This document shows positions 1 to 64,000 of a DNA stretch of 64,000 nucleotides, in pieces (within the stretch, counting starts at the first letter, position 1; each line of letters starts with the position of its first letter). Position numbers and translations under genes: made by a program. Source of the stretch: Eledone cirrhosa (taxonomy: Eukaryota). The DNA lies in contig OZ024742.1 in the NCBI GenBank assembly GCA_964016885.1, positions 290,718,001 to 290,782,000 of the forward strand. The letters run 5' to 3'. The notes beneath the pieces are model-generated. The model was not told where the DNA came from, searched no databases, and saw only the letters and a program-made list of their open reading frames with translations.

Positions 1-560
1 AGGTTGGGATTACCGATCCTTCCAATCATTCCTTTCCATGTCGGGTGGTCTGTGCTAACATGTGCATTGAAGTCTCCCATTAGGATATATGACTTAGTCT
101 TAACTAGATCTTACGCTGCAATGACTTCATCAAGGAAGGATCTGTATTTGGACTCTTTGTTCAGTGCATAAACTTGCACCACCCACAAAACCCTATCTTT
201 CAGCCTAAGCTTCAAGAGTCAAATCCTCTCACCTAATGATGTCCAGTCTATAACACATTCTGACAGTCGGGGGGCTGTGAGTATTCCCACTTCTGCCTGT
301 GCAGTCATTTCTGGTGTCATATCTGAATAGTGGAGTTTCCATTCTCTATCCAAATCTTCAGTACCAGATCCACGGAACTTGTTGAGGAAACCCAAACTAT
401 ATATAGCTGGAAGCATCTAAACCCCTCCACTAGTTCCTGCTCCTTACCTGTAAGGATTGTGATGCTCCAGGTTCCAGTTGTCAAGGTTTGTTCCCTTCCA
501 AACCATCTTTGATGTCTCGAGATATGCAATTGCTATGCGTCTATCCCATGCCTCCCAGGA
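1..560 (-). mobile_element. RTE-like LINE endonuclease fragment (truncated by window start)
   Basis: Same sequence as 27550-28100; APE-domain residues. Confidence 0.75.
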
Positions 561-1500
561 CAGGCTGTAAGCTCATTACCAGTTTTTACAGCATGAAATA
601 GAGACTGCAATATATTTTTTGAACAGGTCCCTCTACTTAAGGCCCGAATGTGTCCCTTATTAATTCATGTGAAGGATAATATTGCAGTTTTGGTGGTTTT
701 ATTCCTGCCAGTCACCAATCTGGTACTTTCTCAGACCCATGAAGACTAGGCATTTTTAGAGGTGACATTTTCATAGCTACATCACTGGGTTGTGAAAGAT
801 TTCTTGGGAACTAAAGGTATCACCCATTACTTCATCTCCCTTAGTAATTCACCACTGTTGGTCCAGGGGTTGTTTACTTGTCCAGCAGGTGCTCACTTAT
901 ATCATAACTAACTAATATTACTGTTGGCCGTATCGCTATTCCCCACCTATGACCTGTTCTCTAGCAGAACAGCTCTGCCAAAAAGTATAAGAGTAACAAA
1001 TAAAAACCAAGAGAAATATTAATTTAAAACAATATTCATGGTTGAGTTAGAGCTAGTCTTTTAAATCTGTTTTTCCCTGTTTTGCATGGTTTGGACAGAG
1101 CCTGGAGCTTATCCCAGTTACTTGGGCATTAAACTAAGGGTACTTATGTTTAGCTAAATCAACTGGAACAGCATGAAATGAAGTGCCTTGCTGGTCTGAA
1201 CATTGAACCCAAGGTCTTTACATTCACAATAGAAATAATACATAATTAAAACATTTTATTGTAATTTATTGATAAATATAACAATTAATTTGAAATGTAG
1301 TCATCCCAATGCATGTGACTCTAATAATAGCTGACCACTGTAGATAATAGTTTAAAAAATTAGGTACAATACCCCTGGAGATGGAAAAAAGTGGACAGCG
1401 GTGCTTGCGAGGAATTAAACCCTAAACCAGGCAAGTGTATTATTCACTGTTATACCAATATGTCTCTGACCACTGACTGCTGTCTTTTAGAAGCATTTAA

Positions 1501-1721
1501 CCCTTTACTATTTACATTATTCTATATATACTATTGTATTTTCATGGTAAAGGCTTTACCTCACATAATTATCTCTCATAATATCGAATCTAAGAGATTT
1601 TGATATTATTTATGTTGAGAACAATACCTTAACATCAGTATGATCAACTGGTTACAATTGGCTTGAACTGAAAGATATGAGAGAATTTTGGCCAGATTTG
1701 GCTGGTTTAAATGCTAAAGGG
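1501..1721. mobile_element. piggyBac-derived MITE (221 bp); copies at 29050-29270 and 58310-58530
   Basis: TTAA|CCCTTTACTATTTA ... TTTAAATGCTAAAGGG|TTAA; ends resemble those of the piggyBac at 13932-20295. Confidence 0.75.
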
Positions 1722-1934
1722 TTAAACTTGAAGTGGTTGACTTGAAACATTGGGAACATTTTAAATATGAAATATTGTTCTATTTATAGTGATCAACTAC
1801 TATTTTAATCATCTGCATTGGGACAACTACATTTTAAATTTCAAACTTTGCCAATGTATCTTAAGTCAACCAGAAGATAACAATTAATGTTTCCATGGAA
1901 TTATAACATGAAAGTCTTTGGTTATTTCTAACAG

Positions 1935-1983
1935 GTATTTCAAGAATATTTCCAAGAAATACAGACAACTGAAACATCATCAG
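1935..1983 (+). CDS. Exon A, unit 1 (49 nt): last helix of macrodomain plus linker, VFQEYFQEIQTTETSS
   Basis: tttctaacag|GTATTT ... TCATCAG|gtaaac; phase 0-1; continues ...PTDSNLIE of exon F. Confidence 0.78.
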
Positions 1984-4900
1984 GTAAACACACAATATTT
2001 TATTCACAGATGTATAAATAACATTAAAAATTGTTCACAATTCTTTCAGAATGAAAATATAACAAATATAATAAATACAATTAACTATTGCTAGGAACCT
2101 CACAATGCACCAAAATATATGGTGAAAGCAAGAGAAAGAGGGGGGAAAAAGTAAAGAAAAGAGGGTGGGATATCTCTGATGACACTGCAGCTTTATGATT
2201 CTTCATCTCCTTGATTGCTTCTTTGACCCTATAACTATCAACCTCAATAGCTGGTCCTTCTTTTGGGTAAGTAAGGGGTAGTCTTTCCTCTTCCCATTAA
2301 TTCTCTACATTCATCAGTCTCTCATAGTAACATTTCCAGGCCTCTTTCTTTTGAACATTAGTGATGCTAAGTGCATGAGAGTAATTTTTAATACACTTTT
2401 CCCCAACTACATCCTGATTCACACTGACACACTGCCTTGTGATATGGTACACTTCTCGTCTCTGGTCCTCACATCGCAAGACATCGACAAACTTTCTTTT
2501 TTCAGCCTTTCTTTCAGCTCCGTATACCTGTCATCTATCTTCTCCCTTACCTACCTGGTACCGGTCTCTGCTATCCCCATTTTTCCAGTATTTCCATGCC
2601 TGTTTCTTGGCTTTAATGGCTCTATCCACTGTGCTTTTCCACCACCAGGTCACCCTCTGTCTAGCTGGTGGAAAGGTTGTCACGCAAGATATCTGATTGT
2701 TGTCTATGTTATATGTATCTGGCTTGTCAATCCTCTCATCGAATGCATCTCATAGGGCCTTTCCAAACCTGCCATGTAATTTTGCATGCAGGCATCACAT
2801 AGTCATCCCATCACTCTGAAAGAGCAGCCATTTATTGCCAGCAATGGCAGCAACTACCTGAACTTCTTCCAGCCTGTTCTTACTTTGGCTATAAAACTTT
2901 CAGAGCATCCACCTACACTACTAATGTGATCTCCTAGATAGCATAAGCTGTCTATCATTTCCAGCAAACCTTCTGAACATCTAATAGGGTTTATCTCTTG
3001 AGTATTCTTACTGTTAACTATTCCTACACATCTACCACTCACAAAGCCTGACCTTCCCATCAGTCTATCGGTGGTTCCACTACCTCTCGTAGGTGTCCAG
3101 TTTACACTGGATACAAAGTATGGAATTACTACTCCACCTCCCTTTTCTACACATTGAGCATGGTCATTCCCTGATAGTAGCAAAGACTTATCTCTTTTTC
3201 TTACTAAAACTTCAGTCTTTGAGGTCATTTGATTCCAGATTTTGCTTCTATGTCTGGAACTTCCTTTCTAGTTCTTCTATCATTTCAGCTATGATGGCAC
3301 AGAGGAGCTACCATGCACAACCAGTGTTGAATACCTCTGTTATAGCTTGTAGGACTATAATAAACAAGAGGGAACTGATGACTGGGCCTTGGCAAGCCCT
3401 GTTTATGTTATCATAATTTTATGTAAGACTCTTTGTTAATTCCAAATACCAGTTAAATAATGAGAAAATTAGTTGTATTACTAAATTGCATTATTTTCAA
3501 GTGGATTGGCAATATCGGTAGAGGGTCGGACACCATGCTTTGACGCATAGTTACGGCCCTTGCCATTCTGTGTTCAAATCCCGCCAAGGTTAACTTTTCC
3601 TTTCATCCTTACGGGGGTTGATAAAATAAAGTACCAGTAATCATCATCATCATCATCATCATCATCAGGTTTAGCGTCCGTGTTCCACGCTTGCATGGGT
3701 TTGGACGGGGGTTTTCCCACTTGAGGCAAGAGTGGTTGTCTTGCTCGCATAGGAATGTCTGGCGGGTTTTCTACAGTTGGATGCCCTTCCTAACACCAAC
3801 CACATTTACAGTGTGGGGCTGGGAGGTTTTTACCGTGTTGCCTACACGGCCACATTTACAGCGTGGACTGTGTGTTTTTTTGTCGTGACACCTACACGAT
3901 CTCATTTGTTTCGGCCTGGATGTTGTGGGACCAACATAACTGTACATTGAAAGGGGCGGTGTGGATGGGGTGGAGGTGGTGGGACGGGGGGGGGGGGGGG
4001 GGTGTTTTGATAGAGATGCCTACTGACTGTAGTAGGTTTTTACTTTGTATTTAGGTAAGGCGGGTCTTCTCTATTACTGAGTACCGCCAAAGGTCTCGGT
4101 CCAGTGACATTGTCTTGGAGAGGTGTAAGCGTGTGAGGTCGGAATTTATCAGCTCGTCCCATGTTTTTCTGGGTCTGCCTACTCCGTGGCTACCGTCTAT
4201 CTTTATTGCCCTGCACTTTGTTATACAGCTGTCGTCTTTCATGCGCATCACGTGACCGTACCAACGTGATGTACTGGGTAATTGCTGGCCTTGTGCCAAT
4301 AATAGAAACAATTATTTTTAAATGGCAGTGGATTGGCAGTATCGGTAGAGCATCAGACACCATGCTTTGCAACATAGAGTTATGGCACTTTACCCCCTGA
4401 GTTCAAATCTGACCGAGGTTAACTTTGCCTTTCATTGTTACGGGGTCGATAAAATAAAGCACCAGTAATGCACTGGGGTAACTGCTGGCCTTGTGCCAAA
4501 AGTAGAAACAATTATTTTCAAATGATTTGAAAACTATAAACTGTGTCTTTCATTAGAAATATGATAAAAAAAAGGTTAATAATGAATGAGAGGAGAGATG
4601 AGTAAGTCTGGAGAGCCCAAGTTAAGGTAGTGCAAGATCATCCACATTCACAGAACATAAGCCATTGTATTAATGGTAACTTACAGGAATAGGAGCATAT
4701 TTGTAAATAACTCTACACCAATTAATTGAGTGACTTGGTCTAGAAAGTTTACATGTCCCAGATGTAAGAGCAGTACTCCATTGTGGGTTTCTTTCACCTG
4801 AACTTTCTAAAGGGTCAGCAATTGATGAGAGAGTTGTAGTATTTTCTGGTCATGGGGAGCTAGTGTTTAGGGTGCAGTCCTTGCTATGTTAAGGATGCAT

Positions 4901-7900
4901 ATTTGCCATAAGAGATCCTCAGAGATTGCTAGGTTGAGCATTTGGAGCAATTGCAACGCCCTAATTGTGTGATGCTTATAAAAGGGGTGGGAGAAGTATG
5001 ATAATGTTTTCTTGATTTGAGCAGAGTTTGGGTTATTTTGGCTGTTGAAAGAGACATGCTTGTCATTGCTTCATTGGAGGATGGTTTTGAGGTCTCTTTC
5101 ATGGAGTCATTACAGACTTGGTGTGAGACAGTCAACAATTAGTTGAGAAAGGTTATGGAAGAATGAAGGGTTGTTACATTTGCATAAGAATGGGCATTGT
5201 TGAATGTGAAGTAAAGTAGATAATTGGTGTATAGAAAGAAAAGGAGGATGCAAAACTGCATGCAGGGGAACACCAAAGTTAGTTATAGTCTATAAACATA
5301 TTAAAATGTATTTCATTGTGAACTGACGTGGCATCATAATCATCATTTCATGTCTGATCTTCTGTGCTGGCATGGGTTGGATAGGTTGTTACAGACCAAA
5401 TCAGAACTTAATCAGGGTTACTAGTCTTCCAGACAAGTCAAGGGACTATGCCTCCTTTAAATATGTTCCACATTTGACATGGCTTCCAATGCTCTTTACA
5501 CAGGATACTGGGTACATTTTATTGTGGCACCACTGCTAAAGATGTTGTTGCATCCTTCATGTGATTAAGAAGGTCTTCTGAGCCTGTTTTTAGCACAGCC
5601 ACAAAAGCTGGCTGCACTTCCTATCACTAACCACTTCACAGAGTATATTGGGTGCATTTTATTGTGGCACCACTGTTGCATAGGTTATTATATCCATGGC
5701 ATGATTGAACAGTCTTCTCAATCCTTTTTTTGGCATGATTTCTATTGTTGAATGTTCTTCTTTAATGCCAACCATGTTACAGAGTGCATTGGGTTCATTT
5801 TATCATGGCACCAGCACTAAAGAGGTTATCATGTCATTAATGTGACTGAAGCTTCCTCTCTACCCTTTTTGACAAGATTTATGACTGGATTACCATTCTA
5901 AACCTAATTAGTTTAAAAAATTGACACATGTACAATTAATGCTTTGATACTAGCCTACTCAAAACCATCTCTGTTTCTATGAAACAAAAGCACCCATTTT
6001 GAAACATTCCTATTTATATTAAAATCGTCCAACATAATTTCATATAACTACTATATGTTAAGTTACTATCTTAGTAATGAAATTATTTATAATTTTAGTA
6101 AATCTATCCAAATTCTTAATTAAATAATTGAAATACATAGTTCATATTTAAATTAGTATCTTCTAACATAATTTTATATAAGAACCATATGTTAAGTTAC
6201 TATTTTGTTAATGAAATAACAATTTTACTAAATCCCTCAAAATTTCCATTAATTGGAATACAGTAATATTGTTACAAATGGGTTAATATCTTGTCTAGGT
6301 ACAGTAACATAAGAAAGCATCTGTTAGTTATATGACTATTTTTCTTTGACAAAATGAGTATTTCTTTTATTTCAGAGAGTGATGCATCAGAGGACAATAC
6401 AGTTACTGACGTCCATGAAAAAGACATGAGTGTCTCAGTGAAATTCATTTCAAAATATCAAAATCTTGACATAGCTGTAAAAACTGTTAAAGAAGAATAT
6501 ATCTCCATGTTATTGGATGAGGTGATGCCATTAGACTTTGAGTTAACAGAAGCTCAAGTAAGTTTGTCAAGAATGTTACATGTTTATTATTATCATCATG
6601 ACTGTGGATTGGTAGTATTGGTGGAGGGTCGGACGCCATGCTTTCCAGCATAGTTACGTCCCTTTACGATCTGAGTTCAAATCCCGCCGAGGTTGACTTT
6701 GCCTTTCATCCTTACGGGGTCGATAAAATAAAGTACCAGTAATGCACTGGGTACTTGCTGGCCTTGTGCCTAAAGTAGAAACAATTATTATCATCATGAC
6801 TAGGATGGTGGATTGGCAGTATCGGTAGAGCATTGGACATTCTGCTTTGTGGCACAGGGTTACAACCCTTTACGTTCTGAGTTCAAATCCAGCTTAGGTT
6901 TCTTCCTTACGAGATCGATAAAAGAAAGTACCAGTAACACACTGCGGGTCGATTTAATCTACTTTTCCCTCCCCCCAAAATTTGCTGGCATTGTGCCTGG
7001 ATTGGCAGTATCGGTAGAGGGTCTGACGCCATGCTTTGCAGCAAAGAGTTACGGCCCTTGCCATTCTGAGATCAAATCCCGCTGAGGTTAACTTTGCCTT
7101 TCAATCTTACGGGATCGATAACATAAAGTATTAGTAATACACTGGGATATTGCTGGCCTTGTGCCAAAAGCAGAAACAATTATTGGTGGATTGATGGGGA
7201 TGATGATGGTGCTGGTAATACTGATAATTATATTGGTGATGATAATGAGGTGCTTTATAAGAAATTGTTTTCTTTTATTAATTTTTTCAGAAGAAGGAAG
7301 TCAGAAACATTAATGGCAAGGACAAAGTCAACATAAATATTGGTTCAAGTATTAATATTCATGGCAGATTGCCTTGTGTAAAAGATGCCAAAATCAATAT
7401 TCAATCCCTATTAACGAAATTCAAAAAACAGGAAGAGGAATCATACATTAAAAACATGGTGCAGTGGTACTATTACAGTAGTGAAACACCTGAAAGAATG
7501 TTTGATGAAGAAGAAAATGCTGTGTTAGAGAAAGCTTTCTCACAGAAAAAAAAAACATACACATGGAGAAATATTGAATATGATATTAAGAATCTATGTT
7601 TTGTAAAGAATGGATTGCAATTTCAACTGAAGAGAACAGAAATAGGAAAAGGTGGTAAGGATGTCTTTTTATCATTATAGTCATCATCATCATTAACAAT
7701 CATCATTTTATGTCTACCTTTAGGGTGGTGGATTGGCATTATTAGTAGAGCATTGGACAACATGCTTTGCAGCATATAGTGATGCCTCTTTGTATTGAGT
7801 TCAAGTCCTACCAAGGTGAACTTTCCCTTTCATCCTTATGGGGTCGATAAAATAAAGTACCAGTAATGCACGGGTGAATTTATTCAACTTTCCTTTCTCC

Positions 7901-10900
7901 AAAAATGGTTGATCTTGTGCTTAAATCAGAAACTATTTTATGTCTACCTTTCCATGTTTGCATGGGTTAGATGAATTTGTTCCACCACAGTTTCCTCCAC
8001 TTGTGTCTTTCTTTCATTTCCTCTCTGAGGTTCAACATTTTGACATCAACTATTTACTATCCGGGTGACCATACTATGTCCCACCATTCCAAATGCTTTC
8101 AACATTTCAGCATCTATCTCCAAAGGTCCAGCTGCCTTGTCCGTCTTCATATCTTTGATTGCCTTACTTATTATACTACCATTAACTTGCACAGCTGGTC
8201 CCTCTACTGGATCAATTTGGGGCAGACCATCTTTTTTGCATTCATTCTCTTCATTTAGTAGTCTCTCATAGAGACATTTCCAAGCTACCTTCTTATCAGT
8301 GTAAGTGAGGGCAAGTAAACTATCATCATTACGGACACACTTCTCCCCGACAATATCACAGTTTTCCTTGACTCATTATTTCGCAATCCTGAACACCTCA
8401 CGTTTCTGGTCCTCGTGTTGTAGAACATGCTTGAACTTTCTATCCTCTGCTTCCCTTCTTGCAATGTACACTTGTCGCCGAGCTTCTCTCCTAACCATCT
8501 GATAGTGTTCTCTACTTCCCCACATCCCACCATTCTTTCCAAGCTTGCTTTTTGGCCTTGATTGTCTCCTCCACTTTACTGTTCCACTACCATGTTACTC
8601 TTCTGCCTAAAGGTTTGCTCCAGCCACAGATTTTTCTCTGTCGCCTTCAGCAGATTAACTTTCAGGAATAACCCACTCTTTCTCTATATTGTACATCTCT
8701 AATTACTCTTCCTTACTGTCAAAAGCATCAAATAATATGCTTTTAAATTTGTTACTGGCTGTGGGGTCCTTCAACTTCCATATTTTTCTCCTCGAGGTAG
8801 ACTTCTGTCATCGAGTACGCCTAGTCCTGACTATGAGGCCACTAACTATTAGGCTATGTTGGGAAGTGCATTCTTCATGAAGGAGGGACTTAGTGTTTAC
8901 AACAGACACTCTGTTTCATCTTCTAGGAAGAGTAAAATCTATCTGGCTGGCGTGTTCCCCTGATCTATAGGTAATCAAGTGATTGTCTCGTTTTATTAAA
9001 TTTGTGTTACAGATAGTTAGATTATTAGCATCACAGAATTCCAGGATCCTAAAGTCTTCGTCATTTCTAGTACCAAACCCATAGCCTCCATGGATTCCGT
9101 CATAGCCATCACAATGTCGCCCAACATGACCATTAAAGTCACCAGCAATAATTATGTAGTTATTGTTGGTTATTGAGAGGTAGTGAGCATTAGCGACTCA
9201 TAGAACCTGTCTTTTATAATGTCAAGTAGACCAGATTGGGGTGCATAAGCGGATATTATTGACACAGTTGTTCTATTTAAAACTAGTCTTATTTTAATTA
9301 TTCTGTCATTCACTCTATGGCAATTACCTTATCTACCCAGTTTTCTACTAATTCCTACTCCACCCAGCCCGTTGTCACATCCCATCTAGAAAAGTTTAAA
9401 GCATCGTTTTTTGCCCACAACAAATCTAGCAGACCCACCCCTCCACCTGGTCTCTTGAACACAACAAACATCAACTTCCTTACATTCAAACATCTCTACA
9501 ACCTCATTTGAGTGACCTTTAACCTGTATGCCTACATTCATGTTACCAACTCTGAAGTTTTGGAGTTCGCTGGGAGAGAGGAAGGGATGAGATGGGGGCA
9601 CAGTGAGGGGTGTGGGAGACAGAATTGTGTTGGTTTTGGTCTTCCATGTCTGAAATAAAGAGGAGTGCTTGCATGCTCGTCCAGAGATGGAAGGTGAATT
9701 TATCTTTGTCATTGTCATTGCTCAGACTCTCCATCTCTGAAGTCCATTTATCATACCGAACAACAACCAGGTTTAAGGAGTATTTTAAAGCTTTGCGATA
9801 GAGATTTTATGTTAGAAACCTTACTATAAACCACTGGGCTTTGATTGGACCAAATAACTATGGTGGTGAATGGGGGTGGGTGGGAGGAAAATGGGTAACT
9901 TTTGGAGATGCTTTTCAAAAGTGTGAGAGATAAAAAAATAATTGTTTCTACTTTAGGCACAAGGCCAGCAATTACCCAGTGCATTACTAGTACTTTATTT
10001 TATCGACCCCGTAAGGATGAAAGGCAAAGTCAACCTCGGCAGGATTTGAACTCAGATCGTAAAGGGCCTTAACTATGCTGGAAAGCATGGCGTCCGACCC
10101 TCTACTGATACTGCCAATCCACCACCCTAAAAAATAATAACAATAAGTATGGACAAAACAAAATTCCGAGAGAGAAAAGTTAATGCTAGAACAATCTATA
10201 CAAACAAAAATGACCAAGTATACTTAGTAAGTATACTTTTCAAATGTGTCTTTTTTTTTCAAAATCGCCCACCACTTAGATAAGCCATAAGACTTTTATT
10301 TTCTCATCCCTTAGCTTAATGGTAAAAACAGTCAACCAGAATTCAATAGATTCAGGTTTGTTTCTTCATAGTAGCTGCTGGACACGTTTTGAAACTAATT
10401 AAGAATTTAGAGTGATTTAGTAATATAAATAACTTTCTCATTATTAAGTTGATGTTTGGAACATACCTTTACATAGGTACATAAAATTCTGATGGAAGCT
10501 CCAATTAACCCTTTTGATATGAACTTTCCCCAGGTTCTCTGATATAAAACTATTTATTTTAAAGTATATTTAGCTTCCATCATAATTTTATGCAAGAACC
10601 TATCAAAGAACATCGGATTTATATGTGGTTGATGCACAGGTAAATAAGTAGCAAGAGCTCGCAAGATACTAGCTCCTTTAAATGTCCAGTGGACTCTGTA
10701 GAAGTAGTGGATAGTTTCTGATAACTGGGTGATTAAATTACAGTAGCCACCACTGCTCACAAAAGTGTTTTCTCTCAAAAGCTTGCATGCTCCAATGGAT
10801 GTGTAATAGTAATATACATGAACGGCAAAATGTAAATGAACTGATGGAGAAACTAGGCATAAAAGGGATTGGATCCAGTGTGCAGGAGACAAGATTGCAG

Positions 10901-13900
10901 TGGTATGGACATGTGATGGTATGAAGGATGACAGCTGTATAAAAAAGTGGGGGCACTTAAAGTTAATGGAATCTATGGAGTAGGAAGACCTATGAAAGCT
11001 TGGGATGAGGTGATAAAAACTAACCTCATACAATTGCACCTCTTTAAGACAATGAGACAGGATAATGATCTCTGGTATAATGCAATACTACAGAAGACCT
11101 ACCTTCCCATGTGCAAGGGACGAAGCAATGTCTAGTGGTCTTTAGTATGCACATCTCCCTCCCTCCCCTTGCATAATCCTACTTCATTAGAAATATAGTA
11201 ACAAAAGGTTTAAATTCTGACTTTGATTGTGACAACCAATCCAAACGTTGCTAGCAGTTAAAAAGGACATTGAATGATCATAATGATATATATATATATG
11301 TGTGTGTGTGTGTGTATAAATTATTGTTTTTATGTCTGCTTTATGATATTGAAAATGAAAAAAAGCATGTAATGCCCAATGCTTGGCCCAAGGCTATGGT
11401 AAATGATACTTGCTCAAGATGTCATGCAGTGAGATTTATCCTGAGACCTAATGATTTCAAATCAAACTATTTAACCATATGGTCATGCTGTATCAACATG
11501 CAACCATATAATGGCTCTGTCATTGGCCTTGTAATATATTTTATTAGCCATTCTTACCATATGATACTGTTTAGAAACTGATAAAATTACCAGTTTTTGT
11601 TTGACCATAGAATCATTACTATCAAGTTTATGGGACAAACACCTGCTGATGACTATGTGTGAGTCCTATTTGCTTATGTAGTTACTGTGGATGTGCCGTT
11701 ATATATAACCACATGTATAGTTGGTGTGTATTAAAAACTACTATGGACCAGGTAAACATGTTTCTTTTTTCCCTGGGTATTTGTTAATGACTCCTGCAGG
11801 AGGTTCACATGTCTATGCTATTTGTTCGTGTTCCTTTCTAATTTGAATAATGAATTGCCACTCAAAAACAATGAATTTATTTCCTGTACGATTTAGTATT
11901 GATATTTGTCTGTCTATCTCTATTGATCTGTCTATCTATATTGATTTGTCTGTCTGTCCACCCATTGGTTGATTAATAGATAGATAGATGCATAGATATA
12001 TTTCTTTATTTGCCACAAGGGCGCACAAGAAAAGGGGACAATACAAAGACACATGCCGGGGATTTTACATACAGTCGTGTAAAAACAAAACAAAAACAAA
12101 CAAACAATTATAACAATCGAAATCCCCAATAGAGGGGAGACGCCACAAATGGGTTGTTTAATACCCTGTTGATAGAACAACCCTCAACTTCAGGAGCGTG
12201 TTGTGCAAGTGCTCCTTTCTTCCTTTTGCTCTCTTCTTTAACCTACAGGCTTATAAACAGAGAAGGCCCAATCACTCGGGCCATTTTCGCTTCATTCACC
12301 CACCTTTCAGTAAATTTATTCGGGTGCAGTGCCTCTCTCTCCACTCTGATTCTTCTTCTTCTAAAGTGATACTTAAAGAAGGCAATCAATTGTTGTCCAG
12401 AGAGAAAGGCATCTGTCCTCAGTCCTCTCAATCTCTTCCACCATATAACCTCTTTCACCATAGTCACTGTACAGAGGAAAACCGCCTCTCTTTCGTTTTT
12501 GAAAGAGGCTGGCGGTTTGATCCTTACTATGGCTGTCAACTGGATTTGTCCCATACGCAACAGCAGTTGTTTTGCATAGTTCCACAGGTTGCTTACGCCC
12601 GGGCCGTGTACAATTGCGTGCAAGATGGTTTCAATGTCCTGCTCGCATCTTTAACACGTCCTCTTGGAAGGATCCCTGCCGGGGTGTCCGTGCCTGTAGA
12701 TCTTATCTCGAACGGGTAGAACTCCTCGGTAGCACTGCCAGGCCAGGGACCTCTGGAAGTTGTCCATAGGTCCCGGGCGGAAAGTCCTACCGAACAGACT
12801 GGTGAGCTCGTCGTCTTCGAAGCCTAGAGTCTCCCCGAGCACGTCGTCGCACTTGTAAAGTACTAACCCTTTATAGAATGTCGAAGTGGAGTCTCCACTG
12901 ATTGCTGTGCCCGCTAGACAGAGGACTGTAATCGCCTGGGCGCATTCAATGTGCCAGGCGCCCAACTTCTTTGATCATCACTTGACCCAGGACTGCAGCT
13001 CCGTCAGTGAGACAAGTTGTGGGAAGGCCTGTCTCACAAACGGTGCCCACACCGGTTGGTCGGTGAGGTATACCTGGAGATGCCGTAGCTTCAGCGCATG
13101 TTTGCGCATCATTAGCCACGGCATGCCCAGCCCTCCGTTGGAAGGGTGTTGACAACAGACGGATCTCCTCAGCAGTGGAGCCTGCTTCTTCCACAGGAGC
13201 TGGAAGAGCATCCGTTCCATCTTGGTGAGGTATTCACGGAGACAAGGCACGACATTCAAGCGGAAGTAGATGACGGACGTTATTAAAGAGTTCACCACCT
13301 CCGCTCGACCTTTCAAAGACAGTTTGCACTCTGCCCACTTCTGGGTGAGCGCAAATACCTTGGCCATGACCTCGTTCCAGTAGATAGATAGATAGATGGA
13401 TAGACAGATAATGTACACACACGCTCACACACAGATAATGTACACACTTGCACACACACACACACACATACATACATAATACTATTCTGCTATGTCAGTA
13501 CCAGCCTTGTAAAATAGTATTTTTGTGTTTATTTTCAGGAGGGACTCCATCAAAGACAACTGTTCCTGATTCTCAAAAAAAACATTTGCCTCCTAGCACC
13601 AATCTGGTATATTCAAAAAATATTGATATCAAAATAATGCTTGATTTAATTTCGAATGTCTCTGTGAGTAAACAATTTTATATCAAATATTTAAATTTAC
13701 TTATTCTATTTCAAATAATAAACTATTTATGTTGACTGAAACAGTAAAATGCAACCTCTAAATTTTCTTCATATAACACTGTCAATCTTTTTAACCATTT
13801 TTCTACCAAACCAGCTGAAACTAACCCTGGTTGTATGATACAAAACTATTGGTTTTTCAAGCAATTATATTTATCTAAAAACCTTCCACCATATTTTATG

Positions 13901-16900
13901 CATAACCCTTAATTAAGAAACACCAGTTTAACCCTTTAGCATTCACATTAATTTTCAAATGTCATGCGTATCTATTTGCCTTTCATCCTTACGGGGTCGA
14001 TAAAATAAAGTACCAGTAATGTACTGGGTATTTGCTGGCCTTGTGCCAAATGTAGAAACAATTATTTTGAGTTAATTATACTCAAGAGGGTTATCAATTT
14101 TAGCAGATTTGAAATTTTGTCAGCAGATGTTAAAATATTAATAATTTAGAATTGTATATTTTTACTGATATTTGTTTGTTAAATTTGACTTTTATGGGCA
14201 GGTGAAATTAATTAACAGGTGTAAAAGTAATGACTTTATGGATAATCACAAAAATTTAAATTTATCTAACTTACCTGTTAGATTTGTTACAAAAAATATC
14301 CAACAATGACCTAGATGTTGACTTCCAACAATTTTAGCACTTTTCCAAACAGGTGAATTAATTTAAAATGCAGTATAATCAGTGCACGGTTTTAGTCTGT
14401 CTCTACGTTTTATGCAAATATTTTCATTGAAAAAAATGTATAAAACCCTCTCCCCAGTCAAACTAATATTGGCAATGTACTCTTACACAATGTACTCAGT
14501 AGATTTAAAAAGAATGTGCTCAATATTTAAGTTCATTATCAGGTGTGACACAGGTGAATGCAGGTGTTTTTGTATCTAATGTGCTCCAATATATTTTTTA
14601 AATATTCTTTTCAATATTGTCAGACAATATTCCTATCATGATATTGGCCAAAACAGCCTTTACATAATGGCACTTTGCAAAAGGAACACATAAACATGAG
14701 GTTTCAATTGGATAACCTTTAGCAGTTTTTCTCTTTTGTAAAGAGCACATTCGGCAAACCTTCCTCCCATCAATTTTCTCCACTTTATGAAAATCAATAT
14801 TTCTTTGTTCGCCTCAGATAATTTTGACTTTCTCCCAGCTTTGTGTTTGCGAGAAGTATATCCTCCACGCAGCTGAGATGCGACATCCACACAAAATTTC
14901 ACGTGGCAGTAGTCCTTTGGTGGTGGCGGATCCTTGTGGCTTTTAGTGAATACAATAAAAGAATTCACAATGGTTAAATTCACTAAAAACCACAAGATAT
15001 ATCTCCACCATTTCTTCCCAGGGCGTCCAACTGGGTAATATGTGCAATATTGGTCGGATTTGTCAACCCCGCCCATACATTTATTATAGGAGAGGTTGAC
15101 TAAAGGTTTACTTTCAGCCCCAACTCCTGGTTGTTGGTTAGAAGATAGGAACAAAATTTGCCGTTTGTCTTTGTACAATGTGGCTAACATGTTCCCTTTT
15201 TGCACTTGGAGAGTCTCCCCTCTCTTTTTAAATTTTGTGATTTTTATTTCTTGGGGTAGCCCTTTGCGATTCCCCATTATTGTACAGCAGGTGTACGTAT
15301 TTACGAGGGCAAGATCCTCTGCTAGAAGCACTAAAGAAAAAAAACGGTCAAAATCTATGTGTCTGTGTTGAGAGTGGAATGGTTCAGTCAGAGACCACAC
15401 AACATCATACCCCAATCTATTTTTTCTCTCTCCGTTGTGTTTCTTTCCTGGGTAAACATCAAAGTTTGCACAGTAGCCTGTGTCCGATGAGGTTAGAAAA
15501 AGCTATCTCACTTACCGCTTTTCATAGGCGCCGCTAAATCCCACTGCTGGTTTCTCCTCTTCCACGTGCGTTCAACTTCTTAACACCGGGAGCTGCCAAA
15601 ACTCGCATCACACTGTTGCTGGTCACCACTAGAGAGAGACCCATCTGCTGGCCCTTCCCGTCGAGCATCCTTCCTGCGAAGCACCCTTCCGGTCGAGCAC
15701 TCGCCCGCTTCCGGCCACCGCACGCCACACCATACCCACACGCCCCCCTGATCTCAAGGATCAATTTCCCCCTCGTCCTTCTGCATATGAAAGTCTGCTG
15801 TCCAGGTTGGTGGTTTACGACTTCTTTGCGATCTCCGCAGTGTTGGGGCAGCACTTTGGGTTTTCTCTTCCTCGGAGTCTGTTCACACAGTGATTCTATG
15901 GACATCCAGGACATGACGTGGCACTCCGTCCACGGACACATTGTTCTGGGAATTTACGGCCGTCACCGTTCCCCTTCCCCATTGAGATGTGCAACGTGCA
16001 CCTGGGGGCTTAACCCAGACTTCTTCGCCCACCTGCACGAATGCACTCTCTCTCCCCACTGGCCGTTGTGCACGGGCTCGCCACTCGTATCTGAATACTG
16101 CTCTGTGTGGCACCGATTCCTCGACCTGTCCCACCTGAGGGAACATGTTGTACCAGAACACTGCCTCCATTGGTGAGATATGGCCCCGCTCCGCCATTGC
16201 CTTGATCGTCTGGTGGTGTCGCTCCACAATTCCATTCCCGCTCGGCCTGTGCGCTGCTCTGAAGAAACGGTCCACCTTCCATCCATCGAGCATCTCCCTC
16301 AGCGCCTCCGAGCGGAACGCTGCGCTGTTGTCCATCAGCAGTTCGTCCACAGGGACCCGCTCCAAGAACACCTCTCTCAACGTCCGCATGATTTCCTCGG
16401 CCGTTCCAGTCTTCATCTCCCTCCATATCGCCATCCGTCCTGGTCCACAGTCGACCATCGAAAGGTACGTTCCCTGTCAGTAGTGCGTTACATCCACCTG
16501 CAATAGCTTCCAGTCGCGATACACCGGGAGGCTTCCCGTTTCGTGCACACCCGGGGTGGGATCAATGGACTGACATCGGACGCAGCCTCTAACCACCCTT
16601 TGAACACTGTGTCTGTTAACGTCCGAGTCGATTCTCCTGGCTAGGAACAGGCTCCTATCCACTCCCTTGTGGTGCATGTCATGCAACCCTTTCAGATCCG
16701 ACTCGGTCAGCTGACACACGGCAGCTATCTCATCTTCTACCTCCTCCGTCGCTTCCATCCAGGCTTTCTTCACCCTAGTTAAGACGTCCGCCCTATTTTT
16801 CTCTGATGGCACAAAAACTACGCTCAGCCTCAGGTCGAACTCGGTGGCCAGCTCTCCTAAAATTCCCAGGCAGCGCTTTATCAGCATCTCCGCCGCCCCT

Positions 16901-19900
16901 CTCGTTCGCACTCTCTTCTCACCCATCCGAGTACAGTAGCCGAGTCGGTGCGTATCTCAATAGTGCGCAGTCTCCACCTCAGGGCGAGGTTCACCCCTCT
17001 CAACACTGCGTCCAGTTCGGCCACATTGATGTGGTTGCAGTCGTCCTTCTTCCTAAGCCAGGCTGCATCCTCGACCTCAACACCTCCTATCTCCAACATG
17101 ACACCCAGCGCTATGCTGCTGGCATTGCACCATACGGTCCCGCTCTGCGATTTGGGAACATACCAGCGTCCCCGCACTGGGTCGTCGGCCTTCACCCACC
17201 CCACGATCTCCTGCATCATGGCCACCGTCCTCTCTCCCACTCTGTCACTCCAAGTCACTCCTCTCGCTCGTCTCTTGACATAGCTGCATGCCGTCCGGAG
17301 CCACCCAGCAATCGGGTAGTGACCCACCAACTTTCCACACACCGAGAAAAGCACCTGCCTACTCATACTTGGACCCAGTTCTGGAACTTCATTTCCCTTC
17401 TGGAATACCAAGACGCCGTCCTGTCTCGCCGTAGCCTAAGTCCCGGCGCGGCTCCTCCCTCCTAAGCTTCTGAGGGCTTCACAGCCAGTCCATACCCCTG
17501 TAAATGGCTTGTGACCTCCGCCGCCGACACCACAGACTTGTCCACTAGGACGTCATCAATATAGAAGTTAGTGGCCCTCTTCATCTTGTCGGCCTTTCCC
17601 AGAATGGTCTTGAGGACCGCCGCCATGATCTTCAGTGCGGAGCTCAGCCCAAAACCGAGCCTGGTCAGGCAATATGTCCGGCCCTTATACCTGACCAGCT
17701 GATACTGCCAAAGCTTCTCATCTATATGCTATTGCAAGTATGCCGACTTTAGATATACGATTGCTGAACCCTCCGTCATGCGTCTCCAATCACGCAGGGT
17801 TTCCCCACAGACATCCGTGACCTCGCAACCCGTGTGGCATGACACGTGCTCGTTCAGTTCCCGAAAGTCCAGCATCGGCATCACCTTGTTCTTCGTGGGT
17901 TTCGCCATCGCCATTAATGGCAATACTCCGCACTTCACCTCCTCTTTCCAGGGAAGCAGTATGCCCTCCCCAATCCATCTCTCTACCTCTCGCTCGAACT
18001 TTCTCCTAATGTTTCCCTTCAATGTGTGTTGATAGCAGCCCACTTTGGACTTCAGTGTTGGTGGTTCTCCCTTCCAGTACCACTCAACAACCCATCGAAC
18101 ACGGCCTTGAAGTCTTTGTCCTGCACAGTGTAAGTGGGGTATTTCTCCTCGTGGGCCTTCTGGTTATCCTGTCGCGCACTCACAGCGCATACCGATGCAG
18201 CGACGCCAAACGACACACCGACGTTGTTCACTGTGACGCCTCCTAGACGGCCAATTGCGTCCATGCACATAACCACGCCGATCCCATCCACCACGCTGTC
18301 TACTACGATGGCAGAAAGCCTTAATTTCCTTCGCCGTACCGCTATTTCCATCTCGCTGCGACCTTGGCATTCAATTTTCCTGCCATCGACTGCCCTTACG
18401 CTGCTCTTCCCTCTCCACCTCTGCACCACCCCTGCGGTCACCAGTGTCGTCGTACAGCCCATGTCCACGAGGGCTCGCTCTGGCTTTCCCGTCACGAAGA
18501 CTTCCACCACGGGCAGCGCCTCTACTCGTAAGAAGCAACTACCGGCGCAGTAGTTCCCCTTGGATCATTTCCCTGGTAGCAGTTAGTAGCGATGTGGCCT
18601 GGTCGCTTATACCGGTAGCATATTATTTCCGGCCTTGACTCTCTGCAGTCTCTAGCCATGTGCGGACCCTGGCACCGAAAACAGCGACCTCTAAACGTTC
18701 GCGGGCGACCGCGTGCCGTGGTTGCCTCCCTTTCACCATTTCGCTGCCAGCTGTCTTGAGCCTCTGTAGTTGCTATCGCCGCGACATTCTTCTTGGCATC
18801 TTCTGCTATGATCCGGGCTTGTTCCACCAGTGAACGCATTTCCATTTCTTTGTAACCTGGGACTTGCTGCAGTTTCACCGCTTTGTCGTCTGGAAATCCA
18901 TTTATGAAGGCCAACCGCACCGTGCATTCACATTCCACCTGATATCCAGCCAACATGGCCAATTGCCGTATTTCCGCTGCAATCGAAAGGTTGTGAGTTC
19001 AATTCTCAGACTGAGTGATGTGTTGTTTCCTTGAGTAAGACACTTTATTTCACATTGCTCCAGTTTACTCAGCTGTAGAAATGAGATGATAGGGACTGGG
19101 GTCCCTATCATTCTACTGTAAAGTGGACGTGTAGGTGCCACGGAAAAAAAAAAGCACCCAGCACTCACTGTAAATGAGGTTAGTGTTAGGAAGGCCATCC
19201 AGCTGTAGAAATCAAGCCAGAATCAGTTCCCGTCCCACCCTTGCAAGCAGGGAAAAAGCGGACGTATAATGAAATGATGATGATGATGATATTGTCTGAA
19301 ATGTACTCTACCCTTATACCCAATCATAGCTTCATCAACACTAAGATTTTTCCCAGGTATATATACTGTTTTAAATTTTTCACATAGTATTTTAATTAAT
19401 GGTTGAACTTTATAAAGAGGGTCATAATTCAATTCATTTCTATCGGGGACATTTGAAGTATCAACCAGATGCAAATACTGGTTTAATTTTAAATACCTTG
19501 TTTTTGCCATAATACTTGATATATAAGGGTCACTAAACCTTATATCAGTGCTCCAGTAATTCCATAGTCTTGGAAATTGTTTTATACCAAACATAATATT
19601 TATGGTAAAAAACGCTTGCATCTCCGCAGCATCTGTCAGTCACCATAACAGATCGGGTTTTCTTCGATTTGAAATTTGTTGTTGGGCATATCAATTAGTT
19701 TCTTTTGCCACAACTTTGAAGAAAGTTTGTGGCAAAAACAAAAAGAAATAATCCAGTGCTTTAGCATCAAGAGGTAATGTGTGTTGTGGACCAGTATTTT
19801 CAATAAAATCGGAAACATGTATAGGTGTGGTATTTGTCGACCACGTTGCTGTAATATCTTCAATGGCGTCCTGGAGATCTCCTTTGTTTTCACTTTCAAA

Positions 19901-22900
19901 ACAACAATCATCATCGGATGAAATTTCAGAAATGTAAACATCTGATTGATTTGAGGATAAATCACTAATATTATCTTTTGTTTCATCGTGTGTAAAACCT
20001 TCAAAGTCGGTATCGCTACTTTCACAAGCCATGTTGATACACACAAAAAAAATCAGTTCTACTTTCAATGTTAAAAAAACACGTGTTGTTTCAAGTTGTT
20101 TCACTATGTTAAGTGTTAATTTTTGCAATAATTGCCTAATCTTGCAGTAATCTCGAATTGACGAGATTTTGATGACGTATTGTTTATTTTTAGAACAATA
20201 TTTTAGTGTGGGTATTATTGGCCGTTTGGGGCCGGATTGAACAAATGAAGAAGAAATAATTGCGGCCGGTTTGGACTGGTTTGAACACTAAAGGGTTAAT
20301 AATCTCTTCTTTTTACTCCTTTTGTCCTTAATATCTGCTTTGTGTGTATTGTGGAAGGAGATAACTGTGAATGATATGTTTCTAGGTCATGTGATTAGAA
20401 GCTATATCAGACTATTGGTGATGGTCAATGTGACATTCTTGAAGGGATTTCTTCATAGAATCCTTGTATCTTTCTTAATGTAATTACATTAATGACACCA
20501 GTCTTCCAATACTCTATATATGAGTCTAATAATACTAACATAATTATTACCTCCTCCTACTCCTTCTCTTCATCATCATCATTTAACATCTATTTTCCCT
20601 GCTTAGGTTGGACGGGTTGTCACAGACTAAGTATGTACTTAGTTGATGCCATTAACCTTTCAGACAAGTTGGGAAACTAAATCTTGCTTACATACATTCC
20701 CGCATTGGGTGTCTTATTTTGGGACAGCAATAAAGAGGTTGCATGTCTTTGACATGACTAATAAATCCTCTTGACCCTTTGTTTAGTAATTTCTTTTTTT
20801 CAGCTTGATACCCTTTCTTTCACCAACTAGTTCACAGAATATACCGTATGCATTTTATCAAGCCACTAATACTACAGAGATTGATCTGTCATTGACACAA
20901 CTGACGAGTCCTTTTGACACATAACAACAATATGTAATTATTTTCAGTGTCCAAATTTCTTAGCTGTTACCCTAATTTACTCTTGTAGGTTGATGTTATT
21001 GTTAACAGCACCAATAAAGAACTCAATCTTAATTCTGGTGGTATCTCCAAATTTATTTTGCAAACTGCTGGTCCACAGATACAAGAAGAGTGCAATGCAA
21101 ATTATCCTCAAGGTATTTCTACATCTACAATAGCCGTCACAAAGGGCTATAACCTGAAATGTGAATATGTATTTCATGTTTGTTTACCTGAATGGCATAA
21201 AGATAAATCTGATGAAGTAAGTATCAATTAAATACCATATCATCACCATCATCAACGTCTCCCCCACCACCACAACCCCCACCACCACAACCCCCACCAC
21301 CACCACCATTGACATTATTGCCATCATTATTTTCCATTCATTTGGGCGGTGGATTAGCAGTATCGGTAGAGAGTCGGACGCCATGCTTTCCAGTATAGTT
21401 ACGTCCCTTTACGGTCTGAGTTCAAATCCCGCCGACGTTAACTTTGTCTTTCATCCTATGGGATCGATAAAATAAAGTACCAGTAATGTACTGGGTAATT
21501 TACTGGTCTTGTGCCAAAAGTAGAAACAGTTATTTTCCATTCACTTTCAATGTTGACATAGGTTGGACAGATTGTCAGGGTTTGAGCTTTAAGAATCTCT
21601 TCAACAAACATAACACTAGAATACTGGTTACCAAAGTAAGTTTTCTGGGTTGTCTCCAATGATTTTTTAGAAAACTAGAATTAGTCCTTTAGTTTACATA
21701 TTGAGACACCAAACCATCGTATTCATTCTATAATGTATGGGATTTCTAGTAATGAATTTTTTCTTGCCATGTATAATGTTTTTTAATGTCTAAAGAAAAT
21801 TAATTGTCGCAGGAATGCTACCACTTAAAATAAAATTTCACCAGGGATAGATTATGAAAATTTAATAAGCAGGGGATTGGAAAAAATCTGAAAAATTAAT
21901 AAGTGGTGGGGATTGATTATTTGAGACACCTGAGAATATATGAATTAAATGTATACAAACTACAAGACAGATGAACACGTAATCATAAATTTGCATCACA
22001 CCAAACCATAAATTAACAGTTACAATGTACTAAAATGAATAAACTCCTTATTAACAGTATACAAACCTAGAAATGAATAACACGATTTATTCATTTGGTT
22101 ACAAAAATGAAAGTTATAAACTTCATGAAAGCAACTGTTACATTGGCCATTAATGTATAACACACACATGAATGCTCACCAAGCATTTACAAGAAGGAGA
22201 AATAGCAGCACACTACACCACACACCATAAAATAAAGCTGGATAGGAGAACATTAATGAGAATACATCTGTATTATAGAGGATTCTAAACAAAAAAAAAA
22301 ACATTTAATCATGGAAGAGATCAATATACATCATCATCATCATTGTCGTCATTTAAAGTCTATTTTCTCAGTCAAATGCTAATGAGACAAACAACATACA
22401 CATGTCATAAACATGAGACTTATCAGGTAGAAGTCTAATGGTCATATTTTAAGATTCATGTTCTGGTAAGAAAGCCATAGAATGCTGGAAAAGTAGGAAC
22501 TGCATAAAATTTCATAAAGTATATTTGCCTACTTAAAAGAGGCAGTAAAAGTAAACCAGCAACATTCCTCATAATGAGACTGTATATAATCATCATCATC
22601 ACTTTAAATCTAATTTTCCACGCTGGGTCAGATGGGTCCTTTTCAGCACAGCCACTTTCTACTTGCTGCAATCTTTTATTGTCTCTACTATGAGTTTCAG
22701 TGATTTGAGATCAGCTCTTATGACTTCTGCTCAGGTCTTCCTTGGTTTACCTCCACTGTGGCTTCCTTCCACTGGGATTTCTTGGCACTTCTTCACCTAG
22801 CAATCATCATCTATTCACATCACATGTCTATACAAGCTCAGTCTTCTCTTCTGAATATATCTGTTTCCTCTTATACTTAGTTTCTATCTCAGTTCATAAA

Positions 22901-25900
22901 TGCTTAGTTTCTCATGCATATTAATATTGCACGTCCATGAAAGCATGATTACTTCATTTCTCTCCAGCCTTCACATACCCTCTGCAGTAACTGCTCATGT
23001 TTCACTACCAGGCAAGATTTTCAGATAGCATACAGGCATCATACACCTGACCTTTCATTCCTAGAGAGAAACAACTTCTTGTCAACAGGGGTAGTAACTC
23101 TCTAAACTTCTTCCATCCTGTTCTTATTCTAGTTACTATGCTCCTTGAACACCCACCTCCTCTGCTAATTTTGTCACCTAGATAGCAGTAGCTATTAACC
23201 ACCTCTACATATCCTACATAAAATTGAAAAGGGTGTATATCTTTGACACTCTTACTATCAATTTTCCCTGAACATCTATTACATACAGAGTCTTTTTTCT
23301 TGTTAGTCTGCCTGTTACCCTGCTACACTTTTTATGTACCAAAGATTTACATTGTGTTCATAGTATAGAATTTCTACCTACTCATTTTCTACATATCAAG
23401 CATGGCTATTTTCCCTGTGGGATCAGAACCTTGTCTTATTTTCTACTTATTAACACTTTGGTTCTTGCTACGTTTACTCACAGCTCTTTTGTTTCTAAGT
23501 TCTGTTTCCACAGACTAAAATTGTCCTCTAGTTCTTTTGTGGATTCAGCTATAAGAACCAGATCATTGGTATACAGAAATTCCCATGGGCAATCCATTTT
23601 AAACTCCTTTGTTATGGCCTGAAGGACAGAAGTTGGCTGAGATCTGAGTTCTGATGTACTCCTACCTGTACTTTAAATTCCTTGCTAAACTTACTTCCTA
23701 CTCGCACTTTACTAACAGCTCCTCTGTACATCACTTGCAATGCTCTCACAAGCCATTCTTCTACACCTAATTTCCTTAAGGGCCACCAGATGATAAATTG
23801 TGGTATTCTGGCAAAAGCTTTCTTCAGCTCAACAAAAGCTAGATGTAGAGGCTTACTCTTAGCTAAGAACTTCTCTTGTAGTTGTCTCATCTGTAGTACT
23901 CCTCCCTGGCACACAACATTGTTGGTTACTGCCTTGTTGGGACTTGCTGTACTGTTGGTTACTGCCTTGTTGGGACTTGCTGTACTGTTGGTTACTGCCT
24001 TGTTGGGACTTGCTGTATTGTTGGTTACTGCCTTGTTGGAACTTGCTGTACTGTTGGTTACTGCCTTGTTGGGACTTGCTGTACTGTTGGTTACTGCCTT
24101 GTTGGAACTTGCTGTACTGTTGGTTACTGCCTTGTTGGTTACTGCCTTGTTGGAACTTGCTGTACTGTTGGTTACTGCCTTGTTGGGACTTGCTGTATTG
24201 TTGGTTACTGCCTTGTTGGTTACTGCCTTGTTGGAACTTGCTGTACTGTTGGTTACTGCCTTGTTGGGACTTGCTGTACTGTTGGTTACTGCCTTGTTGG
24301 GACTTGCTGTATTGTTGGTTACTGCCTTGTTGGGACTTGCTGTACTGTTGGTTACTGCCTTGTTGGAACTTGCTGTACTGTTGGTTACTGCCTTGTTGGA
24401 ACTTGCTGTACTGTTGGTTACTGCCTTGTTGGAACTTGCTGTACTGTTGGTTACTGCCTTGTTGGGACTTGCTGTATTGTTGGTTACTGCCTTGTTGGAA
24501 CTTGCTGTACTGTTGGTTACTGCCTTGTTGGGACTTGCTGTACTGTTGGTTACTGCCTTGTTGGGACTTGCTGTATTGTTGGTTACTGCCTTGTTGGGAC
24601 TTGCTGTACTGTTGGTTACTGCCTTGTTGGGACTTGCTGTATTGTTGGTTACTGCCTTGTTGGTTACTACCTTGTTGGGACTTGCTGTACTGTTGGTTAC
24701 TGCCTTGTTGGAACTTGCTGTACTGTTGGTTGCTGCCTTGTTGGGACTTGCTGTACTGTTGGTTACTGCCTTGTTGGGACTTGCTGTACTGTTGGTTACT
24801 GCCTTGTTGGTTGCTGCCTTGTTGGAACTTGCTGTACTGTTGGTTACTGCCTTGTTGGGACTTGCTGTACTGTTGGTTACTGCCTTGTTGGTTGCTGCCT
24901 TGTTGGAACTTGCTGTACTGTTGGTTACTGCCTTGTTGGGACTTGCTGTACTGTTGGTTACTGCCTTGTTGGAACTTGCTGTACTGTTGGTTACTGCCTT
25001 GTTGGGACTTGCTGTACTGTTGGTTACTGCCTTGTTGGGACTTGCTGTACTGTTGGTTGCCTTGTTGGAACTTGCTGTATTGTTGGTTACTGCCTTGTTG
25101 GGACTTGCTGTATTGTTGGTTACTGCCTTGTTGGGACTTGCTGTATTGTTGGTTACTGCCTTGTTGGGACTTGCTGTACTGTTGGTTGCCTTGTTGGAAC
25201 TTGCTGTATTGTTGGTTACTGCCTTGTTGGAACTTGCTGTACTGTTGGTTACTGCCTTGTTGGGACTTGCTGTACTGTTGGTTACTGCCTTGTTGGAACT
25301 TGCTGTACTGTTGGTTACTGCCTTGTTGGTTACTACCTTGTTGGGAGTGACTTCCAAAAAACATGTCATAGTAAGATGTTAATTGCCAATTAACTCTAAA
25401 GGCCTTGTACTGCATGAAACTACGTTGGACAATTTTGAAATGTACAAAACAGCACTACGAGTGCAGAAAATAAAAAAAAGTATTTTACTACAATACTGCG
25501 AATGTTCATAATTATCATCATTATCATCATTGTTTAACGTCCATCTTCTATACTAGCATGGGTAGGACGGGCTGTCCCTTTGTGAGAGATCAGGTTGGAG
25601 AACTGTGATTTGCTGACACAGAACTGATTTTGACTTCATTTCTACGGTTGGATACCCTTCCTAATGCCAACCACATTTACAGTGTGTGCTGGGTGCTTTT
25701 TGTTGTGACATCTATACGACCTCTTTATAGTGAGGACTGAGTGCTTTTGTCGTGACACCTACATGACCACTATATAGCTCTTTCACAATGTATCCAGCAA
25801 TAAAGATACTATAAGTATGTGAATTAACAAACTTGTTTTTAGATATTTTCTGCTAAATCATTACAGGATGGCAAGAGTTAACATAACATCCTGTACCACA

Positions 25901-28900
25901 TGAAAGCACATTAGCAAGACACTCTTGAAAAGCACAAATCTGTGCTATGACCACATCACATTAAAAATTAAAATCTTCACTCTTTGTCACAGCAATCTGT
26001 TCACTAGTAAAGATACTATAAACAATTGAATTAACAAATTTATTTTTAGATATTTTCTGCTAAATAATTTCAGGATGTTAAAAGTTAATGAACCATAATT
26101 TGTTTTTAGATTTTGATGAGCTTAAACAATATAATACTCACTTGTCTACAAACTGCTGAGGAAAGGGGAGCCAAAAGCATTGCATTCCCTATATTAGGGG
26201 AAGGAATCTTGAAATACCCTCTTGGTGAACTACCTTCAACCATGTATGATGCCGTGAAAACATACTCACATAGTAATACAAGGCAGATTGATGTTGTCAA
26301 CTTTGTTATTTTACCTACAGATTCAAACTTAATAGAGGTTGGTTGATTTATTTTGTTTTTATTGTATTTTTGATTCTCTTGATATTCTTAATTCTTTTTC
26401 TTGTTATATGTTGTAACCATAGTTACTATTATTAGATTGCAGTCATGGTTATAGAAATTAGACTATGCCCATGGTTACAGTTATTAAATTGTAGCCATGG
26501 TTAGTTATTAAACTAGTTATGTTTACAGTTTTTGAATTGGCCATTGTTACAATCATTAGACTGCTGCCATGCTTGGGCACCACCTTAAACAGATTTAGTA
26601 CTTATCTATGTTGCTCAAGGGTTGGATGAATCAGTACAGTCTAAAACTAGACCACATTTTGACTAATAAATTCCATGGCTAGATACACTTCTTAATGTCA
26701 CCCACCTTATAGAGTGTATTGGATGCATTTTATTATGGCACCATCATTTTATATATTTACATATATTTCTTGGTAGAGCTATTCTGATAGAGAATGGCTC
26801 ACACGTGGCAGATAGTGATATGACCACTAGATATGATGGTTAGTTGAAGCATAAGTGGGTTTCTGTTGAATGAATAAGCAACACCGGATCAAACAGTATT
26901 AAGCTACTAGGGAGATGGAATAAAGGGTGACACTGTTAGCTTTCAAATAAACTCTTACAAGTTAGCAATGTACATATGATGAAGCAAGTAAAGGGTGCCT
27001 CTAAACAAGTCTAGTCTTTGTGGGTCTGAGAAAATTACCAAATTGGTGACAGGTGCAAATAATATCACCAAAAAGTGCACCACGCCAAGCTTCTTTCACA
27101 CACAGCATTTAAAAGCTGAAGCAGAAACTGCTCAGCTGAACAAGTTCTATATTGTTTCAATGTCCTCAGTTTTCTCAGGGAGTTCTCTGAATTTGGATAC
27201 AATAGTGTCTGCATACCTGGTCCTGACTTTCTTATCCACCAACGCTTCCCACTTTATCTTGTTGGTCACCCTGGACTTGCCAGTTTTGTGGGCTTATTTG
27301 GCTTTAGGTAGTCTCAAGCTGTAGATAAATAGATGATGACCAGTTGACAGCTCAGCCCCTCTCTTAACACAAATTTCCAGTACTGAATCGAAGAGATCAG
27401 AGGCAATAACAAAATCAATTATTGATCGCTGTCCCTGATTCCCCTTATACCATGTATATTTATGGATGTTTCTGTGCTGGAAGAAGGTGTTTATAATAGA
27501 GAGTCCATTGCTAAAACAGAAGTCTAATAAGGCCTCTCCATTCTTATATAGGTTGGGATTACCGATCCTTCCAATCATTCCTTTCCATGTCAGGTGGTCT
27601 GTGCTAACATGTGCATTGAAGTCTCCCATTAGGATATATGACTCAGTCTTAACTAGATCTTACGCTGCAGTGACTTCATCAAGGAAGGATCTGTATTTGG
27701 ACTCTTTGTTCAGTGAATAAACTTGCACCACCCACAAAACCCTATCTTTCAGCCTAAGCTTCAAGAGGCAAATCCTCTCACCTAATGATGTCCAGTCTAT
27801 AACACATTCTGACAGTCGGGGGGCTGTGAGTATCCCCACTGCTGCCTGTGCAGTCATTTCTGGTGTCATATCTGAATAGTGGAGTTTCCGTTCTCTATCC
27901 AAATCTTCAGTACCAGATCCACGGAACTTGTTGAGGAAACCCAAACTATATATAGCTGGAAGCATCTAAACCCCTCCTCTAGTTCCTGCTCCTTACCTGT
28001 AAGGATTGTGGTGCTCCAGGTTCCAATTGTCAAGGTTTGTTAGCTTCCAAACCATCTTTGATGTCTCGAGATATGCAATCGTTATGCGTCTATCCCATGC
28101 CTCCCAGGACAGGCTGTAAGCTCATTACCAGTTTTTACAGCATGAAATAGAGACTGCAATATATTTTTTGAACAGGTCCCTCTAGTTAAGGCCCGAATGT
28201 GTCCCTTATTAATTCATGTGAAGGATAATATTGCAGTTTTGGTGGTTTTATTCCTGCCAGTCACCAATCTGGTACTTTCTCAGACCCATGAAGAGTAGGC
28301 TTTTTTAGAGATGGCATTTTCATAGCTACATCACTGGGTTGTGAAAGATTTCTTGGGAACTAAAGGTATCACCCATTACTTCATCTCCCTTAGTAATTCA
28401 CCACTGTTGGTCCAGGGGTTGTTTACTTGTCCAGCAGGTACTCACTTATATCATAACTAACTAATATTACTGTTGGCCGTATCGCTATTCCCCACCTATG
28501 ACCTGTTCTCTAGCAGAACAGCTCTGCCAAAAAGTATAAGAGTAACAAATAAAAACCAAGAGAAATATTAATTTAAAACAATATTCATGGTTGAGTTAGA
28601 GCTAGTCTTTTAAATCTGTTTTTCCCTGTTTTGCATGGTTTGGACAGAGCCTGGAGCTTATCCCAGTTACTTGGGCATTAAACTAAGGGTACTTATGTTT
28701 AGCTAAATCAACTGGAACAGCATGAAATGAAGTGCCTTGCTGGTCTGAACATTGAACCCAAGGTCTTTACATTCACAATAGAAATAATACATAATTAAAA
28801 CATTTTATTGTAATTTATTGATAAATATAACAATTAATTTGAAATGTAGTCATCCCAATGCATGTGACTCTAATAATAGCTGACCACTGTAGATAATAGT

Positions 28901-31900
28901 TTAAAAAATTAGGTACAATACCCCTGGAGATGGAAAAAAGTGGACAGCGGTGCTTGCGAGGAATTAAACCCTAAACCAGGCAAGTGTATTATTCACTGTT
29001 ATACCAATATGTCTCTGACCACTGACTGCTGTCTTTTAGAAGCATTTAACCCTTTACTATTTACATTATTCTATATATACTATTGTATTTTCATGGTAAA
29101 GGCTTTACCTCACATAATTATCTCTCATAATATCGAATCTAAGAGATTTTGATATTATTTATGTTGAGAACAATACCTTAACATCAGTATGATCAACTGG
29201 TTACAATTGGCTTGAACTGAAAGATATGAGAGAATTTTGGCCAGATTTGGCTGGTTTAAATGCTAAAGGGTTAAACTTGTATCTAGAAGTGGTTGACTTG
29301 AAACATTGGGAACATTTTAAATATGAAATATTGTTCTATTTATAGTGATCAACTACTATTTTAATCATCTGCATTGGGACAACTACATTTTAAATTTCAA
29401 ACTTTGCCAATGTATCTTAAGTCAACCAGAAGATAACAATTAATGTTTCCATGGAATTATAACATGAAAGTCTTTGGTTATTTCTAACAGGTATTTCAAG
29501 AATATTTCCAAGAAATACAGACAACTGAAACATCATCAGGTAAACACACAATATTTTATTCACAGATGTATAAATAACATTAAAAATTGTTCACAATTCT
29601 TTCAGAATGAAAATATAACAAATATAATAAATACAATTAACTATTGCTAGGAACCTCACAATGCACCAAAATATATGGTGAAAGCAAGAGAAAGAGGGGG
29701 GAAAAAGTAAAGAAAAGAGGGTGGGATATCTCTGATGACACTGCAGCTTTATGATTCTTCATCTCCTTGATTGCTTCTTTGACCCTATAACTATCAACCT
29801 CAATAGCTGGTCCTTCTTTTGGGTAAGTAAGGGGTAGTCTTTCCTCTTCCCATTAATTCTCTACATTCATCAGTCTCTCATAGTAACATTTCCAGGCCTT
29901 TTTCTTTTGAACATTAGTGATGCTAAGTGCATGAGAGTAATTTTTAATACACTTTTCCCCAACTACATCCTGATTCACACTGACACACTGCCTTGTGATA
30001 TGGTACACTTCTCGTCTCTGGTCCTCACATCGCAAGACATCGACAAACTTTCTTTTTTCAGCCTTTCTTTCAGCTCCGTATACCTGTCATCTATCTTCTC
30101 CCTTACCTACCTGGTACCGGTCTCTGCTATCCCCATTTTTCCAGTATTTCCATGCCTGTTTCTTGGCTTTAATGGCTCTATCCACTGTGCTTTTCCACCA
30201 CCAGGTCACCCTCTGTCTAGCTGGTGGAAAGGTTGTCACGCAAGATATCTGATTGTTGTCTATGTTATATGTATCTGGCTTGTCAATCCTCTCATCGAAT
30301 GCATCTCATAGGGCCTTTCCAAACCTGCCATGTAATTTTGCATGCAGGCATCACATAGTCATCCCATCACTCTGAAAGAGCAGCCATTTATTGCCAGCAA
30401 TGGCAGCAACTACCTGAACTTCTTCCAGCCTGTTCTTACTTTGGCTATAAAACTTTCAGAGCATCCACCTACACTACTAATGTGATCTCCTAGATAGCAT
30501 AAGCTGTCTATCATTTCCAGCAAACCTTCTGAACATCTAATAGGGTTTATCTCTTGAGTATTCTTACTGTTAACTATTCCTACACATCTACCACTCACAA
30601 AGCCTGACCTTCCCATCAGTCTATCGGTGGTTCCACTACCTCTCGTAGGTGTCCAGTTTACACTGGATACAAAGTATGGAATTACTACTCCACCTCCCTT
30701 TTCTACACATTGAGCATGGTCATTCCCTGATAGTAGCAAAGACTTATCTCTTTTTCTTACTAAAACTTCAGTCTTTGAGGTCATTTGATTCCAGATTTTG
30801 CTTCTATGTCTGGAACTTCCTTTCTAGTTCTTCTATCATTTCAGCTATGATGGCACAGAGGAGCTACCATGCACAACCAGTGTTGAATACCTCTGTTATA
30901 GCTTGTAGGACTATAATAAACAAGAGGGAACTGATGACTGGGCCTTGGCAAGCCCTGTTTATGTTATCATAATTTTATGTAAGACTCTTTGTTAATTCCA
31001 AATACCAGTTAAATAATGAGAAAATTAGTTGTATTACTAAATTGCATTATTTTCAAGTGGATTGGCAATATCGGTAGAGGGTCGGACACCATGCTTTGAC
31101 GCATAGTTACGGCCCTTGCCATTCTGTGTTCAAATCCCGCCAAGGTTAACTTTTCCTTTCATCCTTACGGGGGTTGATAAAATAAAGTACCAGTAATCAT
31201 CATCATCATCATCATCATCATCAGGTTTAGCGTCCGTGTTCCACGCTTGCATGGGTTTGGACGGGGGTTTTCCCACTTGAGGCAAGAGTGGTTGTCTTGC
31301 TCGCATAGGAATGTCTGGCGGGTTTTCTACAGTTGGATGCCCTTCCTAACACCAACCACATTTACAGTGTGGGGCTGGGAGGTTTTTACCGTGTTGCCTA
31401 CACGGCCACATTTACAGCGTGGACTGTGTGTTTTTTTGTCGTGACACCTACACGATCTCATTTGTTTCGGCCTGGATGTTGTGGGACCAACATAACTGTA
31501 CATTGAAAGGGGCGGTGTGGATGGGGTGGAGGTGGTGGGACGGGGGGGGGGGGGGTGTTTTGATAGAGATGCCTACTGACTGTAGTAGGTTTTTACTTTG
31601 TATTTAGGTAAGGCGGGTCTTCTCTATTACTGAGTACCGCCAAAGGTCTCGGTCCAGTGACATTGTCTTGGAGAGGTGTAAGCGTGTGAGGTCGGAATTT
31701 ATCAGCTCGTCCCATGTTTTTCTGGGTCTGCCTACTCCGTGGCTACCGTCTATCTTTATTGCCCTGCACTTTGTTATACAGCTGTCGTCTTTCATGCGCA
31801 TCACGTGACCGTACCAACGTGATGTACTGGGTAATTGCTGGCCTTGTGCCAATAATAGAAACAATTATTTTTAAATGGCAGTGGATTGGCAGTATCGGTA

Positions 31901-34900
31901 GAGCATCAGACACCATGCTTTGCAACATAGAGTTATGGCACTTTACCCCCTGAGTTCAAATCTGACCGAGGTTAACTTTGCCTTTCATTGTTACGGGGTC
32001 GATAAAATAAAGCACCAGTAATGCACTGGGGTAACTGCTGGCCTTGTGCCAAAAGTAGAAACAATTATTTTCAAATGATTTGAAAACTATAAACTGTGTC
32101 TTTCATTAGAAATATGATAAAAAAAAGGTTAATAATGAATGAGAGGAGAGATGAGTAAGTCTGGAGAGCCCAAGTTAAGGTAGTGCAAGATCATCCACAT
32201 TCACAGAACATAAGCCATTGTATTAATGGTAACTTACAGGAATAGGAGCATATTTGTAAATAACTCTACACCAATTAATTGAGTGACTTGGTCTAGAAAG
32301 TTTACATGTCCCAGATGTAAGAGCAGTACTCCATTGTGGGTTTCTTTCACCTGAACTTTCTAAAGGGTCAGCAATTGATGAGAGAGTTGTAGTATTTTCT
32401 GGTCATGGGGAGCTAGTGTTTAGGGTGCAGTCCTTGCTATGTTAAGGATGCATATTTGCCATAAGAGATCCTCAGAGATTGCTAGGTTGAGCATTTGGAG
32501 CAATTGCAAAGGCTCTAATTGTGTGATGCTTATAAAAGGGGTGGGAGAAGTATGATAATGTTTTCTTGATTTGAGCAGAGTTTGGGTTATTTTGGCTGTT
32601 GAAAGAGACATGCTTGTCATTGCTTCATTGGAGGATGGTTTTGAGGTCTCTTTCATGGAGTCATTACAGACTTGGTGTGAGACAGTCAACAATTAGTTGA
32701 GAAAGGTTATGGAAGAATGAAGGGTTGTTACATTTGCATAAGAATGGGCATTGTTGAATGTGAAGTAAAGTAGATAATTGGTGTATAGAAAGAAAAGGAG
32801 GATGCAAAACTGCATGCAGGGGAACACCAAAGTTAGTTATAGTCTATAAACATATTAAAATGTATTTCATTGTGAACTGACGTGGCATCATAATCATCAT
32901 TTCATGTCTGATCTTCTGTGCTGGCATGGGTTGGATAGGTTGTTACAGACCAAATCAGAACTTAATCAGGGTTACTAGTCTTCCAGACAAGTCAAGGGAC
33001 TATGCCTCCTTTAAATATGTTCCACATTTGACATGGCTTCCAATGCTCTTTACACAGGATACTGGGTACATTTTATTGTGGCACCACTGCTAAAGATGTT
33101 GTTGCATCCTTCATGTGATTAAGAAGGTCTTCTGAGCCTGTTTTTAGCACAGCCACAAAAGCTGGCTGCACTTCCTATCACTAACCACTTCACAGAGTAT
33201 ATTGGGTGCATTTTATTGTGGCACCACTGTTGCATAGGTTATTATATCCATGGCATGATTGAACAGTCTTCTCAATCCTTTTTTTGGCATGATTTCTATT
33301 GTTGAATGTTCTTCTTTAATGCCAACCATGTTACAGAGTGCATTGGGTTCATTTTATCATGGCACCAGCACTAAAGAGGTTATCATGTCATTAATGTGAC
33401 TGAAGCTTCCTCTCTACCCTTTTTGACAAGATTTATGACTGGATTACCATTCTAAACCTAATTAGTTTAAAAAATTGACACATGTACAATTAATGCTTTG
33501 ATACTAGCCTACTCAAAACCATCTCTGTTTCTATGAAACAAAAGCACCCATTTTGAAACATTCCTATTTATATTAAAATCGTCCAACATAATTTCATATA
33601 ACTACTATATGTTAAGTTACTATCTTAGTAATGAAATTATTTATAATTTTAGTAAATCTATCCAAATTCTTAATTAAATAATTGAAATACATAGTTCATA
33701 TTTAAATTAGTATCTTCTAACATAATTTTATATAAGAACCATATGTTAAGTTACTATTTTGTTAATGAAATAACAATTTTACTAAATCCCTCAAAATTTC
33801 CATTAATTGGAATACAGTAATATTGTTACAAATGGGTTAATATCTTGTCTAGGTACAGTAACATAAGAAAGCATCTGTTAGTTATATGACTATTTTTCTT
33901 TGACAAAATGAGTATTTCTTTTATTTCAGAGAGTGATGCATCAGAGGACAATACAGTTACTGACGTCCATGAAAAAGACATGAGTGTCTCAGTGAAATTC
34001 ATTTCAAAATATCAAAATCTTGACATAGCTGTAAAAACTGTTAAAGAAGAATATATCTCCATGTTATTGAATGAGGTGATGCCATTAGACTTTGAGTTAA
34101 CAGAAGCTCAAGTAAGTTTGTCAAGAATGTTACATGTTTATTATTATCATCATGACTGTGGATTGGTAGTATTGGTGGAGGGTCGGACGCCATGCTTTCC
34201 AGCATAGTTACGTCCCTTTACGATCTGAGTTCAAATCCCGCCGAGGTTGACTTTGCCTTTCATCCTTACGGGGTCGATAAAATAAAGTACCAGTAATGCA
34301 CTGGGTACTTGCTGGCCTTGTGCCTAAAGTAGAAACAATTATTATCATCATGACTAGGATGGTGGATTGGCAGTATCGGTAGAGCATTGGACATTCTGCT
34401 TTGTGGCACAGGGTTACAACCCTTTACGTTCTGAGTTCAAATCCAGCTTAGGTTTCTTCCTTACGAGATCGATAAAAGAAAGTACCAGTAACACACTGCG
34501 GGTCGATTTAATCTACTTTTCCCTCCCCCCAAAATTTGCTGGCATTGTGCCTGGATTGGCAGTATCGGTAGAGGGTCTGACGCCATGCTTTGCAGCAAAG
34601 AGTTACGGCCCTTGCTATTCTGAGATCTAATCCCGCTGAGGTTAACTTTGCCTTTCAATCTTACGGGATCGATAACATAAAGTATTAGTAATACACTGGG
34701 ATATTGCTGGCCTTGTGCCAAAAGCAGAAACAATTATTGGTGGATTGATGGGGATGATGATGGTGCTGGTAATACTGATAATTATATTGGTGATGATAAT
34801 GAGGTGCTTTATAAGAAATTGTTTTCTTTTATTAATTTTTTCAGAAGAAGGAAGTCAGAAACATTAATGGCAAGGACAAAGTCAACATAAATATTGGTTC

Positions 34901-37900
34901 AAGTATTAATATTCATGGCAGATTGCCTTGTGTAAAAGATGCCAAAATCAATATTCAATCCCTATTAACGAAATTCAAAAAACAGGAAGAGGAATCATAC
35001 ATTAAAAACATGGTGCAGTGGTACTATTACAGTAGAGAAACACCTGAAAGAATGTTTGATGAAGAAGAAAATGCTGTGTTAGAGAAAGCTTTCTCACAGA
35101 AAAAAAAAACATACACATGGAGAAATATTGAATATGATATTAAGAATCTATGTTTTGTAAAGAATGGATTGCAATTTCAACTGAAGAGAACAGAAATAGG
35201 AAAAGGTGGTAAGGATGTCTTTTTATCATTATAGTCATCATCATCATTAACAATCATCATTTTATGTCTACCTTTAGGGTGGTGGATTGGCATTATTAGT
35301 AGAGCATTGGACAACATGCTTTGCAGCATATAGTGATGCCTCTTTGTATTGAGTTCAAGTCCTACCAAGGTGAACTTTCCCTTTCATCCTTATGGGGTCG
35401 ATAAAATAAAGTACCAGTAATGCACGGGTGAATTTATTCAACTTTCCTTTCTCCAAAAATGGTTGATCTTGTGCTTAAATCAGAAACTATTTTATGTCTA
35501 CCTTTCCATGTTTGCATGGGTTAGATGAATTTGTTCCACCACAGTTTCCTCCACTTGTGTCTTTCTTTCATTTCCTCTCTGAGGTTCAACATTTTGACAT
35601 CAACTATTTACTATCCGGGTGACCATACTATGTCCCACCATTCCAAATGCTTTCAACATTTCAGCATCTATCTCCAAAGGTCCAGCTGCCTTGTCCATCT
35701 TCATATCTTTGATTGCCTTACTTATTATACTACCATTAACTTGCACAGCTGGTCCCTCTACTGGATCAATTTGGGGCAGAACATCTTTTTTGCATTCATT
35801 CTCTTCATTTAGTAGTCTCTCATAGAGACATTTCCAAGCTACCTTCTTATCAGTGTAAGTGAGGGCAAGTAAACTATCATCATTACGGACACACTTCTCC
35901 CCGACAATATCACAGTTTTCCTTGACTCATTATTTCGCAATCCTGAACACCTCACGTTTTTGGTCCTCGTGTTGTAGAACATGCTTGAACTTTCTATCCT
36001 CTGCTTCCCTTCTTGCAATGTACACTTGTCGCCGAGCTTCTCTCCTAACCATCTGATAGTGTTCTCTACTTCCCCACATCCCACCATTCTTTCCAAGCTT
36101 GCTTTTTGGCCTTGATTGTCTCCTCCACTTTACTGTTCCACTACCATGTTACTCTTCTGCCTAAAGGTTTGCTCCAGCCACAGATTTTTCTCTGTCGCCT
36201 TCAGCAGATTAACTTTCAGGAATAACCCACTCTTTCTCTATATTGTACATCTCTAATTACTCTTCCTTACTGTCAAAAGCATCAAATAATATGCTTTTAA
36301 ATTTGTTACTGGCTGTGGGGTCCTTCAACTTCCATATTTTTCTCCTCGAGGTAGACTTCTGTCATCGAGTACGCCTAGTCCTGACTATGAGGCCACTAAC
36401 TATTAGGCTATGTTGGGAAGTGCATTCTTCATGAAGGAGGGACTTAGTGTTTACAACAGACACTCTGTTTCATCTTCTAGGAAGAGTAAAATCTATCTGG
36501 CTGGCGTGTTCCCCTGATCTATAGGTAATCAAGTGATTGTCTCGTTTTATTAAATTTGTGTTACAGATAGTTAGATTATTAGCATCACAGAATTCCAGGA
36601 TCCTAAAGTCTTCCTCATTTCTAGTACCAAACCCATAGCCTCCATGGATTCCGTCATAGCCATCACAATGTCGCCCAACATGACCATTAAAGTCACCAGC
36701 AATAATTATGTAGTTATTGTTGGTTATTGAGAGGTAGTGAGCATTAGCGACTCATAGAACCTGTCTTTTATAATGTCAAGTAGACCAGATTGGGGTGCAT
36801 AAGCGGATATTATTGACACAGTTGTTCTATTTAAAACTAGTCTTATTTTAATTATTCTGTCATTCACTCTATGGCAATTACCTTATCTACCCAGTTTTCT
36901 ACTAATTCCTACTCCACCCAGCCCGTTGTCACATCCCATCTAGAAAAGTTTAAAGCATCGTTTTTTGCCCACAACAAATCTAGCAGACCCACCCCTCCAC
37001 CTGGTCTCTTGAACACAACAAACATCAACTTCCTTACATTCAAACATCTCTACAACCTCATTTGAGTGACCTTTAACCTGTATGCCTACATTCATGTTAC
37101 CAACTCTGAAGTTTTGGAGTTCGCTGGGAGAGAGGAAGGGATGAGATGGGGGCACAGTGAGGGGTGTGGGAGACAGAATTGTGTTGGTTTTGGTCTTCCA
37201 TGTCTGAAATAAAGAGGAGTGCTTGCATGCTCGTCCAGAGATGGAAGGTGAATTTATCTTTGTCATTGTCATTGCTCAGACTCTCCATCTCTGAAGTCCA
37301 TTTATCATACAGAACAACAACCAGGTTTAAGGAGTATTTTAAAGCTTTGCGATAGAGATTTTATGTTAGAAACCTTACCACTGGGTTTTGATTGGACCAA
37401 ATAACTATGGTGGTGAATGAGGGTGGGTGGGAGGAAAATGGGTAACTTTTGGACATGCTTTTCAAAAGTGTGAGAGATAAAAAAATAATTGTTTCTACTT
37501 TAGGCACAAGGCCAGCAATTACCCAGTGCATTACTAGTACTTTATTTTATCGACCCCGTAAGGATGAAAGGCAAAGTCAACCTCGGCAGGATTTGAACTC
37601 AGATCGTAAAGGGCCTTAACTATGCTGGAAAGCATGGCGTCCGACCCTCTACTGATACTGCCAATCCACCACCCTAAAAAATAATAACAATAAGTATGGA
37701 CAAAACAAAATTCCGAGAGAGAAAAGTTAATGCTAGAACAATCTATACAAACAAAAATGACCAAGTATACTTAGTAAGTATACTTTTCAAATGTGTCTTT
37801 TTTTTTCAAAATCGCCCACCACTTAGATAAGCCATAAGACTTTTATTTTCTCATCCCTTAGCTTAATGGTAAAAACAGTCAACCAGAATTCAATAGATTC

Positions 37901-40900
37901 AGGTTTGTTTCTTCATAGTAGCTGCTGGACACGTTTTGAAACTAATTAAGAATTTAGAGTGATTTAGTAATATAAATAACTTTCTCATTATTAAGTTGAT
38001 GTTTGGAACATACCTTTACATAGGTACATAAAATTCTGATGGAAGCTCCAATTAACCCTTTTGATATGAACTTTCCCCAGGTTCTCTGATATAAAACTAT
38101 TTATTTTAAAGTATATTTAGCTTCCATCATAATTTTATGCAAGAACCTATCAAAGAACATCGGATTTATATGTGGTTGATGCACAGGTAAATAAGTAGCA
38201 AGAGCTCGCAAGATACTAGCTCCTTTAAATGTCCAGTGGACTCTGTAGAAGTAGTGGATAGTTTCTGATAACTGGGTGATTAAATTACAGTAGCCACCAC
38301 TGCTCACAAAAGTGTTTTCTCTCAAAAGCTTGCATGCTCCAATGGATGTGTAATAGTAATATACATGAACGGCAAAATGTAAATGAACTGATGGAGAAAC
38401 TAGGCATAAAAGGGATTGGATCCAGTGTGCAGGAGACAAGATTGCAGTGGTATGGACATGTGATGGTATGAAGGATGACAGCTGTATAAAAAAGTGGGGG
38501 CACTTAAAGTTAATGGAATCTATGGAGTAGGAAGACCTATGAAAGCTTGGGATGAGGTGATAAAAACTAACCTCATACAATTGCACCTCTTTAAGACAAT
38601 GAGACAGGATAATGATCTCTGGTATAATGCAATACTACAGAAGACCTACCTTCCCATGTGCAAGGGACGAAGCAATGTCTAGTGGTCTTTAGTATGCACA
38701 TCTCCCTCCCTCCCCTTGCATAATCCTACTTCATTAGAAATATAGTAACAAAAGGTTTAAATTCTGACTTTGATTGTGACAACCAATCCAAACGTTGCTA
38801 GCAGTTAAAAAGGACATTGAATGATCATAATGATATATATATATATGTGTGTGTGTGTGTGTATAAATTATTGTTTTTATGTCTGCTTTATGATATTGAA
38901 AATGAAAAAAAGCATGTAATGCCCAATGCTTGGCCCAAGGCTATGGTAAATGATACTTGCTCAAGATGTCATGCAGTGAGATTTATCCTGAGACCTAATG
39001 ATTTCAAATCAAACTATTTAACCATATGGTCATGCTGTATCAACATGCAACCATATAATGGCTCTGTCATTGGCCTTGTAATATATTTTATTAGCCATTC
39101 TTACCATATGATACTGTTTAGAAACTGATAAAATTACCAGTTTTTGTTTGACCATAGAATCATTACTATCAAGTTTATGGGACAAACACCTGCTGATGAC
39201 TATGTGTGAGTCCTATTTGCTTATGTAGTTACTGTGGATGTGCCGTTATATATAACCACATGTATAGTTGGTGTGTATTAAAAACTACTATGGACCAGGT
39301 AAACATGTTTCTTTTTTCCCTGGGTATTTGTTAATGACTCCTGCAGGAGGTTCACATGTCTATGCTATTTGTTCGTGTTCCTTTCTAATTTGAATAATGA
39401 ATTGCCACTCAAAAACAATGAATTTATTTCCTGTACGATTTAGTATTGATATTTGTCTGTCTATCTCTATTGATCTGTCTATCTATATTGATTTGTCTGT
39501 CTGTCCACCCATTGGTTGATTAATAGATAGATAGATGCATAGATATATTTCTTTATTTGCCACAAGGGCGCACAAGAAAAGGGGACAATACAAAGACACA
39601 TGCCGGGAATTTTACATACAGTCGTGTAAAAACAAAACAAAAACGAACAAACAATTATAACAATCGAAATCCCCAATAGAGGGGAGACGCCACAAATGGG
39701 TTGTTTAATACCCTGTTGATAGAACAACCCTCAACTTCAGGAGCGTGTTGTGCAAGTGCTCCTTTCTTCCTTTTGCTCTCTTCTTTAACCTACAGGCTTA
39801 TAAACAGAGAAGGCCCAATCACTCGGGCCATTTTCGCTTCATTCACCCACCTTTCAGTAAATTTACTCGGGTGCAGTGCCTCTCTCTCCACTCTGATTCT
39901 TCTTCTTCTAAAGTGATACTTAAAGAAGGCAATCAATTGTTGTCCAGAGAGAAAGGCATCTGTCCTCAGTCCTCTCAATCTCATCCACCATATAACCTCT
40001 TTCACCATAGTCACTGTACAGAGGAAAACCGCCTCTCTTTCGTTTTTGAAAGAGGCTGGCGGTTTGATCCTTACTATGGCTGTCAACTGGATTTGTCCCA
40101 TACGCAACAGCAGTTGTTTTGCATAGTTCCACAGGTTGCTTACGCCCGGGCCGTGTACAATTGCGTGCAAGACGGTTTCAATGTCCTGCTCGCATCTTTA
40201 ACACGTCCTCTTGGAAGGATCCCTGCCGGGGTGTCCGTGCCTGTAGATCTTATCTCGAACGGGTAGAACTCCTCGGTAGCACTGCCAGGCCAGGGACCTC
40301 TGGAAGTTGTCCATAGGTCCCGGGCGGAAAGTCCTACCGAACAGACTGGTGAGCTCGTCGTCTTCGAAGCCTAGAGTCTCCCCGAGCACGTCGTCGCACT
40401 TGTAAAGTACTAACCCTTTATAGAATGTCGAAGTGGAGTCTCCACTGATTGCTGTGCCCGCTAGACAGAGGACTGTAATCGCCTGGGCGCATTCAATGTG
40501 CCAGGCGCCCAACTTCTTTGATCATCACTTGACCCAGGACTGCAGCTCCGTCAGCGAGACAAGTTGTGGGAAGGCCTGTCTCACAAACGGTGCCCACACC
40601 GGTTGGTCGGTGAGGTATACCTGGAGATGCCGTAGCTTCAGCGCATGTTTGTGCATCATTAGCCACGGCATGCCCAGCCCTCCGTTGGAAGGGTGTTGAC
40701 AACAGACGGATCTCCTCAGCAGTGGAGCCTGCTTCTTTCACAGGAACTGGAAGAGCATCCGTTCCATCTTGGTGAGGTATTCACGGAGACAAGGCACGAC
40801 ATTCAAGCGGAAGTAGATGACGGACGCTATGAAAGAGTTCGCCACCTCCGCTCGACCTTTCAAAGACAGTTTGCACTCTGCCCACTTCTGGGTGAGCGCA

Positions 40901-43900
40901 AATACCTTGGCCATGACCTCGTTCCAGTAGATAGATAGATAGATGGATAGACAGATAATGTACACACACGCTCACACACAGATAATGTACACACTTGCAC
41001 ACACACACACACACATACATACATAATACTATTCTGCTATGTCAGTACCAGCCTTGTAAAATAGTATTTTTGTGTTTATTTTCAGGAGGGACTCCATCAA
41101 AGACAACTGTTCCTGATTCTCAAAAAAAACATTTGCCTCCTAGCACCAATCTGGTATATTCAAAAAATATTGATATCAAAATAATGCTTGATTTAATTTC
41201 GAATGTCTCTGTGAGTAAACAATTTTATATCAAATATTTAAATTTACTTATTCTATTTCAAATAATAAACTATTTATGTTGACTGAAACAGTAAAATGCA
41301 ACCTCTAAATTTTCTTCATATAACACTGTCAATCTTTTTAACCATTTTTCTACCAAACCAGCTGAAACTAACCCTGGTTGTATGATACAAAACTATTGGT
41401 TTTTCAAGCAATTATATTTATCTAAAAACCTTCCACCATATTTTATGCATAACCCTTAATTAAGAAACACCAGTTTAACCCTTTAGCATTCACATTAATT
41501 TTCAAATGTCATGCGTATCTATTCACATTATTTTGAGTTAATTATACTCAAGAGGGTTATCAATTTTAGCAGATTTGAAATTTTGTCAGCAGATGTTAAA
41601 ATATTAATAATTTAGAATTGTATATTTTTACTGATATTTGTTTGTTAAATTTGACTTTTATGGGCAGGTGAAATTAATTAACAGGTGTAAAAGTAATGAC
41701 TTTATGGATAATCACAAAAATTTAAATTTATCTAACTTACCTGTTAGATTTGTTACAAAAAATATTCAACAATGACCTAGATGTTGACTTCCAACAATTT
41801 TAGCACTTTTCCAAACAGGTGAATTAATTTAAAATGCAGTATAATCAGTGCACGGTTTTAGTCTGTCTCTACGTTTTATGCAAATATTTTCATTGAAAAA
41901 AATGTATAAAACCCTCTCCCCAGTCAAACTAATATTGGCAATGTACTCTTACACAATGTACTCAGTAGATTTAAAAAGAATGTGCTCAATATTTAAGTTC
42001 ATTATCAGGTGTGACACAGGTGAATGCAGGTGTTTTTGTATCTAATGTACTCCAATATATTTTTTAAATATTCTTTTCAATATTGTCAGACAATATTCCT
42101 ATCATGATATTGGCCAAAACAGCCTTTACATAATGGCACTTTGCAAAAGGAACACATAAACATGAGGTTTCAATTGGATAACCTTTAGCAGTTTTTCTCT
42201 TTTGTAAAGAGCACATTCGGCAAACCTTCCTCCCATCAATTTTCTCCACTTTATGAAAATCAATATTTCTTTGTTCACCTCAGATAATTTTGACTTTCTC
42301 CCAGCTTTGTGTTTGCGAGAAGTATATCCTCCACGCAGCTGAGATGCGACATCCACACAAAATTTCACGTGGCAGTAGTCCTTTGGTGGTGGCGGATCCT
42401 TGTGGCTTTTAGTGAATACAATAAAAGAATTCACAATGGTTAAATTCACTAAAAACCACAAGATATATCTCCACCATTTCTTCCCAGGGCGTCCAACTGG
42501 GTAATATGTGCAATATTGGTCGGATTTGTCAACCCCGCCCATACATTTATTATAGGAGAGGTTGACTAAAGGTTTACTTTCAGCCCCAACTCCTGGTTGT
42601 TGGTTAGAAGATAGGAACAAAATTTGCCGTTTGTCTTTGTACAATGTGGCTAACATGTTCCCTTTTTGCACTTGGAGAGTCTCCCCTCTCTTTTTAAATT
42701 TTGTGATTTTTATTTCTTGGGGTAGCCCTTTGCGATTCCCCATTATTGTACAGCAGGTGTACGTATTTACGAGGGCAAGATCCTCTGCTAGAAGCACTAA
42801 AGAAAAAAAACGGTCAAAATCTATGTGTCTGTGTTGAGAGTGGAATGGTTCAGTCAGAGACCACACAACATCATACCCAATCTATTTTTTCTCTCTCCGT
42901 TGTGTTTCTTTCCTGGGTAAACATCAAAGTTTGCACAGTAGCCTGTGTCCGATGAGGTTAGAAAAAGCTATCTCACTTACCGCTTTTCATAGGCGCCGCT
43001 AAATCCCACTGCTGGTTTCTCCTCTTCCACGTGCGTTCAACTTCTTAACACCGGGAGCTGCCAAAACTCGCATCACACTGTTGCTGGTCACCACTAGAGA
43101 GAGACCCATCTGCTGGCCCTTCCCGTCGAGCATCCTTCCTGCGAAGCACCCTTCCGGTCGAGCACTCGCCCGCTTCCGGCCACCGCACGCCACACCATAC
43201 CCACACGCCCCCCTGATCTCAAGGATCAATTTCCCCCTCGTCCTTCTGCATATGAAAGTCTGCTGTCCAGGTTGGTGGTTTACAACTTCTTTGCGATCTC
43301 CGCAGTGTTGGGGCAGCACTTTGGGTTTTCTCTTCCTCGGAGTCTGTTCACACAGTGATTCTATGGACATCCAGGACATGACGTGGTACTCCGTCCACGG
43401 ACACATTGTTCTGGGAATTTACGGCCGTCACCGTTCCCCTTCCCCATTGAGATGTGCAACGTGCACCTGGGGGCTTAACCCAGACTTCTTCGCCCACCTG
43501 CACGAATGCACTCTCTCTCCCCACTGGCCGTTGTGCACGGGCTCGCCACTCGTATCTGAATACTGCTCTGTGTGGCACCGATTCCTCGACCTGTCCCACC
43601 CGAGGGAACATGTTGTACCAGAACACTGCCTCCATTGGTGAGATATGGCCCCGCTCCGCCATTGCCTTGATCGTCTGGTGGTGTCGCTCCACAATTCCAA
43701 TCCCGCTCGGCCTGTGCGCTGCTCTGAAGAAACGGTCCACCTTCCATCCATCGAGCATCTCCCTCAGTGCCTCCGAGCGGAACGCTGCGCTGTTGTCCAT
43801 CAGCAGTTCGTCCACAGGGACCCGCTCCAAGAACACCTCTCTCAACGTCCGCATGATTTCCTCGGCCGTTCCAGTCTTCATCTCCCTCCATATCGCCATC

Positions 43901-46900
43901 CGTCCTGGTCCACAGTCGACCATCGAGAGGTACGTTCCCTGTTGGTAGTGCGTTACATCCACCTGCAATAGCTTCCAGTCGCGATACACCGGGAGGCTTC
44001 CCGTTTCGTGCACACCCGGGGCGGGATCAATGGACTGACATCGGACGCAGCCTCTAACCACCCTTTGAACACTGTGTCTGTTAACGTCCGAGTCGATTCT
44101 CCTGGCTAGGAACAGGCTCCTATCCACTCCCTTGTGGTGCATGTCATGCAACCCTTTCAGATCCGACTCGGTCAGCTGACACACGGCAGCTATCTCATCT
44201 TCTACCTACACCAGCGCTTCCATCCAGGCTTTCTTCACCCTAGTTAAGACGTCCGCCCTATTTTCCTCTGATGGCACAAAAACTACGCTCAGCCTCAGGT
44301 CGAACTCGGTGGCCAGCCCTCCTAAAATTCCCAGGCAGCGCTTTATCAGCATCTCCGCCGCCCCTCTCGTTCGCACTCTCTCTCACCCATCCGAGTACAG
44401 TAGCCGAGTTGGTGCGTATCTCAATAGTGCGCAGTCTCCACCTCAGGGCGAGGTTCACCCCTCTCAACACTGCGTCCAGTTCGGCCACATTGATGTGGTT
44501 GCAGTCGTCCTTCTTCCTAAGCCAGGCTGCATCCTCGACCTCAACACCTCCTATCTCCAACATGACACCCAGCGCTATGCTGCTGGCATTGCACCATACG
44601 GTCCCGCTCTGCGATTTGGGAACATACCAGCGTCCCCGCACTGGGTCGTCGGCCTTCACCCACCCCACGATCTCCTGCATCATGGCCACCGTCCTCTCTC
44701 CCACTCTGTCACTCCAAGTCACTCCTCTCGCTCGTGTCTTGACATAGCTGCATGCCGTCCGGAGCCACCCAGCAATCGGGTAGTGACCCACCAACTTTCC
44801 ACACACCGAGAAAAGCACCTGCCTACTCATACTTGGACCCAGTTCTGGAACTTCATTTCCCTTCTGGAATACCAAGACGCCGTCCTGTCTCGCCGTAGCC
44901 TGAGTCCCGGCGCGGCTCCTCCCTCCTAAGCTTCTGAGGGCTTCACAGCCAGTCCATACCCCTGTAAATGGCTTGTGACCTCCGCCGCCGACACCACAGA
45001 CTTGTCCACTAGGACGTCATCAATATAGAAGTTAGTGGCCCTCTTCATCTTGTCGGCCTTTCCCAGAATGGTCTTGAGGACCGCCGCCATGATCTTCAGT
45101 GCGGAGCTCAGCCCAAAACCGAGCCTGGTCAGGCAATATGTCCGGCCCTTATACCTGACCAGCTGATACTGCCAAAGCTTCTCATCTATATGCTATTGCA
45201 AGTATGCCGACTTTAGATATACGATTGCTGAACCCTCCGTCATGCGTCTCCAATCACGCAGGGTTTCCCCACAGACATCCGTGACCTCGCAACCCGTGTG
45301 GCATGACACGTGCTCGTTCAGTTCCCGAAAGTCCAGCATCGGCATCACCTTGTTCTTCGTGGGTTTCGCCATCGCCATTAATGGCAATACTCCGCACTTC
45401 ACCTCCTCTTTCCAGGGAAGCAGTATGCCCTCCCCAATCCATCTCTCTACCTCTCGCTCGAACTTTCTCCTAATGTTTCCCTTCAATGTGTGTTGATAGC
45501 AGCCCACTTTGGACTTCAGTGTTGGTGGTTCTCCCTTCCAGTACCACTCAACAACCCATCGAACACGGCCTTGAAGTCTTTGTCCTGCACAGTGTAAGTG
45601 GGGTATTTCTCCTCGTGGGCCTTCTGGTTATCCTGTCGCGCACTCACAGCGCATACCGATGCAGCGACGCCAAACGACACACCGACGTTGTTCACTGTGA
45701 CGCCTCCTAGACGGCCAATTGCGTCCATGCACATAACCACGCCGATCCCATCCACCACGCTGTCTACTACGATGGCAGAAAGCCTTAATTTCCTTCGCCG
45801 TACCGCTATTTCCATCTCGCTGCGACCTTGGCATTCAATTTTCCTGCCATCGACTGCCCTTACGCTGCTCTTCCCTCTCCACCTCTGCACCACCCCTGCG
45901 GTCACCAGTGTCATCGTACAGCCCATGTCCACGAGGGCTCGCTCTGGCTTTCCCGTCACGAAGACTTCCACCACGGGCAGCGCCTCTACTCGTAAGGGGC
46001 AACTACCGGCGCAGTAGTTCTCCTTGGATCATTTCCCTGGTAGCAGTTAGTAGCGATGTGGCCTGGTCGCTTATACCGGTAGCATATTATTTCCGGCCTT
46101 GACTCTCTGCAGTCTCTAGCCATGTGCGGACCCTGGCACCGAAAACAGCGACCTCTAAACGTTCGCGGGCGACCGCGTGCCGTGGTTGCCTCCCTTTCAC
46201 CATTTCGCTGCCAGCTGTCTTGAGCCTCTGTAGTTGCTATCGCCGCGACATTCTTCTTGGCATCTTCTGCTATGATCCGGGCTTGTTCCACCAGTGAACG
46301 CATTTCCATTTCTTTGTAACCTGGGACTTGCTGCAGTTTCACCGCTTTGTCGTCTGGAAATCCATTTATGAAGGCCAACCGCACCGTGCATTCACATTCC
46401 ACCTGATATCCAGCCAACATGGCCAATTGCCGTATTTCCGCTGCAATCGAAAGGTTGTGAGTTCAATTCTCAGACTGAGTGATGTGTTGTTTCCTTGAGT
46501 AAGACACTTTATTTCACATTGCTCCAGTTTACTCAGCTGTAGAAATGAGATGATAGGGACTGGGGTCCCTATCATTCTACTGTAAAGTGGACGTGTAGGT
46601 GCCACGGAAAAAAAAAAGCACCCAGCACTCACTGTAAATGAGGTTAGTGTTAGGAAGGCCATCCAGCTGTAGAAATCAAGCCAGAATCAGTTCCCGTCCC
46701 ACCCTTGCAAGCAGGGAAAAAGCGGACGTATAATGAAATGATGATGATGATGATATTGTCTGAAATGTACTCTACCCTTATACCCAATCATAGCTTCATC
46801 AACACTAAGATTTTTCCCAGGTATATATACTGTTTTAAATTTTTCACATAGTATTTTAATTAATGGTTGAACTTTATAAAGAGGGTCATAATTCAATTCA

Positions 46901-49900
46901 TTTCTATCGGGGACATTTGAAGTATCAACCAGATGCAAATACTGGTTTAATTTTAAATACCTTGTTTTTGCCATAATACTTGATATATAAGGGTCACTAA
47001 ACCTTATATCAGTGCTCCAGTAATTCCATAGTCTTGGAAATTGTTTTATACCAAACATAATATTTATGGTAAAAAACGCTTGCATCTCCGCAGCATCTGT
47101 CAGTCGCCATAACAGATCGGGTTTTCTTCGATTTGAAATTTGTTGTTGGGCATATCAATTAGTTTCTTTTGCCACAACTTTGAAGAAAGTTTGTGGCAAA
47201 AACAAAAAGAAATAATCCAGTGCTTTAGCATCAAGAGGTAATGTGTGTTGTGGACCAGTATTTTCAATAAAATCGGAAACATGTATAGGTGTGGTATTTG
47301 TCGACCACGTTGCTGTAATATCTTCAATGGCGTCCTGGAGATCTCCTTTGTTTTCACTTTCAAAACAACAATCATCGTCGGATGAAATTTCAGAAATGTA
47401 AACATCTGATTGATTTGAGGATAAATCACTAATATTATCTTTTGTTTCATCGTGTGTAAAACCTTCAAAGTCGGTATCGCTACTTTCACAAGCCATGTTG
47501 ATACACACAAAAAAAATCAGTTCTACTTTCAATGTTAAAAAAACACGTGTTGTTTCAAGTTGTTTCACTATGTTAAGTGTTAATTTTTGCAATAATTGCC
47601 TAATCTTGCAGTAATCTCGAATTGACGAGATTTTGATGACGTATTGTTTATTTTTAGAACAATATTTTAGTGTGGGTATTATTGGCCGTTTGGGGCCGGA
47701 TTGAACAAATGAAGAAGAAATAATTGCGGCCGGTTTGGACTGGTTTGAACACTAAAGGGTTAATAATCTCTTCTTTTTACTCCTTTTGTCCTTAATATCT
47801 GCTTTGTGTGTATTGTGGAAGGAGATAACTGTGAATGATATGTTTCTAGGTCATGTGATTAGAAGCTAAATCAGACTATTGGTGATGGTCAATGTGACAT
47901 TCTTGAAAGGATTTCTTCATAGAATCCTTGTATCTTTCTTAATGTAATTACATTAATGACACCAGTCTTCCAATACTCTATATATGAGTCTAATAATACT
48001 AACATAATTATTACCTCCTCCTACTCCTTCTCTTCATCATCATCATTTAACATCTATTTTCCCTGCTTAGGTTGGACGGGTTGTCACAGACTAAGTATGT
48101 ACTTAGTTGATGCCATTAACCTTTCAGACAAGCTGGGAAACTAAATCTTGCTTACATACATTCCCGCATTGGGTGTCTTATTTTGGGACAGCAATAAAGA
48201 GGTTGCATGTCTTTGACATGACTAATAAATCCTCTTGACCCTTTGTTTAGTAATTTCTTTTTTTCAGCTTGATACCCTTTCTTTCACCAACCAGTTCACA
48301 GAATATACCGTATGCATTTTATCATGCCACTAATACTACAGAGATTGATCTGTCATTGACACAACTGACGAGTCCTTTTGACACATAACAACAATATGTA
48401 ATTATTTTCAGTGTCCAAATTTCTTAGCTGTTACCCTAATTTACTCTTGTAGGTTGATGTTATTGTTAACAGCACCAATAAAGAACTCAATCTTAATTCT
48501 GGTGGTATCTCCAAATTTATTTTGCAAACTGCTGGTCCACAGATACAAGAAGAGTGCAATGCAAATTATCCTCAAGGTATTTCTACATCTACAATAGCCG
48601 TCACAAAGGGCTATAACCTGAAATGTGAATATGTATTTCATGTTTGTTTACCTGAATGGCATAAAGATAAATCTGATGAAGTAAGTATCAATTAAATACC
48701 ATATCATCACCATCATCAACGTCTCCCCCACCACCACAACCCCCACCACCACAACCCCCACCACCACCACCATTGACATTATTGCCATCATTATTTTCCA
48801 TTCATTTGGGCGGTGGATTAGCAGTATCGGTAGAGAGTCGGACGCCATGCTTTCCAATATAGTTACGTCCCTTTACGGTCTGAGTTCAAATCCCGCCGAC
48901 GTTAACTTTGTCTTTCATCCTATGGGATCGATAAAATAAAGTACCAGTAATGTACTGGGTAATTTACTGGTCTTGTGCCAAAAGTAGAAACAGTTATTTT
49001 CCATTCACTTTCAATGTTGACATAGGTTGGACAGATTGTCAGGGTTTGAGCTTTAAGAATCTCTTCAACAAACATAACACTAGAATACTGGTTACCAAAG
49101 TAAGTTTTCTGGGTTGTCTCCAATGATTTTTTAGAAAACTAGAATTAGTCCTTTAGTTTACATATTGAGACACCAAACCATCGTATTCATTCTATAATGT
49201 ATGGGATTTCTAGTAATGAATTTTTTCTTGCCATGTATAATGTTTTTTAATGTCTAAAGAAAATTAATTGTCGCAGGAATGCTACCACTTAAAATAAAAT
49301 TTCACCAGGAATAGATTATGAAAATTTAATAAGCAGGGGATTGGAAAAAATCTGAAAAATTAATAAGTGGTGGGGATTGATTATTTGAGACACCTGAGAA
49401 TATATGAATTAAATGTATACAAACTACAAGACAGATGAACACGTAATCATAAATTTGCATCACACCAAACCATAAATTAACAGTTACAATGTACTAAAAT
49501 GAATAAACTCCTTATTAACAGTATACAAACCTAGAAATGAATAACACGATTTATTCATTTGGTTACAAAAATGAAAGTTATAAACTTCATGAAAGCAACT
49601 GTTACATTGGCCATTAATGTATAACACACACATGAATGCTCACCATGCATTTACAAGAAGGAGAAATAGCAGCACACTACACCACACACCATAAAATAAA
49701 GCTGGATAGGAGAACATTAATGAGAATACATCTGTATTATAGAGGATTCTAAACAAAAAAAAAAACATTTAATCATGGAAGAGATCAATATACATCATCA
49801 TCATCATTGTCGTCATTTAAAGTCTATTTTCTCAGTCAAATGCTAATGAGACAAACAACATACACATGTCATAAACATGAGACTTATCAGGTAGAAGTCT

Positions 49901-52900
49901 AATGGTCATATTTTAAGATTCATGTTCTGGTAAGAAAGCCATAGAATGCTGGAAAAGTAGGAACTGCATAAAATTTCATAAAGTATATTTGCCTACTTAA
50001 AAGAGGCAGTAAAAGTAAACCAGCAACATTCCTCATAATGAGACTGTATATAATCATCATCATCACTTTAAATCTAATTTTCCACGCTGGGTCAGATGGG
50101 TCCTTTTCAGCACAGCCACTTTCTACTTGCTGCAATCTTTTATTGTCTCTACTATGAGTTTCAGTGATTTGAGATCAGCTCTTATGACTTCTGCTCAGGT
50201 CTTCCTTGGTTTACCTCCACTGTGGCTTCCTTCCACTGGGATTTCTTGGCACTTCTTCACCTAGCAATCATCATCTATTCACATCACATGTCTATACAAG
50301 CTCAGTCTTCTCTTCTGAATATATCTGTTTCCTCTTATACTTAGTTTCTATCTCAGTTCATAAATGCTTAGTTTCTCATGCATATTAATATTGCACGTCC
50401 ATGAAAGCATGATTACTTCATTTCTCTCCAGCCTTCACATACCCTCTGCAGTAACTGCTCAAGTTTCACTACCAGGCAAGATTTTCAGATAGCATACAGG
50501 CATCATACACCTGACCTTTCATTCCTAGAGAGAAACAACTTCTTGTCAACAGGGGTAGTAACTCTCTAAACTTCTTCCATCCTGTTCTTATTCTAGTTAC
50601 TATGCTCCTTGAACACCCACCTCCTCTGCTAATTTTGTCACCTAGATAGCAGTAGCTATTAACCACCTCTACATATCCTACATAAAATTGAAAAGGGTGT
50701 ATATCTTTGACACTCTTACTATCAATTTTCCCTGAACATCTATTACATACAAAGTCTTTTTTCTTGTTAGTCTGCCTGTTACCCTGCTACACTTTTTATG
50801 TACCAAAGATTTACATTGTGTTCATAGTATAGAATTTCTACCTACTCATTTTCTACATATCAAGCATGGCTATTTTCCCTGTGGGATCAGAGCCTTGTCT
50901 TATTTCTACTTATTAACACTTTGGTTCTTGCTAGGTTTACTCACAGCTCTTTTGTTTCTAAGTTCTGTTTCCACAGACTAAAATTGTCCTCTAGTTCTTT
51001 TGTGGATTCAGCTATAAGAACCAGATCATTGGTATACAGAAATTCCCATGGGCAATCCATTTTAAACTCCTTTGTTATGGCCTGAAGGACAGAAGTTGGC
51101 TGAGATCTGAGTTCTGATGTACTCCTACCTGTACTTTAAATTCCTTGCTAAACTTACTTCCTACTCGCACTTTACTAACAGCTCCTCTGTACATCACTTG
51201 CAATGCTCTCACAAGCCATTCTTCTACACCTAATTTCCTTAAGGGCCACCAGATGATAAATTGTGGTATTCTGCCAAAAGCTTTCTTCAGCTTAACAAAA
51301 GCTTGATGTAGAGGCTTACTCTTAGCTAAGAACTTCTCTTGTAGTTGTCTCATCTGTAGTACTCCTCCCTGGCACACAATATTGTTGGTTACTGCCTTGT
51401 TGGGACTTGTTGTACTGTTGGTTACTGCCTTGTTGGGACTTGCTGTACTGTTGGTTACTGCCTTGTTGGAACTTGCTGTACTGTTGGTTACTGCCTTGTT
51501 GGGACTTGCTGTACTGTTGGTTACTGCCTTGTTGGGACTTGCTGTACTGTTGGTTACTGCATTGTTGGGACTTGCTGTACTGTTGGTTACTGCCTTGTTG
51601 GGACTTGCTGTACTGTTGGTTACTGCCTTGTTGGGACTTGCTGTACTGTTGGTTACTGCCTTGTTGGAACTTGCTGTACTGTTGGTTACTGCCTTGTTGG
51701 TTACTGCCTTGTTGGTTACTACCTTGTTGGGACTTGCTGTACTGTTGGTTACTGCCTTGTTGGTACTTGCTGTATTGTTGGTTGCTGCCTTGTTGGAACT
51801 TGCTGTACTGTTGGTTACTGCCTTGTTGGTTGCTGCCTTGTTGGAACTTGCTGTACTGTTGGTTACTGCCTTGTTGGGACTTGCTGTACTGTTGGTTACT
51901 GCCTTGTTGGGACTTGCTGTACTGTTGGTTACTGCCTTGTTGGGACTTGCTGTATTGTTGGTTACTGCCTTGTTGGTTACTACCTTGTTGGGACTTGCTG
52001 TACTGTTGGTTACTGCCTTGTTGGTTACTGCCTTGTTGGTTACTACCTTGTTGGGACTTGCTGTACTGTTGGTTACTGCCTTGTTGGTACTTGCTGTATT
52101 GTTGGTTGCTGCCTTGTTGGAACTTGCTGTACTGTTGGTTACTGCCTTGTTGGTTGCTGCCTTGTTGGAACTTGCTGTACTGTTGGTTACTGCCTTGTTG
52201 GGACTTGCTGTACTGTTGGTTACTGCCTTGTTGGTTGCTGCCTTGTTGGAACTTGCTGTACTGTTGGTTACTGCCTTGTTGGGACTTGCTGTACTGTTGG
52301 TTACTGCCTTGTTGGTTGCTGCCTTGTTGGAACTTGCTGTACTGTTGGTTACTGCCTTGTTGGGACTTGCTGTACTGTTGGTTACTGCCTTGTTGGGACT
52401 TGCTGTACTGTTGGTTACTGCCTTGTTGGTTGCTGCCTTGTTGGATCTTGCTGTACTGTTGGTTACTGCCTTGTTGGGACTTGCTGTACTGTTGGTTACT
52501 GCCTTGTTGGTTGCTGCCTTGTTGGAACTTGCTGTACTGTTGGTTACTGCCTTGTTGGGACTTGCTGTACTGTTGGTTACTGCCTTGTTGGGACTTGCTG
52601 TACTGTTGGTTACTGCCTTGTTGGTTGCTGCCTTGTTGGAACTTGCTGTACTGTTGGTTACTGCCTTGTTGGGACTTGCTGTACTGTTGGTTACTGCCTT
52701 GTTGGAACTTGCTGTACTGTTGGTTACTGCCTTGTTGGGACTTGCTGTACTGTTGGTTACTGCCTTGTTGGGACTTGCTGTACTGTTGGTTACTGCCTTG
52801 TTGGGACTTGCTGTACTGTTGGTTACTGCCTTGTTGGGACTTGCTGTACTGTTGGTTACTGCCTTGTTGGTACTTGCTGTATTGTTGGTTGCTGCCTTGT

Positions 52901-55900
52901 TGGAACTTGCTGTACTGTTGGTTACTGCCTTGTTGGTTGCTGCCTTGTTGGAACTTGCTGTACTGTTGGTTACTGCCTTGTTGGGACTTGCTGTACTGTT
53001 GGTTACTGCCTTGTTGGTTGCTGCCTTGTTGGAACTTGCTGTACTGTTGGTTACTGCCTTGTTGGGACTTGCTGTACTGTTGGTTACTGCCTTGTTGGTT
53101 GCTGCCTTGTTGGAACTTGCTGTACTGTTGGTTACTGCCTTGTTGGGACTTGCTGTACTGTCGGTTACTGCCTTGTTGGTTGCTGCCTTGTTGGAACTTG
53201 CTGTACTGTTGGTTACTGCCTTGTTGGGACTTGCTGTACTGTTGGTTACTGCCTTGTTGGGACTTGCTGTACTGTTGGTTACTGCCTTGTTGGGACTTGC
53301 TGTACTGTTGGTTACTGCCTTGTTGGGACTTGCTGTACTGTTGGTTACTGCCTTGTTGGGACTTGCTGTACTGTTGGTTACTGCCTTGTTGGAACTTGCT
53401 GTACTGTTGGTTACTGCCTTGTTGGGACTTGCTGTACTGTTGGTTACTGCCTTGTTGGGACTTGCTGTACTGTTGGTTACTGCCTTGTTGGGACTTGCTG
53501 TACTGTTGGTTACTGCCTTGTTGGAACTTGCTGTACTGTTGGTTACTGCCTTGTTGGGACTTGCTGTACTGTTGGTTACTGCCTTGTTGGGACTTGCTGT
53601 ACTGTTGGTTACTGCCTTGTTGGGACTTGCTGTACTGTTGGTTACTGCCTTGTTGGGACTTGCTGTACTGTTGGTTACTGCCTTGTTGGTACTTGCTGTA
53701 CTGTTGGTTACTGCCTTGTTGGTTACTGCCTTGTTGGAACTTGCTGTACTGTTGGTTACTGCCTTGTTGGGACTTGCTGTACTGTTGGTTACTGCCTTGT
53801 TGGTTACTGCCTTGTTGGAACTTGCTGTATTGTTGGTTGCTGCGTTGTTGGAACTTGCTGTACTGTTGGTTACTGCCTTGTTGGGACTTGCTGTACTGTT
53901 GGTTACTGCCTTGTTGGGACTTGCTGTACTGTTGGTTACTGCCTTGTTGGGACTTGCTGTACTGTTGGTTACTGCCTTGTTGGAACTTGCTGTACTGTTG
54001 GTTACTGCCTTGTTGGTTACTGCCTTGTTGGAACTTGCTGTACTGTTGGTTACTGCCTTGTTGGGACTTGCTGTACTGTTGGTTACTGCCTTGTTGGTTA
54101 CTGCCTTGTTGGAACTTGCTGTATTGTTGGTTGCTGCGTTGTTGGAACTTGCTGTACTGTTGGTTACTGCCTTGTTGGAACTTGCTGTACTGTTGGTTAC
54201 TGCCTTGTTGGGACTTGCTGTACTGTTGGTTACTGCCTTGTTGGTTACTGCCTTGTTGGGACTTGCTGTATTGTTGGTTGCTGCGTTGTTGGAACTTGCT
54301 GTACTGTTGGTTACTGCCTTGTTGGGACTTGCTGTACTGTTGGTTACTGCCTTGTTGGGACTTGCTGTACTGTTGGTTACTGCCTTGTTGGAACTTGCTG
54401 TACTGTTGGTACTTGCTGTACTGTTGGTTACTGCCTTGTTGGGACTTGTTGTACTGTTGGTTACTGGCTTGTTGGAACTTGCTGTACTGTTGGTTACTGC
54501 CTTGTTGGGACTTGCTGTACTGTTGGTTACTGCCTTGTTGGGACTTGCTGTACTGTTGGTTACTGCCTTGTTGGTTACTGCCTTGTTGGTTACTACCTTG
54601 TTGGGAGTGACTTCCAAAAAACATGTCATAGTAAGATGTTAATTGCCAATTAACTCTAAAGGCCTTGTACTGCATGAAACTACATTGAACATTTTTGAAA
54701 TGTACAAAACAGCACTACGAGTGCAGAAAATAAAAAAAAGTATTTTACTACAATACTGCGAATGTTCATAATTATCATCATTATCATCATTGTTTAACGT
54801 CCATCTTCTATACTAGCATGGGTAGGACGGGCTGTCCCTTTGTGAGAGATCAGGTTGGAGGACTGTGATTTGCTGACACAGAACTGATTTTGACTTCATT
54901 TCTACGGTTGGATACCCTTCCTAATGCCAACCACATTTACAGTGTGTGCTGGGTGCTTTTTGTTGTGACATCTATACGACCTCTTTATAGTGAGGACTGA
55001 GTGCTTTTGTCGTGACACCTACATGACCACTATATAGCTCTTTCACAATGTATCCAGCAATAAAGATACTATATGTATGTGAATTAACAAACTTGTTTTT
55101 AGATATTTTCTGCTAAATCATTACAGGATGGCAAGAGTTAACATAACATCCTGTACCACATGAAAGCACATTAGCAAGACACTCTTGAAAAGCACAAATC
55201 TGTGCTATGACCACATCACATTAAAAATTAAAATCTTCACTCTTTGTCACAGCAATCTGTTCACTAGTAAAGATACTATAAACAATTGAATTAACAAATT
55301 TATTTTTAGATATTTTCTGCTAAATAATTTCAGGATGTTAAAAGTTAATGAACCATAATTTGTTTTTAGATTTTGATGAGCTTAAACAATATAATACTCA
55401 CTTGTCTACAAACTGCTGAGGAAAGGGGAGCCAAAAGCATTGCATTCCCTATATTAGGGGAAGGAATCTTGAAATACCCTCTTGGTGAACTACCTTCAAC
55501 CATGTATGATGCCGTGAAAACATACTCACATAGTAATACAAGGCAGATTGATGTTGTCAACTTTGTTATTTTACCTACAGATTCAAACTTAATAGAGGTT
55601 GGTTGATTTATTTTGTTTTTATTGTATTTTTGATTCTCTTGATATTCTTAATTCTTTTTCTTGTTATATGTTGTAACCATAGTTACTATTATTAGATTGC
55701 AGTCATGGTTATAGAAATTAGACTATGCCCATGGTTACAGTTATTAAATTGTAGCCATGGTTAGTTATTAAACTAGTTATGTTTACAGTTTTTGAATTGG
55801 CCATTGTTACAATCATTAGACTGCTGCCATGCTTGGGCACCACCTTAAACAGATTTAGTACTTATCTATGTTGCTCAAGGGTTGGATGAATCAGTACAGT

Positions 55901-58900
55901 CTAAAACTAGACCACATTTTGACTAATAAATTCCATGGCTAGATACACTTCTTAATGTCACCCACCTTATAGAGTGTATTGGATGCATTTTATTATGGCA
56001 CCATCATTTTATATATTTACATATATTTCTTGGTAGAGCTATTCTGATAGAGAATGGCTCACACGTGGCAGATAGTGATATGACCACTAGATATGATGGT
56101 TAGTTGAAGCATAAGTGGGTTTCTGTTGAATGAATAAGCAACACCGGATCAAACAGTATTAAGCTACTAGGGAGATGGAATAAAGGGTGACACTGTTAGC
56201 TTTCAAATAAACTCTTACAAGTTAGCAATGTACATATGATGAAGCAAGTAAAGGGTGCCTCTAAACAAGTCTAGTCTTTGTGGGTCTGAGAAAATTACCA
56301 AATTGGTGACAGGTGCAAATAATATCACCAAAAAGTGCACCACGCCAAGCTTCTTTCACACACAGCATTTAAAAGCTGAAGCAGAAACTGCTCAGCTGAA
56401 CAAGTTCTATATTGTTTCAATGTCCTCAGTTTTCTCAGGGAGTTCTCTGAATTTGGATACAATAGTGTCTGCATACCTGGTCCTGACTTTCTTATCCACC
56501 AACGCTTCCCACTTTATCTTGTTGGTCACCCTGGACTTGCCAGTTTTGTGGGCTTATTTGGCTTTAGGTAGTCTCAAGCTGTAGATAAATAGATGATGAC
56601 CAGTTGACAGCTCAGCCCCTCTCTTAACACAAATTTCCAGTACTCAATCGAAGAGATCAGAGGCAATAACAAAATCAATTATTGATCGCTGTCCCTGATT
56701 CCCCTTATACCATATATATTTATGGATGTTTCTGTGCTGGAAGAAGGTGTTTATAATAGAGAGTCCATTGCTAAAACAGAAGTCTAATAAGGCCTCTCCA
56801 TTCTTATATAGGTTGGGATTACCGATCCTTCCAATCATTCCTTTCCATGTCAGGTGGTCTGTGCTAACATGTGCATTGAAGTCTCCCATTAGGATATATG
56901 ACTCAGTCTTAACTAGATCTTACGCTGCAGTGACTTCATCAAGGAAGGATCTGTATTTGGACTCTTTGTTCAGTGAATAAACTTGCACCACCCACAAAAC
57001 CCTATCTTTCAGCCTAAGCTTCAAGAGGCAAATCCTCTCACCTAATGATGTCCAGTCTATAACACATTCTGACAGTCGGGGGGCTGTGAGTATCCCCACT
57101 GCTGCCTGTGCAGTCATTTCTGGTGTCATATCTGAATAGTGGAGTTTCCGTTCTCTATCCAAATCTTCAGTACCAGATCCACGGAACTTGTTGAGGAAAC
57201 CCAAACTATATATAGCTGGAAGCATCTAAACCACTCCACTAGTTCCTGCTCCTTACCTGTAAGGATTGTGGTGCTCCAGGTTCCAATTGTCAAGGTTTGT
57301 TAGCTTCCAAACCATCTTTGATGTCTCGAGATATGCAATCGTTATGCGTCTATCCCATGCCTCCCAGGACAGGCTGTAAGCTCATTACCAGTTTTTACAG
57401 CATGAAATAGAGACTGCAATATATTTTTTGAACAGGTCCCTCTAGTTAAGGCCCGAATGTGTCCCTTATTAATTCATGTGAAGGATAATATTGCAGTTTT
57501 GGTGGTTTTATTCCTGCCAGTCACCAATCTGGTACTTTCTCAGACCCATGAAGAGTAGGCTTTTTTAGAGGTGGCATTTTCATAGCTACATCACTGGGTT
57601 GTGAAAGATTTCTTGGGAACTAAAGGTATCACCCATTACTTCATCTCCCTTAGTAATTCACCACTGTTGGTCCAGGGGTTGTTTACTTGTCCAGCAGGTA
57701 CTCACTTATATCATAACTAACTAATATTACTGTTGGCCGTATCGCTATTCCCCACCTATGACCTGTTCTCTAGCAGAACAGCTCTGCCAAAAAGTATAAG
57801 AGTAACAAATAAAAACCAAGAGAAATATTAATTTAAAACAATATTCATGGTTGAGTTAGAGCTAGTCTTTTAAATCTGTTTTTCCCTGTTTTGCATGGTT
57901 TGGACAGAGCCTGGAGCTTATCCCAGTTACTTGGGCATTAAACTAAGGGTACTTATGTTTAGCTAAATCAACTGGAACAGCATGAAATGAAGTGCCTTGC
58001 TGGTCTGAACATTGAACCCAAGGTCTTTACATTCACAATAGAAATAATACATAATTAAAACATTTTATTGTAATTTATTGATAAATATAACAATTAATTT
58101 GAAATGTAGTCATCCCAATGCATGTGACTCTAATAATAGCTGACCACTGTAGATAATAGTTTAAAAAATTAGGTACAATACCCCTGGAGATGGAAAAAAG
58201 TGGACAGCGGTGCTTGCGAGGAATTAAACCCTAAACCAGGCAAGTGTATTATTCACTGTTATACCAATATGTCTCTGACCACTGACTGCTGTCTTTTAGA
58301 AGCATTTAACCCTTTACTATTTACATTATTCTATATATACTATTGTATTTTCATGGTAAAGGCTTTACCTCACATAATTATCTCTCATAATATCGAATCT
58401 AAGAGATTTTGATATTATTTATGTTGAGAACAATACCTTAACATCAGTATGATCAACTGGTTACAATTGGCTTGAACTGAAAGATATGAGAGAATTTTGG
58501 CCAGATTTGGCTGGTTTAAATGCTAAAGGGTTAAACTTGTATCTAGAAGTGGTTGACTTGAAACATTGGGAACATTTTAAATATGAAATATTGTTCTATT
58601 TATAGTGATCAACTACTATTTTAATCATCTGCATTGGGACAACTACATTTTAAATTTCAAACTTTGCCAATGTATCTTAAGTCAACCAGAAGATAACAAT
58701 TAATGTTTCCATGGAATTATAACATGAAAGTCTTTGGTTATTTCTAACAGGTATTTCAAGAATATTTCCAAGAAATACAGACAACTGAAACATCATCAGG
58801 TAAACACACAATATTTTATTCACAGATGTATAAATAACATTAAAAATTGTTCACAATTCTTTCAGAATGAAAATATAACAAATATAATAAATACAATTAA

Positions 58901-61900
58901 CTATTGCTAGGAACCTCACAATGCACCAAAATATATGGTGAAAGCAAGAGAAAGAGGGGGGAAAAAGTAAAGAAAAGAGGGTGGGATATCTCTGATGACA
59001 CTGCAGCTTTATGATTCTTCATCTCCTTGATTGCTTCTTTGACCCTATAACTATCAACCTCAATAGCTGGTCCTTCTTTTGGGTAAGTAAGGGGTAGTCT
59101 TTCCTCTTCCCATTAATTCTCTACATTCATCAGTCTCTCATAGTAACATTTCCAGGCCTCTTTCTTTTGAACATTAGTGATGCTAAGTGCATGAGAGTAA
59201 TTTTTAATACACTTTTCCCCAACTACATCCTGATTCACACTGACACACTGCCTTGTGATATGGTACACTTCTCGTCTCTGGTCCTCACATCGCAAGACAT
59301 CGACAAACTTTCTTTTTTCAGCCTTTCTTTCAGCTCCGTATACCTGTCATCTATCTTCTCCCTTACCTACCTGGTACCGGTCTCTGCTATCCCCATTTTT
59401 CCAGTATTTCCATGCCTGTTTCTTGGCTTTAATGGCTCTATCCACTGTGCTTTTCCACCACCAGGTCACCCTCTGTCTAGCTGGTGAAAAGGTTGTCACG
59501 CAAGATTTCTGATTGTTGTCTATGTTATATGTATCTGGCTTGTCAATCCTCTCATCGAATGCATCTCATAGGGCCTTTCCAAACCTGCCATGTAACATTG
59601 CATTTTGCATGCAGGCATCACATAGTCATCCCATCACTCTGAAAGAGCAGCCATTTATTGCCAGCAATGGCAGCAACTACCTGGTCTTCTTCCAGCCTGT
59701 TCTTACTTTGGCTATAAAACTTTCAGAGCATCCACCTACACTACTAATGTGATCTCCTAGATAGCATAAGCTGTCTATCATTTCCAGCAAACCTTCTGAA
59801 CATCTAATAGGGTTTATCTCTTGAGTATTCTTACTGTTAACTATTCCTACACATCTACCACTCACAAAGCCTGACCTTCCCATCAGTCTATCGGTGGTTC
59901 CACTACCTCTCGTAGGTGTCCAGTTTACACTGGATACAAAGTATGGAATTACTACTCCACCTCCCTTTTCTACACATTGAGCATGGTCATTCCCTGATAG
60001 TAGCAAAGACTTATCTCTTTTTCTTACTAAAACTTCAGTCTTTGAGGTCATTTGATTCCAGATTTTGCTTCTATGTCTGGAACTTCCTTTCTAGTTCTTC
60101 TATCATTTCAGCTATGATGGCACAGAGGAGCTACCATGCACAACCAGTGTTGAATACCTCTGTTATAGCTTGTAGGACTATAATAAACAAGAGGGAACTG
60201 ATGACTGGGCCTTGGCAAGCCCTGTTTATGTTATCATAATTTTATGTAAGACTCTTTGTTAATTCCAAATACCAGTTAAATAATGAGAAAATTAGTTGTA
60301 TTACTAAATTGCATTATTTTCAAGTGGATTGGCAATATCGGTAGAGGGTCGGACACCATGCTTTGACGCATAGTTACGGCCCTTGCCATTCTGTGTTCAA
60401 ATCCCGCCAAGGTTAACTTTTCCTTTCATCCTTACGGGGGTTGATAAAATAAAGTACCAGTAATCATCATCATCATCATCATCATCATCAGGTTTAGCGT
60501 CCGTGTTCCACGCTTGCATGGGTTTGGACGGGGGTTTTCCCACTTGAGGCAAGAGTGGTTGTCTTGCTCGCATAGGAATGTCTGGCGGGTTTTCTACAGT
60601 TGGATGCCCTTCCTAACACCAACCACATTTACAGTGTGGGGCTGGGAGGTTTTTACCGTGTTGCCTACACGGCCACATTTACAGCGTGGACTGTGTGTTT
60701 TTTTGTCGTGACACCTACACGATCTCATTTGTTTCGGCCTGGATGTTGTGGGACCAACATAACTGTACATTGAAAGGGGCGGTGTGGATGGGGTGGAGGT
60801 GGTGGGACGGGGGGGGGGGTTGATAGAGATGCCTACTGACTGTAGTAGGTTTTTACTTTGTATTTAGGTAAGGCGGGTCTTCTCTATTACTGAGTACCGC
60901 CAAAGGTCTCGGTCCAGTGACATTGTCTTGGAGAGGTGTAAGCGTGTGAGGTCGGAATTTATCAGCTCGTCCCATGTTTTTCTGGGTCTGCCTACTCCGT
61001 GGCTACCGTCTATCTTTATTGCCCTGCACTTTGTTATACAGCTGTCGTCTTTCATGCGCATCACGTGACCGTACCAACGTGATGTACTGGGTAATTGCTG
61101 GCCTTGTGCCAATAATAGAAACAATTATTTTTAAATGGCAGTGGATTGGCAGTATCGGTAGAGCATCAGACACCATGCTTTGCAACATAGAGTTATGGCA
61201 CTTTACCCCCTGAGTTCAAATCTGACCGAGGTTAACTTTGCCTTTCATTGTTACGGGGTCGATAAAATAAAGCACCAGTAATGCACTGGGGTAACTGCTG
61301 GCCTTGTGCCAAAAGTAGAAACAATTATTTTCAAATGATTTGAAAACTATAAACTGTGTCTTTCATTAGAAATATGATAAAAAAAAGGTTAATAATGAAT
61401 GAGAGGAGAGATGAGTAAGTCTGGAGAGCCCAAGTTAAGGTAGTGCAAGATCCTCCACATTCACAGAACATAAGCCATTGTATTAATGGTAACTTACAGG
61501 AATAGGAGCATATTTGTAAATAACTCTACACCAATTAATTGAGTGACTTGGTCTAGAAAGTTTACATGTCCCAGATGTAAGAGCAGTACTCCATTGTGGG
61601 TTTCTTTCACCTGAACTTTCTAAAGGGTCAGCAATTGATGAGAGAGTTGTAGTATTTTCTGGTCATGGGGAGCTAGTGTTTAGGGTGCAGTCCTTGCTAT
61701 GTTAAGGATGCATATTTGCCATAAGAGATCCTCAGAGATTGCTAGGTTGAGCATTTGGAGCAATTGCAAAGGCTCTAATTGTGTGATGCTTATAAAAGGG
61801 GTGGGAGAAGTATGATAATGTTTTCTTGATTTGAGCAGAGTTTGGGTTATTTTGGCTGTTGAAAGAGACATGCTTGTCATAGCTTCATTGGAGGATGGTT

Positions 61901-63370
61901 TTGAGGTCTCTTTCATGGAGTCATTACAGACTTGGTGTGAGACGGTCAACAATTAGTTGAGAAAGGTTATGGAAGAATGAAGGGTTGTTACATTTGCATA
62001 AGAATGGGCATTGTTGAATGTGAAGTAAAGTAGATAATTGGTGTATAGAAAGAAAAGGAGGATGCAAAACTGCATGCAGGGGAACACCAAAGTTAGTTAT
62101 AGTCTATAAACATATTAAAATTTATTTCATTGTGAACTGACGTGGCATCATAATCATCATTTCATGTCTGATCTTCTGTGCTGGCATGGGTTGGATAGGT
62201 TGTTACAGACCAATCAGAACTTAATCAGGGTTACTAGTCTTCCAGACAAGTCAAGGGACTATGCCTCCTTTAAATATGTTCCACATTTGACATGGCTTCC
62301 AATGCTCTTTACACAGGATACTGGGTACATTTTATTGTGGCACCACTGCTAAAGATGTTGTTGCATCCTTCATGTGATTAAGAAGGTCTTCTGAGCCTGT
62401 TTTTAGCACAGCCACAAAAGCTGGCTGCACTTCTTATCACTAACCACTTCACAGAGTATATTGGGTGCATTTTATTGTGGCACCACTGTTGCATAGGTTA
62501 TTATATCCATGGCATGATTGAACAGTCTTCTCAATCCTTTTTTTGGCATGATTTCTATTGTTGAATGTTCTTCTTTAATGCCAACCATGTTACAGAGTGC
62601 ATTGGGTTCATTTTATCATGGCACCAGCACTAAAGAGGTTATCATGTCATTAATGTGACTGAAGCTTCCTCTCTACCCTTTTTGACAAGATTTATGACTG
62701 GATTACCATTCTAAACCTAATTAGTTTAAAAAATTGACACATGTACAATTAATGCTTTGATACTAGCCTACTCAAAACCATCTCTGTTTCTATGAAACAA
62801 AAGCACCCATTTTGAAACATTCCTATTTATATTAAAATCGTCCAACATAATTTCATATAACTACTATATGTTAAGTTACTATCTTAGTAATGAAATTATT
62901 TATAATTTTAGTAAATCTATCCAAATTCTTAATTAAATAATTGAAATACATAGTTCATATTTAAATTAGTATCTTCTAACATAATTTTATATAAGAACCA
63001 TATGTTAAGTTACTATTTTGTTAATGAAATAACAATTTTACTAAATCCCTCAAAATTTCCATTAATTGGAATACAGTAATATTGTTACAAATGGGTTAAT
63101 ATCTTGTCTAGGTACAGTAACATAAGAAAGCATCTGTTAGTTATATGACTATTTTTCTTTGACAAAATGAGTATTTCTTTTATTTCAGAGAGTGATGCAT
63201 CAGAGGACAATACAGTTACTGACGTCCATGAAAAAGACATGAGTGTCTCAGTGAAATTCATTTCAAAATATCAAAATCTTGACATAGCTGTAAAAACTGT
63301 TAAAGAAGAATATATCTCCATGTTATTGGATGAGGTGATGCCATTAGACTTTGAGTTAACAGAAGCTCAA
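1935..63370 (+). CDS. PARP14-like: Multi-exon PARP14-like (macro-PARP family) gene fragment with tandemly repeated macrodomain-KH-like-WWE modules; 14 exons in window, open at both ends
   Basis: All 14 predicted exons have polypyrimidine-AG acceptors and GT donors with compatible phases (0-1,1-0,0-1,1-0,0-0,0-0) and no stops; translation shows macrodomain motifs (VDVIVN, GG..AG, GYNLKC..VFH, SIAFP.LG.G) and a PARP14-type WWE. Confidence 0.8.
2170..3400 (-). mobile_element. Rearranged RTE LINE fragments; copies at ~29726-30956 and ~58986-60223
   Basis: EAWKCYYERLMNVEN and DSLCYLGD...GGCSES...RTGWKKFR are RTE ORF motifs; pieces occur out of the normal order. Confidence 0.75.
3500..3639 (+). 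mobile_element. tRNA-derived SINE (family with GCCTTTCATCCTTACGGGGTCGATAAAATAAAGTACCAGT core), followed by (CAT)n and an inverted RTE-tailed SINE end
   Basis: A-box-like TGGCAATATCGG and B-box GTTCAAATCC; many similar copies in the window. Confidence 0.75.
4050..4270 (-). mobile_element. RTE LINE 3' end; copies at ~31603-31823 and ~60863-61083
   Basis: RWYGHVMRM...GRPRKTW...DRDLWR. Confidence 0.8.
4268..4515 (+). mobile_element. SINE tail plus full SINE of the same family
   Basis: GTGGATTGGCAGTATCGGTAGAG ... GCTGGCCTTGTGCCAAAAGTAGAAACAATTATT. Confidence 0.78.
4620..5300 (-). mobile_element. Old CR1/L2-group LINE RT C-terminal fragment; copies at ~32173-32854 and ~61433-62113
   Basis: ISEDLLW..ILNIARTA and MEYCSYIW (minus strand, ~4757-4782). 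Confidence 0.55.
6376..6557 (+). CDS. Exon B, unit 1 (182 nt): linker/KH-like region, ESDASEDN...FELTEAQ
   Basis: ttttatttcag|AG ... GCTCAA|gtaagt; phase 1-0; within ORF 6354-6653. Confidence 0.8.
6604..7183 (+). mobile_element. Three tandem SINE copies filling intron B-C; copies at ~34158-34737 and ~63417-63996
   Basis: Three repeats of the GGATTGGCAGTATCGGTAGAG head and core. Confidence 0.8.
7291..7654 (+). CDS. Exon C, unit 1 (364 nt): KH-like helix plus WWE domain (VQWYYYSSETPERMFDEEENAVLEKAFSQKKK...QLKR)
   Basis: ttttttcag|AAG ... AAAGGTG|gtaagg; phase 0-1; resembles the PARP14 pre-WWE and WWE region. Confidence 0.85.
7724..7937 (+). mobile_element. SINE, same family; copy at ~35278-35491
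   Basis: Head, core and tail recognisable. Confidence 0.75.
7980..9650 (-). mobile_element. Decayed RTE LINE, endonuclease to linker; copy at ~35534-37204
   Basis: GNMNVG...VDVCCVQETRWRG, SAYAPQSG and AGDFNGHVG motifs. Confidence 0.82.
9936..10125 (-). mobile_element. SINE, same family, reverse orientation; copy at ~37483-37672
   Basis: Reverse complement of the SINE consensus. Confidence 0.8.
10820..11110 (+). mobile_element. RTE LINE 3' end; copy at ~38367-38657
   Basis: RRLQWYGHV and GRPMKAWDEV. Confidence 0.75.
12001..13380 (-). mobile_element. 5'-truncated L1/Tx1-like non-LTR retrotransposon (ORF2 C-terminus plus 3' UTR), unit 1
   Basis: W...KLSLKGRAEVVNS...LLW...GGLGMP and LPVRDKI...HAIVH motifs typical of L1/Tx1 ORF2 ends; AATAAAGAAA 3' end; flanked on both sides by GATA repeats. 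Confidence 0.85.
13539..13663 (+). CDS. Exon D, unit 1 (125 nt): linker and first strands of macrodomain (NIDIKIMLDLISNVS)
   Basis: ttattttcag|GA ... GTCTCT|gtgagt; phase 1-0. Confidence 0.8.
13977..14060 (+). mobile_element. 84-bp 5'-truncated SINE present only in unit 1
   Basis: Unit 2 has TCTATT-CAC-ATTATTTTGAG at ~41518-41537 in its place. Confidence 0.88.
14598..15487 (-). pseudogene. piggyBac transposase 3' half, frameshifted
   Basis: SDTGYCANFDVYPGK followed by ORFs 14660-15415 and 14598-14783. Confidence 0.85.
15488..15740 (-). repeat. Putative 3' LTR (253 bp, TG...CA) of the Gypsy element
   Basis: Minus strand reads AGGGGGGCG (PPT) then TGTGGGTATG...TTCTAACCTCA, followed directly by piggyBac codons TCG GAC ACA GGC TAC; no second LTR available to confirm. 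Confidence 0.7.
15488..18976 (-). mobile_element. Ty3/Gypsy LTR retrotransposon, 5'-deleted (partial gag, PR, RT, RH, IN, PPT, 3' LTR), unit 1
   Basis: GC-rich block; gag zinc knuckles CFRCQGPHMARDC; protease ALVDMG; RT FYIDD (~17550); RNase H HINVAELDAV/RTDS; integrase HH-CC and DDE; domain order PR-RT-RH-IN; frameshifts and stops. Confidence 0.92.
18977..19290 (+). mobile_element. tRNA-derived SINE with RTE-type tail ending (TGA)n, joining Gypsy gag to piggyBac, unit 1
   Basis: B-box-like GAGTTCAATTC, CCTTGAGTAAGACACTTTA core, GTTAGGAAGGCCATCCAGC and GGACGT..(TGA)n tail seen elsewhere in the window in reverse orientation. Confidence 0.72.
19291..20032 (-). pseudogene. piggyBac transposase 5' half (acidic N-terminus to first catalytic Asp), disrupted
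   Basis: ORFs 19691-20128 and 19223-19621; ATG at 20032; premature stop near 19691. Confidence 0.85.
20989..21216 (+). CDS. Exon E, unit 1 (228 nt): macrodomain core VDVIVNSTNKELNLNSGGISKFILQTAGPQIQEEC...GYNLKCEYVFHVCLPEW
   Basis: tactcttgtag|GTT ... GATGAA|gtaagt; phase 0-0; not in the ORF track, translated by hand. Confidence 0.9.
21346..21534 (+). mobile_element. SINE, same family; copy at ~48810-48998
   Basis: Full head, core and tail. Confidence 0.8.
22740..23918 (-). mobile_element. Decayed RTE LINE reverse transcriptase fragment abutting the minisatellite; copy at ~50204-51381
   Basis: VPGRSTTD, RQLQEKFL...AFVELKKAF, GVHQ.S.LS.LL, YCYLGD...GWKKFRELLPLL. Confidence 0.85.
23919..25346. 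repeat. 33-bp minisatellite (TGTTGGTTACTGCCTTGTTGGGACTTGCTGTAC) with 15- and 30-bp variant units, 1428 bp
   Basis: Read directly; generates the four long repetitive ORFs. Confidence 0.97.
26110..26337 (+). CDS. Exon F, unit 1 (228 nt): macrodomain C-terminal half (CLQTAEERGAKSIAFPILGEGILKYP...VNFVILP)
   Basis: tgtttttag|ATT ... ATAGAG|gttggt; phase 0-0; SIAFP motif. Confidence 0.9.
26950..28100 (-). mobile_element. Decayed RTE-like LINE, apurinic endonuclease region
   Basis: MGDFNAHV, NTFFQHR..HKYTW, SIIDFVI, ELSTGHH motifs. Confidence 0.82.
29491..29539 (+). CDS. Exon A, unit 2
   Basis: Copy of 1935-1983 with the same splice sites. Confidence 0.78.
33930..34111 (+). CDS. Exon B, unit 2 (D->N relative to units 1 and 3)
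   Basis: Copy of 6376-6557; MLLNEV versus MLLDEV. Confidence 0.8.
34845..35208 (+). CDS. Exon C, unit 2: KH-like plus WWE (S->R relative to unit 1)
   Basis: Copy of 7291-7654; YSRET versus YSSET. Confidence 0.85.
39548..40927 (-). mobile_element. L1/Tx1-like element, unit 2
   Basis: Copy of 12001-13380. Confidence 0.85.
41086..41210 (+). CDS. Exon D, unit 2
   Basis: Copy of 13539-13663 with intact splice sites. Confidence 0.8.
42953..46440 (-). mobile_element. Ty3/Gypsy element, unit 2 (3' LTR 42953-43205; integrase ORF 43348-44184 uninterrupted)
   Basis: Copy of 15488-18976. Confidence 0.92.
46441..46754 (+). mobile_element. SINE with (TGA)n tail, unit 2
   Basis: Copy of 18977-19290. 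Confidence 0.72.
48453..48680 (+). CDS. Exon E, unit 2: macrodomain core
   Basis: Copy of 20989-21216 with intact splice sites. Confidence 0.9.
51382..54606. repeat. Same 33-bp minisatellite expanded to 3225 bp in unit 2
   Basis: Read directly; same flanks as in unit 1. Confidence 0.97.
55370..55597 (+). CDS. Exon F, unit 2: macrodomain C-terminal half
   Basis: Copy of 26110-26337 with intact splice sites. Confidence 0.9.
56210..57360 (-). mobile_element. Decayed RTE-like LINE endonuclease region, next copy
   Basis: Copy of 26950-28100. Confidence 0.82.
58751..58799 (+). CDS. Exon A, unit 3
   Basis: Copy of 1935-1983. Confidence 0.78.
63189..63370 (+). CDS. Exon B, unit 3
   Basis: Copy of 6376-6557. 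Confidence 0.8.
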
Positions 63371-64000
63371 GTAAGTTTGTCAAGAATGTTACATGTTTAT
63401 TATTATCATCATGACTGTGGATTGGTAGTATTGGTGGAGGGTCGGACGCCATGCTTTCCAGCATAGTTACGTCCCTTTACGATCTGAGTTCAAATCCCGC
63501 CGAGGTTGACTTTGCCTTTCATCCTTACGGGGTCGATAAAATAAAGTACCAGTAATGCACTGGGTACTTGCTGGCCTTGTGCCTAAAGTAGAAACAATTA
63601 TTATCATCATGACTAGGATGGTGGATTGGCAGTATCGGTAGAGCATTGGACATTCTGCTTTGTGGCACAGGGTTACAACCCTTTACGTTCTGAGTTCAAA
63701 TCCAGCTTAGGTTTCTTCCTTACGAGATCGATAAAAGAAAGTACCAGTAACACACTGCGGGTCGATTTAATCTACTTTTCCCTCCCCCCAAAATTTGCTG
63801 GCATTGTGCCTGGATTGGCAGTATCGGTAGAGGGTCTGACGCCATGCTTTGCAGCAAAGAGTTACGGCCCTTGCCATTCTGAGATCAAATCCCGCTGAGG
63901 TTAACTTTGCCTTTCAATCTTACGGGATCGATAACATAAAGTATTAGTAATACACTGGGATATTGCTGGCCTTGTGCCAAAAGCAGAAACAATTATTGGT

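Follow-up and report, generated by a model that had tools for sequence, protein, structure and literature searches.

A tandemly repeated exon block with predicted macrodomain, KH and WWE domains in a PARP14-derived gene of Eledone cirrhosa

The repeat unit and the gene that contains it

The window, a stretch of 64,000 nucleotides of Eledone cirrhosa DNA, lies in the middle of gene C, the third of four tandem PARP14-like paralogs (A-D) at C3:290.20-290.98 Mb. These are young, octopod paralogs. Alignment of the window with itself reveals a tandem repeat with periods of ~27.5 and 29.3 kb and identities of 98.0-99.5%. Each unit comprises six exons that sum to 1,176 nt (49+182+364+125+228+228). The exon copies of the window are as follows.

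1935..1983, + strand: linker exon following a macrodomain; 49 nt, phase 0 to 1, AG/GT ends and open frame
6376..6557, + strand: likely first half of a KH8-like domain; 182 nt, phase 1 to 0, no Pfam match
7291..7654, + strand: likely end of the KH8-like domain plus WWE; 364 nt, phase 0 to 1, from sequence and fold matches
13539..13663, + strand: linker and first strand of a macro2-type domain; 125 nt, phase 1 to 0, from frame and homologues
20989..21216, + strand: macrodomain N-terminal exon; 228 nt, Pfam Macro E 4.5e-14
26110..26337, + strand: macrodomain C-terminal exon; 228 nt, Pfam Macro E 1.4e-5, loop-2 Ala to Glu
29491..29539, + strand: linker exon of the next unit, from frame and splice ends
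33930..34111, + strand: KH-like exon of the next unit, from frame and splice ends
34845..35208, + strand: KH-WWE exon of the next unit, from frame and splice ends
41086..41210, + strand: macrodomain lead-in exon of the next unit, from frame and splice ends
48453..48680, + strand: macrodomain N-terminal exon of the next unit, from frame and splice ends
55370..55597, + strand: macrodomain C-terminal exon of the next unit, loop-2 Ala to Glu
58751..58799, + strand: linker exon of the third unit, from frame and splice ends
63189..63370, + strand: KH-like exon of the third unit, from frame and splice ends

All 14 exon copies have AG/GT ends and compatible phases. When joined they give 861 codons with zero stops, against 62 and 87 stops in the other two frames, and the copies differ at only two exonic sites. 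A sequence-only reading of this DNA had described a six-exon unit of 1176 nt whose splice sites are intact and whose frame is open, all of which is borne out over the 14 exons. It had also placed the array inside one gene. Within the units we detected neither a 5' exon nor an ART exon, nor the shared 5' region, which agrees with that placement and rules out one separate gene per unit. The block that begins with the macrodomain lead-in exon and closes with the WWE exon is in phase 1 at both ends, so additional copies stay in frame.

The array outruns the window, giving gene C a total of four WWE exons and six macro2-type domains. Its features beyond the window are listed here.

Near 290598561: start of gene C, upstream of the window
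C3:290782104-290782467: fourth KH-WWE exon
290788352-290805109: seventh macrodomain and linker, in a last unit whose KH and WWE exons are deleted
290812643-290821858: three broken ART exons

Gene C runs from an RRM-like start through a shortened KH-type region, macro1, macro2 and macro3-KH-WWE to three further macro-KH-WWE units and then a seventh macrodomain. Its 37 exons have GT-AG ends and join into a single open frame of 2,639 codons. Conceptual translation gives 2,637 residues, with seven macrodomains (counted with a profile built in this analysis), four WWE domains and no ART. The frame allows a multi-module protein as had been proposed, with four macro-KH-WWE modules and not three.

The flanks had been suggested as the place to seek an N-terminus and an ART domain. 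A putative RRM-like start was found; the ART exons are present but each is broken, by a stop, a frameshift and an insertion. Given these three lesions, gene C cannot be a complete PARP14 that gained modules and kept a functional ART. On its sequence, gene C is a PARP14-derived gene and not a working PARP14 enzyme. It retains AATAAA signals 3' of the last ART exon. Paralogs A, B and D have an intact ART domain, and the layout of A is fully canonical (three macrodomains, one WWE, ART). The RRM exon of D is damaged, with an insertion, a stop and loss of the donor. A genome search with PF00644 gave 13 matches with none on C3; it missed the cluster, and is thus uninformative on absence.

The shared 5' region is present in gene C as a copy of its own. 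The RRM_PARP14_1 match on one of its exons was under the cut-off (E 8.5e-5), and its N-terminal region is ~40% identical to the same region in octopus homologues. A search for upstream coding exons or a start codon using homologue N-termini found nothing credible. The shortened large KH exon has no Pfam match and has lost 564 nt relative to A. It carries 19 private changes in 908 columns, 17 of them non-synonymous, and both of the C-private deletions within it are in frame.

Domain assignments and predicted activities

The exons had been read as encoding macro, KH and WWE domains. A Pfam scan of single exons upheld the first of these with Macro matches, and gave no WWE or KH match on the 364-nt exon; the 182-nt and 125-nt exons had no match. 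The WWE assignment draws on other comparisons. The exon gives a phmmer match to the PARP14 WWE 1x4r (E 0.027), and an Atlas cluster named WWE/KH_PARP14_8 (0.85) provides a lead only. An AlphaFold model has a pLDDT of 85.7, and each of the 19 best Foldseek rows listed for it is a WWE-containing chain, with an E of 1.4e-3 at best and no row below 1e-3. A word-based homologue search with the WWE exon matched 0/112 candidates. The KH assignment is weaker. It is suggested by Foldseek rows for the KH domains of vigilin, KSRP and MEX3C (E about 1, rmsd 1.6-1.9), and also by position relative to homologue P0030. Exon 6376..6557 has 46-48% identity with octopus homologue P0001 (1115-1168).

The best PDB match of exon 20989..21216 is human PARP14 macrodomain 2. 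The repeated macrodomain is nearest to human MD2, and the first macrodomain of gene C is MD1-like. Hydrolase macrodomains are described as having Asn and Gly in loop 1 and a hydrophobic plus an aromatic residue in loop 2 (PMC10221186), and Glu at the position of G42 in Af1521 is stated to abolish binding (PMC8319303). Alignment of macro1 of C with Af1521 shows that D20, N34 and G42 are kept, with Ile-Phe in loop 2. These hydrolase residues are present in macro1 of both C and A; B and D have Arg in place of the loop-1 Gly. The six macro2-type domains of C have no loop-2 aromatic. Both macrodomains lying wholly in the window carry a loop-2 Glu, where 68/68 matched homologue domains have Ala, Thr, Pro or Ser, so some of the repeated readers may bind poorly. 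Judged by these residues, macro1 of C would erase mono-ADP-ribose, and the six macro2-type domains would be readers, with binding perhaps weakened in two. The sequence-only reading had further assumed that this WWE reads ADP-ribose. That premise is doubtful, given that for the human PARP14 WWE the relevant text of PMC13224862 reports that PAR binding was not detected.

Origin, transcripts and the state of gene C

Two junctions within the intron DNA of the unit bear on its origin.

8045..8060: unit-defining novel junction, at which ~400 nt of post-WWE intron is joined to intron DNA after the large KH exon
11375..11390: second junction, a switch into the intron normally preceding macrodomain 2

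There is no long homology at the junction near 8052, and a first event by homologous recombination via a shared repeat is not supported. The first duplicate would have arisen by a non-homologous join of the post-WWE intron with an upstream intron, and unequal crossover between units would then have expanded the array recently. The three middle units have diverged by 0.47-0.75%. That identity of 99.3-99.5% might raise the suspicion that the assembly has the unit number wrong, through false duplication or haplotypes placed in tandem; none of the contigs listed spans a unit junction, and read depth lacks calibration. Yet each pair of units is separated by 126-230 substitutions and by differences in 33-bp VNTR length and intron insertions, and the 864 kb of sequence contains four WWE-to-macro junctions and not a single N. 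Moreover the DNA-like runs X1/X2 have a single difference over 6183-6642, an interval with two sites private to the amplified units, so that at least one amplified-unit allele is in the reads (though these runs may be the assembly's own sample). In a RAD-seq run the exons were scarcely covered. We consider an artefact highly improbable.

Run X4 was judged to be RNA-like from its contigs alone: one joins exon to exon, and depth in unique intron bins is close to zero. A 645-nt contig crosses the 6557/7291 junction unbroken, with exon 6376..6557 spliced to exon 7291..7654, and ends exactly at 7654, the WWE donor. This exact end indicates a branch at the donor. The WWE-to-macro joint 7654 to 13539 is absent among the 15 joints listed of about 3,820, a listing dominated by SINE matches. 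The branch fits intron read-through equally, with a stop at 7678-7680 and AATAAA at 7851. Contig depths are 88.7 for KH-WWE and 118.3 for the macro lead-in, where contig depth is not copy number. The X4 contigs have non-window letters at 6463, 7415, 7482, 13573 and 13577, mostly corresponding to A/B-type alleles, in a comparison affected by the tendency of contigs to drop rare variants.

The gene might be expressed without the array being read as one unit. Transcripts could end by read-through after the first WWE, or phase-1 blocks could be skipped to give a variable number of modules; by a rare route the broken ART of C might be skipped and an ART regained from the downstream exons of D. Every block edge is in phase 1, as are the acceptors of D, and the in-frame stop and AATAAA downstream of the WWE donor, together with the branch at 7654, fit such a scheme. 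The named octopus homologues also include forms lacking KH-WWE between macrodomain and ART. Against this, no such isoform was observed, the AATAAA signals of C lie past its last ART exon, and the large exon of D is ~109 kb from the last intact exon of C. Reading of only part of the array is improbable.

A broken ART and a last unit without its KH-WWE exons make pseudogene status a serious rival. By this account a young or decaying gene C leaves no message, or one that is degraded, and a cluster prone to recombination produced the array as a neutral side effect. The ART exons carry 18 private substitutions in 575 nt, compared with 1-3 in A, B and D; this is divergence at the neutral rate, and the number of lesions, three, is close to the ~2-3 expected. 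Divergence in the upstream exons of C is 0.66% against 0.59% in the flanks (p 0.65), showing no greater conservation, while A+B show slight constraint (0.64% versus 0.99%, p 0.025). From the stop of gene C it is 87 nt to a junction, and two introns follow. That position fits the 50-55-nt rule of nonsense-mediated decay, which PMC12277549 states for chordates and proposes for a snail. The loss from the large KH exon and the mostly non-window alleles of X4 point the same way, and the damage to paralog D suggests that decay is common at this cluster. Yet the ~37 C-private substitutions upstream of the ART include no frameshift or stop, where drift would predict 3.8-6.0 disabling changes (P 0.003-0.022). 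The GT-AG ends of all 37 exons, the macro1 motifs kept in C and altered in B and D, and the contig break at the WWE donor also argue against decay. Because divergence varies patchily along C, the frame could have been kept open without selection, by phase symmetry and by conversion from intact paralogs. We regard a decaying pseudogene as a substantial possibility, though one we do not favor.

A proposed ART-less reader and eraser

Our tentative preference, held at somewhat less than even odds, is that the ART-less gene C encodes the 2,637-residue product with seven macrodomains and four KH-WWE units, which would likely bind and remove ADP-ribose and not add it. This reader/eraser and the decaying pseudogene are near-even readings. 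In the preferred reading the intact exons would be spliced throughout into one very long protein. Its macro1 would hydrolyse mono-ADP-ribose and its macro2-type repeats would read ADP-ribose; for the KH-WWE units, the analogy of human KH8, which binds DTX3L, suggests a role in protein docking. In its action the product would resemble PARP9, as a partner that lacks ART activity and tunes the ADP-ribosylation performed by its ART-intact neighbors. The paralogs display a complementary pattern, B and D having an intact ART with Arg at the macro1 G42 position, and C having the macro1 motifs with a broken ART. This pattern favors the preferred reading, as do the in-frame deletions of the large KH exon, the 5' region kept in C, and the contrast between ART exons with about the expected number of lesions and upstream exons with no disabling change. 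A broader proposal, in which octopod PARP14 activities are split between writer-only B and D, with macro1 blocked, and an eraser/reader-only giant C, a multivalent ADP-ribose scaffold made tunable by an accordion-like number of modules and an independent PARP9-like invention, is rather unlikely.

PARP14 is a writer and an eraser of mono-ADP-ribose, and the balance of the two is an open question. If the preferred reading is true, one paralog has both activities, two are apparently writers only and one is an eraser with readers, making the balance directly testable; a PARP9-like regulator would have arisen again, in molluscs. With its repeated macro-KH-WWE unit, the gene would offer a natural way to probe multivalency and the role of PARP14 KH8-WWE. 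If C is a pseudogene, the locus still clearly exemplifies very recent shuffling of phase-1 exon blocks within a cluster of immune genes, though its interest is modest.

PARP14 has the layout RRM-KH-macro1-2-3-KH8-WWE-ART. As far as the first WWE, PARP14-like macroPARPs and gene C share their types of domain and the order of these, but the canonical layout puts a single WWE directly before the ART, where gene C has four, each followed by a macrodomain. Among 47 homologues, 23 have one WWE and 24 have none; two WWE domains, or a macrodomain after a WWE, occur in 0/47. We found no description of this macro-KH-WWE repeat architecture in the mostly open-access literature searched; supplements may hold domain tables for mollusc macroPARPs. 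The PARP14-like proteins of Octopus sinensis and O. vulgaris (P0001, P0002, P0007 and others) are 65-76% identical in the macro exon. In P0001, P0002 and P0004-P0007 the macro2-type domain is already multiplied, with 5-6 macrodomain matches, and KH-WWE is often missing from the octopus homologues, suggesting that gain and loss of phase-1 blocks is common in octopods. In these expansions the macrodomain alone is repeated, whereas the repeated block of gene C includes KH-WWE.

Intragenic exon-block arrays with variable copy number include the kringle IV-2 repeats of LPA and the long repeats of complement receptor 1. Like gene C these have near-identical, phase-symmetric blocks of several kb that are open to unequal crossover. 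They encode secreted or surface proteins of proven expression, in contrast to the intracellular ADP-ribose-type unit of gene C, known from genomic exons. Tandem PARP14-like clusters are recorded in PMC4245714, with four genes in lancelet and six in a sponge.

PARP9 has a hydrolase macro1, a macro2, an inactive ART and the partner DTX3L, and derives from PARP14 by duplication (PMC13224862, PMC10221186). Three DTC-domain loci occur elsewhere in the Eledone genome, with none at this cluster. As an analogy of function, PARP9 and gene C would share an active macro1 (predicted in C), readers and a lack of transferase activity. PARP9 is restricted to jawed vertebrates and keeps its inactive ART, with two macrodomains and no WWE. 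Gene C differs in being truncated before the ART, with seven macrodomains, four WWE domains and an independent, recent octopod origin.

Repeat units of the window

The window contains a tandem repeat with periods of ~27.5 and 29.3 kb and 98.0–99.5% identity. Each unit contains six exons of 49, 182, 364, 125, 228 and 228 nt. Each of the 14 exon copies present is bounded by AG and GT, successive phases match, and joining them gives one frame of 861 open codons, against 62 and 87 stops in the other two frames. The exon coordinates and arithmetic of the sequence-only reading (1,176 nt per unit, intact splice ends, chained phases, open frame) are correct. An intronic 33-bp VNTR (window 23920–25329 and 51383–54606) numbers ~43 copies in one unit but ~97 in the unit that follows; five of its six frames lack stops throughout, and it is probably non-coding. 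A broken GC-rich retroelement fragment lies on the minus strand at window ~15260–18980 and 42700–46450, with one frame matching Pfam RVT_3 and DUF7047, and adjoins a DDE_Tnp_1_7 transposase fragment (14663–15502). The retroelement-fragment region is present in the macro2 intron of gene C, the paralog containing the window, and missing from paralogs A and B.

Unit pairs differ by 126–230 substitutions, in VNTR length and by insertions. Across window 6183–6642, contigs of two DNA-like runs (X1 and X2) show one difference from the window, and two sites there are private to amplified units. At least one amplified-unit allele is therefore present in the reads, which may come from the assembly's own sample. 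It is very improbable that the array is an assembly artefact, although no listed contig spans a unit junction.

The two 228-nt exons together encode a macrodomain (Pfam E 4.5e-14 and 1.4e-5). Among solved structures, human PARP14 macrodomain 2 is its best match. The macro-KH-WWE assignment made earlier was to be checked by Pfam scan; this recovered Macro, but neither WWE nor KH in the 364-nt exon, for which support comes from sequence and fold comparison. The exon matches the PARP14 WWE structure weakly in sequence (E 0.027), aligns with the KH8-WWE stretch of a homologous protein, P0030, and its Atlas lead is a WWE/KH8 cluster (0.85). When its model (pLDDT 85.7, built from 7 sequences) was compared by Foldseek, the 19 best rows listed were all chains that contain WWE, none below E 0.001, with KH domains among the matches at E ~1. 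WWE is well supported in this exon and KH moderately so.

Gene C in a cluster of four paralogs

The closest named proteins are PARP14-like proteins of Octopus sinensis and O. vulgaris, which are 65–76% identical across the macro exon. Of 28 matches, 26 are named Octopus, so the host is an octopod. The gap-free 864 kb examined around the window holds four tandem paralogs, A to D, a few percent apart. Genome searches place at least seven WWE, at least 11 macro and at least four terminal ART exons of the close family, all within this cluster.

Features of the cluster (G000:C3, contig OZ024742.1)
G000:C3:290718001-290782000, the window: part of gene C
G000:C3:290598561-290821858, gene C: 37 exons, single frame, GT-AG ends
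G000:C3:290858317-290859009, RRM exon of paralog D: ~460-nt insertion, stop, donor lost
G000:C3:290913784-290933868, paralog D: macro lead-in exon directly after the large exon; most of macro1 and one macrodomain missing
G000:C3:290463127-290464647, paralog B: Arg at the Af1521 G42 position (macro1 loop 1); ART exons intact
G000:C3:290913784-290915319, paralog D: Arg at the Af1521 G42 position (macro1 loop 1); ART exons intact

Paralog A is canonical, with an RRM-like start, a large KH-type exon, three macrodomains, KH-WWE and an intact ART (1,617 codons). Paralog B resembles A; its first modelled exon was not found. Gene C runs from RRM-like exons through a large exon (564 nt shorter, in frame), macro1, macro2, macro3-KH-WWE and three further macro-KH-WWE units to a seventh macrodomain and a linker exon. 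A deletion, with microhomology of a few bases, has removed the KH and WWE exons from the last unit. The at least three near-identical modules proposed for one transcript are, at the DNA level, four. Of the N-terminus and ART sought in the flanks, the former is represented by RRM-like exons upstream, and all three ART exons are broken, by a TGA after 14 codons, a 4-nt frameshift and a ~336-nt repeat insertion. Counted from the first Met, a putative start, the conceptual product has 2,637 residues, seven macrodomains, four WWE and no ART.

The exon block starts and ends in phase 1, so its gain or loss stays in frame. Near window 8052, at the junction that defines the unit, ~400 nt of post-WWE intron abut DNA of the intron that follows the large exon, with no long homology at the join; near 11381 the sequence switches again, to the intron preceding macro2. 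The following intron contains a 3.7-kb element that is shared with the macro2 intron of C itself and that A and B lack, pointing to the C lineage as the place of origin. Divergence is 0.47–0.75% among the three middle units and 1.4–1.6% for the first and last, as would be expected had recent unequal crossover expanded the array.

Macrodomain blocks have been repeatedly exchanged in the cluster: the third macrodomain of B (G000:C3:290516945-290535042) is of macro2 type again and carries the macro2 linker exon, and macro2/macro3 chimeras occur in C and D. A ~9-kb tandem array fills the D intron between ART exons 1 and 2 (G000:C3:290957843-290966789). Most exonic differences among the four paralogs are non-synonymous; in the WWE exon 10 codons vary, none of them synonymously. 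Drift or positive selection would fit this pattern, and the differences are too few for a test. Elsewhere, another PARP-domain gene occurs in two inverted copies (G000:C23:885055-888682 and C23:1444641-1448286; two of three exons score identically), either recently duplicated or doubled in the assembly. Three DTC-domain (Deltex-type) loci (G000:C2:279.44 Mb, C2:409.44-409.50 Mb and C22:12.61 Mb) all lie away from the cluster.

Expression, possible decay and predicted function

None of the runs is recorded as RNA; X4 behaves like it: a 645-nt contig passes from 6557 straight into 7291, and there is almost no depth in unique intron bins. The PARP14-like family is therefore spliced. The contig terminates exactly at the WWE donor, 7654, which indicates a branch at this site. 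Presumably one path continues to ART, and the second could lead to the macrodomain exon or into the intron, where read-through meets a stop after eight codons and AATAAA at 7851. That gene C gives partial or variable transcripts is unlikely. X4 contigs carry non-window letters, mostly A/B-type, at 6463, 7415, 7482, 13573 and 13577, and agree with the window at 7576, a site that sets it apart from A and B. The WWE-to-macro joint 7654–13539 is not among the 15 displayed of ~3,820. On these data the array may or may not be expressed.

There is a substantial possibility that gene C is a decaying pseudogene. Its ART exons carry 18 private substitutions in 575 nt (A 3, B 1, D 2), with lesions at about the number predicted by drift. 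Its upstream exons are no more conserved than the flanks (15/2,274 versus 58/9,818, p 0.65), and private changes in the large exon are 17 non-synonymous to 2 synonymous. Against this, ~37 private substitutions upstream of ART include no stops or frameshifts, where the local indel ratio (115 per 994 mismatches) predicts 3.8–6.0 disabling changes (P 0.003–0.022). Divergence is patchy along C, and the open frame could therefore be owed in part to conversion from intact paralogs. The ART stop sits 87 nt upstream of an exon junction and falls under the decay rule of 50–55 nt before a junction, which is stated for chordates and suggested for a snail (PMC12277549).

By published hydrolase criteria (PMC10221186), C and A both have the required macro1 residues, which align with Af1521 D20, N34 and G42. 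The loop-1 Gly is kept in A and C and is Arg in B and D. We take PARP14 G832 to be equivalent to Af1521 G42. G42E abolishes binding in Af1521 (PMC8319303), and G832E lowers PARP14 macro1 activity (PMC10499325). Together with the intact ART, the Arg suggests that B and D would be writer-only paralogs. The six macro2-type domains of C have no aromatic residue in loop 2 and would therefore be readers. In the two within the window, one loop-2 position holds Glu, which may weaken binding; all 68 matched homologue domains carry Ala, Thr, Pro or Ser there. Human PARP14 KH8 is reported to bind DTX3L, and for its WWE the same source gives PAR binding as not detected (PMC13224862). From the macro1 residues, the reader-type macro2 domains and the human KH8/WWE data, our tentative best reading is that gene C encodes an ART-less eraser/reader scaffold.

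Comparison with known systems

The sequence-only reading knew of no description of this architecture. Clustered PARP14-like duplicates were already known (PMC4245714), and rapid macroPARP evolution is the subject of PMC4038475. We found no repeated macro-KH-WWE architecture in the searched literature, and 47 homologues show neither a second WWE nor a macrodomain following WWE; this limited sample includes 17 of 2,618–3,514 residues and several fragments or isoforms, and very few non-octopod proteins of <2,595 residues. The architecture and the complementary losses among paralogs are real at the DNA level; the protein itself is predicted. Octopus homologues already multiply the macrodomain alone, up to 5–6 matches, whereas gene C also repeats KH-WWE. 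Lacking ART and lying beside predicted writer paralogs, its product would work like PARP9.
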